Shown here: positions 1-59,392 of the stretch, one piece after another
How the letters are laid out: each line of letters begins with the position of its first letter
How positions within the stretch are numbered: position 1 is the stretch's first letter
From: a bacterium
GTDB taxonomy: Bacteria; JADJOY01
Assembly (NCBI GenBank): GCA_046331705.1
Contig: JAXLQJ010000006.1
Location: 186,001 to 245,392 of the forward strand
Direction: 5' to 3'
DNA: 59,392 bases
Position numbers and translations under genes: made by a program
Notes under the pieces: generated by a model
Database searches by the model: none
The model's input: the letters and a program-made list of their open reading frames with translations, nothing else
What the model was told of the DNA's origin: nothing

Positions 1-503
1 CGATCCTCGGTCGCGGGCGAGCGGGCAAGCTCACGTTCAAGGTGGGGCTCGCCGACAAGCTCTCGGACTTCACGTACGTCGAGAACGTGACCGATTCGCT
101 CCTCGCCGCCGACGCGGCGCTGGCTCGTCCGAGCTCCCCCGCTGCCGGCCAGGCCTACTTCATCACCAACGGCGAGCCCATGGCGTTCTGGGATTTCGTG
201 GGCGTGATCGCCGATGCGTGCGGGTTCGCCAAGCCGCGCTACCGCATGCCGTACGCGGTGGCGTACGCGGTGGCCACCGTCGTCGAGACCCTCGACACGC
301 TGCGCGGCGGCACCTTCGGCGAGGAAGGGCGGCTCTCGCGTTTCAGCGTCCGCTATCTCTGCACGCATCACTGGTTCAAGATCGACAAGGCGCGGCGCGA
401 TCTCGGCTGGACGCCACGGGTGTCGATCCGCGACGGGATCGCGCGCACGCTCGCCGCCCTCGACGGCGCGGGAACGCCGGCGCGCGCGGCGAAGGCCGCA
501 TGA
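1..503 (+). CDS. NAD-dependent epimerase / 3-beta-hydroxysteroid dehydrogenase family protein, C-terminal part (5' truncated by window edge)
   Basis: DFTYVENV, GQAYFITNGEP and KARRDLGWTP are typical of 3-beta-HSD/NSDHL-type extended SDRs. The TGA overlaps the next ATG. Confidence 0.8.
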   Translation, partial: ILGRGRAGKLTFKVGLADKLSDFTYVENVTDSLLAADAALARPSSPAAGQAYFITNGEPMAFWDFVGVIADACGFAKPRYRMPYAVAYAVATVVETLDTLRGGTFGEEGRLSRFSVRYLCTHHWFKIDKARRDLGWTPRVSIRDGIARTLAALDGAGTPARAAKAA

Positions 504-2137
504 GCGACGCCGCCTTCGATTACGTCGTCGTGGGCGGCGGCTCGGCCGGCTCGATGGCGGGCGCCGAGCTGGCGCGCGATCCCGCCGTGCGCGTGCTGGT
601 GCTCGAGGCCGGCGACGCCGCCGAGCGCAACCCGGAGACGCTGCGCGCCGACGGCTACCAGCAGGCGTTCCTGAACGAACGGCTGATGTGGGACCGCTTC
701 ACGCCGCCGCAGCCGGGGCTCGGCGGCCATCGGGTGTTCGTCGGCACCGGCCGCGGCATGGGCGGCAGCGGCTCGATCAACGCGATGGTGTACACGCGCG
801 GCGCCGCGCACGACTACGACTCGTGGGGCGTGCCCGGCTGGGCTTGGCGCGACGTGGCGCCCGTCTTCGAGGAGATCGAGCGCACGCTCACGCCGTCGCG
901 CCGCGAGCCGACCCAGTTCACCGAGGCGTGCATCGCGGCCGCCGAGGCACAGGGCTTCCGTCGCAAGGAGGACCTGAACGACGGCGCGCTCGCCGGCTGC
1001 CTCGGCTACGAGTGGATGAACTACCGCGGCAACGAGCGGCGCAGCTCGTACGTCGCGTTTCTCAAGCCGCGGCTCGAGCAGCCGAACCTGCGCGTCGAGA
1101 CCGGCGCCGTCGTGAATCGAATCGTGTTCGACGGCGCGCGCCGCGCGATCGCCGTGGAAGCCGAGGTCGCGGGCGCGCCGCGACGGTTCGCGCTCACCGT
1201 CGGCGCGGGCGAGGTGATCGTGGCGGCGGGTGCGCTGGAGACGCCGCGCATCGTGGAGCGCTCCGGCGTGGGGCGCGGCCACGAGCTGCGCGCCCACGGC
1301 ATCGCCGAGGTCGCGAGCGCGCCGGGCGTGGGCGAGAACCTCCACGATCACCCCAACGTGCCGCTGTTCGTGTGGGGACGGCGTCCCACCGACTGCAAGT
1401 ACGTCCAGCTCTACGGCTTCCATCGCGCCAACCCCGAGGCCGCGTTACCCGCCGGCGAGGCCGACAGCTGTTTCGTCTTCTACACGGCGCGATCCTCGAT
1501 CCGCGAGGCCGCCGTGAAGCTCGGCCCCACCAAGGTGCTGCCGCCGGCGCTGTTCGCGAAGCGGTGGGCGCGCGGCGCGCTGCGCGGCGTGATCGGCGTG
1601 GCCATGGCGAGCCCGCCGGCGCGCTACGTGCTCGAGCGCATGTACGGGATCATCGTGATCCTCGGGAAGCCCGAGAGTCGCGGCAGCGTGCGGCTCTCGT
1701 CGGCGGACCCGCGTGCGCCCGGGATCGTGGATCCCGCGTATCTCTCGGCGCCGCGCGACCTCGACACGCTGGTGCGCGGCGTCGAGTGGGCGCGGCGGAT
1801 CGTCGCGACCGAGCCGCTGGCGCAATGGGGATCGCGTCCGTTGAGCGGCGCGGCGCGCAGCTCCGAGCGCGCTCGGCTGGAAGCGTTCGTCCGCGCCAAC
1901 CTCATCACCACCTACCATTTCGCGGGCAGCTGCCGGATGGGCGCCGACGCCGCGAGCGTCGCGGACGAGCGGCTGCGCCTGCGGGGCGTGACCGGTGTGC
2001 GCGTCGCCGACGCATCGGTGATGCCGTCCACGCCGGTCTCGGCGCTCAACGCGCCCAGCATGCTGATCGGCTTTCGCGCGGCGCGCATGGCGCTCGAAGA
2101 ACGCGTCACGAACCACGCGCGGGCGGCGAACGCCTGA
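500..2137 (+). CDS. GMC family FAD oxidoreductase
   Basis: DYVVVGGGSAG FAD motif, GRGMGGSGSINAMVYTRG, GVGENLHDH, TYHFAGSCRMG, GVRVADASVMP. ATG at 500 overlaps the upstream TGA. Confidence 0.93.
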   Translation: MSDAAFDYVVVGGGSAGSMAGAELARDPAVRVLVLEAGDAAERNPETLRADGYQQAFLNERLMWDRFTPPQPGLGGHRVFVGTGRGMGGSGSINAMVYTRGAAHDYDSWGVPGWAWRDVAPVFEEIERTLTPSRREPTQFTEACIAAAEAQGFRRKEDLNDGALAGCLGYEWMNYRGNERRSSYVAFLKPRLEQPNLRVETGAVVNRIVFDGARRAIAVEAEVAGAPRRFALTVGAGEVIVAAGALETPRIVERSGVGRGHELRAHGIAEVASAPGVGENLHDHPNVPLFVWGRRPTDCKYVQLYGFHRANPEAALPAGEADSCFVFYTARSSIREAAVKLGPTKVLPPALFAKRWARGALRGVIGVAMASPPARYVLERMYGIIVILGKPESRGSVRLSSADPRAPGIVDPAYLSAPRDLDTLVRGVEWARRIVATEPLAQWGSRPLSGAARSSERARLEAFVRANLITTYHFAGSCRMGADAASVADERLRLRGVTGVRVADASVMPSTPVSALNAPSMLIGFRAARMALEERVTNHARAANA

Positions 2138-2184
2138 TCCAGCGCCGGCCCGCGCTCCCGGTGCAGCACGACTCGGAGTCACCC

Positions 2185-3795
2185 ATGACCGCTTCCAGCG
2201 TTGCCGCCGTCCAAGGTCTCGCCCAGCTCGCCGGCTCGGCCGCTCCGGCGAACCCCGACACGATCGTCTGCACCGATCCCGCCACCGGCGAACGCCTGGG
2301 CGAGGTGCCGGTGACGAGCCCCGACGAGGTGCGCGAGATCGTGCGCCGCTCGCGCGCCGCGCAAGAGCGCTGGGGCGCGACCCCGTTCGAGGTCCGCCGG
2401 CGGGTGTTGCGCCACATCCTCGATCACGTGCTGGCCCACGTGGACGAGCTGGCCGAGCTGATCGTGCGCGACGCGGGCAAGATCCGCGAGCACGCCCTGG
2501 TCGAGATCTGGCCGGTCTGCGAGAAGCTCAAGACCACGATCGCGAGCGGCGAGCGATACCTGCGGCCGGAGCCGGTGTCGGCAGGGCTCTTCAAGCACAA
2601 GCGGGCGCGCATCGAGTATCCGCCGCTGGGCGTGATCGGCATCATCGCGCCCTGGAACTATCCACTTCAGAACGTGCTCGGGCCCGCGGTGCCGGCGCTC
2701 TTCGCCGGCAATGGCGTGGTGGTGAAGGTGTCCGAGTGGACGAGCTACTCGGCGGCGCGCATCCAGCGGATCTTCGACGAGGCGCTCGCGGCTGCGGGGC
2801 AATCGAGGGACCTGGTCCGGATCGTCACCGGCTACGGCCAGACGGGTGCCGCGCTGGTGGGCTCGGGCGTCGACAAGATCGTCTTCACGGGATCGGTCGG
2901 GAACGGCAGGCGGGTCCTCGCCGAGAGCGCCAAGACGCTCACGCCCGTGATCCTGGAGCTGGGCGGCAAGGACCCGCTCATCGTGTGCGACGACGCGGAT
3001 CTCGAGCAGGCGGCGCACGCGGCGATCGGCGGCGCCTTCGTGTCGTGCGGCCAGAACTGCATCGCGCCCGAACGGATCCTGGTCTTCGACTCGGTCTACG
3101 AGGCCTTCGAGAAGCGTGTCGTCGAGATCGTGGGTGCTTTCCGGCAAGGGCCGCCGCTCGCCGGCGCGATCGTGGACGTGGGAGCGATGACGATGCCGGC
3201 GCAGGTGGACATCGTCGAGAAGCTGGTGAACGACGCCCTCGCCAAGGGCGCGCGCGCGGTGGTGGGCGGAAAGCGCCGATCCATCGGCGGCGGGCGCTAC
3301 TTCGAGCCCACCGTGCTCTCGGGTGTGACGCCGGACATGGCGATCTTCCAGGAGGAGACGTTCGGCCCGGTGCTGGCGCTGGTGCGCGTGCGTGACGAGG
3401 AGGAGGCGATCCGCGTCGCCAACGGCACCGAGTTCGGGCTGTCGAGCGCGGTCTTCAGCCGCGACCGCGCGCGCGCCGAGCGAATCGGCGCGCGGCTGGT
3501 GGCCGGCAGCACCAACATCAACGACTTCGGCCTCCACTACATGGCGCAGGAGTTGCCGTTCGGCGGTGTGAAAGCCTCGGGCTTCGGCCGTCTCAACGGC
3601 CGCGAAGGCTTGCGCGCCTGCACCAATCCCAAGGCGGTCTTGACCGATCGCTTCCCGATCCACGTCCCACCCAAGATGTACCCGATCGGCCCCGGCGATT
3701 ACGCGCGCCTGCGAGGCGTGCTCGCTCTGCTCTACGGGCGCGGCGTGGCCGCGCGCTTGCGCGCCCTCGGCGGCATCTTGCGCGCCGCTCGCTGA
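2185..3795 (+). CDS. Aldehyde dehydrogenase family protein
   Basis: PWNYP, FTGS, LELGGKD (catalytic Glu), GQNCIA (catalytic Cys), EETFGP, PFGGVKASGFGR. GGAG precedes ATG 2185. Confidence 0.95.
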   Translation: MTASSVAAVQGLAQLAGSAAPANPDTIVCTDPATGERLGEVPVTSPDEVREIVRRSRAAQERWGATPFEVRRRVLRHILDHVLAHVDELAELIVRDAGKIREHALVEIWPVCEKLKTTIASGERYLRPEPVSAGLFKHKRARIEYPPLGVIGIIAPWNYPLQNVLGPAVPALFAGNGVVVKVSEWTSYSAARIQRIFDEALAAAGQSRDLVRIVTGYGQTGAALVGSGVDKIVFTGSVGNGRRVLAESAKTLTPVILELGGKDPLIVCDDADLEQAAHAAIGGAFVSCGQNCIAPERILVFDSVYEAFEKRVVEIVGAFRQGPPLAGAIVDVGAMTMPAQVDIVEKLVNDALAKGARAVVGGKRRSIGGGRYFEPTVLSGVTPDMAIFQEETFGPVLALVRVRDEEEAIRVANGTEFGLSSAVFSRDRARAERIGARLVAGSTNINDFGLHYMAQELPFGGVKASGFGRLNGREGLRACTNPKAVLTDRFPIHVPPKMYPIGPGDYARLRGVLALLYGRGVAARLRALGGILRAAR

Positions 3796-3922
3796 TCGGT
3801 CGATCTCGCGGCGTGCCATGGTGCGCGGCCGCTCGGTCGTGCATGCTGGAGGGGCGGACGGCACGGCGGATCGCAAGCGCCGGGTGTCGTCGTCTCGCAT
3901 CCCGCCTCATCACCGGAGTCTC

Positions 3923-5902
3923 ATGGCCGCAGGGAATCGCCCCGAGGACGTCGCCGCCGGCGTCGTACCGGCGTCCTCGACGGTGGGCCACCTCGGGCTT
4001 TCCCGCGGGCGCCGCTACCTCTTCTCGGCCATCGTCGCGCTGCTGCTCGCGGGGCTGGTCGAGCTCGCGTTGCGTCTGCCGGGAGTCGGGTCGCGCGTGC
4101 CGGGCGGCGACGCGAGCCACGGCTTCGCCACCAGCGTCGATCCGTTCGCGAGCGACGGCGAGTGGACCACGCTCAAGCCGGGCTCGCACCGCACCTTCAA
4201 TCCCGTCCGTCTCGAGCGGACCCGCTCGCCGGGCTCGATCCGCATCGTGGTGCTGGGCGGATCGAGCGCCTACGGCTTCCCGTATGGAGACGCGATCTCG
4301 CACCCGCGCTTCCTCGCGCACCGGCTCGAGGCACTCTTTCCCGGACGCACCGTCGAGGTCGCGAACCTCGCGGGGATGTCGTACGGAAGCCATCGCATCG
4401 GGTCGCTCTTGCGCTGGGTGCTTAGGCTGGATCCCGATCTCGTCGTCCTCGACACCGGCCACAACGAGTTCGTCGAGCGTGCGGCGTATCAGCGTGCGCT
4501 CGGCGGTACGGCGTCACTCGGCGAGCTCAGGCTGCGACTGGCGTCGAGCCGGCTCTACGGGCTGCTCAGCAACGGGATGGCCGGGCTGCGCGAGCGTATC
4601 GCTCCGCCGACGCCGGAGGGCGGAGTGTTCGGGCTGGACGTGGCGCGCGACGAGGCACGCCTCTTCACACTCGAGGAGAAGGAGCGGGTCGCGCGGCGCT
4701 TCCAGGATCGCGTGCGACGCATGGTCGCGCAGTGTCGCCAGGCGGACACGCCGATGCTGCTGCTCACCGCGCCGTCGAACCTGCGCGACTGGAAGCCGGA
4801 GACCCTCGCTTTCGTCTATCCCCTGCCGCTCGATCGCCAGCACGAGTTCCTGGGCCACCTCGCGCGCGGCATACGGGCGCTCGACTCGCTGCGCCCCGAG
4901 GAGGCGCTCGCCGAGCTCGACGCGGCCATGGCCATCGACGACCGCCACGCGCTGACCGCCTTCGAGCGGGCGCGCGCGCTCGAGGCGCTCGGGCGGGACG
5001 AGGATGCGGCGGCGTACCGGCGCGCGCGCGATCTCGATCCCGTGCCGATCCGCGCGCTCACGGCGATGAACGACGGCATCCGCGAGATCGCGTCCGACAC
5101 GCATACCCCGCTGGCGGACGTGGAGGCCGCGTTCGCCGATGCTTCGATGCGCCACGTGCCCGGCCACGATCTCTTCGTCGACTACTGCCATCCCAACGAT
5201 CGCGGGCATCAGCTCACCGCCGACGTCGTGGCGCGAGCCATCGTCGATGCGCGGCTCTTGCCCGATCTGCCGCCCGACTCCGTGGCGCGGCTCGCGGCTT
5301 ACCAGCCGCACGACGAGACCGCGCCCCCGCTCGAGCAGCTTTCCGCACCGGTCCTGTGGTGGCTCGGCACGGCGGCGCTTCGCCAGGGGCACACCGACGA
5401 GGCGCGCGCGCGCTTCGAGCTGGGATTGAGCCGAGATCCGAACGACCGGCACGTGCTTCGCGCGCTCACGCAGCTCTACCAGTCGCGCGGCGAGCCGGAG
5501 CGCGCGCAACCGCTGGCGGAGCGCCTCGCAGCGCTGCCCAACGCGACGATGGACGATCAGGTGGTCGTCGCCGCCCTGGATCTGGCGCTGGGCCGGCTCG
5601 ACGAGAGCCGCCAGCGGCTGAGCGAGCTCAGCCGCACCGCGCCGCCCAACGCCAACGTCGAGCGGATGCTCGCCCAAGTCGAGCTCAAGGCGGGCAACGG
5701 TGCGCGCGCCCGCGAGCATTTCGAGGCATCGTTGCGAATTCGGCCGGCGGACTATCGCGTCCGCAAGGAGCTCGCCGATGCGTGCCGCGCGCAAGGCGAC
5801 CGCGCGTGCGCGGTGCGCGCCTACCGCGAGGTGCTCGCCCAGGTGCGCTACATGCCCTCGGTGGTGCAAGCCCTCGAGGAGATGGGCGAATCGGCGGGCT
5901 GA
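3923..5902 (+). CDS. Membrane-anchored SGNH/GDSL hydrolase-like protein with TPR repeats
   Basis: N-terminal TM helix; VLGGSSAYG (block I), GHNE (block III), DYCHPN (block V); inserted and C-terminal TPR-like helices. GGAG precedes ATG 3923. Confidence 0.82.
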   Translation: MAAGNRPEDVAAGVVPASSTVGHLGLSRGRRYLFSAIVALLLAGLVELALRLPGVGSRVPGGDASHGFATSVDPFASDGEWTTLKPGSHRTFNPVRLERTRSPGSIRIVVLGGSSAYGFPYGDAISHPRFLAHRLEALFPGRTVEVANLAGMSYGSHRIGSLLRWVLRLDPDLVVLDTGHNEFVERAAYQRALGGTASLGELRLRLASSRLYGLLSNGMAGLRERIAPPTPEGGVFGLDVARDEARLFTLEEKERVARRFQDRVRRMVAQCRQADTPMLLLTAPSNLRDWKPETLAFVYPLPLDRQHEFLGHLARGIRALDSLRPEEALAELDAAMAIDDRHALTAFERARALEALGRDEDAAAYRRARDLDPVPIRALTAMNDGIREIASDTHTPLADVEAAFADASMRHVPGHDLFVDYCHPNDRGHQLTADVVARAIVDARLLPDLPPDSVARLAAYQPHDETAPPLEQLSAPVLWWLGTAALRQGHTDEARARFELGLSRDPNDRHVLRALTQLYQSRGEPERAQPLAERLAALPNATMDDQVVVAALDLALGRLDESRQRLSELSRTAPPNANVERMLAQVELKAGNGARAREHFEASLRIRPADYRVRKELADACRAQGDRACAVRAYREVLAQVRYMPSVVQALEEMGESAG

Positions 5903-6011
5903 TCCCGCGCGCCTTCGATTGGTGGGGTTTTCCCGTGCGTGGTAGCTTCGCCGCAGACGCGTCGCGCGGCGCGCGCCGAACCCTCCTTCGCGACTCGCGC
6001 TTGCCCGGTCC

Positions 6012-7475
6012 GTGACCCGACCGATCCATCTGGTCTCGTTCGCCGCCTCCGACGGCGCCTACATGCCGAGCGGCACGTGGGAGTACCGCATGAAGCGGCT
6101 CCCGCACCTCGGATTGCTGTCGCTGGCGGCGGTGCTCAAGCGCGCGGGACGGCCGTATCGCGTCCTCGATCAGAGCGTCCACGGATTCGACGTGGCAGGC
6201 TTCGTGCGCGCCGTGCGCGAAGCGCGTCCGCTCTTCGTCGGCGTCTACTCCACCGTCACGCAGCGCGCGGTCGTGTGCGAGGCACTGCGGGCGCTGACGC
6301 GTCAGGTCCCCGAGGTGCCGGTGGTGGTCGGCGGGCCTGACCGCTGTCGCGCGGACCTCTATCTCGGCGCGGGTGCCGCCGCCGTGGCGGCGGGCGAGGG
6401 CGAGGAGACGATCCTGGATCTGGCGCGCGCCTTCGAGTCGAGCGCGAGCCTGGATTCGGTCGCGGGGCTCTTGCTGCCCGGCGAGCGCGGACCGGTCGCC
6501 ACCGCCGAGCGCGGACCCATCGCGGACCTCGACGCCTTGCCGTTCGCGGATCGGGACGCGCTGCCGATCGACGCGTACCACGACCATCACGTCATCGGCA
6601 TGCGCTTGCCGTACGCGACCACCATGGCTTCCAGGGGTTGCCCGTACCGCTGTTCGTTCTGCGATTCGCCGGCGATCTGGGGCAACCGCGTGCGCTATCG
6701 CTCGCCGGCGAACGTGCTCGCCGAGCTCGAGGACCTTCGCGATCGCTACGGCGTCCGTTACGTCGGCTTCAAGGACGATCAGTTCGCGGTGAACCCCGAC
6801 TGGGAAGAGCGCTTCCTCACGACCTTCGCCGAGCGGCGCCTGGGCCTCGCGTGGTCGTGCCTGGTCCACCCGTACAACTTCCGTCGACGTCGCGACGAGA
6901 AGCTCAGGCGGTTTCGCGACGCCGGCTGCGATCTGCTGAGCTTCGGGCTCCAGGCGGTGGATCCCCAGGTGCTGCGCGCGATTCACCGCAGCGCCGAGGA
7001 GCCGGCCGAGCTGGCCGAGAACGTGCGCGTCGCGAAGCGCCTCGGCATCACGGTGGCCGTGCATTTCATCTTCGGGCTGCCGGGCGAGAGCATCGCGAAC
7101 ATGAACGGCGCCGTGGCGTGGGCGCGGCGCGTTCGTCCGCACTACACGGTCTTCTTCCCGCTCACGGTCCTCGAGGAGTCCGAGCTCGGCCAGACGCTCG
7201 GCGAGCGCCCACCCTCGGAGCTTCCCGGGGAGCTCATCGACGCGCACGTGAACAAGGCCTACCGCAGCGTCTACGCGTCGCCCGCCTTGCTCGCGCAGAA
7301 CCTGGCGCACGCGCTGCGCAAGAATCCCCGCTGGCTCGCGATCGCGCTGGCGCAGCTCGGCTACATCTTGCGCTCGACGATCCTGAATCGGGTTCGCTAC
7401 CGGGTGGCGCGCACCGGCGCTCCGGCGAGCGCCATCCGGCGGCCGACCCCGGCTTACCTCGCGCCCTACGGTTGA
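6012..7475 (+). CDS. B12-binding domain radical SAM protein
   Basis: PHLGLLSLAA, VVVGGP, GEGE, SRGCPYRCSFC (CxxxCxxC), HFIFGLPGE. Confidence 0.9.
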   Translation: MTRPIHLVSFAASDGAYMPSGTWEYRMKRLPHLGLLSLAAVLKRAGRPYRVLDQSVHGFDVAGFVRAVREARPLFVGVYSTVTQRAVVCEALRALTRQVPEVPVVVGGPDRCRADLYLGAGAAAVAAGEGEETILDLARAFESSASLDSVAGLLLPGERGPVATAERGPIADLDALPFADRDALPIDAYHDHHVIGMRLPYATTMASRGCPYRCSFCDSPAIWGNRVRYRSPANVLAELEDLRDRYGVRYVGFKDDQFAVNPDWEERFLTTFAERRLGLAWSCLVHPYNFRRRRDEKLRRFRDAGCDLLSFGLQAVDPQVLRAIHRSAEEPAELAENVRVAKRLGITVAVHFIFGLPGESIANMNGAVAWARRVRPHYTVFFPLTVLEESELGQTLGERPPSELPGELIDAHVNKAYRSVYASPALLAQNLAHALRKNPRWLAIALAQLGYILRSTILNRVRYRVARTGAPASAIRRPTPAYLAPYG

Positions 7476-9811
7476 AGCCTCGGGTCCACCTCGTACCGAC
7501 GACCGAGCGCGGTCGCGAGTGGCTCGCGATCGGCCTTCTGGTGATGGCGGTGGCGTGGCCGTTCGCGCGCGCGCCGCGCGCAGGATTCGGCGACGACGAT
7601 CTCGAGTACGCCGTGCCGTTCGCGCACTTCGTGCTCGGCGAGCTCGCCGAAGGGCGCTGGCCGACGTGGAACCCGGCCACCGATGGCGGGCTGCCGCTGC
7701 TCGCGCAGCAGCCCTGGATGGGGCCGATCTATCCGGGGCTCGCGCTGTTCGCGTGCCTCGACGACGGCTGGGCGCTCGCAGCCGGCTACGCGCTGCACGC
7801 CGCGCTCTACGCGCTCGGGATCTTCCTGCTGCTTCGGCGGGTGGGCTTCGGACGCGCGAGCGCCTGGCTCGCCGGCGCGGTGCTGGGGCTCTCGAGCGAC
7901 GTCGCGGTGGCGTGGAACCGCGGCTATCTCCACCATCTGGTGTCGGTGAGCTGGATCGCGTGGCCCATCCTCGCATTCGAGGCGGGCCGGCTCGGCGAGC
8001 GGCCGCGGCGTTGCGCGGCCTTGGGCGCGGGGGCGCTCGGGCTCGCGTTCCTCGGTGGGCACACGGTGAGCGCGCTCCAGAGCGCGCTCGCGCTCGCGAT
8101 CTGGTGCGCCACGTCCGTGCTGCAGGACTTGCTCGGCGCGCTTCGCGGCGCGCATGGCGACGACGCGGGGGTGCGCGCCCGCGCGGTGCGATCGTTCGGC
8201 ATCGCCGTGGTGATCGCCGTGGGCGCGCTCGGCCTCGCGAGCGTCCAGCTCGTGCCGCTGCGCGAGGTGGCGCGCGCGGGCACGCTGCCCGAGCAACGCG
8301 CCTGGAAGCCGTGGGATCTCGAGATGGCGAGCCCGTGGCGCAAGGCGGGCTATTTCCTGCCGGGGTGGGAAACGGGGCGGAAAGGGCGGGACTTCGTCGG
8401 GCTCACGCCGTGGATGCTGGCGGCGGTAGGTGTCGCGGCCCGCGCACGACGGCCGCGCGCGGGATCCGGGGCGCTCGGTGCACCTCAGGCGGGCGCGGCG
8501 GCGGCGAGCGCGTGGGACGCGCGGCGCTCCTGGGCACCGCTGGTCACGGCGACGGCGTTCACGCTGCTCTCGATCGGGCCGCACGGGCCCTTCTTCCGCT
8601 GGGCATCGACCCTGGTGCCGCCGCTGGGAGTGATCTCGTACCCGTATTTTTTCGCGCCGGGCATCCACCTGGGCGTCGCATGGCTCGCCGCGTGGGGGCT
8701 CGACGCGCTACGTGGCGGGGCCGGGCGGTGGATGTCGGTGGCGTGGGGGGGCGGCGTCGTCGTCGCGGCGGCGTGCGTCGGCGTGGCGCGCGAGCGAATC
8801 GGCGCCGATCCGCTCGATCAGCATGGATTGGTCGCGAGCGTGCCCCACGCCCTCCCGGTGGTGGTCGCCGTCGGGCTCGCGATCGCGTTGGTCGCGTTTC
8901 GACGCCTCTCGGCCGCGCGTGGCGCGTGGTTGCTGGTGGCGCTCGCGCTCGGGGAGATCGTCGGCTACGGGATCCGGGCGCGCGCCGACAAGCCCCGCTA
9001 CCAGAGCGCAGCGTATTTCCGGACCCGCGATCCACTGGTGCGCGCGCTCGCGGAATCGAGATCGCTGGGCCGCATCTGGCACGTCGAGCGCACGCGTCCC
9101 GTCGCCGAGCGATTGCTGCGAAGGAACGGCGGATTGCTCCTCGGCTACGAGGAGATCAACCGCTCGTCGCGCGTCGGATCGCGACGGTATGCGGAGTGGA
9201 CCGAGCCGCTGGGCGCCGACCTCGAATGGGAAACCGCTCTCGACGCCAGCGATCGAGCCGAGCGCGACCCCGCGCAGGCGCGCGCTCTGCTCATCGACGA
9301 CCGGCGACTCGCGATTCTCGATGGCCTCGCCGTGGATCGAATCGTCACGGATCTCGACCTCGGCGGTGTCGGCGCCAGCTCGTTCGCGCGCACCGTCTCG
9401 GACGCGACGGGGCGCGTGCACCTCTACGAGCGGGTCGCTGGCGCGACCCAGCGCGCACGGCTCGCCGGCGCGACGGACGGGAGCGCGTCGCTCGTGTTGC
9501 GCGAGCAGCGCCCCGGACGCACGTCGCTGGCGGTCACGAGCGAGCGCGGTGTGACCGTGTCGCTCGCCGAGAATCCCTTCGCGGGCTGGGCCGCGACGTT
9601 CGCCGATTCCACGGGAGTGCGGCGCCGCCTCTCCGTGCGCGCGGGCGCCGGCGCGGCGCCGGCGATCGAGCTCGACGTTCCCGCGGGTCACCACGAGCTC
9701 GAGGTCGCGTATTCTCCGTCGCTGCTGCCCGCGCTGCTCTCCGCGCTCACGGCGCTGGTGCTCGTGGTCTGCGTCGTCCGGCGCGAGCGCGGCTCGGGTC
9801 CCTGGGCATGA
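7472..9811 (+). CDS. YfhO-like polytopic membrane protein (putative GT-C glycosyltransferase)
   Basis: DDLEYAVP...GRWPTWNP...GGLPLLA...YP N-terminal signature, many TM helices, C-terminal GW...VPAGHHELEVAY. The TTG start overlapping the upstream TGA is inferred. Confidence 0.75.
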   Translation: MKPRVHLVPTTERGREWLAIGLLVMAVAWPFARAPRAGFGDDDLEYAVPFAHFVLGELAEGRWPTWNPATDGGLPLLAQQPWMGPIYPGLALFACLDDGWALAAGYALHAALYALGIFLLLRRVGFGRASAWLAGAVLGLSSDVAVAWNRGYLHHLVSVSWIAWPILAFEAGRLGERPRRCAALGAGALGLAFLGGHTVSALQSALALAIWCATSVLQDLLGALRGAHGDDAGVRARAVRSFGIAVVIAVGALGLASVQLVPLREVARAGTLPEQRAWKPWDLEMASPWRKAGYFLPGWETGRKGRDFVGLTPWMLAAVGVAARARRPRAGSGALGAPQAGAAAASAWDARRSWAPLVTATAFTLLSIGPHGPFFRWASTLVPPLGVISYPYFFAPGIHLGVAWLAAWGLDALRGGAGRWMSVAWGGGVVVAAACVGVARERIGADPLDQHGLVASVPHALPVVVAVGLAIALVAFRRLSAARGAWLLVALALGEIVGYGIRARADKPRYQSAAYFRTRDPLVRALAESRSLGRIWHVERTRPVAERLLRRNGGLLLGYEEINRSSRVGSRRYAEWTEPLGADLEWETALDASDRAERDPAQARALLIDDRRLAILDGLAVDRIVTDLDLGGVGASSFARTVSDATGRVHLYERVAGATQRARLAGATDGSASLVLREQRPGRTSLAVTSERGVTVSLAENPFAGWAATFADSTGVRRRLSVRAGAGAAPAIELDVPAGHHELEVAYSPSLLPALLSALTALVLVVCVVRRERGSGPWA

Positions 9812-12171
9812 CGCGATCGCCGGGCGATCGGTGGCGCCGATTCGCGGGCGCGGACGGACCCGTCGGCGCGGCGATCGTGGTCGCGACGCTCGCGCTTCAC
9901 CCCCAGCTCGTCCGCGGGACGCCGTGGACGTTCGGGCACGACTGCCTGGAGTACGCGGTGCCGCACGCGCTTCACTTCTTCCGGGAGCTCGCGGCTGGAC
10001 GGCTGGCGCTCTGGAACCCGTTCCACGACGGCGGCGCGCCGTTCCTCGCCCAGCCGCCGTGGATGGGGCCGTTCTATCCGGCGGTGGCGCTCTTCGCGCT
10101 GCCGATGGGACGTGCGCTCGACGTCGGTTTCCTGCTGCACCTCGCGTCGTTCGCGCTCGGTGCGTTCGTGCTGGGGCGCACGCGTGGCCTCGGTCGCGTG
10201 CCCGCGACGTTCGCCGCGATCGCGCTCGGGGCGGGCACACCGCTCTCCGATCTGGCGCGCCTCGGCTACCTGCCCGAGGCGGTCGCGCTCTCGTATCTCC
10301 CCTGGATCCTCGCGTGTCTCGACCGCGGCACGCGTGAGGTCTCGTCTCGGCGCGAGGCGATCCTCGGCGCTGGGCTCTGCCTGGGGCTGATGCATCTCGG
10401 CGGTCATCTGGTGGCGTCCGGAGTGGTGCTCTTCGGTGCCACGTTCTACGCGCTGGCGCTGGGGTATTCGCTCGGCGCGCGTCGCGGTCTGGCGCGAGCG
10501 CTCGGGCTCTTGGCCGCCAGCGAGGCGCTGGGTTTCGCGATCGCCGCCATCACGCTCGTCCCGCTGCTCGCGAGCGGTCTCGAGAGCAGCCTGAGCGAGG
10601 GCCGCGACATCAGCGGCGAGTACGTTTACCTGCAGACGATCTGGCGACTGGGCAGCGTGCTCTTCGCCGACTTCGATCCGAGCGGCAAGGGTCACGTCTT
10701 CATCGGAGTGGTGTTGCTGCCGTTCGTGGCGCTCGCGGGCTGGCGCAGCGCGCACACGGGTCGCGGCAACGCGGAGCTCTGGACCTTGCTCATCGGCGCG
10801 GTCGTGCTGTCGCTCGGCGACGCGACGCCGGTCTGGCGCGGGCTGCGCGCCCTCGCCGCTCCGTTCCGGATCTTCTCGTACTTCTACTTCTTCTGCGTGC
10901 CGGCCACGCTCGCGCTCGCGTTGCTCGCCGCCCATGGCCTGGACGCGGCGCTGCGGGCGCGAACGCGGCAGCGCGGCGACCGCTTGCCGATCGGCGCCGT
11001 CGTGGTGCTGGCCTTCACCGGCTGCCTGGTGCTCGCGGCCGCCGCTCACGGGGAGGCCCGTGAGCTGGTGCGCCCGCGGGTGCTGGCGAGCTTGCCGTGG
11101 ACGATCGTGGGGCTCGCGGGTGCGGCCGTGGCCGTGCGCTGGCCGGTCGTGCGTCCGGCCACCGTGGGGATCGTGCTGGCGATCGAGCTGGTGCATTTCT
11201 CGTGGCTGCAGCGGTTGCCGGACGAGCCCGCGTTTTCCGTCGCGCGCTACTTCGACCGCGCCGAGCTCGCGGAGAACCTGCCGCCGCAGGGCGCGGGGCG
11301 CGTGGTGGTGGTCGAGCGCACGCGCCCCGCCCGCGACTGGTCGTTGCGCCGCAACGGCGGCATGGTCCTCGGCTACGAGGACGTGGCGCGCGATTCCAAG
11401 CTGCCGCTCGCACGCGTCGCACGACTCACCGACCGCCTTGGGAGCCTCGACGTCGACTGGGTGCGGCGGCTCGCCGCGAGCAAGCACGCGGCGACGGGCG
11501 AGCGTGCCCGATTGGTGCTTCGCCCGGACGACGTGGACGTGCGCATCCTGGACGTGCTGGGAGTCACGGCGCTCGTCACGGACCTGCCCGTGGAAGGGGA
11601 CGCGTTCCGCATCCCGTTTCGCGCGCTCGCCGCGCGCCGCAGCGGCGACGCGGTGTCACGGATCTGGGAACGTGCGGAGCGTGTCCCGCGCCATTTCCTC
11701 GCGACGCGGTGGCGGACCGCCGAGTCCGAGGTCGAATCGATCACCGCGACGCTCGACCCATCCGCCGACCCGTTCGCGCTGCCGATCGTGGAAGGAGCCG
11801 CTCCGCGCGAGCCCGGGCCGGGTTCGGACGCGGCGCCGAGCGCGGTGCGCGAAGCCGCGACGCACGTCACACGAGCCTGGGCGCCCGGGCGCGTCGTGTT
11901 CGACACCGCCAGTGCCTCGCCCGCGGTCCTCGTGACGGGTGAGATCGCCGCCCGCGGCTGGCGTGCTTCGGTCGACGGCGCCGTCGTTCGACCGGCGATC
12001 GCCAACGGGGTGCTGCTCGCCGTGCCCCTGTCCGCGGGGCTGCATCACGTCGAGGTTCGTTATCTTCCCGGTGCGTTCGCGGCCGGGGCCACGATCAGCT
12101 TGCTCGCGCTCGTCGCGCTCAGCGGGCTGACGCGCGCGGTGCGCCGCGCCGAGGAGCATCGTGAGCGCTGA
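9808..12171 (+). CDS. YfhO-like polytopic membrane protein (putative GT-C glycosyltransferase), paralog of upstream gene
   Basis: HDCLEYAVP...GRLALWNPFHDGGAPFLA...FYP; C-terminal GWRASVDG...ANGVLLAVPLSAGLHHVEVRY. ATGA overlap with the upstream gene. Confidence 0.8.
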   Translation: MTRSPGDRWRRFAGADGPVGAAIVVATLALHPQLVRGTPWTFGHDCLEYAVPHALHFFRELAAGRLALWNPFHDGGAPFLAQPPWMGPFYPAVALFALPMGRALDVGFLLHLASFALGAFVLGRTRGLGRVPATFAAIALGAGTPLSDLARLGYLPEAVALSYLPWILACLDRGTREVSSRREAILGAGLCLGLMHLGGHLVASGVVLFGATFYALALGYSLGARRGLARALGLLAASEALGFAIAAITLVPLLASGLESSLSEGRDISGEYVYLQTIWRLGSVLFADFDPSGKGHVFIGVVLLPFVALAGWRSAHTGRGNAELWTLLIGAVVLSLGDATPVWRGLRALAAPFRIFSYFYFFCVPATLALALLAAHGLDAALRARTRQRGDRLPIGAVVVLAFTGCLVLAAAAHGEARELVRPRVLASLPWTIVGLAGAAVAVRWPVVRPATVGIVLAIELVHFSWLQRLPDEPAFSVARYFDRAELAENLPPQGAGRVVVVERTRPARDWSLRRNGGMVLGYEDVARDSKLPLARVARLTDRLGSLDVDWVRRLAASKHAATGERARLVLRPDDVDVRILDVLGVTALVTDLPVEGDAFRIPFRALAARRSGDAVSRIWERAERVPRHFLATRWRTAESEVESITATLDPSADPFALPIVEGAAPREPGPGSDAAPSAVREAATHVTRAWAPGRVVFDTASASPAVLVTGEIAARGWRASVDGAVVRPAIANGVLLAVPLSAGLHHVEVRYLPGAFAAGATISLLALVALSGLTRAVRRAEEHRER

Positions 12172-12358
12172 CGAAGAGGCGAAGAGCCCGCAGCCGCTGC
12201 CGCACCCCCAGAGCCTGTGTCATCGCTGCGCGGCGCCGCCGCGCTACGTCGAGACCAAGACCTCGGTGTTCATCCAATGCCCGATCGCGCCGATGAAGTA
12301 TCCGCCCCAGCCCGTGGGGCGCTGTGATCTTTTTCGCCCCCGCGACGGCAGCGGGTAG
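12161..12358 (+). CDS. Small Cys-rich hypothetical protein (possible metal-binding)
   Basis: 65 aa with SLCHRC...SVFIQC...KYPPQPVGRC. GAGGAG precedes the GTG, which overlaps the upstream gene end. Confidence 0.65.
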   Translation: MSADEEAKSPQPLPHPQSLCHRCAAPPRYVETKTSVFIQCPIAPMKYPPQPVGRCDLFRPRDGSG

Positions 12359-12428
12359 CTCTTCCGGTGATTCCTTGCCAGAATCCGCGTCGGTCGAGCG
12401 CTGCGCCGACCTGTCGAGGGGGATCGAC

Positions 12429-13124
12429 GTGAGCCAGGATCGCAGTCGTCGGGCACGCTGCTGGTCGATTTGCACGCTGGTGGCGGCGCTGATGGCGCCT
12501 TCCGCGTGCTCCTACCAGAACCCGCTCTCGGAGTCCGGCAAGGCGTTCCGCAGCGGCGCGGCGAGCTGGGGAACCTACTCGCTGGCGCAGACCTACGCGG
12601 CGACGCTGCGCGAGTCGCGGCAGGACTGTTTCATGAGCCTCTTCGACGTGGACGTGATCGCGGGCAAGGCCTACGACGTCGTCGATCCCACCACGCGCAA
12701 CGAGACGCTCAAGCTCATCGAGTCCGTGTACCAGGATCAGCGACGTCAGCTCGCCAGCACGTATCCGGGCGCGGTGGTCTTTCAGAGCGATTCGGGTGAG
12801 GAGCAGGTGGTCTTGCCGCCGGTGCACCGCGCGTTCCGTTCGCCGCTCGAGGAATGCCCCAATCGGCCGGCGCAAGTGGGGCGCACGATTCTCGAGGGCG
12901 ACGTCGAGGGAACGCTGCGCATCGAGTTTCCGTATCGCGGCAAGGCGCTCGAGATGCGCGCACGCCTGACCGAGCGAGGTGGCCGGATCATCTCGATTCC
13001 GGTGCTGCGCGACGTCCAGGGCACGGTCTTCGAGGTGCCGGCGCCGCCGCCGGAGGTTCCGCCGCCGCCCGTCACCGCGCCGGTCGCGCCGCCCTCGTCC
13101 GTCGAGGGCCAGCCACTCAAGTAG
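12429..13124 (+). CDS. Hypothetical lipoprotein
   Basis: Signal-like N-terminus ending APSAC, globular middle, Pro-rich tail. Purine-rich RBS before GTG 12429. Confidence 0.6.
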   Translation: MSQDRSRRARCWSICTLVAALMAPSACSYQNPLSESGKAFRSGAASWGTYSLAQTYAATLRESRQDCFMSLFDVDVIAGKAYDVVDPTTRNETLKLIESVYQDQRRQLASTYPGAVVFQSDSGEEQVVLPPVHRAFRSPLEECPNRPAQVGRTILEGDVEGTLRIEFPYRGKALEMRARLTERGGRIISIPVLRDVQGTVFEVPAPPPEVPPPPVTAPVAPPSSVEGQPLK

Positions 13125-13160
13125 CGCGCACGATTCCGCCGCTTCCGCGCGCCGGACGGT

Positions 13161-15446
13161 TCACCGCGTCGGCGCCCCGTCGCCGTGCCGGGCGCCCGCG
13201 CCGCTCGAATCGCGGCCGCGAGCGGCCAGCACTTCGCGCGCCGTTCGTGCGTCGTCGTCGTCCCCCGAGCCCATGCGCTCGAGGGCGCGAACGACCGGCT
13301 CCGTGAACACGCCGATCTCGCCGAGCGCGTCGGCGGCTCCCTCGCGTACCTCGCGCGCCGGATCGTCGAGCAACGCGATCAGCCGCGGCACCGTCCACGC
13401 CGCGCCTGCTCCGAGCGCGCCGGCCGCTGCCGCCGCCGCTTGCCGCACCTTCCATTCCGGATCGGCGAGCGCGCGCTCGAGCGTGCCGGCGACGGTGGCG
13501 GGATCGGGCCGCAGCAATGCCACCCACCACATCGCGACCTGGCGCGGCCGCGGATCGGGTGCCAGCGCCGCGGCGGCGAGGCCAGCGACGAGCGCGTCGC
13601 GCTCGGCCGTGAGCTGCACGCGGAGATCCTCGCCACGGCCGCTCTCGCGCACCGATTCCTCGATGCTCTCGAGGACCCGCGCCGCTTCGCCACGCAGCGC
13701 CGCGTCGGACCCGCCGAGCGCCGTCACGAGGCGCAGGACCTCGGCGGTGTCGATCGGTCGCGCGTCGGTTGGCGAGCGCGCGGCGCGCGGGTGGATCCGC
13801 CACAGCAGGTACGTCGTGCCGGCGACGTCCTGGCGCGTCACGAGGCGCATGCGCAGCTCGGGGTCCGGAAGCGACGCGTACATGCCGGGGACGTCGCTCA
13901 CGTACTCGATGCGATTGGCGTCGAGATAGCCGAGCCAGCCCAGGCGCTCGAGCTCGTCCGCGAACGAAGGCGCGTTCACGAGCCCGTCGAGGTTGATGAC
14001 CGTGAGGTTCGAGAAGTAGGCGAGCGCGCCCGCGTTGAAAGCGCCGACGCGCGTCCCCGGCGGCAATCGTCCGGCGACGACCGAAGCGGCTCCGGCGTAG
14101 ATCCGATCGGGTGAGTCTCCGCTTGCCGCGCGTTCGGACGCCGGGATCAGCGCGTCGTTCGTGAACGCTGCCGTCATCGCGGCCACGCCGACGAGCGCCG
14201 CGACGCGGGCGATCCGCCGCGTGAGCGTCGCGTCCCGCACGAGGCGGGCGAGGACGGCCAGCAGCGCGCCAGGAACGAGCACGCCGAGCAGCAGTTGCGA
14301 GGCCGTCCACTGCCACGGCCGTGCGTCGACGCCCACCAGATAGATCATGCACGCGAAGTGGATGGCCACGGCGACCGTCGTCGACGCCAAGACGGAGCGG
14401 GCTGCATCGTCGCGCAGCACGGACGAACGGACGACGACCACACACGCCGCCGCCGCAGCGCCGACGAAGATCCAGGGCACGAGGTGATTCCATCGATCGG
14501 CGCTGGGCCCGAGAATGGGCAGCCAGCCCGTCAGGAATGCTGCCGGACCCACCCGCACGCAATCCGCGACCCGATCGCCCGCGAGCTTCAGGCACCCCAG
14601 CCAGCCGTGATCTCGCCACGTCTCCGCCACCAGTGCGCGCAGGGCGCGCTGCTTGACGAGACCGCTGATCGGCCAGGCCGATCCGATCGAGAGCCGATTC
14701 GCGAGTGCGTAGATCCCCACCGCGACGGCGCTCGGGCCCAGCAGCCGAGCCCACGGCGCCGTCGGCCGCGAGACGTCACCGCGCCTTCGCCGCCACGCGA
14801 CGGTCGCCAGGGTCCACGCCGTTCCCAGGACGAGGGCGTCGAGACGGGCCAGCGCCAGCACCGCGAGCGCCACGCCCGCCAGCGTGGCGCGGCGTCGCGC
14901 CTCCGCCGCGTTCGGCGCCGCCGCGAGCGCCAGCATCCGGTTCAGCGCGAGCGCAAAGCACACGGCATGGATCGGCGCCTCCAGCATCGCGATGCGGTCG
15001 ACCGCCGGAAACAACGTCCACGCTGCGAGCGTGACCAGCGCCAGCGTGGGGTCGAACAGCCGCGCGGCGGCGCGCGCCAGCAACACGCCGGCCAGCAGAT
15101 GGAACGTCGCCGCGAGCGCCGCGGCCACGCGCAGCAGCTCGGTCCGGTCCGAGCACCACTTCGCAGCGCCGGCCAGCAGCCAGCACCACAAGGGTTGGTA
15201 GCCGTTGGTGGGATGAATGCCGTCGAAAGTGCTGCCGGCTCCGTGTGCGAGGTTCCAGGCGATCTGGAAGTAGTAGAAGGCGTCGTCGTGGGAGGCGAAG
15301 ACGCGCACGAGCTCGGCGATGGGCCCGGTCACGACCAGGGCGAAACGCCAGGCCGCGAGACCGACGATCGAGGTGCCGACGGCGAGACGCCAGCGGCGCT
15401 CGGTGGGATCCGAGCGCGCGGCGGCGGGTGGGCGCATCGCTCTCAC
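13161..15446 (-). CDS. GT-C-like polytopic membrane protein with C-terminal HEAT repeats
   Basis: HDDAFYYFQIAWNLAHGAGSTFDGIHPTNGYQPLW and AGALAYFS...INLDGLVN. The C-terminus has HEAT-like units (LADPEWKVRQAAAAAAG, LDDPAREVREGAADALGEIG). Alternative ATG at 15437. Confidence 0.75.
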   Translation of the reverse strand: MRAMRPPAAARSDPTERRWRLAVGTSIVGLAAWRFALVVTGPIAELVRVFASHDDAFYYFQIAWNLAHGAGSTFDGIHPTNGYQPLWCWLLAGAAKWCSDRTELLRVAAALAATFHLLAGVLLARAAARLFDPTLALVTLAAWTLFPAVDRIAMLEAPIHAVCFALALNRMLALAAAPNAAEARRRATLAGVALAVLALARLDALVLGTAWTLATVAWRRRRGDVSRPTAPWARLLGPSAVAVGIYALANRLSIGSAWPISGLVKQRALRALVAETWRDHGWLGCLKLAGDRVADCVRVGPAAFLTGWLPILGPSADRWNHLVPWIFVGAAAAACVVVVRSSVLRDDAARSVLASTTVAVAIHFACMIYLVGVDARPWQWTASQLLLGVLVPGALLAVLARLVRDATLTRRIARVAALVGVAAMTAAFTNDALIPASERAASGDSPDRIYAGAASVVAGRLPPGTRVGAFNAGALAYFSNLTVINLDGLVNAPSFADELERLGWLGYLDANRIEYVSDVPGMYASLPDPELRMRLVTRQDVAGTTYLLWRIHPRAARSPTDARPIDTAEVLRLVTALGGSDAALRGEAARVLESIEESVRESGRGEDLRVQLTAERDALVAGLAAAALAPDPRPRQVAMWWVALLRPDPATVAGTLERALADPEWKVRQAAAAAAGALGAGAAWTVPRLIALLDDPAREVREGAADALGEIGVFTEPVVRALERMGSGDDDDARTAREVLAARGRDSSGAGARHGDGAPTR

Positions 15447-15476
15447 CGCGCTCGCGCCGGCGCGGGTCGCCGGCCG

Positions 15477-16481
15477 TCAGGGCAGCTGCGGCAGCGGCGG
15501 GATCGGTACGCGCGGACGGGTCAAGATCTGCGCCACCGAGATCTTCACGACGTCGATCGGGACGGCGTAGCCGGCGTCGGTCGCGGCCGTCTCGCTCGGT
15601 GTCCCTTCGGTCTGCGGGACGACGTTCATGCCGATCACGGCCCCCGTGAGGTCGACCAGCGGGCCGCCGGCGTCGCCCGATTGGCAGCGCGCGGTGGTTT
15701 GCAGGAACTCGACGCCGTCGGGGTTCACGTCGCCGCCGCTCAGCGGCAGACGCTTGGCTCGGAACGACACGATCCCTTCGCGGGCGGTCGGGCCGGTGCC
15801 GAATGGGTTGCCCACGGCCAGCACCGGCTCGCCGATCGGCACGGACGAGGCGCTCCCCAGTGGCAGGCTCGCGGCCATGGTGGAGCCGAGGTCGATCTTG
15901 AGGAGCGCCACCTCGCTCGACGGCACGGCGCCGAGAACCTGCGCGGGAAAGCCGTGTGGGATGCCTGGAACCTGCACCTCGACGGCCTGCGCCGCGGCGA
16001 CGACGCGACGGCTGGTGATGACGTGACCGTCGCCGATCAGGAAGCCGCTGCCGAGGTTGCTGCCGCGGTGTGGGATCGGGATGCCGACCTTGAACGGGAA
16101 GACCCCCAGGGGATCCGAGTACAGGCTGCCGATCACGGTGGTCTGGGTGAAGATGTTGACCACCGCCGGGCTCACCTGCTCGGTGATGTCGCGGTACGTC
16201 CGGCTCGTGAGCGGGATCGCGGCGGCGCGCTCGGCGGGCGCGCTGCGCCACACGCCGCGGGCCTCGAGCTTGGCCAGCTCGGCCTCGATCTCGCGAGGAG
16301 TGGCTTCGACCAGATCGATGCTCTGTGGCATCGGTGCGCCGGGCGACAGCCAGGAACAGCCGGCGAGCCACAGGCTCGCGGCGGCTGCGGCGCACGCGCT
16401 GCGTGGGCGACGGTGCACCGCGTGGCTCGCGGGCCGCGCGCGGGGTTCGCCGTGGGCGCGAGTGCGGGGCAGGGGGCTCAC
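15477..16481 (-). CDS. HtrA/S1C trypsin-like protease homologue lipoprotein, catalytic triad substituted, no PDZ domain
   Basis: SPAVVNI, GSGFLI, GEPVLAVGNPFG, GIVS, GGPLVDLTGAVIGMN; lipobox LAGC. The true start may be GTG 16418. Confidence 0.8.
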   Translation of the reverse strand: MSPLPRTRAHGEPRARPASHAVHRRPRSACAAAAASLWLAGCSWLSPGAPMPQSIDLVEATPREIEAELAKLEARGVWRSAPAERAAAIPLTSRTYRDITEQVSPAVVNIFTQTTVIGSLYSDPLGVFPFKVGIPIPHRGSNLGSGFLIGDGHVITSRRVVAAAQAVEVQVPGIPHGFPAQVLGAVPSSEVALLKIDLGSTMAASLPLGSASSVPIGEPVLAVGNPFGTGPTAREGIVSFRAKRLPLSGGDVNPDGVEFLQTTARCQSGDAGGPLVDLTGAVIGMNVVPQTEGTPSETAATDAGYAVPIDVVKISVAQILTRPRVPIPPLPQLP

Positions 16482-16517
16482 CGAACGGGTCGCGAAACGA
16501 GGGCGAATGCGGGCGAT

Positions 16518-17873
16518 TCAGCCTTGCGTGAGCGGACGCAAGGTATCTTCGACCACCCCCCGGATCGCGTCAAGGCGCTCTTGGCTCTTGGCCTCGAACC
16601 GCAGCACCAGGACGGGCTGCGTGTTCGAGGCGCGCACCAGGGCCCAGCCGTCCTCGAAGAGCACCCGCGCGCCGTCCACGTCCACCACCGAATGGGTCGC
16701 CTTGAAGTGCTCGACGGCGCGGCGCACCACCTCGAACTTCTTGTCGTCCGGGCAGTCGACGCGGATCTCGGGGGTGGCGACCAGCGGCGGCAAGTCCGAG
16801 AGGAGATCGTCGAGGCTTCGGTCCTCGCGCGCCACGATCTCGAGCACGCGCAAGGTGGCGTAGAGCGCGTCGTCGAAACCGAAGTAGCGATCGGCGAAGA
16901 ACACGTGGCCGCTCATCTCGCCACCCAGCGCCGCGCCCACTTCCTTCATCTTGGCCTTGATCGGCGAGTGCCCGGCCTTCCACATGATGCCGTTCCCGCC
17001 TCGCGCGGCGATGTCGTCGTAGAGGTTCTGCGAGCACTTCACCTCGGCGACGATCGTGGCGCCCGGCCGGGTGCGCAGGATCTCGCGCGAGAAGAGCACC
17101 ATCAGCATGTCGCCCCACAGGATCTTGCCCCGACCGGTGACGACGCCGATGCGGTCACCGTCGCCGTCGTAGCCGATGCCCAGCTCGGCACCGGTCTCCA
17201 GCACCTTGTCGATCAGCGCTTCCAGGTTCTCGGGGATGGTGGGGTCCGGGTGGTGATTGGGGAAGGTGGCGTCGGGCTCGCAGAAGATCGGGATCGCGTC
17301 CTGGCCGAGCGCCTCCAGCAAGCGTGGCGCCACCAGCCCCGCGGTGCCGTTGCCGGCGTCGATCACCACCTTCACGGGGCGCTGGATGCGCACGTTGCCC
17401 TTCACCCAGGCGATGTAGGGATCGATGATCTCGGCTTCGCGCACCGAGCCCTCGCCGCTCGCGAAGTTGCCGGACTGGGCGATCGCCAGAAGCTCCTGGA
17501 TGTCGCCGCCGTGGATGGTGCTCTTGCCCGAGCAGATCTTGAAGCCGTTGAACTCGGGCGGGTTGTGGCTGCCCGTGATCATCACGCCGCCGGAGCGCTC
17601 GTAGTGGAAGAGCGCGAAGTAGAGCAGCGGCGTGGGGCACACCCCGACGTCGATGACCTCGCAGCCGGTGGAGACCAACCCGCGGATCAGCGCGTCGCGA
17701 AAGCGGGTGCTCGAGGCCCGCACGTCGCGGCCGACGGCGAGCTGGGTTCGCTCGCGTTGCACCTGGTACGTGCCGAAGGCCTTGCCGAGCAGCTCGGCGA
17801 ACTCGTCGGTGAGATCTTGGTCGACGATGCCGCGAACGTCGTACTCGCGAAAGATGGCGGGATTCACGTTCAT
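16518..17873 (-). CDS. algC: Phosphomannomutase/phosphoglucomutase (AlgC type)
   Basis: IFREYDVRG, ITGSHNP (phospho-Ser loop), DGDGDR metal loop, GEMSGH, VRASNTQP. Confidence 0.95.
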   Translation of the reverse strand: MNVNPAIFREYDVRGIVDQDLTDEFAELLGKAFGTYQVQRERTQLAVGRDVRASSTRFRDALIRGLVSTGCEVIDVGVCPTPLLYFALFHYERSGGVMITGSHNPPEFNGFKICSGKSTIHGGDIQELLAIAQSGNFASGEGSVREAEIIDPYIAWVKGNVRIQRPVKVVIDAGNGTAGLVAPRLLEALGQDAIPIFCEPDATFPNHHPDPTIPENLEALIDKVLETGAELGIGYDGDGDRIGVVTGRGKILWGDMLMVLFSREILRTRPGATIVAEVKCSQNLYDDIAARGGNGIMWKAGHSPIKAKMKEVGAALGGEMSGHVFFADRYFGFDDALYATLRVLEIVAREDRSLDDLLSDLPPLVATPEIRVDCPDDKKFEVVRRAVEHFKATHSVVDVDGARVLFEDGWALVRASNTQPVLVLRFEAKSQERLDAIRGVVEDTLRPLTQG

Positions 17874-17991
17874 CGATGGCTCCCAGGGGTCGCGACGCGA
17901 CTCGTGCGCCCGTGGCGATCCTTCCGGCCGAACGGCCGGCTCGCGAAACGGCGCGGGGGCAGGGACGGGCGACTGCGGCGGGGACGCGCGG

Positions 17992-19224
<1,233 letters not shown>

Positions 19225-19271
19225 TCACTCGATCGTAGCGATGCGTGGACGTGATCCTTCGGGCAAGCGTG

Positions 19272-20465
19272 ATGCGGGTCGGTGTCGTCGCCGCGTGGCG
19301 GGCTGTGGCTCTCGTCGTCGCGGCGCTTCCGATCGGCTGGGTGACGCTGGCGCGGGCCGGGTCCCCGGACGCTGCCGCGCCCCCGGTGGATGCCGATCCG
19401 TGTGCGGAGGTGCGCTCGCTGGTGGCTCGTTGGCAGCTCGGGCCGTCGTGGGGTGCCGTCCCGAGCCGCGCCGAGATCCTCGCGGCGGCGGCGCGCTGCC
19501 CGAACGACGACCGCGCCCGCATCCTGGCGACGCTCTCGCGAGTCGAGCGGCAGGCTGCGCCGGTGACGCCGGCGCGCGCCGTCCCCGCGCCGGCAGCGGC
19601 GCCGTCCCCGTCCCCGTCTCCGCTCGGTGACGGTACGCCACCGAGCTCGGCGCCGGCGGCGGCCCGTTCGCTTCCCGCGCCGGGCGGCCCGCCCCGCGGT
19701 CCGCAGCCGGAGGTCCCCGAGCCGGGTGACGCCTTCGCGGCCACCCGAACCGAGCATTTCGATTTCCGCTGGGCCGAGAAGACCCGCGAGAACTGGAGCC
19801 TCGGCGACACCCAGCGCGTCATCGGCGAGTACCTGGAGGAGGCCTATCGCGAGGTGGGCGATCTGCTCGACGTCCATCCCACGACACGCATCCCGGTGGT
19901 GTTCTATGCCCCCGAGCCGTCCGAGCAGCGCGACGGCACGAAGCCGCGCGCGTCGGCCTACTGGGACGGCACCGCGCTGCGCGTGACGTCGGCGCTCAAG
20001 AGCGCGCTGCCGATCCGCGACCAGCTCTTCCACGCCTACACGCACGTCGTGGTGAGCCAGCTTCCGGGCGCGAGCCGTCCGCCGGCGTGGCTCGAGGAAG
20101 GGCTCGCCGAGCTGATCGAGCGCCGCACGGAATTCGGTGTGGAGCAGGCGGTGAATCCACCGCAAAGCCTGATCCGGAGCATCGCGGCGCGCACCCGGTC
20201 GGGTGGGCTCGCGCCGTTCTCCGCCCAGTCGCGGAGCTTGGTTCAGAGCGGCATGAGCTGCCGCGAGCGCCGCGGCAGCTACTCGCGCGCGTATCTCGCC
20301 GCGGTCTACCTGCACGAGCAGAAGGGCATGGACGGGATCGTGCGGATCGTCCACGAGCTCGCGCGCGGGCGGCCGTACCCCGAGGCGATGAGCCTGGTGT
20401 ATCCTCGCGGCAGCGCGGGGTTCGAGGCGGACTTCGAACGCTGGCTGCAAGATCAGGCTCATTGA
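19272..20465 (+). CDS. Secreted peptidase MA-like (gluzincin-fold) protein with HAxxH instead of HExxH
   Basis: Signal peptide, Pro/Ala linker, TEHFDF, LFHAYTH...PAWLEEGLAE, YSRAYLAAVYL. Confidence 0.7.
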   Translation: MRVGVVAAWRAVALVVAALPIGWVTLARAGSPDAAAPPVDADPCAEVRSLVARWQLGPSWGAVPSRAEILAAAARCPNDDRARILATLSRVERQAAPVTPARAVPAPAAAPSPSPSPLGDGTPPSSAPAAARSLPAPGGPPRGPQPEVPEPGDAFAATRTEHFDFRWAEKTRENWSLGDTQRVIGEYLEEAYREVGDLLDVHPTTRIPVVFYAPEPSEQRDGTKPRASAYWDGTALRVTSALKSALPIRDQLFHAYTHVVVSQLPGASRPPAWLEEGLAELIERRTEFGVEQAVNPPQSLIRSIAARTRSGGLAPFSAQSRSLVQSGMSCRERRGSYSRAYLAAVYLHEQKGMDGIVRIVHELARGRPYPEAMSLVYPRGSAGFEADFERWLQDQAH

Positions 20466-21043
20466 TGCATCCCCGCCGGACGAGTCGCGACGTCGAGGCC
20501 ATTCACCGTCGGCGCTTCCTGCGCGCGGGTGCGGCGTGCTCCTTGGGCGTGTTGCTGCCGTCGCTCGCCACGCCGGCGGCGGCCAAGCTGCGCACGGAGA
20601 AGCGCCGCGAGCTCTCGTTCGTGAACCTGCACACCGAGGAGTCGCTACGGACCGTGTACTGGGCGGACGGCCGCTACCAGCTCGACGGCCTCGAGGCCAT
20701 CGACCGGGTGCTGCGCGATCATCGAACCGGCGAGACCTTTCCCATCGACGTGGATCTGCTCGATCTGCTCGCGCAGCTTCGGCGCGAGCTCGGCACGCGC
20801 GCGCCGTTCCACGTGATCTCGGGCTATCGATCGCTCGCCACCAACCACATGCTGGCGGCGCAGAGCGATGGCGTCGCGTACGCCAGCTTGCACGTGGAAG
20901 GGAAGGCGATCGACATCCGCGTGCCGGATCGCCGCCTCAAGGACGTGCGCCGCGCCGCGCTCGCGCTCGAGTCGGGTGGCGTCGGGTATTACCCGGCGGA
21001 TCAGTTCGTGCACGTCGACGTCGGTCGCGTGCGCTGGTGGTGA
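20465..21043 (+). CDS. YcbK/DUF882 peptidase M15 family (MepK-like), Tat-exported
   Basis: RRRFL Tat motif, NLHTEE, LRDHRTG, ISGYRS, SLH...AIDI, GGVGYYP..FVHVDVG. TGATG coupling to the upstream gene. Confidence 0.92.
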   Translation: MHPRRTSRDVEAIHRRRFLRAGAACSLGVLLPSLATPAAAKLRTEKRRELSFVNLHTEESLRTVYWADGRYQLDGLEAIDRVLRDHRTGETFPIDVDLLDLLAQLRRELGTRAPFHVISGYRSLATNHMLAAQSDGVAYASLHVEGKAIDIRVPDRRLKDVRRAALALESGGVGYYPADQFVHVDVGRVRWW

Positions 21044-21123
21044 CGAGCGGCTGGATCGTCGATCGTTCGGCCGCCGCGCTCGCTTCGCGCTCGTGCGCCG
21101 TCGAAGCGCCGCGCGGGCGGCGC

Positions 21124-21510
21124 TCAGCTCACGCGCCCGAAGTCGTCCTGCAAGCGCACGATGTCGTCCTCGCCGAAATAGCTGCCGCGCTGCACCTCGA
21201 TGAACACCAGCGGCTCGCTGCCGGTGTTCTCGACGCGGTGCCGCGCACCCGCGGGGATCTCGACGTTGGCGCCCTCGTGGACCGGGATGGTGTCGTCGCC
21301 CCGGGTGACGACGCCGCGCCCGCTCACCACCGCCCAATGCTCGGCGCGCTGGTGGTGGTACTGAAGGCTCAAGCGCTTGCCCGGCGCGACGACGATGCGC
21401 TTCACCTTGTGATCGGGCTCGTCGGCCAGCACCACGTAATGGCCCCAAGGCCGATGCTCGGTGAATCCGGGCGCAAGCCGCTCGCCCGCGGCAGGCCGTT
21501 TCTCGTTCAT
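21124..21510 (-). CDS. Stand-alone mannose-6-phosphate isomerase type II C-terminal cupin
   Basis: RPWGHY, KVKRIVVAPGKRLSLQYHHQRAEHW, HRVEN, IEVQRGSYFGEDDIVRLQDDFGR. Confidence 0.92.
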   Translation of the reverse strand: MNEKRPAAGERLAPGFTEHRPWGHYVVLADEPDHKVKRIVVAPGKRLSLQYHHQRAEHWAVVSGRGVVTRGDDTIPVHEGANVEIPAGARHRVENTGSEPLVFIEVQRGSYFGEDDIVRLQDDFGRVS

Positions 21511-21656
21511 CGGCGCGCAGTCTATGAATGGGTGCGCGCCGTCGCAAGCAACGCGCGCCGGCGGGGATCTCCCGAGCAGCGCCATCAGTCCGTATGCTAG
21601 CCGCGCCGCGGCACGGCACCGCGCAGCACGCGCGGCACCACGGGGTCGGAGGGCCG

Positions 21657-22907
21657 ATGAAACGGCGAACGCGCGTGAAGCTCGGGATTGCGCTCGCGAC
21701 GGTCGGGTGCCTGGCCTCAAGCGGCTCGACACACGCCCAGGAGGAACCGGCGTTCCGCCCCAGCGCGCGAACGGAGCAGGGATTCGGCGGGCAGCGCCCG
21801 GGCGGTCCGAATGGCCCTCCCGGCCCGGGCGGTCACGAGGACGGCCCCGGCCCGCTCTTCGATGCGCTCGACACCAATCGCGACGGGACGCTCACCGAGA
21901 ACGAGGTGGTGAGCTTCGCCCGCGAACGGTTTCGAGAAGGCGTGCGAAACGGCGATACCAACCACGATGGCAAGCTCTCGCGCGACGAGTTCGACCACGC
22001 GGCCATGACCCTTCACGATCGAGGCCCCGGCGGTGGGCCGGGCGGGCCGGGCAATGGGCCAGGATTCGGTCCCAATGGGCGCGACGGCAATCCAGCCGAG
22101 CCACGCAGCGGCGCGGACATCATTCGTGCCCTGGATCGGGACGGCGATGGACGGATCACGGCAGCCGAGGTGCCGGAGCCGCACCGCGCAGGAGTGCTGA
22201 GCATGCTCGACAAGCTCGGGCGTGGACCGCGGGGCTACCTCACGGCGCAAGACTTGGACCGGATGGGACAGGTCGACAGGAGCGGGCGTGGTCCCGGTGG
22301 GCGGGGCGGACCGGGTGGGCAGGCTGAATCGGGAGGACCGGGCGGACCGGGAGGTCCCGGCGGACCCGGTGGCGCAGGTGGACCCCCGGGCCAGGGCGGC
22401 GATGGCGCCGGGTCGCGCCCCGATCCGGAGGCGATCTTCCGGCTCGTGGATCGCAACCGCGATGGACGGGTCGATCGCACCGAGGCCGAGCAAGCCCCAC
22501 CCGGGCCGCGCGCAGGAATGATGAGCCTGCTGGATCGAGAAGGAAAAGGGTCGATCACCAAGACCGAGTTCCTCGCGTCGTTCTCGGGAGGAGGTGGGGC
22601 GGAGAGCGAGCCGCGCGGCGGGTCGAACGGGCAGGAGCATTCGCCCGACGTCGACGGCCTCTTCCTGCACTACGATCGCAACGGCGATGGCAAGCTCACC
22701 GTGGCCGAGATCGACGGGCCCGAGAACGCGATGCTGCGCGATGCGCTCACGCGACTCGGCAAGGCGCAGGTCGGGGTCACGCGCGCCGAGCTCAAGCGAC
22801 TCTTCTCCCAGGGACTCGGCTCGCCGCCTCCCGAGGGCGACGCCGGTTCGCCGCCGCCGGGTGCCGCTGGTGGGCGCTCGAGGCCATCGTCGCCCGGCGG
22901 GCGCTGA
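21657..22907 (+). CDS. Secreted EF-hand domain protein with Gly/Pro-rich linkers
   Basis: Signal peptide; six EF-like loops (DTNRDGTLTENE, DTNHDGKLSRDE, DRDGDGRITAAE, DRNRDGRVDRTE, DREGKGSITKTE, DRNGDGKLTVAE); GGPGG repeats. Confidence 0.88.
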   Translation: MKRRTRVKLGIALATVGCLASSGSTHAQEEPAFRPSARTEQGFGGQRPGGPNGPPGPGGHEDGPGPLFDALDTNRDGTLTENEVVSFARERFREGVRNGDTNHDGKLSRDEFDHAAMTLHDRGPGGGPGGPGNGPGFGPNGRDGNPAEPRSGADIIRALDRDGDGRITAAEVPEPHRAGVLSMLDKLGRGPRGYLTAQDLDRMGQVDRSGRGPGGRGGPGGQAESGGPGGPGGPGGPGGAGGPPGQGGDGAGSRPDPEAIFRLVDRNRDGRVDRTEAEQAPPGPRAGMMSLLDREGKGSITKTEFLASFSGGGGAESEPRGGSNGQEHSPDVDGLFLHYDRNGDGKLTVAEIDGPENAMLRDALTRLGKAQVGVTRAELKRLFSQGLGSPPPEGDAGSPPPGAAGGRSRPSSPGGR

Positions 22908-22985
22908 TCCGTTGCCGCGGCCCGAGGCTGGAACCGTGCTGTTCGCTGGGCCGCGACGCCGCGGCGCACGGAGCGGAGCGACCGC

Positions 22986-24119
22986 ATGAGCGCTCGCCGC
23001 GTCTCTCGCTCCGCGTGGATCGCTCTCTCGGCGGGCGCCGCAGTGCTCGCCTCGAGCTGGATGGTCGAGCGTTGGGGCGCGCGCGACGGCGCGCGCTTCG
23101 GACGCGCGGGCGCGCCGGTCGACGTGGCGTTCTCGGCGAGCGGCGACCGGGTCTTCGTCGCCGCGGCGGAAGATCGCGCGATCTGGGTTCTCGACTCGGC
23201 CAGCGGGAGACGCGTGTCGCGCCAGGGGCTCGACCAGGCACCCACGGGGTTGGTGCCCGCGAGCGGGCCGCCGCTCTTGCCGCAGGTGCTCTTCACGCAA
23301 ACCACCGAGACCTGCGAGCTGCATCCCTTCCGCGAACGCACGCTGGCGAGCTGTCATCGGCCGGGTGACGCGGACGTCGAGAGCGCGCGGGACACCGTTC
23401 CGCTGGTGCTGGGCGCGGTGCGCGACGTGGACGGGAGCGTGGTGTTCGCCCTGGGACGCCTGCAGGGCGCGGAGCCCGTGGTGGAGCTGAGGCGCTACAC
23501 CGTCGAGCCCGTTCATCGCCAGCCGTGGTCGCTCCAGAAGTCCCGCTGGTTGCCCGTGCCGCGCGATTTCGCCTACGCCGAGCGCTGGCCGATGGTCGTG
23601 GACGAGGCGACGCGCCACGTGCTGCTGGCATTGCCGGGCACCTCGCAGCTGTGGGTGTTCGACACCGAGCTCGGGTTCCTGCGTTCGGTCGGGGTCGGGC
23701 CCGATCCACGGGGCTTGGCGGTCCTCGGCGATGCCGGGCAAGCCCTGGTCGCGGATGCCGAATTGGGTCAGGTGTGGAAGGTGGCGCTCGATTCGGGTGA
23801 GCTGCTCGCCAAGGTCGATGCGGGCGGGGGAGCGCGGGCCATTGCGTTCGATCCGCGGCGCGGCATCGCGTGGGTCGCCGCGAGTCACGCCGACGCGATT
23901 CTCGGCCTCGACCCGGGCTCGCTGCGAACGCTCGTCCGCCTGCCGACACGCGAAGGCACCCACGCGCTCGCCCTCGACGCGAGCGGTGGGCGCCTGATCG
24001 CGTCGAACACGCGCGACGGAACCGTCACGTGCTTCGGGCTCGGTGACGTCGGCGCCGCGGAGCGCGGCGCCACGGATCGTCGCACCGGTTTCCGCACGCT
24101 GTGGCAGGCGACGCCGTGA
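22986..24119 (+). CDS. YncE-like beta-propeller protein
   Basis: N-terminal hydrophobic segment; repeated blade motifs PVDVAFS, VGPDPRGLAV, ARAIAFDP, HALALD..GGRLIASN. Confidence 0.7.
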   Translation: MSARRVSRSAWIALSAGAAVLASSWMVERWGARDGARFGRAGAPVDVAFSASGDRVFVAAAEDRAIWVLDSASGRRVSRQGLDQAPTGLVPASGPPLLPQVLFTQTTETCELHPFRERTLASCHRPGDADVESARDTVPLVLGAVRDVDGSVVFALGRLQGAEPVVELRRYTVEPVHRQPWSLQKSRWLPVPRDFAYAERWPMVVDEATRHVLLALPGTSQLWVFDTELGFLRSVGVGPDPRGLAVLGDAGQALVADAELGQVWKVALDSGELLAKVDAGGGARAIAFDPRRGIAWVAASHADAILGLDPGSLRTLVRLPTREGTHALALDASGGRLIASNTRDGTVTCFGLGDVGAAERGATDRRTGFRTLWQATP

Positions 24120-25144
24120 TGCGGACGGCGCTCGCTGGGCTGCGGCGGGCGTGGGACGGGGTGGGAGCGTGGCTCGGGCCGGCTCGCTGGGCGCGCGCGG
24201 CCGCGTTGGTGTTGGCCTGGCTGGCGATCACCGACGTGGTGGTGGGCGGTTTCGGCGCGTTTCAGGCCGCGGTGAGCATGGGCGCGGCGGTGACCAGCCC
24301 CGGCGTGGTGGTGAGCCGGCTGGAGCCCTGCTTGCGAACGGCCCTGCTCGGCCTGGCCGCGCTGGCATGGCTGATCGAGCTGTGGCCCCGGCCGAACGAA
24401 GCGACGCTCGCGCACACCGAGCGCACCGCGCCGAGCCTCGGTCGAGCCAGTGCGCGCGTGCTCGGTGCGCTGGCGTTCCTGCTGGTGCTCGCCGGGTATC
24501 GCGACACGATGCGGGGCGAGGTCTTCGCGTCGGCCTTCGGCGAGGCGCAGTTCTGGGGAGATCTCGCGCTGGCGGACCTGGCTGGCCCCGGGACGTTCGC
24601 GCTGCTCGTGGCGGCGCTGCTGTGGGCGCTCGCGCGCTGGTCGAGCCCAGCGCCGAAGCCGGACGTGGTCCCGCCGCTGACGAGGTGCGCTGGCGGCGTC
24701 GAGCGCGTGGTCGGGCTCGGGCTCTATCTCGGCTGTCTGATCTCGCTCCGTCATTACCTGGAGCGTCTCGCGGGGCCACTCTACGGCTCGGCGCACGCGG
24801 TGGTGATCGAGGTCTGGCAGTGCTGGCTCGCGGCGCTGCTGGTCTTGGGAGTGGGATTGCCGGGAGCGTCGTTGGCCGAGCTCGGCGATTGGATGCGGCG
24901 GGTGTGGCGGCCGGTGGCGCTGCTCGTGGTGCTGGAGGCCGTGCGCGTGGTGTGGCAGGAGGATCGCTACCGCGGCTGGATGTGGATGGCGTCCGATCGT
25001 GTTCCGGTGCCGCCGGTCGCGGTGTTCCTGCGTGGGCGGGTCCACGAGTGGACGGGCATCCTGGTCAGCGGCGCGGCGACGTTGCTCGCGATCGCGGTGC
25101 TCGCGGGCTTGCGCCGGCGGCGCGCGCGGCCGGGGTCCCGATGA
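24119..25144 (+). CDS. Hypothetical polytopic membrane protein
   Basis: Multiple hydrophobic helices. The start overlaps the upstream TGA. Confidence 0.6.
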   Translation: MRTALAGLRRAWDGVGAWLGPARWARAAALVLAWLAITDVVVGGFGAFQAAVSMGAAVTSPGVVVSRLEPCLRTALLGLAALAWLIELWPRPNEATLAHTERTAPSLGRASARVLGALAFLLVLAGYRDTMRGEVFASAFGEAQFWGDLALADLAGPGTFALLVAALLWALARWSSPAPKPDVVPPLTRCAGGVERVVGLGLYLGCLISLRHYLERLAGPLYGSAHAVVIEVWQCWLAALLVLGVGLPGASLAELGDWMRRVWRPVALLVVLEAVRVVWQEDRYRGWMWMASDRVPVPPVAVFLRGRVHEWTGILVSGAATLLAIAVLAGLRRRRARPGSR

Positions 25145-25611
25145 GACGCGTCTTCGCGCTCGTCTTCGCGGCGGTGCGCGCCGTCGCGGCGCTCGCGATT
25201 CGAGCCGCGCTGGGGGCGCTGATCGTCGCGGTCGCGCTGCCGCTCGCGGGAGTCGTCGGCGGCGCAGCAGCGGCGCTCGATGGGCGCGCCGTGTCGTCCC
25301 TGGCGGGAATCCACGCCGCGCTGGCGGTGCTCGAGGTTGCAGGCTTCGCATGGCTCGCGATCGCGAGCCTGCGCGATGCCTGGCGAACGCTGGCCGAGGC
25401 TCGCGTCGCGGGCGCTGCGCCCGCCGGCGAGGAGAGCGAGGGCGTCGAGGTGTCGCGCGCGCTCGGCGCACGCCTCTGGCTGGTGGCGGGGTTGATCGCG
25501 CTGATGCTGTTGCGTGCCGCGTCGGCGCCGGCGCTCGAGCGTGAGGCGCTGCCCGCGACGCCTGCATCGGGGGACGGCGCGCGGATCGACCTCAGCCGAG
25601 CAGGTACTTGA
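25141..25611 (+). CDS. Hypothetical membrane protein
   Basis: ATGA overlap with the upstream gene; about three hydrophobic segments. Confidence 0.5.
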   Translation: MRRVFALVFAAVRAVAALAIRAALGALIVAVALPLAGVVGGAAAALDGRAVSSLAGIHAALAVLEVAGFAWLAIASLRDAWRTLAEARVAGAAPAGEESEGVEVSRALGARLWLVAGLIALMLLRAASAPALEREALPATPASGDGARIDLSRAGT

Positions 25612-27031
25612 CCAGGATGTTCGCCGTCGAGGCGAGTTGCCGGCGCCGCAGCCGCTTGAGGAAGAACCAGAGCTGCCGCGGTCGCAGGTAGAACCGCAGC
25701 ACCGCCCAGCGCTGGAGCGACTTGAGCTCCTTGCCGCTCAGCACGCCGTTGCCGACGGGTGTGTAGTAGCAGGCGTCGCGCGCCAGCTCCTCGATCACGT
25801 CGTCGTCCGATCGTCCCTGGAAATAGCGGTCCGCCTCGGCGCTGCCGGGCAGATACGAGAACACCGAGAAGTGCGCGAGGCTGAACGGCTTCGAAAGCGA
25901 GTAACGGATGGTGCGCTTCACCGATTCCCGCGACTCCCCCGGGAACCCCAGGATGAAGAGCCCGAGAACCTCGATGCCTTCCCGCGCCAGCGAGTCCACG
26001 ACGTCCTCGTTGCGGGCGAGCGTGAACTTCTTCTTGATGCGATCGAGGACGTCCTCGTCGCCGGTCTCGATGCCGAGCGAGAGCTGATAGCAGCCGGAGC
26101 GCTTCATGAGGCGCACGAGCTCCGGGTCGAGCCGGTCGATGCGGACGCCGTTGGGGCATTTCCACTGGAGGTCGAGGCCGCGCCGCAGGATCTCCTCGCA
26201 CACGCCTTCCACGTGCGAGCGCAGGATGTTGAAGACGTCGTCCTCGATGTGGAACTCGCGCACGCCGAAGCGGCGGTGGTGGTACTCCATCTCGTCCACC
26301 ACGCTGACGGCCGAGCGGTAGCGCATGGTGCGCCCGGTGAGCGTGGGGCTCGCGCAGAACGTACACTCGTACGGGCAACCCCTGGCGGTCATGATCGGCG
26401 CGATGGGGAAGCTGCGGTAGAGCAGCTGATGGGGATGCGGCGGATACTCCTCGAGCCCCATCAGGTCGAACGCCGGCCATGGCAGCTCGTCGAGGTTCTG
26501 GTTCCACGCGCCGCGCCCGTGACGCGAGAGCCCGGGCCCGCCGTTGCGATACGTGATCCCGGTGATGTCGGAGACGTCCACCGGCGAGTGGGCGCCGGCG
26601 GGCAGCGTGCGCAGATTCGAGTCGCGCAGCCGCTCCACGAGCGTCGGGAACGTGAGCTCGGACTCGCCGATGAAGCCGAAATGCGCGCCGAGGTTCGAGA
26701 CGCTGGCCTCGGGTAGCGCCGACACGTGCGGCCCGCCCACCGCGATCACCGGTGGGCTGGGCAACGATTGGAGATGCCGGATGACCTCACGCCCCGCGAG
26801 GTAGGTGGGCGTGGAGAGCGACACGCCCACCAGATCCGGCTTCCACGCGGCGATCGTCTCCGCGGAGCGCTCGGGCGGCTCGCGGCGTTTCTCGCAGTCG
26901 TGGATCGCGACCTCGACTCCCGGCAGCTTGCGCAGCGACGCCGCCAGGTAGGCGATCCCGAGGGGCGGATTGACGGTGATCGACCGCGTGCGCGGATAGA
27001 CCAGCATCACGCGGTAGTCGCTGTGGCTCAT
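25592..27031 (-). CDS. B12-binding domain radical SAM protein
   Basis: PPLGIAYLAA, VGGPHVS, GESE, TARGCPYECTFC, DDVF, CPNGVRID, FILGFPGE. Confidence 0.92.
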   Translation of the reverse strand: MSHSDYRVMLVYPRTRSITVNPPLGIAYLAASLRKLPGVEVAIHDCEKRREPPERSAETIAAWKPDLVGVSLSTPTYLAGREVIRHLQSLPSPPVIAVGGPHVSALPEASVSNLGAHFGFIGESELTFPTLVERLRDSNLRTLPAGAHSPVDVSDITGITYRNGGPGLSRHGRGAWNQNLDELPWPAFDLMGLEEYPPHPHQLLYRSFPIAPIMTARGCPYECTFCASPTLTGRTMRYRSAVSVVDEMEYHHRRFGVREFHIEDDVFNILRSHVEGVCEEILRRGLDLQWKCPNGVRIDRLDPELVRLMKRSGCYQLSLGIETGDEDVLDRIKKKFTLARNEDVVDSLAREGIEVLGLFILGFPGESRESVKRTIRYSLSKPFSLAHFSVFSYLPGSAEADRYFQGRSDDDVIEELARDACYYTPVGNGVLSGKELKSLQRWAVLRFYLRPRQLWFFLKRLRRRQLASTANILVKYLLG

Positions 27032-27140
27032 GGGCGCTCGGTGCTCGTGGAGGCGGCGGCTCGCCGGCGGAACGGCGCGGCCACCGGACCTCGCCCGGCG
27101 GGCCGACACCTGCGCGACCGCGCGCGTGGCTCGTCGTGCG

Positions 27141-28619
27141 CTAGGCGCCCGCGAGACCCGGGGCTGGCGCTCGCTCGCGGCCCCACGTGCCCAGGCCACC
27201 GCTCGACCCGCGGGTCTTGAGCGCCGAGCGAAGATTGTGCAGGAGGTAGACGGGGACGTTCCACAGGTTCACCACCCGGAGCACGTGCCAGAGCTTCCGC
27301 CAGCGCAGATAGAAGCGGCGGTAGGCCATGCGATGGAAGCGCTCCAACTCGGCGCGGGGCACGGATTCGAGCTCGAGCGCCGAGCCGATCTGCTTGCCGT
27401 AATGCCGCCAGTCGCGGCTCAGCAGCTTGAGCCCCCCCTCGCCGCGCTCCGCCATGTCCGCGACCTCGGTGCCGGGAAACGGCGACAGGATCGCGAAGCT
27501 CGCCGTGTCGGGATCGAGCTTCACGGCGAAGTCGATGGTCTGGCGGATGGTGGCCGGGGTCTCGTACGCGTTGCCGATGATGAAGTTGGTGTCGGGGCTG
27601 ATGCCGGCGCTGCGGGTCCAGTCGATGGCGAGCCGCGCCTTCTCGAGCGTGATCCCCTTCGCGATGCGGTTCAGCACGTCTTGATTGCCGGCCTCGATGC
27701 CGTAGCTGATGACCGCGCAGCCCGCGCGCTTCATCAGCGTCAGCAGCTCGGGGTCCACGCGGTCGACGCGCGTCTGGCAGATCCACGGCGCCCGCTCGGC
27801 GATGCGGGCCTCGACCAGCGCCGTGAGGATGCGCTCCACGTGGCTGCGCTTCATCGTGAACACCTCGTCGGTGAACACGAGCTGAGTGGCGCCGAGCTCC
27901 TCGATGTCGCGCATCACCTCGCCGAGCACGCTTTCCGGCGAGCGCGTGTAGAACCAATCTCCCGTGGATTTGTAGCAGAAATTGCACTGATACGGGCACC
28001 CGCGCGTGGTACACAACGTGAGCGGGCGGAAGCGTCGGCTGAAGAGCGTGTAGAAGCCGCGGTAGCGGTGCACCGGAAAGAGGTCGAAGGCGGGATAGGG
28101 CAGCGCGTCGAGGTTTCGGATGCGCGGGCGCGGGCCCTCGACCACGACCTCGTCGCCCTTGCGGTGCGCCATCCCCTCGATGCCGTCGGGGCTCTCGCCG
28201 TCGGCGATGCGCTCGAGGAGCTCGGCGGCGGTTTCCTCGCCTTCGCCGAACACCGCGTAGTCGAGGACCGGGAAGGCCTCCAGCGTCTCCTTCGGGACCG
28301 CGCTGGCGTGCGAGCCGCCCACGGCGATCCGCACCGTGGGATCGATGCCGCGGAACGCCCGAGCGGTGTCCTCGACCTCGTGGATCTGGTAGGTGGTGGC
28401 GCTGAAGCCGACGAATTGCGGGCGGAAGTCCTCGAAGCGAGCGCACACGTCTTCGAGCGTGAGCTGCTCCGCGGGAGCGTCGACGACGCGCACGTCGTGG
28501 CCGGCGTTGCGCAGCACGGCAGCCACGTAGCCGATGCCGATGTGCGGCAGGACCTCCTTGAACCCCACGTCGCGCTGCCCGTGAAGCTTGAGCGGCGGCT
28601 CGAGGAGCATCACGCGCAT
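27141..28619 (-). CDS. B12-binding domain radical SAM protein
   Basis: PHIGIGYVAA, GGSHAS, GEGE, TTRGCPYQCNFC, DEVF, YGIEAG, FIIG. An upstream ATG at 28682 is also possible. Confidence 0.92.
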   Translation of the reverse strand: MRVMLLEPPLKLHGQRDVGFKEVLPHIGIGYVAAVLRNAGHDVRVVDAPAEQLTLEDVCARFEDFRPQFVGFSATTYQIHEVEDTARAFRGIDPTVRIAVGGSHASAVPKETLEAFPVLDYAVFGEGEETAAELLERIADGESPDGIEGMAHRKGDEVVVEGPRPRIRNLDALPYPAFDLFPVHRYRGFYTLFSRRFRPLTLCTTRGCPYQCNFCYKSTGDWFYTRSPESVLGEVMRDIEELGATQLVFTDEVFTMKRSHVERILTALVEARIAERAPWICQTRVDRVDPELLTLMKRAGCAVISYGIEAGNQDVLNRIAKGITLEKARLAIDWTRSAGISPDTNFIIGNAYETPATIRQTIDFAVKLDPDTASFAILSPFPGTEVADMAERGEGGLKLLSRDWRHYGKQIGSALELESVPRAELERFHRMAYRRFYLRWRKLWHVLRVVNLWNVPVYLLHNLRSALKTRGSSGGLGTWGRERAPAPGLAGA

Positions 28620-28718
28620 CGAGCGACGAGCAACGCGGTGGGATGCGGCCGAGCCCACGCCGCCGATCGATCGATCCGACATGTAGATCCCGCAACGGGG
28701 AAAAGGGAGGCGACGGCC

Positions 28719-28748
28719 ATTGTCGAGTCACCCCGCGAGGAGTGTCAA
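28719..28748 (-). promoter_or_regulatory. Putative sigma70 promoter for the two radical SAM genes
   Basis: The minus strand reads TTGACA-N18-GACAAT. Confidence 0.45.
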
Positions 28749-28792
28749 GGCGCGAAACCGCCGGTTGGCGCGGGACGGCGCGCGCCCGGAGG

Positions 28793-31027
28793 TCAGGTGC
28801 GCGCGGGCAGCTCGATCGTCTCGTCCTGAAGATCGGTGATCGGCAACGTGCCGCCCGGCCCGAGCACCCATTCGATGAAATCCTGATGGAAGCGTCGATG
28901 CCGCAGCCGGGCTCGGACGCGGATCGGCTGGGGCGTCGAGTCGGGCACGGTGAACGCGAATCGCGCGACGTCGCTGGTGCCGCTCGCGAGCCGCCGCTGG
29001 TTGCGCACCGTGGCGAGCTTCCAGGTCTCGTGGTGCGTCAGGCGGTTGCCGTCGTCGTCGAACCAATCCTCGCCGAAGCGGTAGGCATCCGGGGGAACCC
29101 GGCCGTGCTCGTCCGGCACCCCCGAGCTCCACACCACGGCGCCGTTCGCGTCCCGCGCCTCGATCTCGAGCCACACGTCGACCAGATCCGGGATGCCGGC
29201 CGGCCAGCCGTGGCCCACGCCGCGGTTGGTGGTGGTCGCGACGAGCGTGACCGCGCTGCCGCCTTCACCGGCAGCGGCCTCGGTCCCGAGGTCGAGCGTC
29301 ACGATCTTCGATTTGAGCTGGGTCTGCACCCACTCGAGATTCTCGGCGTGGGTGAACTTCGCCTGCTGCACGCCGCGGAAATAGCGCTCCGCGTACGCGT
29401 CGTAGGCGGGATCGTTGGCGTAGTACGCGGGAATCGCGGTGTTCGAGGACAGGAAACGGTGCCCCTTGATCTCGGTCGACTGGTACGACTCCATCGTCGC
29501 CGGCATGTGGCACGAGTGGCAGTTGCGCGCCTCGTGCTCGGGCGGCGGCTTGGCGAACGGGCTGTCACGCCACTCCTGGACTCGCTGAGTGATCACGGGC
29601 CGGTGGGGATTGATGGCCTCGGGCACGGTGTGGCGGTGACACGCCTCGCAGAGCCGCAGGTCGTCGATCGTGCCGCGCCGATCGAGCTCCGCGCGGTGCT
29701 CCTCGAGGTAGAGCACCGTCATCAGATACGAGGACTTGTCGATGGCGCGCTCGAAGAAGAGCGGCGTCGCGCCGAGCACCAGGCTCGCGTCGCCGGGTCG
29801 CGGCAGCAGGTGCGCCGCCGCGTGGCAGGCGACGCAGGTGACGCCTTCGTTGGCGATGCCGGTGGTGGGGGTGCCGCCCTCGTCGATCTGACCCGCGGCG
29901 AGATTCACCGGGTCGTGGCAGCCCGCGCAGTAGCGCGTCGCCGCGATGCCTCGCTCGGCCGCCAGCGCGCCCATCGCCTTTTCCACGAAGACGTTGCGCG
30001 CGTGACGGTGGCCCGAGATCGCCCATTGCTTGCCGATGTCGGTGTGGCAGCCCTCGTACGAGCACGTGTTCGCCTGATTGAGGAACCGCGCCGGCACCAG
30101 CTGGCGGGACGTGGTCTCGAAGCGCGAAGGCGCGAACGCGCCGGCTCCGAACGGGAGCTGGTAGGTGCTGGGCGGCGCCACCGTCCGGTAGAGGTCCTTC
30201 GGCGTGGCCTCGACGAAGCGAAAGAGGCCGCTGAAGTGCAAGTTCACCTGACCGTTCGCCAGCGCCCACGGCGCCAGCGGCACCAGCGCCGAGATCGCGA
30301 GCGCGATGAGCGTCTCGCGGCGTCCGAACGAGGGCACCCGCGCCGCGAGCGTCGCCGGCGCCGGGCTCTTCCGCTCGCGCCAGCGGCGCTCCGCCTGGAT
30401 GTGCGCGATGACCAGGAACGGCAGCACCAGCGAGCCGTACTCGTGTACCGGCAGGAAGATGCGCTCGCTCGGACCGCCGAGCACGGTGAACGCGAGGCCC
30501 ACGCCGAGCGTCACCGCGGTGAAGATCGTGAGCCGCTTGCCCCAGCGACGCTCGTTGGGCACGGCGGTCGGTCGCCACGCGACGATGTGCTGGAAGAGGT
30601 AGATGCCGAAGAGCGGCGCCGCCGTCCTGCCGGCGAACATGTGCCACATGAGCAGCTGGAACGCGAACGGCGACGAACGGTCGCCGAGCTTGAGGTAGAG
30701 CGCGCTCCACACGCAGAAGAACAAGAGCCCGAGCATCAACAGGTACAGCCGGGGCAGCCAGCGCCAGAACGCCTTCACCTCGCTCAGGATGAAGGCCAGC
30801 ACCACGCCGACGTCGAGCGTGATCGAGAGGATCCGCCACTGGATCGAGAGCCCGTGCTGCTCCCACGGATAGCCGAGCCACCACGAGAAGAAGAGCCCGG
30901 GAAGTTGTTGCAGCAGCACGAGCCCGGCGAAGCCGAGCAAGAAGATCGTGAGCCGCCGCTTGCGCGGGTGAGTGGGAAGGGGGAGCTGGGAGAGCTTGGG
31001 AAGCTTGAGCTTGGGCAGACGGGGCAT
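28793..31027 (-). CDS. Membrane-anchored multiheme c-type cytochrome (c554/c552-like core), paralog A
   Basis: N-terminal TM domain; heme motifs CSYEGCH, CAGCH, CVACH, CEACH, CHSCH; C-terminal beta-rich domain TTNRGVGHGWPAG..D..WLE. Confidence 0.85.
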   Translation of the reverse strand: MPRLPKLKLPKLSQLPLPTHPRKRRLTIFLLGFAGLVLLQQLPGLFFSWWLGYPWEQHGLSIQWRILSITLDVGVVLAFILSEVKAFWRWLPRLYLLMLGLLFFCVWSALYLKLGDRSSPFAFQLLMWHMFAGRTAAPLFGIYLFQHIVAWRPTAVPNERRWGKRLTIFTAVTLGVGLAFTVLGGPSERIFLPVHEYGSLVLPFLVIAHIQAERRWRERKSPAPATLAARVPSFGRRETLIALAISALVPLAPWALANGQVNLHFSGLFRFVEATPKDLYRTVAPPSTYQLPFGAGAFAPSRFETTSRQLVPARFLNQANTCSYEGCHTDIGKQWAISGHRHARNVFVEKAMGALAAERGIAATRYCAGCHDPVNLAAGQIDEGGTPTTGIANEGVTCVACHAAAHLLPRPGDASLVLGATPLFFERAIDKSSYLMTVLYLEEHRAELDRRGTIDDLRLCEACHRHTVPEAINPHRPVITQRVQEWRDSPFAKPPPEHEARNCHSCHMPATMESYQSTEIKGHRFLSSNTAIPAYYANDPAYDAYAERYFRGVQQAKFTHAENLEWVQTQLKSKIVTLDLGTEAAAGEGGSAVTLVATTTNRGVGHGWPAGIPDLVDVWLEIEARDANGAVVWSSGVPDEHGRVPPDAYRFGEDWFDDDGNRLTHHETWKLATVRNQRRLASGTSDVARFAFTVPDSTPQPIRVRARLRHRRFHQDFIEWVLGPGGTLPITDLQDETIELPART

Positions 31028-31239
31028 GTGTGGGCCGGAACGGTCGCGAGCGGCGGTGAGAGGCTATCGGTTCGCCCCACGCGCGCCAACGTGGGTTCGT
31101 GCCCATTCCCGCGCGAGGCCCGCTGGCGCGGATGGCGGTCGACTCGCCTGGAGGTGAACGGCTATCTTGAGCCCTCCCCGGTTCGCGCACCGCTCGCTCG
31201 TTCGTCCCGATCGTGCCTTCCTCGTCCGCCCCTGGTGCG

Positions 31240-33405
31240 ATGAGCGCTCGCCCGGCGCGCGCCGACGATCCCGCCACGTTGCGGATCGGGCGTCGCGAGC
31301 GCGCGCTGTGGCGCGAGCCTTTCTTCTGGCTGGTGCTGGCGCTCTTCGCCGCCGAGTCCGTGACCGGGCTCGCGATGACGTTCCTGCCGCTCGGGATCCC
31401 GCGTCTCGGCTGGTTCGAGATCCACCTGTGGGTGGCACGTGCGTTCGTCCCGCTCTTCGCCGTGTTCCTCTACCGGCACACGCGCGGCGTCGGCGGGCGG
31501 CGCGTCTACGTGGTGATGTTCGGCTACTGGCTCACGCTCTTCGTGATGCGTTTTCTGGGCGGCAACTCGCTCTTCCTCATCCTGCCGCTCACGATCTTCA
31601 TGCTGTGGTGGATGTGGCGCGCGCTGGTGCCATGGATGCGCGGCCTCGATCCGGCGGCGGCCGGGATCTCGTACCTGGTGTTCGTGGCGGTGCAGATCAC
31701 CATGGCGACGGGGATCGGCACGCACCTCGACGTGATGCTCGTCGACCGGCCGTTCATGCGCCACCAGGGAATCTTCTCGCTCAACTTCGCGGCGCTGCAC
31801 CAGTGGGCGGGGATCCTGCTGCCGTTGCTCGCGGCACTGCACCTGGGGTTGAGACGGCTCTTGGCGGCAGTCCCCGTCAGCCTGCAATGGCTGCGTCGGG
31901 TCCGCGCGCGGAGCCTCGCGCCACTCGTGCTGGCGAGCATGTTCGGGGTGGTGGCGTGGAACTGGAACTTGCGCCACCACGCCGAGAAGCACCCGGAGGC
32001 CTACGAGGACGTCGCGTGGGTGCCGACCGAGAAGGCGGAGTTCTGCGGCAAATGCCATTGGGACGAGTACCGGCAGTGGTCGGTCTCGTTGCACCGGTTC
32101 GCGGCGGAGAACGAGCTCTACGCCGCGGCGGTGCGCGTGACGGTGGAGCGCCACGGCGCGCAAGCGGTGGCGTTCTGCCATCGGTGCCACGATCCGACGT
32201 ACGAGCTTCGGCAACGCGCCGACGCCGCCGGTGAGCTCTCCGAGGGAGTGACCTGCGTCTCCTGCCACCGCGTCGTCGAGGTTCCGAGCGAGCCGCGAAA
32301 CGGCGATTTGCGCATCGGTCGCTTGCCGATTCCCGCCGGTGAGGACGCCACCCAGCCCGCCTTCCTGGGTCGGCTGGTGCGCTCGATCGAGGCGGATTCG
32401 CGCGGGCACCGCCACGACATGAACCCGATCAAGGCGCAGGCGACGATCTGTCAGTCCTGCCATCGGGTGGACATGAGCGTGGCCGGGCTGCACGGAGTGC
32501 TGGTCGAGGACACCGCGTCGTCGTGGTTCGAGGGTCCCTACGGCAAGGCACAGGACAACAGCTGCGTCCTCTGTCACATGCCCCGCATCAAGTCGTTGCC
32601 GTGGGAGCAGCGCGAGGCGCGCGGCCACAAGCATCCCCACCACGGCGTGTTCGGGCTCAACGAAGGGCTCTCGGTCATGGCCTCCGGCACCGGCGTCGAG
32701 GCCACGCTCGCGGAGCGCGACGCGACCGTGGCGGAGCTCATCCGCGAGTTCCCGGGCCTCAGCGCCATCCAGCAGATCTCGCAGTTCTCGCACGGCAGCT
32801 TCGACCCGCTCTTCAAGTTCAACCAGCGGCTCGCGCTGCGACCGCTCACCATCGATCTCACCGTCGAACCGATCGAGGCGGGGCGGCTCGCGATCTCCCT
32901 CGCCACCACCAACGTGCGCGGCGGTCACGCGCTGCCCGCCGGCGCCGACGATCTGAGCGAGACCTGGCTCTCGGTCGAGCTGACCGACGCGAGCGGCCGC
33001 GCGTTCGCGCTGAGCGGAGCCATGGGCGCGGACGGCGAGCGCGACCCCACGGCGCTCGAGCTCGGCGCGCGCTGGCTCGATCGCAACGGCGAGCCGCTCC
33101 GCCAGCACGACCTCTTCTCGCTCGGCCACGTCGCCGACGAGCGGCGGATCAAGTTCGCCGAGACGTTGCGCGACCGCATCGAGGTGCCGCGCCCGGACGG
33201 CCTCTCCGGGCGCGTGGTGGTGCGCGCGACGTGGAACTACCGCCGCGTGCGACCCCACGCGGCGCTCGACCTCCTCGGCGCACCGCGTGCCTTTCCCGTG
33301 ACTCGCCTCGGCGAGGGCGAGGTCGAGGTCACGCTGGCGCCGCTCGCGCCAGCCGCGGTGCCGCTCGCCGCCGTTGCGCCGCCGCAGCAAGAGCCCGCGA
33401 GCTGA
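31240..33405 (+). CDS. Membrane-anchored multiheme c-type cytochrome, paralog B
   Basis: TM domain; CGKCH, CHRCH, CVSCH, CQSCH, CVLCH; C-terminal TTNVRGGHALPAGADD..ETWL. Confidence 0.87.
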   Translation: MSARPARADDPATLRIGRRERALWREPFFWLVLALFAAESVTGLAMTFLPLGIPRLGWFEIHLWVARAFVPLFAVFLYRHTRGVGGRRVYVVMFGYWLTLFVMRFLGGNSLFLILPLTIFMLWWMWRALVPWMRGLDPAAAGISYLVFVAVQITMATGIGTHLDVMLVDRPFMRHQGIFSLNFAALHQWAGILLPLLAALHLGLRRLLAAVPVSLQWLRRVRARSLAPLVLASMFGVVAWNWNLRHHAEKHPEAYEDVAWVPTEKAEFCGKCHWDEYRQWSVSLHRFAAENELYAAAVRVTVERHGAQAVAFCHRCHDPTYELRQRADAAGELSEGVTCVSCHRVVEVPSEPRNGDLRIGRLPIPAGEDATQPAFLGRLVRSIEADSRGHRHDMNPIKAQATICQSCHRVDMSVAGLHGVLVEDTASSWFEGPYGKAQDNSCVLCHMPRIKSLPWEQREARGHKHPHHGVFGLNEGLSVMASGTGVEATLAERDATVAELIREFPGLSAIQQISQFSHGSFDPLFKFNQRLALRPLTIDLTVEPIEAGRLAISLATTNVRGGHALPAGADDLSETWLSVELTDASGRAFALSGAMGADGERDPTALELGARWLDRNGEPLRQHDLFSLGHVADERRIKFAETLRDRIEVPRPDGLSGRVVVRATWNYRRVRPHAALDLLGAPRAFPVTRLGEGEVEVTLAPLAPAAVPLAAVAPPQQEPAS

Positions 33406-34826
33406 TGCGGGACGCTGGGCGAATCGCGACGGAACGACCGCCGCCGGCGTGGCCGCGCGCCCAGCGCTGGCTCGTCCGGGCGGTCAACGCGCTGGTGGCG
33501 GTGGGCGTCGCGCTCGTCTGCGTGCTCTCGTATCCCCTCGCGGCGTCGTATCTCGGGCGAGCCACCCCGGCGCTCGCGGTCGCCCGCGTGGCGGGGGGGT
33601 GGTTGGGCCGGCCGCTCCCAGGGCTGGCGATCGTGCGCCGCGCGACCGCCCGGTTCGCATGGTTGCCGGTCTTGCGCGCGCCAGGCGCCGAGCTCCTCTG
33701 GGTCTCGCTCGCGTCGCTCTACGCCGTCTTTCTCGCGACCGCGGTTCCGGCGGCGCTGCGCGGTTCGGTGGCCGCCGGCGAGCTGCGGGTCGAGGATCTG
33801 GTACACGGGTGGAAGACGATGGCGTTGGGATGGTGTCCGGATCGGCAGCGCTTGGTCGCGCTCCACGGCAGCGGCGCCGAGCAGCCCGGCTTCAGCGTCA
33901 TCGACCTCTCCGACGAGCCGCCCGTCGCGCGCTTCCGCCCCTTTCCGTGGCGCGAGGACGAGAGCCCGTTGGTGGTGCTCTCCGCCCGCGGGCTCGCCCT
34001 CGCCCACGGGGCACGCTCGCGCCGGCGGTTGACGGTCGACGTGGATCGGATCGCAGCGGAGGCCACGGCGGAAGAGGGGATCGTGGCATCGGCCTACGAT
34101 CCCGAGGCCGAGCGCCTGTACCTGGTCTCGGATCGCAGCGCGGGCGCGGCCGGCGCCGCGCGTGGCGAAGTGCTCTCGATCTCGATCGATGCCTATCTCC
34201 GCGGGGAGGTGGCGTCGGCGCGGCGTTACCCGATCCCGGAGCGAAGCGGTGCGATCGCGCTGGCCGTGGATCGCACGACCCACCGTCGGCTGCTGGTCAG
34301 CGGCGGTCGCGGCACCGACGACGTGCTGGAGCTCGACCTGAGCACGGGCGCGCTTCGCTCGGTCCGCGTTCCGCCGGTGCACGCCGGTTTGGCGATCGAC
34401 GGCGCGCGGGGTCGCGCCTACGTGACCAACAGCACGCGTAGCTCGCTCTTCGCGATCGATCTCGAGCGCATGGAGGTGGAGCGCGAGATCTGGATCGGCG
34501 GCGTGGCCGGTCCGGTCGCCGTGCTCGCCGGCGTCGGCGCGCTGGCGGTCGGCACCCAGCTCACCGGCGAGCTCGTGCTGCTCGACGCCGAGACACTCGA
34601 GACGCGGGCACGGCTCGTCACCTGCCGCCGCGGCGATCCGTTCACCGGCTTCGCGGAGTCGCTGATCCTGGGCGAATCGCGCGATCTCGCGTGGGACGAG
34701 CGTGGCCGCGCGCTCTACCTGGCGGACGGCTGCGGCGTGCGCCGGGTGCGCCTGCCCGCCGGGTGGTGCGGCGGCGCCGGGTGCGCGGCGCCGCGAGCGG
34801 CGGCCGCCGTCGGGGAGCTCGGATGA
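33405..34826 (+). CDS. Membrane-anchored YncE-like beta-propeller protein, copy 1
   Basis: TGATG coupling to cytochrome B; N-terminal TM helices; blades GLAIDGARGRAYVTNS, RDLAWDERGRALYLADGCG. Confidence 0.75.
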   Translation: MRDAGRIATERPPPAWPRAQRWLVRAVNALVAVGVALVCVLSYPLAASYLGRATPALAVARVAGGWLGRPLPGLAIVRRATARFAWLPVLRAPGAELLWVSLASLYAVFLATAVPAALRGSVAAGELRVEDLVHGWKTMALGWCPDRQRLVALHGSGAEQPGFSVIDLSDEPPVARFRPFPWREDESPLVVLSARGLALAHGARSRRRLTVDVDRIAAEATAEEGIVASAYDPEAERLYLVSDRSAGAAGAARGEVLSISIDAYLRGEVASARRYPIPERSGAIALAVDRTTHRRLLVSGGRGTDDVLELDLSTGALRSVRVPPVHAGLAIDGARGRAYVTNSTRSSLFAIDLERMEVEREIWIGGVAGPVAVLAGVGALAVGTQLTGELVLLDAETLETRARLVTCRRGDPFTGFAESLILGESRDLAWDERGRALYLADGCGVRRVRLPAGWCGGAGCAAPRAAAAVGELG

Positions 34827-35977
34827 AGCGCTTGCACCTCGCGTGGGGCTGGATCTTCGCCATCACCTTCGCGCTCACGGGGGTGTGGATGCAGGCGCAT
34901 TTCCCCGCCGCCTACCACGGCGACGTCGGCGCGCGCATGCTCTATCGCTCCGCGCACGTGTACATCCTGCTGGCGTCGTTCCTGAACTGCTTGCTGGGTG
35001 TCTACCTCGCGCGGGTGGCGAACGCGGCGCGGGCACGCATCCAGAACGCGGGCTCTGTCCTCGTCCTGATCGCGCCGGTGATGTTCACGGTGGCGTTCTT
35101 CGTGGAGCCCGCGCCAGGAGTCTTGGGGCGGCCCTACACCGCGATCGGATTGTGGAGCGCGATCTTCGGCACGCTGGCGCACCTCGCGGCCATGCGCGGT
35201 CAGGGAGAGGCCCGCGCACGCAGTGCGGCGGCCGAGGTGGAGGAAGCGCCCGCCGACGCGGCGCCCGATGTCGTTGGGCGCTCGCTCAGGTGGTGGGGCC
35301 GCGCGTTGGTTGCGGGCGCGATCGTGCTCGCTCTCGTGGCATTCGCGTGGATGCGCACACGCACGTCGCCGCCCTCGACAGTCGCCCTCCACGAACACGG
35401 GGCCGAGGTCGTGGCGAAGACCACCATCGCGGTGACTCCCGTCGAGCGACGAGCGGTCGCGGACGCCGTCCAGGCTGGACGGCGCTTCGCCGATTGCGGC
35501 AACGGCACGGTCATCGATCTCGCCACCAATCGGATGTGGGCGGATGCCGACAACGGCAACGGCACCGACTGGCCAGGTGCCGCGTACTACGCGCGGATGT
35601 TCCGTGCCGGCGGCTACACGGACTGGCGGCTGCCGACGATCGCCGAGCTGCTCGAGCTGGCGCAGGGGTACCTGGGGCCGGACGGCAAGCCGGTGCCGGG
35701 TGCGCCCTCGGTCGATAGCTGGCTGCCCGTGGGCTACGGCGTGCCCTGGTCGTCGGAAGTCCGCGGCGCCGAGGCGGCCCGCGTGCACCTCGGAAGCGGT
35801 GCCGTCGGCTGGCTGCCGCAGGCGAGCACCTCCCACAATCGCGCCGTGCCGGTGCGCGATGGACGCGGTGCTCTCGCCGCGGCACCGCCGAGCGCCGCGC
35901 CGAGCGCTCGGGTCGTTCACGCCGAGCGGATCAGCGAGAGTCTGTTCCCGGCGGAGCCCACTGCCGCGACTCCGTGA
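34823..35977 (+). CDS. His-rich membrane domain fused to DUF1566 (Lcl C-terminal-like) domain, copy 1
   Basis: ATGA coupling; four TM helices with YRSAHVY, a linker and a fifth TM; then RFADCGNGTVIDLATNRMW...GGYTDWRLPTIAEL...WSS...PVR. Confidence 0.8.
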   Translation: MKRLHLAWGWIFAITFALTGVWMQAHFPAAYHGDVGARMLYRSAHVYILLASFLNCLLGVYLARVANAARARIQNAGSVLVLIAPVMFTVAFFVEPAPGVLGRPYTAIGLWSAIFGTLAHLAAMRGQGEARARSAAAEVEEAPADAAPDVVGRSLRWWGRALVAGAIVLALVAFAWMRTRTSPPSTVALHEHGAEVVAKTTIAVTPVERRAVADAVQAGRRFADCGNGTVIDLATNRMWADADNGNGTDWPGAAYYARMFRAGGYTDWRLPTIAELLELAQGYLGPDGKPVPGAPSVDSWLPVGYGVPWSSEVRGAEAARVHLGSGAVGWLPQASTSHNRAVPVRDGRGALAAAPPSAAPSARVVHAERISESLFPAEPTAATP

Positions 35978-36412
35978 GGCCACCATTCACGACGTGGATC
36001 GACCGACCTCCCAAACGGCGTGGACTGGCTCGTCGAAGCGCCGGGCATCGGGCGCCGCCCGAGTTGCGATCGGAACCGCGCCCACCGTCGGCGTCCAGAG
36101 GCGCATCGATACCGTCGTGGATGGCCCGAAGATGCCCGTGCATCCAGAAGTCCGCGAGTGCGAACGCGGTCGCGCGGACCGTGTGAGCGGGATGGGTTCG
36201 CGAGGGCCGCAACAGATCTCCACGACTCGCGCGGGCTCCGCGCCGGTGTCGGTATCTCGCTCGTCGCGCGTTGCGTGCTGGCGTGACCCGCGTCACGGCG
36301 GTCGGCACCGTGATCGCGCGTATCTCGCGGGGGTGGTTTCTGCCGGTCGCTCTCCGTGTCAATCTCACGCTCGCCACCCCCTGGCGTAGCCTCGGCCAGA
36401 CTTCGTCCTCGA

Positions 36413-37873
36413 ATGTCCACTTCGGTGCCCATGCGACGATGGGGCGGGCGCGTGTTGCGCGCCCTCGGATCCCGGCTGAGCGAGCTCGCCTTCGGATTCG
36501 GCCTCGTGGAGGCGCTCTTCGTGGGCGCGCTCTTCGTGCTGGGCGCGCGCTACGTCCCCGCTGGGCCGCCGATCGTTCTCGTGCTCTTTCTGGTGGTCCT
36601 GCGCGCGAGCGAGCCGGGTCGGCACCGCGCGAACCGCGTCTTCGTCCATTTCTTCTGGCTCGTGACGAGCTTTCTCGCCGTGACGGGAATGGCGGCGTCG
36701 TGGTCGGCGACCGATTCGACGCCCCAGCTGCTGGCGCGCGTGATGCACCAGGCGATGGCCGTTCCCGGGACGTTGCTGTGGGCCGTCTGGACCTATCGCC
36801 ACGTGCGGCGCGCCGCCCCCGCGAACGCGGTGGCTGTCGTCACCAGCGGCCGGATCGCTTGGCTCGCTCTCAAGGTCTCGTTGTGGAGCGGCGCGGTGGT
36901 GGCGCTGTTGGTGATCCTCGAGGGGCTCATCCCGGTGCACGTGGTGAGCCTGGGGATCGCCGCCGTGCTGGTGGCGGCGCACGTGGTCGTGGCGCGGCGC
37001 TGGCGAGCGCGCGAGGTCCGGGAGGCGTTGCCGGAGGACTACGTCGCGTTGGCGGGCCCATCCCTGGGGCGCGTGCTCGGCACCAGTGGAATCGCCGGGG
37101 CCGCGCTCGCGGCGCTCTTCGTGTGGGGGCCGCGAGGCTACGATGGCACCAACCTCTCGGTGGGCGTCGAGCAAGCGACCGTCGCCGCCCACGCCGAGTT
37201 CGGCGACGGCTTCGTGCGGACCGAGAGCGGCGCCGCGTACTCGCCCACCGTGCTCGGCCAGTCGACGACCTGCGGCAACCCCTCCTGCCATCCGTTCGTG
37301 TTCTCCGAGTGGAAGGTCTCGCCGCACCGTCGCACGGCGAGCGCGGCCTATCGCGATGCGGTCGAGGCCGAGGCCGCTTCGCGAGGTCGAGCCGCGGCGG
37401 CGAGCTGCATGAGCTGTCACGATCCCCTCTCGGTCCTCGCCGGCGCGGTCGGTGAGGACGGCGAGCTGACGACGCCGGAGGGACGACGCGAAGGCCTGTC
37501 GTGCTTGTTCTGCCACTCGACCTCCGTTCGTCGCGAGGGCGCCACGCGCCAGCTGGCGTTCCGTTTCCCGACGATCTTCGGCTCGGTCGCCCTCGACGCG
37601 CGCTCGATGTTGTCGTTGACGCCGCGCCATCGCGCCGAGCTCGCCATCGCGAAGGCGGGCTCGGACGATCTCTGCATCGCGTGCCACCGCATCCCGTCGC
37701 TCGCCACCGGTGACGAGCGCGCTCACCAGCAAGCGCGGATGCGCCCCGAGTGCCGTGGTGACGAGGGCTGCGTCGGGTGTCACATGCCGCGGTCGAGCCG
37801 CAACGCGCGACCCGGACAGCCGCTCGCTCCCTCGCACGCGTTCGTCGCGCGGCTCGAGGCGCCGACGCCATGA
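36413..37873 (+). CDS. Membrane-anchored multiheme c-type cytochrome, paralog C (lacks C-terminal beta domain)
   Basis: TM domain; CGNPSCH, CMSCH, CLFCH, CIACH, CVGCH, ending at SHAF. Start uncertain (36413 or 36431). Confidence 0.83.
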   Translation: MSTSVPMRRWGGRVLRALGSRLSELAFGFGLVEALFVGALFVLGARYVPAGPPIVLVLFLVVLRASEPGRHRANRVFVHFFWLVTSFLAVTGMAASWSATDSTPQLLARVMHQAMAVPGTLLWAVWTYRHVRRAAPANAVAVVTSGRIAWLALKVSLWSGAVVALLVILEGLIPVHVVSLGIAAVLVAAHVVVARRWRAREVREALPEDYVALAGPSLGRVLGTSGIAGAALAALFVWGPRGYDGTNLSVGVEQATVAAHAEFGDGFVRTESGAAYSPTVLGQSTTCGNPSCHPFVFSEWKVSPHRRTASAAYRDAVEAEAASRGRAAAASCMSCHDPLSVLAGAVGEDGELTTPEGRREGLSCLFCHSTSVRREGATRQLAFRFPTIFGSVALDARSMLSLTPRHRAELAIAKAGSDDLCIACHRIPSLATGDERAHQQARMRPECRGDEGCVGCHMPRSSRNARPGQPLAPSHAFVARLEAPTP

Positions 37874-39891
37874 GATCGTGGATCGGCATCGTGGCGCTGC
37901 TGGCGACGGGCGCCTGGCTCGCGTTCGGGAATGCGTGGACGCCGGTGCTGTGGTCGGCGTTGGTGGCGCACGTGGTGGTGGGAGTGCTGGTGGTGCCGTT
38001 GGTGTTGCGGGGGCTCTTCCGGCGGCTGCGTTCGTTCGTGCCGGAGCTGGCGCCCCAGACCGCGTTCGCGACGCTCGTGCTGGTGGTGCTGGTGTTCCTG
38101 CTCCCCTACCTGCGCATACCCATCGGTCTGTCGCCTTCGCATACCGCGTGGGTGTGGCTCGCGCTGGCGGTGTCGGGCGCCGTCGCGCTGCGCGGTCTGC
38201 GCGGCTGGTTCGGGCGGGTGATGTGGTCGCCGCGGTTCGTGGTGGAGCTGCTTCACGCCCTGTTGTGGGCGATGGCGGCGACCACGGGACCGATGCTGGT
38301 GCTGCTCGGCGGTGGCCGGCCGTTGGCGATGCTGTTCGCCGTCCATCGCTTCGGCGGACTGCTGATGGTGGGGCTCGGCGTGATCGCGCTGGGCCGAATC
38401 GCCTGGGCTCGCATCCGCGACCGTCGGCCGATCGTCGTCCGCGAATGGGGCGTGGTGCTGGTCGCGACGCTGGTGATCGCGGCGGCGGCGGCCGAGCCGC
38501 GGCTGCGTGTGCGCGAGGTCGCGATCCATCTCTCGACCACGCCTTACGCCGAGCGCCCGGAGGCGGAGCGGGACGCCTTGCCGCTGCCCTTCGATCCGGA
38601 GCTCGCGAGCCTCGATCGAAGCTGCGGCGTCGAGGGCGGCTGCCACGCCGGCGTGCTCGCCGACCACGCGCGCTCGTCTCACGACCGGTCGATGAAGCCA
38701 CGGCACTTCCAGCGCACGCTCGAGCTGCTGGCGCACGAGACCGGAGCCGAGGAGACGGCGATCTGTCTCGGCTGCCATCAGCCGAGCGCTCTCGCGGAGC
38801 CGCAGCCGCCGCGGCCCGACTACGCGGCGCATTCGGACATGGGCTGTGTGTTCTGCCACAGCTTCTCGCGCGTGGAGCTGTCCGCGGATCGCACCCACTC
38901 GGTCATCCATCTGCGCCTGGACGAACGCGGGCTCGAGCCCTTCCGAGGCGCCGAGCGCAACGGCGGCGTGCTCGGTCGCTGGCTGCGCTGGGCGGTCGAT
39001 CTCACGCCACGGGCTCACGGCCGCGCGCTCGCGCCAGCGGTGTTGAAGAGCGACGCGGCGTGCCTGGTCTGCCATCAGGCGCAGATCGAGCCCGCGCCGG
39101 CGGCGCGAAGCTGCGTCACCTGTCACATGCCGCCCCGCCAGCAGCTGCGCCTGGCGACCGAGAACGAGCCGGAGTCGCTGGCACGAAGCCATCTCTTTCC
39201 GGGCACCAACACGCTCCTGCCGCTGGGATTGGGAGATCGCTCGACGGCAGCGCTGCTGGAAGCCTGGGCCTCGAGCGAGATGCTCACCGAGGATTTCCCG
39301 TTCGAGGAGTACCGCGCGATCCCCAGGGCATTGCCGACGCTCGGTCCCGAGCGATTGGGCGAGTTCCGCTACGTCGACGTGGCCATCGACACCTCCGCGC
39401 CGCGCGAGCGGGGTGGTTCGTGGCCGCTCGTCGTGCGCACCACGAATCTCTCGATCGACCACGCGTTCCCAGCAGGTCCCATGGACTTGCTCGAGATGTG
39501 GCTCGAGCTCGAGGTGCGGGACGAGACCAGCCGCGTGCTCTTCGTCAGCGGCCAGCGCGACTCGGCGGGGCTGCTCGCCGCGGACACGCACCGCATGGGC
39601 GGACACGCCCTCGATCGAGACGGGCACCGCCTCGAACGCTACCGCGTGTGGCGCAGCGCGGGGGACGTGGTCGAGCGTAGCCTCGACCGAGGAGAGAGCA
39701 CCATCGATCGCTTCGAGGTTCCACTTCCCGCCGACGTCGGCCAGCGATTGACGATCCGGGCGCGCTGGCTCTACCGCGAGATCAACCCCGAGTTCGCGCG
39801 CTGGGCGTACGACGGACAGCCGCCCGAGCTGCCTGTCATCGAGGTCGCGCGCGGGTTCGCCCAAGCGCCCGTGCCCCGCGTCCGCTCGTAG
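37870..39891 (+). CDS. Membrane-anchored multiheme c-type cytochrome, paralog D
   Basis: ATGA coupling; TM domain; CGVEGGCH, CLGCH, CVFCH, CLVCH, CVTCH; TTNLSIDHAFPAGPMD..EMWLE. Confidence 0.85.
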   Translation: MRSWIGIVALLATGAWLAFGNAWTPVLWSALVAHVVVGVLVVPLVLRGLFRRLRSFVPELAPQTAFATLVLVVLVFLLPYLRIPIGLSPSHTAWVWLALAVSGAVALRGLRGWFGRVMWSPRFVVELLHALLWAMAATTGPMLVLLGGGRPLAMLFAVHRFGGLLMVGLGVIALGRIAWARIRDRRPIVVREWGVVLVATLVIAAAAAEPRLRVREVAIHLSTTPYAERPEAERDALPLPFDPELASLDRSCGVEGGCHAGVLADHARSSHDRSMKPRHFQRTLELLAHETGAEETAICLGCHQPSALAEPQPPRPDYAAHSDMGCVFCHSFSRVELSADRTHSVIHLRLDERGLEPFRGAERNGGVLGRWLRWAVDLTPRAHGRALAPAVLKSDAACLVCHQAQIEPAPAARSCVTCHMPPRQQLRLATENEPESLARSHLFPGTNTLLPLGLGDRSTAALLEAWASSEMLTEDFPFEEYRAIPRALPTLGPERLGEFRYVDVAIDTSAPRERGGSWPLVVRTTNLSIDHAFPAGPMDLLEMWLELEVRDETSRVLFVSGQRDSAGLLAADTHRMGGHALDRDGHRLERYRVWRSAGDVVERSLDRGESTIDRFEVPLPADVGQRLTIRARWLYREINPEFARWAYDGQPPELPVIEVARGFAQAPVPRVRS

Positions 39892-39960
39892 GGCGCGGAC
39901 TCGTCTCGCACCGGCGGTGGCGCCGCCGGGGACGCGAGCCGGTCCCATCTCAGCCCTGCC

Positions 39961-40077
39961 CTCACCACCGAGTATCAGCACGACGAGTTCGGGAACGTGA
40001 AGGTCACGACCCAGTACGTGGATGGTGATCCGATCGTCACGACCTCGACGTATGACGCCAACGGGAACCCCCTGACA
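39961..40077 (+). pseudogene. Orphan RHS/YD-repeat fragment
   Basis: Translates as LTTEYQHDEFGNVKVTTQYVDGDPIVTTSTYDANGNPLT, i.e. two YD-like units. There is no start codon ahead of the first unit, and it runs into the repeat array. Confidence 0.55.
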
Positions 40078-40158
40078 GGGTGCCACCCACCTTGCTGAAC
40101 CCCTGACAGGGTGCCACCCACCTTGCCCCCTGACAGGGTGCCACCCACCTTGCTGAAC
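40069..40158. repeat. Tandem array of three identical 26-mers CCCCTGACAGGGTGCCACCCACCTTG (REP-like)
   Basis: Copies at 40069-40094, 40100-40125 and 40127-40152. Each contains the palindromes CCCTG-A-CAGGG and GGGTG-C-CACCC. Confidence 0.92.
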
Positions 40159-40350
40159 GCGGGCGTTGAACGGGTGCCCCGCGATCTCGACTGACCGCAG
40201 CAACCTCCTCGGTGAGGGCGTTCTCGAAGGCGTTGCGGGCAAGCGAGTGGACGATAGCGATCGCGAGGAGCGTCGCTGCGCGCACGACGCACACGTCCCG
40301 CGTTCACGACGGTGTGATCGTGCTCGATCGATCTGACGCTGCGAACGTCG

Positions 40351-41274
40351 CTACGTCTGCAACGGGACGATCAAGGGTCGCCAGGGCGGAAAGGTGAACG
40401 CCGGGAACCCCACCCGGAGCGCTCCCTCACGAAAGCGCGCCGAGACGTCGCGATAGGTTGCGACGAGACTGCGCCAGCGCTCCCGAAACTCCTGCCAGAG
40501 CGCGCGCCGCGTCGTGTGACAGAGCGGTTGCGGCGAGTGATCGGATCGCGTCGGTGCGTCGTTCGCGTCCTGGCGGAGGATCTTCTTCACGCCGAGAACC
40601 GGCTTGCCGCGATGCTGCTCGCGGAGCGCCTGCGCCCGGCGCTCGACGGCGCGCACGATCGCGTTCGGATCGAGCACTCCTCCGTCGCCGTCGTCGACCG
40701 GCGTGATCGTGACGGTCTCCTCCTCGAAGAAGTCCTCTTGTTTGACCTTCTTCCCCGCGCGCTGGGCGTTCGCCTTGGCGAGCTCGTACGCGGTCTCGTT
40801 GAGGCGACGAAACCGGAAGGTCTCGGGCTGCTCGCTCTTCGTCCAGAGCAAGATCCCGGGCCAGTCGCGCCAGTCCTCGAGTAATCGATCGTCGATCGGG
40901 TTGCAGACGAGGTAGGCGAGGCGCTCGGCCACGGCCTCGTCGTCGAGGATGGGCTCGGCCGAGAAGCGTCGATGGAAGACCGGCCCGCGCCGCTCGCGGA
41001 GTGCGTTGACGTCCTTGGCGAGCTTGCCGAGGAAGTAGCCGCAGAAGGCACTCAGCGAGCCGTCTCGATCCGTCACGCACGCGTGCAGGTGATTCGATGC
41101 CACGTAGAGCGCGTGCGCCTGGATTCCAGGAAAGTGCTTCAGCGCGCGCCCAAACCAGAACCCGACGCGTTGGTTGAGCGCCGCGCTCGGGACCAGGAAG
41201 AACCGCGCCTCGAGTGCCCGCGTCGTGACGAACCAGCGGGTGCGCGGCTGAAGCCAGCGAATCGGTCGCGCCAT
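40351..41274 (-). mobile_element. HUH-family (IS200/Y1, REP-associated tyrosine transposase-like) transposase
   Basis: MARPIR, FVTTR, SNHLH (HUH), RGPVFHRRF, LAYLVCNP (catalytic Tyr), DWPG; flanked by repeat arrays. Confidence 0.85.
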
Positions 41275-41290
41275 GGCGCAGTTGCGCATC

Positions 41291-41305
41291 GCACTCCGCG
41301 TGCCG
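41291..41305 (-). promoter_or_regulatory. Possible sigma54 (-24/-12) promoter of the transposase
   Basis: The minus strand reads CGGCACGCGGAGTGC (GG-N10-GC), ending 16 nt before the ATG. Confidence 0.3.
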
Positions 41306-41527
41306 CGTACCGGGCGCGAGATCACACGCTTTTGCACCGCACGCCGGCGCGCGCTGCGCCCGGAGCTTCGCAGGTGGTGCGGCCGCGAGGGCGCGCTCCG
41401 CTCCTGGTTCCTTCCCCCGTCCGGATTGGTGACCTGCCCGGCATTCCTCGGGCCGCTCGCTCCTGAGACGCGGCCTCTCCGTTCGTGGCTCGGCCCGGAC
41501 CGCGCCTGGGCCGGATACCAGCCGGCC

Positions 41528-41663
41528 GCGCGCAGATCGGAGGGTGGCACCTGTGCTGCTAGGGGGGCGGCGCGCAGATCGGAGGGTGGCACCTGTGCTA
41601 GGGAGGCGCGCAGATCGGAGGGTGGCACCTGTGCTAGGCACCTGTGCTAGGGCACCTGTGCTA
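41528..41663. repeat. Tandem array of three identical 30-mers GCGCGCAGATCGGAGGGTGGCACCTGTGCT plus two 13-mer partial copies (REP-like)
   Basis: Copies at 41528-41557, 41570-41599 and 41606-41635. GGCACCTGTGCTA recurs at 41637-41649 and 41651-41663. Confidence 0.92.
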
Positions 41664-41675
41664 TCCCTGTCGAAC

Positions 41676-43109
41676 ATGGCGCCCGATCGAGCGGTCGAGC
41701 AGCGCGGAGCGCCTCTCACGGATTCGCGGACGCAGCCATCGCGAGGTCGACGCGCGCGACAGTGGGCGTGGGCGATTGCTCTTGCGATGACCGTCCTCGG
41801 GCTCGCGCCGAGCTCGCTGGTGTTGGCGGAGGCCTACCTCGGACGGGCCGGGCGCATCGCGCTCGTGGTCGCGCTGGTGGCGGCGCCCGTGATCGGCCGC
41901 CCCATCCCGATGCTGGGGTGCATCCGCGCCGCGACCCGGCGCGCGAGCACCCTGCCGATCTTCTCCCGGCCCGGTTTCGAGCTCTGGTGGTGCGTGCTGC
42001 TGGTGCTCTGGAGCGTCGGGCTCGCGACGGCGTTCCCGGGCCATCTACGCGGCGCGCTCGGGGCCGAGATCATCCGTGTCGAGGACCTGGCACACGGGTG
42101 GAAGGCTTCCCGAATCGGCTGGGCGGCGGAGCGTCACGAGCTCGTCGGCGTGCATGCGGACGGCGCGGACTATCTCGGCTTCACGATCGTGGACGTGTCG
42201 GGCACGCCGCCGGTGTCGCGCTTCTTCGCCGCTCCTTGGGACAACGCGGTGCTCGACCTCACGATGCTCGGCGCGCACGGGCTCGCCGTGGCCCACACCG
42301 AGCACGACGACAAGAGCTTCCTGATCGACCTCGATCGGCGCATGGCAGAGACACGGCCGGAGGCCGGCGTCATCGCGTCGGCCTTCGACCCGGTGAACGA
42401 CCGCATCCACGTGATCCAGCGGGGGAAGCGCACCGCGATCACGGGCGGGGACACCGCGGTACTCACGCTCGACCTCGACGACTACCTCGCTCAGCGCTGG
42501 AGCGAGGCCCGGCGCCACGAGCTCGCGACTCCCGAGGCGCCCACGGCCCTGGCAATGGACCCGCGCGACCCGGATCACCTCTACGTGCGCGGCGAGGGCG
42601 GCACGCGTGGCATCGCCGACATCGACCTCGCGAGCGGCGCGGCGCGTACGCTGGACTTGCCGCCGCCCCTCGGTGGTCTCGCCGTCGACGCGGCGCGCAG
42701 GCGCGCATACGTCACCAACGGAGCGCGCAGCTCGCTCTACGAGATCTCGCTCGACGGCTTCGACCTCGAACGAGAGGTGTGGCTCGGCGGCGTCCCCGGC
42801 ACCCTGGACGTGCTGACGGGCACGGGCGCGATCGCCGTGGGCACGCGCATGACGGGCGAGCTGCTGGTCCTCGACCAAGACACGCTCGACGTCCACGTCC
42901 GGCTCAAGACCTGCTGGCGAAAGGACCCTGCCTTCCGAGCAGGCGCAGCGCTCTTTCTGGGCGAGATGCGCGAGCTTCGCTGGGACGAGCCGAGCCGCAC
43001 GCTGTTCGTGGCCGACGTGTGCGGGCTGCGCCGCGTGCGCTTCCCCGCGGGCTGGCGGATCCGCGGAGCCGATCCGGAGACGAAGGCGCCAGCGGGAGGT
43101 CCCACGTGA
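41676..43109 (+). CDS. Membrane-anchored YncE-like beta-propeller protein, copy 2
   Basis: Paralog of 33405-34826: RVEDLAHGWK vs RVEDLVHGWK, RRAYVTN, TGELLVLD, LRWDE...VADVCG. Confidence 0.78.
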   Translation: MAPDRAVEQRGAPLTDSRTQPSRGRRARQWAWAIALAMTVLGLAPSSLVLAEAYLGRAGRIALVVALVAAPVIGRPIPMLGCIRAATRRASTLPIFSRPGFELWWCVLLVLWSVGLATAFPGHLRGALGAEIIRVEDLAHGWKASRIGWAAERHELVGVHADGADYLGFTIVDVSGTPPVSRFFAAPWDNAVLDLTMLGAHGLAVAHTEHDDKSFLIDLDRRMAETRPEAGVIASAFDPVNDRIHVIQRGKRTAITGGDTAVLTLDLDDYLAQRWSEARRHELATPEAPTALAMDPRDPDHLYVRGEGGTRGIADIDLASGAARTLDLPPPLGGLAVDAARRRAYVTNGARSSLYEISLDGFDLEREVWLGGVPGTLDVLTGTGAIAVGTRMTGELLVLDQDTLDVHVRLKTCWRKDPAFRAGAALFLGEMRELRWDEPSRTLFVADVCGLRRVRFPAGWRIRGADPETKAPAGGPT

Positions 43110-44404
43110 GAAAGCTGCACATTCTCTGGGGTTGGATCTTCGCCGGCTCCTTCGCCGCCAGCGGCTTCTGGATGCAGCACGCCTTTCCGAGCGCCTGGCA
43201 CGGCGACCGTGGCATGCGGATGTTCTATCGATCGGCCCACGTCTACATCCTGCTCGGCGCGCTCCTCAACTCGGTCCTCGGCGCCTATCTGCGCCCCGCC
43301 CGCACGCCCGTACGCCAGCGGGTCCAGCTCGCCGGGTCGGCGCTGGTCCTGATGTCGCCGGTGTTCTTCACCCTGGCGTTCTGGTTCGAGGCCGAGCCCG
43401 GCGGCATGAGCCGACCGCTCTCGGCAACGGGCCTCGCGGTCGCGATCTTCGGCGCGCTCGGCCATCTCTTCGCCACGCGCGAGCAAGGCCTGGGCCCACC
43501 CGCGGCGCTCGAAGGCGGCTGGACGCCGGCGCCTTCGAGCCCAGCGCCTGATGCCGCCGCGGGCGTCGCCGCACGGCCATCTCGGCCCGAGCCGGATCGA
43601 GTGCCGGAACGCGAGCCCCTGGTCGGGATCGAACAACGCATCGTGCAGGATTGGACCGCTTCGCGGACGGCGCTGGCGCGCGTGCGCGCGCGCCTCCGTG
43701 CGTGGGGCTGGCGCCGAGTCCTGGCCGTGGTCGTCGCGCTGGGCGCCGCGGTTCTGGGGCTCACCCGGGCGTCGCGGCGCCCGGCCGAGCTGCCTCGCGC
43801 CGTCGCCGAGGTCGAGGTCGAAAAGGTCCTGGCTCGCACCACGATCGCCGTCCAACCGGAGGAGCAGGCCGCCGTGCGCGAAGCCGCTCGGGCGGGACTG
43901 CGCTTCGCGCCGGTTCAGCTCGATGCCGTGATCGACCTCGAGACCAACCTGATGTGGGCCCCGCGCGACAACCGCAACGGCTCGAGCTGGGAGGAAGCGC
44001 GGCTGTTCGCGGAGTCGTACGAAGCTCGCGGCTACTCGGATTGGCGTCTTCCCACGATCGAGGAGCTGCTCGCCCTCTCGGAGGGGATGCGCACCGGAGG
44101 GCCCGAACCGGCGCCGGGCTCGCCCTCGGTGGACCCGACGCTGCCCGTGGGCTACGGCGTGCCGTGGTCGTCCGAGCAGCGCGGCACCGAGGCGGCGCGC
44201 GTCCACCTGAGCAGCGGCTCCGTCGGCTGGGTGCCGCAGACCAGCACCTCGCACAATCGCTCGCTCCCCGTGCGCGATGGCGGCGCCAGCCGTCCCCCGC
44301 CGGCCGAGGAGGTCCGCGCGGAGCGCGCGTTCGTACGCGAGGTCAGCGACCGACTCTTCGCCCCGCGCGACGCGCAGGAGCCGCGGCTGCGCGCGCCCCC
44401 CTGA
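43106..44404 (+). CDS. His-rich membrane domain fused to DUF1566 domain, copy 2
   Basis: GTGA coupling; LHILWGWIF, FYRSAHVY, VIDLETNLMW, GYSDWRLPTIEEL, PVGYGVPWSSE, STSHNR. Confidence 0.8.
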   Translation: MRKLHILWGWIFAGSFAASGFWMQHAFPSAWHGDRGMRMFYRSAHVYILLGALLNSVLGAYLRPARTPVRQRVQLAGSALVLMSPVFFTLAFWFEAEPGGMSRPLSATGLAVAIFGALGHLFATREQGLGPPAALEGGWTPAPSSPAPDAAAGVAARPSRPEPDRVPEREPLVGIEQRIVQDWTASRTALARVRARLRAWGWRRVLAVVVALGAAVLGLTRASRRPAELPRAVAEVEVEKVLARTTIAVQPEEQAAVREAARAGLRFAPVQLDAVIDLETNLMWAPRDNRNGSSWEEARLFAESYEARGYSDWRLPTIEELLALSEGMRTGGPEPAPGSPSVDPTLPVGYGVPWSSEQRGTEAARVHLSSGSVGWVPQTSTSHNRSLPVRDGGASRPPPAEEVRAERAFVREVSDRLFAPRDAQEPRLRAPP

Positions 44405-44462
44405 CGCCCTCGCCGTCGATCGCTGCGGGTGCCTGCGGCGACGCTCGCGCGTTGCGAGCGCT

Positions 44463-45179
44463 TCAGGCGGCTGGTTGCCGGAGCGCTTCGAGCTCGGGGC
44501 CGCGCACCTTGAGGCCGAGCACCATGAAGAGCATCCCGAGCGAGATGAAGATCGGGTTGCGCAGGAACGGCGCGGTCACGGAGACGCCGATCATGAGCGC
44601 GAAGTAGCCCACGAAGTAGGCCACGGCGAAGCGCGCGGGCCGCTGGAACCGCTTCCAGCGAGCGAAGTTGAGAAAGAACGTCTCGTAGTAGCCGCCGCCC
44701 CAGATGACCCACGTGAACAGGTAGTGAACGAACCCGATGTTGTCCATCTCGGGTCGCCACACCCACCAACCCGTGCGCGCGTTCAGGTATTCGAGCGCGA
44801 CGCCGAGCGCGCAGTAGCCGAAGAGCGAGCCGCTCACCATGGGCCAGAAGCGACCGCGCCGGTTCGGCCAGCGCTTCCAGAGCTGCTCGGCGAAGCACAC
44901 GCCCGCGTACGCGAACGTGGCCCGGATCGCCGGCAGGAAGAGCGCGAAGAAGCCGAAGTTCTTGTCGCCGTGCTGGAGCAGGTGCAGGTGCATGACGAAC
45001 GAGAAGTCGCTGAGCTGGCGGCCGAGATCCATGGCGCCCTTGAAGCCGAAGAAGGAGAGCGCGAATCCGAAGAAGATCCGCGTCACGCGCCGTCCGCGCA
45101 CCGCGAGCGAATGGGTGATCGCGGCGGCGAGCGCGGCGAGCGGTACCGCCAGGTACGCGGCTTGGGTGAGCGGCGACAT
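44463..45179 (-). CDS. Integral membrane protein, possibly CruF/DUF422-like
   Basis: About seven TM helices. ALEYLNARTGWWVW resembles the CruF-family WxW segment. Confidence 0.5.
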   Translation of the reverse strand: MSPLTQAAYLAVPLAALAAAITHSLAVRGRRVTRIFFGFALSFFGFKGAMDLGRQLSDFSFVMHLHLLQHGDKNFGFFALFLPAIRATFAYAGVCFAEQLWKRWPNRRGRFWPMVSGSLFGYCALGVALEYLNARTGWWVWRPEMDNIGFVHYLFTWVIWGGGYYETFFLNFARWKRFQRPARFAVAYFVGYFALMIGVSVTAPFLRNPIFISLGMLFMVLGLKVRGPELEALRQPAA

Positions 45180-45397
45180 GGGTCAGGGGTTGGATGGCGC
45201 AGCTGGATCCGTGTCGGCACCTCGGTCCCGGGGTGCCATCCCGTGGCTCGGGGCCGCGCCGCGAGCCGGCGTTCTCGATGCTCCGCTACGCCGTGCCGGT
45301 CGATTCACCGGTGTGGATCGTTCGATCCCGTTCGACCGATCGCTGACGCGGGACCTTCCCGCCCGCTGCCGTTCGGGCGCGACGGTCCAGCCGGCGG

Positions 45398-46201
45398 CTA
45401 TGCGGGTTGGGCTCCGGTGGATTGGAACGTGTGTCGCCGCCAGCGGCTCACGCCGAACACGATCGCCGCCACGGCGAGCCAGGCGGGCAGCACCGTGCCG
45501 AACAAGTCACCACCCGGCGCGGCCGTGCGTATGGACTGCCCCAGGACGATCGCGCCGATGAGGGCGAGGAGGGCGCCGCGCCGCTGCGACGCCGTCGCGC
45601 GGGACAGGACCGCGCGCAGCGGCAGCGCTTCGTGTCGATAGAGCTGCCACGCGACCCACAGCAGGCCGAGCGCCACGAGCGTCGGAACGGTGGTGGCGCC
45701 GAGCCCGTCGTCGGCGGGCGGATGGGACGCGACGTAGCGGAGCACGAGGAGTGCGATGACGGCCGCGACCAAGCCGGTCGCCCGCTTGGGCGAGAGCTTG
45801 CGCGCCGATGCGCTCAACGGCAGGGCGAGCCCGCGCAGCACCCGCCACGCGATCACCAGGAGCGCGAGCGCCACGAGCGTCGGTCCGATGCTCGCGAACA
45901 TCGCACCGTCCGCTGGCGGATGAGCGACGCCGTACCAGTGCGCGAGCCCGGCGCCGCCCGCCAGGCACGCCGCGGCAACGCGTCGCGCCGTGCTGTACAC
46001 GGACGCACCGATGAACGGCAGCGGAAGCCCTCGGAAGACTCTCCATGCTGCCAGGCCCAGGACGATCGCGAACAGCGTCGGCCCGATGGTCGCGAACATG
46101 GCGTTGCTGGCGGGTGGGTGGGTCTCCGCGTATCGCCACACGCACAACGCCACCACGGCCATCCCCACGGCCAGGAGCGGCTGCGACTGCCGTTCGGTCA
46201 T
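45398..46201 (-). CDS. Hypothetical membrane protein built from repeated two-helix units
   Basis: Three repeats of Y...HPPA....PTL...W...LP and a fourth degenerate one. Confidence 0.65.
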   Translation of the reverse strand: MTERQSQPLLAVGMAVVALCVWRYAETHPPASNAMFATIGPTLFAIVLGLAAWRVFRGLPLPFIGASVYSTARRVAAACLAGGAGLAHWYGVAHPPADGAMFASIGPTLVALALLVIAWRVLRGLALPLSASARKLSPKRATGLVAAVIALLVLRYVASHPPADDGLGATTVPTLVALGLLWVAWQLYRHEALPLRAVLSRATASQRRGALLALIGAIVLGQSIRTAAPGGDLFGTVLPAWLAVAAIVFGVSRWRRHTFQSTGAQPA

Positions 46202-46524
46202 GATTCGATCCACATCGCGTCGGCCGGTTGCTCGCCCCGGCACGCTATCAACAGCCGCTCACGACCGCAACCGCGCTCTGGGTCCGCTCTTGGTCCGCTC
46301 GTGGTCTGGAGGGTGCTGACGGAGCGTGAGTCTTCGCACCGGTGACACGGCGGATGCACGTCCCGTCGGTGAGCCTTTCCAGGACGGACCTTCCCGGAGC
46401 GCCGGGTTCGATGTGCCGCATGGCTCGCCTTCCCGCGACGGCGAGCGGCAGGCGTCTCCTGGCCCGACCGCGTGGCGGGCTATGCTCGCGCTTCGTCGTC
46501 GCCAATCGAGCCGCAGATCCCACC

Positions 46525-48156
46525 ATGACGCACGGCGAGCCGAGACGACCATGGGTGCGGCGGGCGTGCTGGATCGGCGTCGCCACCGTCGCGTTCCTGT
46601 ATCTGCTGCTCACGGTTTCCTCGGTGGTGCTGCCGCGGCTCGAGTCGCCGTGCGGCCGGCTCACGCACGTTCCTCCCGGGCTCGACTCGCTGGCGACGAA
46701 TCACGTTCGTCTCGACACCCGCACCGCGCGCGCGTGGCGCCAGCTCGATCTCGCGTACCGCGTGGAGCCCAACGAGGCGCTCGGGTTCGTGCTCGATCGC
46801 GTGGGGAACGACTACGTGCTGCTGCGAATCAGCCGTCTCGCGGCGCTCGAGTCCGGGTGGTTCGTCTATCGCGATCACGCGATCGTGGAGCGCCATCCGG
46901 TGTCGGATTTCCCCGTGCCGAGCGGACGGCTCGAGCTCGAGCGCGTGGGCGAGCGCATCGCGGTGGCGTTCGACGCGGGGCCGCGCCTCGGCATCGACTC
47001 GCCGCGCGTCGACGGTGCGTTCGAAGCGGTGATGTTCCCGCCCTCGAGCCCCGACCTCCATCGCCGCGTGACCCTCGGAGACGTGATGCTCGACGGCGGC
47101 GTCGCGCTGCGCGCGTTCGCCGGTTTCGAGCGAATCACCTCACCGGCGACGCTCGCGGTGGTCGCGCTGGTGCTGGTGGCGGCGGGTCGGCGAATGCTGC
47201 GCGCCGCGGCGCGCCGCTCGTTGCGCTACCAGGCCGAGCACGAGCCGCTCGCCATCGCGTTGGTGCTGGGAAGCCTCACGCTGCTCTTCGTGGGGCTCAG
47301 CCAGGTGCCGCGCGTCGAGCTGCTCATGAGCTTCACGGACGAGGAGCGGCGCGTGTTTCGCGCGTTCACGACGGTGATCGTGCTGCTGAGCTGGGCGTTC
47401 CTGGCGCTGCGCGATCGGGTGCTGCGCCGGTTCGCGCGGTTGCGCGGGCGCGGTCCGCTGCGCCCCTTCGCGGCGCCGCTGCTGCACGTGCTCTTCATCG
47501 TGGTGTGCGTGGTGCTGCTCGCGGTGCTGTTCGACCGGATCCAGATCCGGGTCGAGCCCCGCGACGAGCTCGCGCGTCCCTCCGCCGAGCGCGCACCGCG
47601 GATCGCGTGCCTGGGCGGATCGAGCACCCGCGGCTACCCGTTTCCCGAGCGCTGGGGCGCGGCGTACCCGATGGTGCTCGAGAAGCAGCTGCGGGCACGG
47701 GGGCGAGACGCGATCGTGTGGAACCTGGGGGTGGAGTCGGCGACCCTCGATTACCTGATGGAGCGCTTCGATCGCTGGCTGACGCCGCTCGCCCCGACGC
47801 ACCTGGTGCTCAACAACGTCGCCAACAACGCGTTCGGCGACCCGGGCCCGTTTCGGGACGGTCTCGATCGCTTGGTGCGCATGGCGCGCGCACGCGGCTT
47901 GGACGTGATCCTGGTCAAGGAACCGATGCTGGAGGTCGTCTACCACGCCGGGCGGTGGGCGAGTGTCGGGCCCTTCTACCCGATCCTCGACGAGGTGGCC
48001 GCCCAGGACGGCGCGGTCGTGCTCGATCCGGTCCCGCGCATGGTCGAGCTCCGCGACGAGCTGCTGTTCATGGACGACGTCCACCTGACGCCTCAGGGCC
48101 ATCGTCGCATGGCGGAAGCGCTGCTCTCCGTGTTGGCGCCGGCCGGCCCTTCTTGA
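46525..48156 (+). CDS. Membrane-anchored SGNH/GDSL hydrolase
   Basis: TM segments; IACLGGSSTRG, WNLGV, ANNAFG, DDVHLTPQGH. Confidence 0.82.
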   Translation: MTHGEPRRPWVRRACWIGVATVAFLYLLLTVSSVVLPRLESPCGRLTHVPPGLDSLATNHVRLDTRTARAWRQLDLAYRVEPNEALGFVLDRVGNDYVLLRISRLAALESGWFVYRDHAIVERHPVSDFPVPSGRLELERVGERIAVAFDAGPRLGIDSPRVDGAFEAVMFPPSSPDLHRRVTLGDVMLDGGVALRAFAGFERITSPATLAVVALVLVAAGRRMLRAAARRSLRYQAEHEPLAIALVLGSLTLLFVGLSQVPRVELLMSFTDEERRVFRAFTTVIVLLSWAFLALRDRVLRRFARLRGRGPLRPFAAPLLHVLFIVVCVVLLAVLFDRIQIRVEPRDELARPSAERAPRIACLGGSSTRGYPFPERWGAAYPMVLEKQLRARGRDAIVWNLGVESATLDYLMERFDRWLTPLAPTHLVLNNVANNAFGDPGPFRDGLDRLVRMARARGLDVILVKEPMLEVVYHAGRWASVGPFYPILDEVAAQDGAVVLDPVPRMVELRDELLFMDDVHLTPQGHRRMAEALLSVLAPAGPS

Positions 48157-48268
48157 CGCTCGTCGCGCCGGCGTAAGACGATTCGGATCACCCCCGGATG
48201 CGTTTGCCGCGCGGACCCCGTGCTCGCTTGGTCCGCTCAGTTCCGCTTGGCGGCATGGAGGGAAGTCG

Positions 48269-48877
48269 ATGGAAAGCGATCGAGCCAACGCGCCTCAACC
48301 GGGAGTCTCGGCCGAGTCGGTGGTGTCCAGGGCGCTCACGTGGCTGGTCTCGTGGTCGGCGAGCAAGCTGCAACGCGTCGGACTCTGCATCGCCGCGATC
48401 GCCTCGGCGTGGTTCATCACGTTCCCGGCGGGCCAGCCGCAGCGCATCCCGGAGATGATCGTGGCGTGCACGTTGGCGGCGACGTTGATCTGGATCGGCC
48501 GTCCGCCCTACGGTGTCGCCACCCAATTCCTCGCCACGGTGCTGGTCGGGTTCGCCGCGTACATCCTCTCGCAGGTAGCGCTTCGATCCGCCTGGCGTGC
48601 CGACCCGTTCGGCCCGCTCTTCGGGGTACTGCTGCTGCCGGTGGGTGCATGGCTCTTCCTGGCGCGGCCTTCGCTCACGGTGGCGCGGCTCTTGGCATTG
48701 CCGGCGATCATCGCGGCCGTGTTCCTGATCTGGTACGAGATGACCTACACTAGCCACCGCGGGCTCATGTTCGAATCGAACGCGATGTCGTTGCTGGGGC
48801 TCGCGTTCCTCGCGCTCGGCGTGTGGCTGTGGCGACTGCGCAGCGGTCCGCTGGCGCGGCGCACTAGCCCGTATTGA
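48269..48877 (+). CDS. Hypothetical membrane protein
   Basis: About six TM helices; purine-rich RBS before the ATG. Confidence 0.6.
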   Translation: MESDRANAPQPGVSAESVVSRALTWLVSWSASKLQRVGLCIAAIASAWFITFPAGQPQRIPEMIVACTLAATLIWIGRPPYGVATQFLATVLVGFAAYILSQVALRSAWRADPFGPLFGVLLLPVGAWLFLARPSLTVARLLALPAIIAAVFLIWYEMTYTSHRGLMFESNAMSLLGLAFLALGVWLWRLRSGPLARRTSPY

Positions 48878-48970
48878 GCGGATCGCCAGGCTCGTTCACT
48901 CGCGCTCGCGACGGACGCGCGCCGCCGTCCGAGCGGCGGCGACCGGCCGGCGGCGGCTCCCCGGAGATCC

Positions 48971-50650
48971 ATGGGCGCGCCCGAGCGTTCTCGACCCGAG
49001 CCGGACGGCGACGTCGCGGCCGTGGCCGCGCCGCGCCTCACGCGGCTGGCGCGGGCCATCAGCAGGAGGGTGCCGAGCCGAGCGTCCGTAGCGCGGACGC
49101 TCAAGTTCCTCGGGATCGCCATGGTGGTGCTGGCGTTCGACTTCGGCGCCGAAGCGCTCTGGCCGTATCCGCTGCACCACGACATCGGACCCGACACCGT
49201 GCGCGTCGCGCCGTCCTTCCGGCGCTTCGATGGCGATACGCACGGGCTCGCGAAGATCCGCTTCCATCTACGCCCCAACCAGCGCACCCGCGCGGTGAAC
49301 GTCTTCTTCGGCCTCGACAGCGAGCTGGTGGGCGCCACCTTCGATCACCTGTTCGTGAGCGCCATCCCCGGAGTGCCGAGCGCGGTCCAGCGTTTCCAGC
49401 AGGGCCGGCTGGTCGAGCGCATCGACCTCCCCGAAGTGCCGCTCGATCCGCGGCTGCTGCGGGTCGGCGTGCGGCTCGAGCACGATCAGCTGGTGCTGGT
49501 GCGCGACGGAGTCCCGTCGCCGCCGGTGCCGCTGGCGGTGAACGGGCGCACGCTCTCGCTGTCGCTCTATCCCTCCTACCCCGCTGCGCGCTACCGGGCC
49601 GACTACGACCGGCTCGAGAAGCTGCGCATCGAGATCCAGCGCGACGGCGAGCGCTCGGTGTATCGCGGCTTCGGGACGTGGACGGGCTGGTGGGGCCGGT
49701 GCGTGCTGTTGCTGGCGCTGGTGTCGTTCTTGTGGTGGCGCTCGGTCGAGTCGCGGCGTTGGCGCATCGGGCTGATCGCCATCCCCTGCGTGGTCTTCGG
49801 CGTGCCGTTGACCTTGGTGCTCGGCTCCGCGGTGCGCGGTCCGTGGTCGGGCGGGGACGAGCAGTACTTCGACGCCAAGGAGTTCAACGTCGATCGGTTT
49901 CTCGCCAAGCGCGAGCAGGGCGTGACCTGGTCGCCTGGCGACGTGACGGTGCTGAGCTTCGGCGGCTCGACCACCGAGGGCTCGCCCTACGATCGGCCCA
50001 CGGATGCGTACGACTATCCCCACCGCCTGGAGGCGGCGCTGCGGGACTCGCCGGAGCTCGGAGACCACCACCCGGTGGTGATGAACCTGGGGCGCGTCGG
50101 CGTGTCGTTCCACTCGATCGTGCGCGTGATGGACAAGCTGCTACCCCGGGTGCGGCCGCGCGTGGTGACGCTTTCCTCCGTCTACAACAACGCGTTCGGC
50201 TTCAACGTGATCGGTCTCTTGGCGCACGTCACCGGTCATCCGGGCGCGGACGTCTCCACGTTCTCGGGGAACCTCGAATCGTTCGAGCACGCGCTCGTCT
50301 GCATCGACTCGCTCACTCGCGGCAACGGGGGCATCCCGTTGTGGATCGAGGAATTCGTCGACGTCCACTACTTCGGCGATCGCGACATCCTCGCGCCGTA
50401 CCACGAGCTGCTGGCGCGAGTGGCGGCGGAGCGCGGCGTCGACGTGGTGCGCATGCAGGACGACGTCACGAGCAATCCCAACCGTCTGACGTTCTTCGAG
50501 TACGTCCACCCTTCGAGCCTCGGCTACCAGTGGATGGCGGATCGGCTCGCCGCGTGGTTCCTCGCCCATCGTGATGCGGTGCTGGCGCCGACGCCCGTCG
50601 CGCCGCCGGTGCGCGCGGCGGAGATCGAAGCGTGCCGTGAGTTCTTGTGA
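48971..50650 (+). CDS. Membrane-anchored SGNH/GDSL hydrolase
   Basis: VLSFGGSTTEG, MNLGRVG, YNNAFG, EYVHPSSLGY. GGAG precedes the ATG. Confidence 0.8.
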   Translation: MGAPERSRPEPDGDVAAVAAPRLTRLARAISRRVPSRASVARTLKFLGIAMVVLAFDFGAEALWPYPLHHDIGPDTVRVAPSFRRFDGDTHGLAKIRFHLRPNQRTRAVNVFFGLDSELVGATFDHLFVSAIPGVPSAVQRFQQGRLVERIDLPEVPLDPRLLRVGVRLEHDQLVLVRDGVPSPPVPLAVNGRTLSLSLYPSYPAARYRADYDRLEKLRIEIQRDGERSVYRGFGTWTGWWGRCVLLLALVSFLWWRSVESRRWRIGLIAIPCVVFGVPLTLVLGSAVRGPWSGGDEQYFDAKEFNVDRFLAKREQGVTWSPGDVTVLSFGGSTTEGSPYDRPTDAYDYPHRLEAALRDSPELGDHHPVVMNLGRVGVSFHSIVRVMDKLLPRVRPRVVTLSSVYNNAFGFNVIGLLAHVTGHPGADVSTFSGNLESFEHALVCIDSLTRGNGGIPLWIEEFVDVHYFGDRDILAPYHELLARVAAERGVDVVRMQDDVTSNPNRLTFFEYVHPSSLGYQWMADRLAAWFLAHRDAVLAPTPVAPPVRAAEIEACREFL

Positions 50651-50671
50651 GCGCGGCGCGCGCCCGGCGCG

Positions 50672-52702
50672 TCAGGGCTGGACGGGAAGCGAGAGCAATC
50701 CGCCTTCACCCGCCGCCACCAGCAAGCGATCGCGGTAGCGCGCGGTGCCCATCGCCCAGCCGGAAACGGGGTAGGTGTGCACGATCGCCGGCGGCGAGCC
50801 GCCGGGCGCCAGCTGCACCACGCCCGCCGGTCCGGCGCTCACCCACACGGCGTCCTGGCTCGGCACGATCTGGAACACGGTGCCGCCGACGTGCTGCACC
50901 CACAGGAGCGGCGGATCGGTCGGCGAGGCCTCGATGTCGTAGGCGCGCAGGTCACCCTGGGGCGTGCCCGCGTAGAGCACGCCGCGGTGAACCGCGATCG
51001 CCGTCGCCACCGGGCCGATCTTGAGCGGTCCGAGGGTTGCCCACTTGAGGACGCCCACGCGCCGCGGCGGGTCCTCGTCGGCCCGGAACACGGCGACACC
51101 CTCGCCCACGGTGCCGACGTAGGCGTACGGCCCGAAACCTTCGACCTCGAGCGTGTAGCCGCCGGAGAAGGTCTCGCCGCGGACCTCGAAGCCCTGCGCC
51201 GTGTGCTCCAGCACGCCGAAACCGACCTGTGAGTTGGCGAGGTAGACGTACTTCCCGACCACGTCGACGTCCCAGGCGTGGCCGCCGCGATCGGCGGCCT
51301 CGATGAACTCCGGCATGCCTCCTTCGACCGGCCGCGTGATGAGCAGCCAGCCGAGGACGTCGGCGATCCAGAGCTGATCGCCGACCACCAGGAGGCCGCG
51401 CGCCAGGCCCTCGGTCTTGCGCACGCCGATCAGCGACGGCTTCGCGGGGTCCGACAGCGAGAACACGTGCAGTCCGCCCGCGCCCGCGGTGGCGTAGGCC
51501 TGGTCGCCGATGACGCGCACGCGATGGAAATAGGGCTTGGGGACCATCGAGTAGGCGACCGGCGGGACGCCGGGCTCACGGCCGTCGAGCACGAACACGC
51601 CGCGCGGGCCGAACGCGAACGGCACCAGCCCCGGATCGTCGAAGCGCACTCCCGCCGGCGGCGGCCGCGGCGCCGCGGCGACGTCGAGCGCCGCGATCCA
51701 GCGCGGCTCGAGCGGATTCGAGACGTCGGCGACGCGCACCGGTGTCCCTTCGGAGGCGGCGTAGGCGCGATCGCCGGCGACCGCCACCCAATCGCAGAAA
51801 TCGATGCCCTCCCATTGCTTCACGAGCTTCGGCTCGCGCGGGTTGCTCACGTCGGCGGTCAGCAGCCCGCGCGCGCCGTGCGAGAGGAACGCATAGTGGC
51901 CCTTGATCGCCACGTGTCGCGGCATCGGGTCGGTGGGCTTCGGCTTCGCCTGGTAGGGCACGTCCAGCACGCCCATCAATGCGGGATTGGCGGGGTCGGC
52001 GAGGTCGAAGATCATGAGCTTCTCGCTGCCCACGGCGTAGGCGCGATCGCCCTCGACCACGATCTGCGCGTAGCTCTCGCCCTTGGCGATCTGGCGCACG
52101 AACTCGGGCGGGCCGGGCTCGCGCATCCGGTACACGGCGAGGCCGCCGTGCTCCTTGAACGCGAGGTAGAGGTAGCCCTTGCCCATGGCGATCGAGAGCG
52201 CGTAGCCGAGCCCGCGATGACGGTCGATCTCGCGCATGTGGCCCGGCTCGGAGACGTCGATGGTCACCAACCCCTCGTAACCCGCCGCGGCGTAGACGCG
52301 GTTGCCGTGGGAGAGCCCGGCGTGGGTCGAGTTGCCGACGTTGATCGTGGACGCGATCGAGAGCCGACCTTCGGCGTCGGCGCGCAGCTCCACGATCGAG
52401 AACCCCATGCCCGCCGCGTAGCCGCCGGGGATGGGAGTGGCGAAGCGGCAGATCTGTCCCCACAGCACCGCGATACGGTCCTGCTGGGTCAGCCAATTCC
52501 ACGCCTTCTGCAGGTTGCGCTGCATCCACACGAAGCCATGGGTCTCGCTGGGCTTCGCGTTGTCCGCCGCACGGCCGGCGCCGGGCACCACCAACGCGAG
52601 CGCGAGCGCGCTCGCAACGACGAGCGCCTGCAGCGCACGGCGGCGCGCGCGGGGCGCCGTCTGCGCGGATCGTGGCGCCGAGTCGCGGTTGGGATCGAGC
52701 AT
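50672..52702 (-). CDS. Secreted LVIVD-repeat beta-propeller protein
   Basis: Signal peptide; repeats such as YAAAGYEGLVTIDVSEP, LMIFDLADPANP, GLLTADVSNPREP, GLHVFSLSDPAKP. Confidence 0.85.
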   Translation of the reverse strand: MLDPNRDSAPRSAQTAPRARRRALQALVVASALALALVVPGAGRAADNAKPSETHGFVWMQRNLQKAWNWLTQQDRIAVLWGQICRFATPIPGGYAAGMGFSIVELRADAEGRLSIASTINVGNSTHAGLSHGNRVYAAAGYEGLVTIDVSEPGHMREIDRHRGLGYALSIAMGKGYLYLAFKEHGGLAVYRMREPGPPEFVRQIAKGESYAQIVVEGDRAYAVGSEKLMIFDLADPANPALMGVLDVPYQAKPKPTDPMPRHVAIKGHYAFLSHGARGLLTADVSNPREPKLVKQWEGIDFCDWVAVAGDRAYAASEGTPVRVADVSNPLEPRWIAALDVAAAPRPPPAGVRFDDPGLVPFAFGPRGVFVLDGREPGVPPVAYSMVPKPYFHRVRVIGDQAYATAGAGGLHVFSLSDPAKPSLIGVRKTEGLARGLLVVGDQLWIADVLGWLLITRPVEGGMPEFIEAADRGGHAWDVDVVGKYVYLANSQVGFGVLEHTAQGFEVRGETFSGGYTLEVEGFGPYAYVGTVGEGVAVFRADEDPPRRVGVLKWATLGPLKIGPVATAIAVHRGVLYAGTPQGDLRAYDIEASPTDPPLLWVQHVGGTVFQIVPSQDAVWVSAGPAGVVQLAPGGSPPAIVHTYPVSGWAMGTARYRDRLLVAAGEGGLLSLPVQP

Positions 52703-52877
52703 CGGGGCGATCGGGCGACGGGGACTCGATCCCGACCGCCCGCCAGCGGTCTCGCGCGTGCGCGGGCAGGCGCATCGCGAGCCGTGCCGCGGGCGGCCCG
52801 AGGACGAGCGCGACTATAGTGCTCCGGTTCGTGCCGCTCCAAACGTGCTTTGACGTGCCGGAACGAGAGCGGGCACA

Positions 52878-54359
52878 ATGCCGTCCCGCCTCCCACCGCG
52901 CTTCTCGATCGAACTCGGCCAGCCGGCGCCACGGAACCCGCGCTTGCCCCCGACGATCGTCCTCGTCAACCCACCGGGTCGTCGGCTCTACCAGCGCGAC
53001 TGGTACGACGGCTGCGTCGCCAAGGGGCATTACCTCTGGCCGCCGCTCAACCTGCTGGTGCAGAGCGGCTTCCTGGCGCGGGTCGCGCGCGTCCACGTCG
53101 TCGACGGCATGGCGGAGCGGCTCACCCACGAGCAGGCGCTCGAACGGGTCGCGTCGCACGCGCCCGACGTGGTGGTGCTGCTGACCGGATCGGCGAGCTG
53201 GGAGGAAGACCTGAGCTTCGCCCGCGAGGCGCGGCGTCGCACCGGCGCGCGGCTGGTCGGCCACGGCGACGCGTTCACGTTCGAGCCGCGTCAGGCGCTC
53301 GAGCGCTGGCCGTTCGTGGATGCCGCGTTCTACGACTTCACGTCGCCCGGCCTCGCCGAGTGGGTCGCGAGCGGGCGCGGGTCGGAGCTTCGCTTCCCGG
53401 ACGTCATGCACCGCGGCGCGCCTGCCACGACGAGCAACGCATCCGACGCGATCGTGGAAGGACCGTGGCGGCGCGCCAAGGATGAGCTCGATTACCCGCT
53501 GCCGCGCCACGAGCTCTTCCCGCTCGCGCGCTATCGCATGCCGTTCGGGCCCGTCGAGCCGCTCAGCGCGATGCTCACGAACTACGGCTGCCCGCACACC
53601 TGCGAGTTCTGCAACAAGCCAAGCCTCGGCTTCCGGCTGCGCCCGCTGGATGCCGTCTCGGAAGAGCTCGCGGCGCTGGCGTCGCTCGGCATCGAGCGGC
53701 TCTTCGTCGCGGACATGACCTTCAACGTGTCGCGCGCCCGCGTGCACGAGGTGTGCGAGCGCTTCGCCCGCGCCCCGGCGCGCTTTCGCTTCAGCGCCTA
53801 CGCGCGGCCGGATGGCTTCGACGTCGAGCAGGCGCGCGTGATGAAGCGCGCCGGCGCCATCGCCATCCACTTCGGCGTGGAGAGCGGCGACGAGCGGGTG
53901 CTGGCGGACAACGGAAAGCCCATGAGCGTGGCGCGCGTCGAGGACGCGTTTCGCGCCTGTCGTCGCGAGGGCATCCTCGCGGGCGCGCATTTCCTGCTCG
54001 GCCTGCCGGGCGAGACTCGCGAGGGCCTCGAACGGACGGTGTCGCTGGCGCGCAACCTCGAGCCCGACTTCGCCGCCGTGAACCTGGTGATGCCGCGCAT
54101 GGGCACGCGGCTTCGCGCGCGGCTCGGCACCGCCCTCGACGGGACGTTCACCACGCTCGATTCCTCGGGCCGGTCGCAGCCGGTCGCCACCTCGCCCGTG
54201 CGTCCGCGCGAGCTCGAACGGGGTCGGCGACGGCTGATGCGCGCGCTCTATTTCCACCCGCGCTCGGTGGCGCGGCAGGTGGGGCGGCTGCGCACCTGGG
54301 CCGAGGCCGCCAACCTGCTGCGCAACGGCTACACGGTGCTGCGCAGCTACGCCACGTGA
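52878..54359 (+). CDS. B12-binding domain radical SAM protein
   Basis: LVNPP...WPPLNL, TNYGCPHTCEFC, DMTF, FGVESG, FLLGLPGE. Confidence 0.88.
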   Translation: MPSRLPPRFSIELGQPAPRNPRLPPTIVLVNPPGRRLYQRDWYDGCVAKGHYLWPPLNLLVQSGFLARVARVHVVDGMAERLTHEQALERVASHAPDVVVLLTGSASWEEDLSFAREARRRTGARLVGHGDAFTFEPRQALERWPFVDAAFYDFTSPGLAEWVASGRGSELRFPDVMHRGAPATTSNASDAIVEGPWRRAKDELDYPLPRHELFPLARYRMPFGPVEPLSAMLTNYGCPHTCEFCNKPSLGFRLRPLDAVSEELAALASLGIERLFVADMTFNVSRARVHEVCERFARAPARFRFSAYARPDGFDVEQARVMKRAGAIAIHFGVESGDERVLADNGKPMSVARVEDAFRACRREGILAGAHFLLGLPGETREGLERTVSLARNLEPDFAAVNLVMPRMGTRLRARLGTALDGTFTTLDSSGRSQPVATSPVRPRELERGRRRLMRALYFHPRSVARQVGRLRTWAEAANLLRNGYTVLRSYAT

Positions 54360-54381
54360 GCCGAAGCGAGGACCAGCGCAG

Positions 54382-55758
54382 ATGCGCGTGCTGATGGCGA
54401 TCCCACCCTCGCGTCTCGTGTACTCGAGCGTGGGGCCGGACCTCGGGCTGCTCTACGCCGTGCGGGCGCTCAAGAACGCCGGGCACGCGGTGCGCGTCGT
54501 CGATGGCCTGCTCGATCCGTCGCTCGATCTGGTGCGGGAGATCGACGCCTTCGGCGCGGACGCGGTGGGAATCAAGTCGTTCAGCAAGGACATGGTCGCG
54601 AGCGGCGCCCTGCTCGCGCGGGTGAAGGAAGCGCGGCCGCACGTGCTCACGCTGGTCGGCGGGCCGCACACCTCGGGCGAGCCGGTGGGAACGCTCGATC
54701 ATTTCCCGGGGATCGACTACGTGTTCCGCGGCGAGTCGGAAGTCGGCCTACCCAAGCTGCTCACGGTCCTCGACGAGGATCCGGCGCCGCCGCCGGAGGT
54801 GCTCGCGGGGATCGAAGGCCTGGGCTGGCGGAAGGAAGGCCGGGGCGTCGCCAACTGCGCCCACTATCCCGCCGACCTCGACGCGCTCGGATTGCCGGCC
54901 TGGGAGGACATGCCGCCCGATCGCTATCCGCGCGACTACAACAACAAGCCGGTGGTCCCGGTGATCACCACGCGCGGTTGCCCGTACTCGTGTACGTATT
55001 GCGCCGGCCACCTGAACACCGGGAAGAAGCTTCGCCATCACTCGATGGACTACCTCGTCGAGATGCTGCGGAACCTGTGGACCACCTACCGGGTCCCGTA
55101 CTTCAGCATCTGGGACGACAACTTCACGCTCCACCAACGGTTCGCGCGCGAGTTCTGCGAGGCCTACCTGCGAAGCGGGCTGCCGATGACCTGGGGATGT
55201 CCCAACGGCGTCCGCATCGACACGCTCGATCGCGAGCTGCTGGTGCTCATGGAGCGCGCCGGATGCCGCGTGCTGCGCGTCGCCGTCGAAGCCGGCACGC
55301 AGCACATCATGGATCACATGAAGCGCGAGCTCGACATGGAGGAGATCCGCGACAAGCTCCGGCTGGTGAAGGAGTGCACGCGGATGGAGGTCCACGGGTT
55401 CTTCATCATCGGCTACCCGGAAGAGACGCGCTCCGACGTGCTCGCCACGCTTCGCTTCTCGCGCGAGCTGCCGCTCGACCAGGCGGCGTTCTTCCTCTAC
55501 ACGCCCCATCCGGGGACGCTCTACTGGGATCGCGTCGCCCACGACGAGATCACCGGGCTCACGACCTTCGACTACGACCGGCCGTCGATCCCGCTCGCGG
55601 ACGTGGATCTCGAGGGGCTGAAAGCGCTGCAACGCAAGGCCTATCTCGGCTTCTACTTGCGCCCGCGCATCCTCACGCGAAACGCCGCGGTGCTGCTCAA
55701 CCCGACGAACCTGCCCACGCTCGCGCGGCGGGTGTGGTCCGCCGCCGTCGGTAGCTGA
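54382..55758 (+). CDS. B12-binding domain radical SAM protein
   Basis: PDLGLLY, VGGPHTS, GESE, TTRGCPYSCTYC, DDNF, CPNGVRID, FIIGYPEE. Confidence 0.92.
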   Translation: MRVLMAIPPSRLVYSSVGPDLGLLYAVRALKNAGHAVRVVDGLLDPSLDLVREIDAFGADAVGIKSFSKDMVASGALLARVKEARPHVLTLVGGPHTSGEPVGTLDHFPGIDYVFRGESEVGLPKLLTVLDEDPAPPPEVLAGIEGLGWRKEGRGVANCAHYPADLDALGLPAWEDMPPDRYPRDYNNKPVVPVITTRGCPYSCTYCAGHLNTGKKLRHHSMDYLVEMLRNLWTTYRVPYFSIWDDNFTLHQRFAREFCEAYLRSGLPMTWGCPNGVRIDTLDRELLVLMERAGCRVLRVAVEAGTQHIMDHMKRELDMEEIRDKLRLVKECTRMEVHGFFIIGYPEETRSDVLATLRFSRELPLDQAAFFLYTPHPGTLYWDRVAHDEITGLTTFDYDRPSIPLADVDLEGLKALQRKAYLGFYLRPRILTRNAAVLLNPTNLPTLARRVWSAAVGS

Positions 55759-55785
55759 GTCGCGAGCGACCCGACGCGCCGAGCG

Positions 55786-57351
55786 TCAAGCAGCGGTCGG
55801 CGCCGTCGCGCTCGCGCGCCGGGGCGGCGGAGGCGGGCCGGGACGTCCGGCACGGGCGGGAGCGCGGCGACCGAGCAGGCGGGGCGCGCCGTAGCTCAGG
55901 TAGCGCCGCAGGCTGCGCCGCAGCTCGACGGTGTTCTTGGCGCGGCGATCGAGGAGGGCGCCGAGGTTCATCAGCGCCTGGTTGAGGAACATCGATCCCG
56001 GCAGCCAGCGCACCACGCGGTGCGACGCGAGCCGGTCGATCCAGCCGCGCGGCAAGAGCACCGCGAGCACCAGCAAGAGCTGGTAGCGGGCGGCCGCGGC
56101 GTCGAAGGTGTCGCCGCCCCACATGAAGGGGCGCAGCGTCTCGCCGCGGTTGATGCGCGCCACGTCCGCGGCATCGAGGACGCCGTCCCGGATGGCGAAG
56201 TCCACCATCTCGACTCCGGGCAGGAACGACAGGAAGAAGTTGTTGATGCGGCTCGGCGGGTGGCGGTTCAGGAACCGCGCGAGCTCGAGCCAGGTATCCG
56301 CTTGCTCGCCCGGCAGGCCGAACATGAGGTCCGAGGTGACGCGGATGCCGTGGTCGCCGAGCGCGTCCAGGATGCGCGCCGTCCGCTCGTTGCGCTCGTT
56401 GCGCAAGAGCAGGTTGCGACGGATCTCCTCGTCGAAGCTCTGCAGCCCGACCTCGACCTCGACGCAGCCTGCGGCCGCGAGCGCTTCGATGAGCCGTTCG
56501 TCGGCGATCCGTGGATCGATCAGCGCCCAGAAGGGGAGACGGATCTCGCGCGCATAGGCGGCGAGCAACTCGAACGTCTGCGCGCGCTCGACGCCGAACA
56601 CGTCGTCCACGAAGCGCACGAAGCGTACGCCGCGAACGTCGCGCGCCCAGCGCAGCTCGGCCAGCACGTCGTCGTTGTCGCGCTGCCAGACCGCGCGGCG
56701 CTCGTAGAGTCGATTCAAGAGGTTGTGGAAGCAGAAGCTACAGCGGTACGGGCAACCGCGGCCGATCGCGGTCACGTAGTCGGCGTCGAAGAGCGAGCTC
56801 ACCTCGCCGTAGAGGTCCTTGTCGGGCCACGGCAGCGTCGCGGCGCCCTCGAAGGGCTCGCGCATCTCGGCGTGCTCGGTGTGGCCGCCGCGGCCTCGCC
56901 ACCACAGGTTGGCGATGCCCGCCGGGTCGCGTCCCGCGGCGAGCGCCTCGCAGAGCTCGAGCATCGGTAGCTCGCCGTAGCCCTTCACGGCGAAGCTCAC
57001 CTCGGGCAGCTCCATCGTCTCGGGCGTCGCGCTGGTCACGTGGGAGCCACCGACGACCAACGGCGTGCCCGGCAATCGTGCCTGCACCCGTCCGGCGATG
57101 GCGCGGGTGAATCCCAGATCGCAGGTCATGACGCTCGCCGCGAGCAGGTCGGGCTGCCACGCGACGATGTCGTCGACCAGGAAGTCGTCGTACGCGAAGC
57201 GCCGCGCCAGCCGCGGCAGGAAGAAGAGCTCGTCGGCGAAGAGCCGCGGCTCGAGGAAGAGCCGCACCTGGTGTCCGGCGCGCTTCAGCACCGCGGACAG
57301 GTACTCGATCCCCAGCAGCTCGTAGCCGCGCTGGACGAAGGCGATCTTCAT
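55786..57351 (-). CDS. B12-binding domain radical SAM protein
   Basis: MKIAFVQRGYELLGIEYLSA, GGSHVT, GRGCPYRCSFC, DDVF, MFGLPGE. Confidence 0.92.
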   Translation of the reverse strand: MKIAFVQRGYELLGIEYLSAVLKRAGHQVRLFLEPRLFADELFFLPRLARRFAYDDFLVDDIVAWQPDLLAASVMTCDLGFTRAIAGRVQARLPGTPLVVGGSHVTSATPETMELPEVSFAVKGYGELPMLELCEALAAGRDPAGIANLWWRGRGGHTEHAEMREPFEGAATLPWPDKDLYGEVSSLFDADYVTAIGRGCPYRCSFCFHNLLNRLYERRAVWQRDNDDVLAELRWARDVRGVRFVRFVDDVFGVERAQTFELLAAYAREIRLPFWALIDPRIADERLIEALAAAGCVEVEVGLQSFDEEIRRNLLLRNERNERTARILDALGDHGIRVTSDLMFGLPGEQADTWLELARFLNRHPPSRINNFFLSFLPGVEMVDFAIRDGVLDAADVARINRGETLRPFMWGGDTFDAAAARYQLLLVLAVLLPRGWIDRLASHRVVRWLPGSMFLNQALMNLGALLDRRAKNTVELRRSLRRYLSYGAPRLLGRRAPARAGRPGPPPPPRRASATAPTAA

Positions 57352-58988
57352 GCGCTTCGCGGCTCTCGTCCGCCCGCGGGCACGAGCGGGGATTCGGCGG
57401 CGCGCGGCGCGAGGCCGATCCAGCGCTGCACCCGGCGGGTCACGTAGTGGCGGTAGCGAGCCTGGACGTGGCGGCTGTAGAGGTCGTTCTTGGGCTGGCG
57501 CGTCAGGTAGCTGAGCCCGTAGTGGGCCGCGTAGGTGAAGAAGTGGCCGAGATAGGGCAGGTACGCGTAGAGGCGGCGCTCGATCATCGTCTCGATCACG
57601 CGCGCGGGCAGGAAGTTCATGAGGAACACCTGCATCTGGAACTGCTCGGCGAGGCGGCTCTCGCCCCAGCCGCCGCGGATCAGCCCCTTCACGCCGTCCC
57701 CTGCGGCGATGCGCTCCGCGTGCGCGGCGTCGATGAACCCTTCGCGCGTCGCGTACCGATAGATGTCGGTGTTCGGGAAGATGTCCATCCAGAACGTGTT
57801 GACGCGGGTGGGGTTCGCCTCGAGGAAGAATCGCACCATGTCGCGGAGCTCGTCCTCGCTCTGTCCCGGGACGTTCAAGATGTAGTCGGTGCTGACCCGC
57901 AAGCCGCGCTCGCGAAAGAGGCGGATGGTGCGCGCGACGTCGGCGGTGTCCTCGGTGCGCTGGATCACCTCGGCGCGCACCCGGGGGTCGAGGGTCTGGA
58001 CCCCCATCTCCACCTCGGCGCAGCCGGCGCGGGCGAGCGAGTCGGCCACCTCGGGGGTGACGCTGTCCGGGGTCACGAAGCACCAGAACGGAATCCCCAC
58101 GGCGCGCGGGTACTTGTCGGCGAACTCGGCGAGCCAGGCGGGGTTGAAGCTGAACGTGTCGTCGCTGAAGCGGATCATGCAGGGCTCGACGTTCGCCTTG
58201 GCCCATTTGAGCTCGGCGATGACGTCGTCGACGGGCCGCCGCCGGTAAAACCGCCCGCCGCCCACGCCGTAGAGATTGCGGTAGACGTGCGGATAGCAAT
58301 ACGAGCAGCTGTGGATGCAGCCGCGCGAGGTGACGGTGAAGTAGCCGATGCGGAAGAAGTCGTGCTGGTCGTAGTAGAGGTCCTTGAGCGGCCAGCCGAA
58401 GCGGGCGACGTCGGTCTCGAGCGGAGCGAGCGCGTTGCGATGCGTCTCGCCGGTCTGGGGATCGAGCCACACCACGTTCGGTGCGCCGCGCAGGTCCTCG
58501 CCGGCGGCGATGCGATCGGCCATCGCGAGGAACGCCCACTCGCCCTCGCCGACCACCACCGCGTCGATGCCGGTGCGCCGGATGGTCTCGACGGGCGCCG
58601 AGGACGGATGGTTGCCCCCGAAGACGATGGGCGCCGAGGTGCGCGCGCGCACTCGTGCCACGAGATCGGTGGCCCAATCCATGTTGCGCGACAGCACCGA
58701 GAACGCCACCAGGTCCGGCTCGAACCCCGCGATCCGGTCGGCGACCTCGTCGCCGTGGTGGAAGAGTCGCGCCAGCCAGGGGCTGCCGAGGAACGAGTCG
58801 TTGAAGAGCTGCGGATCGTAGGCGAGCGCCACCTCGTGCCCGCCCTCGCGAAGCACGCGCCCCAGGAACTCGACCGACAGGTACTCGAACGCGGGCGCGA
58901 CCAGCATCACGCGTGCCCGCGGGCTTCCGCGTCCGCGCGGGAACCGAGGCGTGCTCGCGCGCGGCTCGCTCGCAGCGAGCGTGGTCAC
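57348..58988 (-). CDS. B12-binding domain radical SAM protein
   Basis: FEYLSVEFL, FGGNHPS, GEGE, TSRGCIHSCSYC, DDTF. GTGA/ATGA coupling at both ends. Confidence 0.9.
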   Translation of the reverse strand: MTTLAASEPRASTPRFPRGRGSPRARVMLVAPAFEYLSVEFLGRVLREGGHEVALAYDPQLFNDSFLGSPWLARLFHHGDEVADRIAGFEPDLVAFSVLSRNMDWATDLVARVRARTSAPIVFGGNHPSSAPVETIRRTGIDAVVVGEGEWAFLAMADRIAAGEDLRGAPNVVWLDPQTGETHRNALAPLETDVARFGWPLKDLYYDQHDFFRIGYFTVTSRGCIHSCSYCYPHVYRNLYGVGGGRFYRRRPVDDVIAELKWAKANVEPCMIRFSDDTFSFNPAWLAEFADKYPRAVGIPFWCFVTPDSVTPEVADSLARAGCAEVEMGVQTLDPRVRAEVIQRTEDTADVARTIRLFRERGLRVSTDYILNVPGQSEDELRDMVRFFLEANPTRVNTFWMDIFPNTDIYRYATREGFIDAAHAERIAAGDGVKGLIRGGWGESRLAEQFQMQVFLMNFLPARVIETMIERRLYAYLPYLGHFFTYAAHYGLSYLTRQPKNDLYSRHVQARYRHYVTRRVQRWIGLAPRAAESPLVPAGGREPRSA

Positions 58989-59392
58989 GTGGGCACCGGG
59001 CGAAGCCCCGCCCACGCCACGCGCGCGAGCTTGCCGGCGATGTAGCCGATCCTTCCCAGCACGATCCGCAACTGTCCCAGGTGCTTGAGCTCGCTCGCGA
59101 TGCCGAGGAGGATGTGGGCGCGCAGGTAGAACGACAGGAACGCCTTCAAGTCGTAGCGCCGCAGGTCCTTCGCTGGAATCTGTCCGGGCACGTCGATGAC
59201 GTTGAGCACACCCATGCGCTCGTAGTCGGCGGGGGCGAGGCCGCTCGCGGCGAGCGCCCGCTCGTTCGGCTCCGCGCCGGGCCACGGCATGTAGGTGAGG
59301 AACGAGCAGAAGCTGAGCGGCAGCGCCTGAACCATGCGGATGGTCGCGTCGATCTCCTCCGGCGTCTCGCCGGGGTAGCCGAGCATCACGAG
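58985..59392 (-). CDS. Radical SAM protein C-terminal part (likely B12-dependent; truncated by window edge)
   Basis: MLGYPGETPEEI, YMPWPG and AFLSFYLR match the C-termini of the neighbouring radical SAM proteins. Confidence 0.7.
   Translation of the reverse strand, partial: LVMLGYPGETPEEIDATIRMVQALPLSFCSFLTYMPWPGAEPNERALAASGLAPADYERMGVLNVIDVPGQIPAKDLRRYDLKAFLSFYLRAHILLGIASELKHLGQLRIVLGRIGYIAGKLARVAWAGLRPVPT

Follow-up and report, generated by a model that had tools for sequence, protein, structure and literature searches.

A membrane-anchored pentaheme cytochrome encoded beside a lineage-specific β-propeller and Lcl_C protein pair

Inner-membrane cytochromes that link the quinone pool to chemistry in the periplasm decide which substrates are respired or oxidised. 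To our knowledge, few quinone-pool-linked cytochromes of the inner membrane are understood, among them CymA, ImcH, CbcL and NrfH. According to excerpts of its published account, CbcL of Geobacter sulfurreducens is an inner-membrane bc-type quinone oxidoreductase in which a polytopic cytochrome-b domain is joined to a periplasmic multiheme c domain (PMC9129911). Soluble pentaheme proteins form a second point of comparison. Cytochrome c552 of Thermochromatium tepidum (PDB 5ZE8), of the PHC family, is without an assigned function in the excerpted report (PMC11976967), and MccSep, or ExtKL (GSU2937-2936, PDB 9WT8), of G. sulfurreducens is presented in part of a preprint as a soluble homotetrameric polysulfide reductase with a His/Cys-ligated heme 2 and a Sec/Cys residue in its Ig-like domain (bioRxiv 10.1101/2025.11.18.688581).

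We analysed a window of 59,392 nucleotides of a bacterial contig, in which four cytochrome genes lie among two copies of a β-propeller gene and of a gene for a membrane-anchored Lcl_C (DUF1566) protein (Table 1). The original prediction of four TM-anchored five-heme paralogs, with CytA on the minus strand, holds, and all of the genes are present where it placed them. Start and stop codons overlap, as it had also noted, in TGATG at CytB/Prop1, in ATGA at both Prop1/TMLcl1 and CytC/CytD, and in GTGA at Prop2/TMLcl2. The copies are homologous yet diverged, with BLASTP identities of 26–48% and E values far beyond chance: 26–32% for pairs among CytA–CytD (E 1e-9 to 2e-40), 46% for Prop1 and Prop2 (E 2e-116) and 48% for TMLcl1 and TMLcl2 (E 6e-109). 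The order of cytochrome, propeller and TM-DUF1566 protein, said to occur twice, is found intact in the first run, whereas the second is non-contiguous, with about 1.8 kb between CytD and Prop2. Every frame at the locus is open and GC3 is typical, at 0.85–0.92. Envelope genes are abundant elsewhere in the window and include those for YfhO-like, GDP-mannose dehydratase, phosphomannomutase and GDSL/SGNH proteins.

Table 1. Coordinates of the genes and repeats at the locus, numbered from the first letter of the window.
Feature	Coordinates	Strand	Length	Description
CytA	28793-31027	-	744 aa	Polytopic membrane domain, five heme-c sites (first CX4CH), C-terminal β-sandwich; divergent from CytB
CytB	31213 (or ATG 31240)-33405	+	730 aa	TM helices 36-259, five CxxCH 278-455, Ig-like β-sandwich 545-708
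Prop1	33405-34826	+	473 aa	TM-anchored YncE/lactonase-like β-propeller
TMLcl1	34823-35977	+	384 aa	4-TM domain with invariant His5/His45/His120, linker, fifth TM, Lcl_C (DUF1566)
CytC	36356 (or ATG 36413)-37873	+	505 aa	Membrane domain and five heme sites, without C-terminal β-sandwich
CytD	37870-39891	+		Full-length cytochrome paralog
REP-like array	40068-40158		3 copies, ~33 nt each	
REP-associated tyrosine-transposase (RAYT)-like gene	40351-41628	-		Below NCBIfam cut-off; between CytD and Prop2
REP-like array	41523-41636		3 copies, 36 nt each	Inverted relative to 40068-40158
Prop2	~41676-43109	+		Prop1 paralog; start set at ATG past REP array
TMLcl2	43106-44404	+		TMLcl1 paralog
Membrane protein	44463-45179	-	238 aa	No family match

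A sequence scan places five to six hydrophobic segments ahead of the five heme sites in each of CytA–CytD, which have some seven TM helices apiece, supporting their description as membrane-bound multiheme redox proteins. All five sites of CytB are CxxCH motifs; in the other three proteins the first is CX4CH or CX5CH and the remaining four are CxxCH. All 23 family members compared have the five motifs and the equivalents of CytB residues H294, H399, H477 and H572, as do 150–151 of the 151 sequences of a larger set, and motifs and distal histidines are intact in all four proteins. The fifth distal ligand is variable (H632 in 111 and M456 in 113 of 151 sequences), which leaves room for a catalytic heme instead of a pure relay. 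The family profile matches 5ZE8 at E 3e-20 and MccSep at E 3-5e-6. The AF2 model of CytB (pLDDT 74, pTM 0.70), with seven predicted TM helices, matches 5ZE8 in Foldseek (E 2e-11) and superposes on it in VIA with a Z score of 21.7 and an rmsd of 3.6 over 321 aligned residues at 23% identity; the α-helical heme cap followed by an Ig-like β-sandwich is found in both. CytA–CytD have no C-terminal TPR arm. The putatively periplasmic part of CytA–CytD is thus a homolog of T. tepidum pentaheme cytochrome c552 and of MccSep/ExtKL. The original reading recognised no described system here, yet the cytochromes can be placed, as their heme and Ig-like domains are homologous to solved proteins and their fusion to a putative b-type anchor parallels CbcL. 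It was right to set the locus apart from Nrf, Hao, Mtr/Omc and ACIII, for which all Pfam and NCBIfam matches are sub-threshold (NCBIfam OmcA/MtrC 21 bits vs 209, NrfB 16 vs 184, NrfH 17 vs 134, and nothing of ActA type among the matches listed). Cytochrome c maturation genes, which it had proposed looking for, are present in the genome for both the ccm and ccs systems.

The membrane domain is most likely to hold one or two b-type hemes. In structure, residues 17–222 of CytB come closest to di-heme cytochromes b, with HyaC (Z 10.2), CybB (8.9) and FdnI (8.2) as the three best matches, at Z scores that are common for helical bundles. Of the 151 sequences, 147–148 keep histidines 71/89 and 196 of CytB, and 110 keep H210. 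Weak Pfam matches to Ni_hydr_CYTB, DUF4405 or Ferric_reduct, all below cut-off, occur in four of the 23 members; DUF4405 (PF14358), a membrane cytochrome b family marked by four central histidines, matches just one of these, and scores 19.7 bits against CytB (cut-off 26.7, E 0.0013). Proteins with DUF4405 bind heme b, as reported in excerpts of PMC11334425. The resemblance of the membrane part to di-heme cytochrome b subunits therefore suggests a CbcL-like architecture.

CytA–CytD belong to a large, widespread and uncharacterised family of inner-membrane, putatively bc-type cytochromes, of which relatives of the heme domain have been solved. Counted as clusters at 50% identity, the family has 9302 representatives at E 1e-3, 5557 at 1e-10 and 1502 at E ≤ 1e-30, and all 147 top representatives examined have two to nine hydrophobic segments ahead of heme 1. 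Matches at E ≤ 1e-20 are present in 85 of 401 sampled genomes, and the host genome itself has 24 matching ORFs. Outside the host lineage, a propeller with FG-GAP_3 and UnbV_ASPIC domains adjoins the cytochrome in six of nine loci, from five families; within the host genome, other paralogs adjoin LVIVD, PQQ_2 and a fourth Prop-like gene. Since the family sits beside several kinds of propeller in distant lineages as well as here, the propeller adjoining CytB fits the pattern, and this repeated adjacency suggests a class of periplasmic redox enzymes that has yet to be studied. Only two of the roughly two dozen host-genome cytochromes lie near a Prop-TMLcl pair.

The propeller has no match in a Pfam search and a weak one in NCBIfam (L-NosZ, E 7.7e-5). 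Its Atlas model superposes on seven-bladed propellers of the YncE/lactonase type with TM scores of 0.55–0.62 by query and 0.40–0.76 by row. Lcl_C (PF07603, formerly DUF1566) scores 45.9 and 53.8 bits in the two TMLcl proteins against a Pfam cut-off of 34.9, and is precomputed on all nine TMLcl relatives. Both Prop and TMLcl, with its 4TM-TM-Lcl_C fusion, were found in the family-level host lineage only; the 4-TM domain alone occurs in one of 395 other sampled genomes and, by Atlas features, in Acidobacteriota proteins of about 130 residues. The propeller and its Lcl_C partner behave as a single unit, as supported by a start/stop overlap kept in five of five loci examined and by a complex model that passes its controls. 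Such modelling had been proposed at the outset; for Prop1 and TMLcl1 it returns a median ipSAE of 0.79 over three runs, whereas the best of three controls has 0.00. Among solved complexes, 116 of 157 attain the mark that the pair reaches, as do 2 of 215 mismatched pairs. The ipSAE expresses model confidence and derives from small alignments of seven and nine rows. The runs share at least 77% of contacts, the partner pLDDT is at least 75, and the interface coincides with alignment columns that vary in neither family. The TMLcl1 monomer is poorly modelled (pLDDT 59.7). We therefore predict that Prop and TMLcl bind each other in a propeller-lectin heterodimer, a well-defined complex that lends itself to experimental test. 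In the model, Lcl_C is docked on the propeller. The domain that the original prediction had seen as a ligand-binding CLec-type part of a redox complex is present, in a different predicted role that is compatible with ligand binding.

The proposal that a three-gene module had been duplicated does not hold, and the duplicated unit is the two-gene Prop-TMLcl pair. CytB and CytD fall in different deep clades in a tree of the host genome's paralogs, and the RAYT-like gene (38.7 bits vs an NCBIfam cut-off of 80; 13 tblastn matches in the host genome) lies with its two flanking, mutually inverted three-copy REP arrays between CytD and Prop2. In a sister genome (G001), CytD is followed directly by the gene for the 238-residue membrane protein, without Prop2 and TMLcl2, and that gene therefore shows where the locus ended ancestrally. 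In G001 and in a second sister genome (G002) the Prop2 cassette lies instead among genes for glycosyltransferase-2, BNR, arginase-like and amidohydrolase proteins, with no cytochrome. Conservation of the three-gene neighbourhood across genomes, which the original prediction had proposed testing, is accordingly divided: it fails for this second pair, whereas CytB stands next to a Prop-TMLcl pair in two genera. The TGATG overlap of CytB and Prop1 is kept in both sister genomes; in a genome of a different genus (G005) the pair adjoins CytB in convergent rather than co-directional orientation. Across 10 studies, 18 DNA runs contain the locus in near-identical form. Activated sludge and wastewater commonly contain the organism, whose two dozen cytochrome copies may therefore matter for redox chemistry in treatment plants.

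Taken as a whole, the locus is explained best, and with a probability that we put a little above even, by a bc-type membrane cytochrome that works with a propeller and with a lectin-like accessory peculiar to the lineage. A membrane domain with conserved histidines and one or two b-type hemes would be fused to a five-heme domain and Ig-like stem on the periplasmic side, and would give electrons to, or take them from, the quinone pool or the cytoplasmic face. The chain of c-hemes would pass electrons to or from an extracytoplasmic β-propeller, in contact with the cytochrome, that would bind or convert the substrate. CytB would be co-transcribed and translationally coupled with the lineage-specific Prop1-TMLcl1 pair, in which the periplasmic face of membrane-anchored Prop1 may bind the Lcl_C domain of the five-TM TMLcl1. 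Prop2-TMLcl2 would be a relocated two-gene duplicate that landed beside CytC-CytD together with the RAYT/REP element, and the cytochrome family has expanded to about two dozen copies in the host lineage. A broader generalisation is tentative, and we consider it more doubtful than probable: cytochrome and extracytoplasmic β-propeller may form a widespread, undescribed two-part redox machine in which the propeller handles the substrate and the cytochrome wires it to the quinone pool. Across many phyla the partner would be of FG-GAP/ASPIC type; here it would be an LVIVD, PQQ-like or YncE-like protein, and this lineage would have diversified it into some two dozen versions, one of which recruited TMLcl to clamp the propeller, perhaps aiming at an envelope glycan or a surface-bound substrate.

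The most serious rival, which we judge rather unlikely, is that Prop and TMLcl are a self-contained envelope pair without a redox role, for example in binding or processing glycans or surface polymers, which stands beside CytB through inherited gene order while the cytochromes act alone or with other partners. The link between cytochrome and Prop rests on one narrow lineage, and its synteny could therefore simply be inherited. The pair also has an existence apart from cytochromes, as seen in the Prop2 cassette of the sister genomes, the convergent arrangement in G005 and a third Prop paralog (contig C17) with no adjoining cytochrome; a sequence scan finds no heme motif in Prop or TMLcl, Lcl_C is by its Pfam name a lectin-type domain, and the window is full of envelope genes. 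Yet in three genomes the CytB stop codon and the Prop1 start share nucleotides, the adjacency of CytB and the pair survives rearrangement between genera, and the cytochrome family adjoins propellers of other kinds both in distant lineages, at the six loci of nine, and in the host genome.

It is improbable, in our estimate, that the cytochromes are themselves terminal enzymes like MccSep, a polysulfide/selenite reductase, with turnover at one c-heme by the Ig-like domain and the propellers as accessories. Homology and a common fold with MccSep, whose active site lies between heme 2 and an Ig-like loop in the part of the account available, are consistent with such a role, as are the four invariant distal histidines set against five hemes and an H572 within a GHxFPxG motif of the Ig-like domain that is invariant in 151 of 151 sequences. 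However, neither the 23-member nor the 151-sequence alignment contains a conserved Cys outside the five heme motifs, and the His/Cys ligation and Sec/Cys that define MccSep are therefore absent; the likeness to MccSep is one of fold and sequence profile. We regard as very improbable the remaining explanation, in which rampant paralog expansion and mobile-element shuffling built the cluster and some copies, such as the short CytC or the relocated Prop2-TMLcl2, are non-functional. It would account for the 24 paralogous ORFs, the 13 matches to the RAYT-like gene, the RAYT/REP element at the junction and the missing C-terminal domain of CytC. The open frames and typical GC3 speak against decay, however, as do the intact heme motifs and distal histidines of CytA–CytD and the intact orthologs, 71–90% identical, in G001 and G002, and the short-plus-long CytC-CytD type of pair recurs on another contig (C7) at matching tree positions.

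Among described systems, T. tepidum c552 is like CytB in having five heme sites in identical order, an α-helical heme cap and a C-terminal Ig-like β-sandwich, and the motifs W..S.H and H..P.G are common to c552 and the cytochromes here. It differs in being soluble and periplasmic; a signal peptide and soluble form are traits of the PHC family, whereas a seven-helix membrane domain of about 260 residues precedes the heme domain in CytB, and the first heme site is CX4-5CH in most members here, unlike in c552. MccSep/ExtKL likewise combines five hemes with an Ig-like stem, but its Sec/Cys and the distal Cys of its heme 2 have no conserved counterpart in our cytochromes. CbcL, compared by its partial published description only, shares the fusion of a cytochrome-b-type membrane domain, predicted in our case, to multiheme c; its nine c-hemes lie in a domain that is largely disordered and lacks an Ig-like stem, whereas the cytochromes here have five in a c552-type fold. 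The FG-GAP/ASPIC-UnbV (CRTAC1-type) propeller pairs involve the same cytochrome family, but the partner here is a TM-anchored, YncE-like propeller found in this lineage only, together with a 4TM-TM-Lcl_C protein. TMLcl1 and TMLcl2 have their Lcl_C domain in common with other PF07603 proteins, and here it is fused to a His-bearing 4-TM domain and a fifth TM.

The gene set between positions 28793 and 44404 is present as the original prediction listed it: four membrane cytochromes (CytA to CytD), two membrane-anchored YncE-like β-propellers (Prop1 and Prop2) and two proteins with a four-helix membrane domain, a further TM segment and an Lcl_C (DUF1566) domain (TMLcl1 and TMLcl2), in a window of 71% G+C. 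Each cytochrome carries several hydrophobic segments followed by five heme-c sites. All five are CxxCH in CytB, and the first site in CytA, CytC and CytD is CX4CH or CX5CH; CytC lacks the ~200-residue C-terminal domain present in the other three. Prop1 and Prop2 are 46% identical (E 2e-116), TMLcl1 and TMLcl2 48% (E 6e-109) and the cytochrome pairs 26–32% (E 1e-9 to 2e-40); at the level of sequence, the paralogy of the copies in all three groups is beyond doubt. Lcl_C scores above its Pfam cut-off in both TMLcl proteins. Neither propeller matches a Pfam family, and the Atlas model of Prop1 superposes on propellers of the YncE/lactonase type.

Genes of the cytochrome–propeller–TMLcl locus, in window coordinates
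Gene	Position	Strand	Remark
CytA	28793–31027	minus	divergent from CytB
CytB	31213–33405	+	stop overlaps Prop1 ATG as TGATG
Prop1	33405–34826	+	stop overlaps TMLcl1 ATG as ATGA
TMLcl1	34823–35977	+	~0.4 kb spacer, then CytC
CytC	36356–37873	+	505 aa; joined to CytD by ATGA
CytD	37870–39891	+	~1.8 kb before Prop2
Prop2	about 41676–43109	+	joined to TMLcl2 by GTGA
TMLcl2	43106–44404	+	Lcl_C domain; then 238-aa membrane protein

The succession of cytochrome, propeller and TMLcl gene occurs twice, and the original prediction took it for a duplicated three-gene module. Synteny and a tree of the cytochrome paralogs indicate one conserved CytB-Prop1-TMLcl1 unit and a relocated two-gene cassette instead. 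The sister genome G001 is collinear with the window from two radical-SAM genes through CytA, CytB, Prop1, TMLcl1, CytC and CytD, and its CytD is directly followed by the 238-aa membrane protein that in the window comes after TMLcl2. Its Prop2 ortholog (82% identity) lies on a separate contig behind arginase-like and amidohydrolase genes, and the second sister genome, G002, holds a Prop2-TMLcl2 pair (84% and 78% identity) in this same setting, bordered on the other side by glycosyltransferase and BNR genes and with no cytochrome nearby. On contig C58 of the genome that contains the window, the orthologs of these flanking genes adjoin each other without the cassette; the Prop2-TMLcl2 pair has therefore moved. 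The gap between CytD and Prop2 carries a REP-associated tyrosine-transposase (RAYT)-like gene on the opposite strand, scoring 38.7 bits and thus below the NCBIfam cut-off of 80, with inverted REP-like arrays of three copies each on either side (core GGTGCCACCC / GGGTGGCACC; element 40068–41636). A tblastn search with the RAYT-like protein gives 13 matches, spread over 12 of the genome's contigs.

The paralog tree, made by a quick method from 20 cytochromes of the window's genome (three duplicates on contig C63 and one 168-aa fragment were omitted), points the same way as the synteny. CytB forms a sister pair with a paralog from contig C28 (support 100) and CytD falls in a separate clade (support 99), so the two cytochromes that precede Prop1 and Prop2 are not copies of each other; CytC groups in a third clade (support 93), which also holds the short cytochrome from contig C7. 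Duplication of an operon does not account for the second "module", which is a juxtaposition of genes. An origin of CytA–CytD as recent tandem duplicates is likewise ruled out, since they are 26–32% identical to one another and every one of them is closer to a paralog from another part of the genome.

The junction of the Prop2-TMLcl2 cassette with the cytochrome locus is the exact site of the RAYT/REP element. In a sludge metagenome (run X7), a DNA contig of 4035 letters tracks the window from 36262 to 39944, departs from it there, just before the REP array, and ends in 352 unplaced letters; it may represent a population variant without the RAYT/Prop2 insertion. The "joints" seen in DNA runs have sides of 20–25 letters and come from mixed populations, and we draw nothing from them. 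The short-plus-long arrangement of CytC and CytD recurs on contig C7, where a 510-aa gene precedes a 708-aa gene and, here too, a third member of the family lies divergent to the pair. This three-cytochrome set (an 817-aa gene divergent from the pair) lies both at C7:74714–80853 and at C63:1684–7823 of the same genome, G000, with identical lengths and scores, and probably reflects either an artefact of assembly or a large duplication of recent date. Crude gene calls yield 24 family ORFs in this genome, or 21 with the three identical C63 ORFs counted once, and a genome-wide homology search lists 23 family places.

The CytB/Prop1 TGATG overlap is also found in G001 and G002. In G005, from a different genus of the same family-level lineage, CytB (65% identity in the genome-wide homology search, 66% by tblastn) adjoins the Prop-TMLcl pair but is convergent with it; the lineage members G003, where a contig end truncates the CytB ortholog, and G004, which is 74% complete, are uninformative on this adjacency. 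Because the adjacency is conserved and fits a general cytochrome–propeller pattern, a functional link between CytB, Prop1 and TMLcl1 is likely on genomic grounds. The independent occurrence of Prop2-TMLcl2 and of a third Prop paralog suggests, in turn, that no adjacent cytochrome is needed for the pair to function.

Within the pair, start and stop codons overlap at every one of the five loci inspected, which comprise the two of the window and a single locus from each of G001, G002 and G005. The AF2 model of the TMLcl1 monomer is poor (pLDDT 59.7, pTM 0.35). For the Prop1-TMLcl1 complex, the median ipSAE of three runs is 0.79 versus 0.00 for the best of three controls, with contact agreement of at least 77% and partner pLDDT of at least 75; the ipSAE mark is attained by 116 of 157 solved complexes and by 2 of 215 mismatched pairs, counts that are rough, with small custom alignments used. 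The predicted interface joins Prop1 residues 128–136, 158–177 and 214–216 to residues 277–338 and 363–376 of TMLcl1, that is, to its Lcl_C domain and C-terminal tail, and falls on invariant columns of both proteins (Prop P172 and P173; TMLcl G304–S310, E317–V321, W330 and P332). The complex model supports binding of Prop1 to TMLcl1, and the location of the interface suggests that holding the propeller may be the primary role of the lectin-like Lcl_C domain. Of the membrane redox complex originally proposed, the redox proteins remain, together with a (predicted) bound accessory pair, and the three-gene duplication does not.

In the genomes searched, Prop and TMLcl are limited to the window's family-level lineage, represented in the collection by five genomes; there are no other close relatives in it, and the next kin belong to the same taxonomic domain. 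Full-length Prop occurs in all five, and only short blade-like stretches appear in 3 of 395 others. The four-helix domain of TMLcl is present in three of the five; its one outside case is a stand-alone 175-aa ORF (L070 8353–8880, G082:C6:46490–46855; E 3e-25) that lies between leuA-like and cysteine-synthase-like genes, among ilv/leu genes, an amino-acid biosynthesis setting that gives no clue to function. G082, an unrelated genome, also carries, elsewhere, a TM-fused cytochrome of the CytB family. Atlas features tie the four-helix domain to unnamed ~130-aa proteins of Acidobacteriota, and all Atlas structure rows for it fall below the naming bar. The part of the system that bears the lectin-like domain is therefore peculiar to one narrow lineage.

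Across 10 studies, 18 DNA runs contain the locus in near-identical form (58–91% of sampled words), with activated sludge, sludge, wastewater, anaerobic digester and one unspecified metagenome as the recorded sources. Two metatranscriptome runs contributed 16 listed short contigs, most of 151–313 nt and one of 1411 nt, with 0–3 differing letters, that lie over CytA–CytD, Prop1, the Prop1/TMLcl1 junction, the TMLcl1-CytC spacer, the REP/RAYT element, Prop2 and TMLcl2; four pieces from run X20 align over only ~26–31 letters. Metatranscriptome libraries can contain DNA, and neither transcripts nor operons can be established from such contigs; given their small number and short length, they give no more than a hint of transcription.

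The cytochrome family itself is broad. A HMMER scan of 1.84 billion representatives returned 9302 matches at E≤1e-3, 5557 at 1e-10 and 1502 at 1e-30. A word-based homolog search had found 7 clusters for CytB, 3 for Prop1 and 9 for TMLcl1; given the thousands of HMMER matches, the 7 CytB clusters are an artefact of word-search sensitivity. We inspected 147 of the best 150 HMMER matches: all have 2–9 hydrophobic segments ahead of the first heme site, 101 share less than 35% identity with any ORF of the window's genome, and their K/(K+R) ratios span 0–0.6, which indicates source organisms of varied composition. Most of them show four CxxCH sites and one CX3-5CH site. Among 401 sampled genomes, 85 match the family at E≤1e-20, mostly with the soluble form, whose match starts near profile position 200–240.

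Nine places outside the window's family, with matches starting at profile position 160 or before, were inspected for their neighbors. A β-propeller with FG-GAP_3 and UnbV_ASPIC domains follows the cytochrome in six (G082, G390, G158, G044, G246 and G084, from five families), with one opposite-strand ORF intervening in G390, and the cytochromes of these loci often bear a C-terminal TPR arm. A PQQ_2 propeller lies upstream in G312 and a peptidase downstream in G122, and G329 has LVIVD and spermine-synthase-like neighbors that resemble those of the window's genome. There, other paralogs adjoin LVIVD propellers (two cases, the propeller following the cytochrome), PQQ_2/FG-GAP proteins, and B12-radical-SAM (several paralogs) and GDSL genes, and on contig C42 a fourth Prop-like gene lies directly upstream of a cytochrome. 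Weakly spermine-synthase-like proteins of ~710–770 aa (L017 11660–13981, L013 13825–16125, L054 2343–4481) follow cytochromes in the window's genome and in the distant G329. Our literature search, with thin coverage of subscription journals, found no paper on the pairing of this cytochrome family with β-propellers, and we regard this broad, unstudied pairing as the most interesting lead.

In the window, an LVIVD-repeat propeller (50675–52813) flanks the locus, and GDSL/SGNH hydrolase domains occur in three large proteins (3644–5899, 46330–48153 and 48878–50647), one of which also has TPR repeats. Six B12-binding radical-SAM genes (5946–7472, 25592–27199, 27141–28682, 52854–54356, 54238–55755 and 57351–59390) score far below the cut-offs of named NCBIfam equivalogs, the best partial matches being BchE, HpnJ and the "ladder" lipid rSAM. 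A 1550-aa ORF (7519–12168) has a C-terminal YfhO-like (GT-C type) region as its sole match.

Among described systems we found none that corresponds to the set as a whole, and for the cytochromes the comparison can be made domain by domain. The AF2 model of CytB (pLDDT 74.3, pTM 0.70) has three parts: seven helices (36–259), a helical heme domain and a β-sandwich (545–708). It matches 5ZE8, the pentaheme cytochrome c552 of Thermochromatium tepidum, with a Foldseek E of 2e-11 and a VIA Z of 21.7 (rmsd 3.6 Å over 321 residues, 23% identity). The CytB sequence alone finds 5ZE8 at E 2.6e-6 and the profile of a 23-member family alignment at E 3e-20, the C-terminal GHxFPxG motif included; with the same profile, MccSep, a selenoprotein of Geobacter, is matched at E 3–5e-6. 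The five heme motifs and H294, H399, H477 and H572 (CytB numbering) are invariant in the 23 members and kept in 150–151 of 151 sequences of a wider alignment. MccSep, or ExtKL (GSU2937-2936), is described as a soluble periplasmic polysulfide reductase built of a five-heme cap and an Ig-like stem, with an active site in which a His/Cys-ligated heme 2 sits beside a stem selenocysteine (bioRxiv 10.1101/2025.11.18.688581), and another study covers a proposed "pentaheme cytochrome family" of c552, which has no assigned role, ExtKL and GSU2801 (PMC11976967). The window's cytochromes share the MccSep fold but lack its defining Cys feature, with no conserved cysteine outside the heme motifs in the 23 members.

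Residues 17–222 of the CytB model have three di-heme cytochromes b as their best structural matches outside the heme part, namely hydrogenase-1 subunit HyaC (Z 10.2, 137 aligned), superoxide oxidase CybB (8.9) and FdnI (8.2), scores that helical bundles easily reach. Pfam matches below cut-off, all near E 1e-3, were to Ni_hydr_CYTB (2 of 23 members), DUF4405 (1 of 23) and Ferric_reduct (1 of 23), which we take to be related heme-b families. A near-universal histidine is found on each of two helices (CytB H71 or H89, depending on the alignment, and H196; 147–148 of 151 sequences), and H210, 14 residues past H196, in 110 of 151; we infer one b-heme in the membrane domain and two in many members. 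The arginine-rich N-terminus and seven helices point to a periplasmic heme-c domain, the location that cytochrome c maturation requires. The genome carries genes for both maturation systems (CcmF- and CcmC-like on contig C1, a ResB-CcsA fusion on C8), and an additional CcsA-like gene lies at C5:219091–219702. Heme b binding has been shown for DUF4405 proteins (PMC11334425). The closest architectural analogue of the CytA–CytD family is CbcL of Geobacter, an inner-membrane quinone oxidoreductase in which a six-helix di-heme b domain is fused to a nine-heme periplasmic domain (PMC9129911). In architecture, the cytochrome combines known kinds in a new way: its c552/MccSep fold is carried by a membrane anchor that resembles CbcL.
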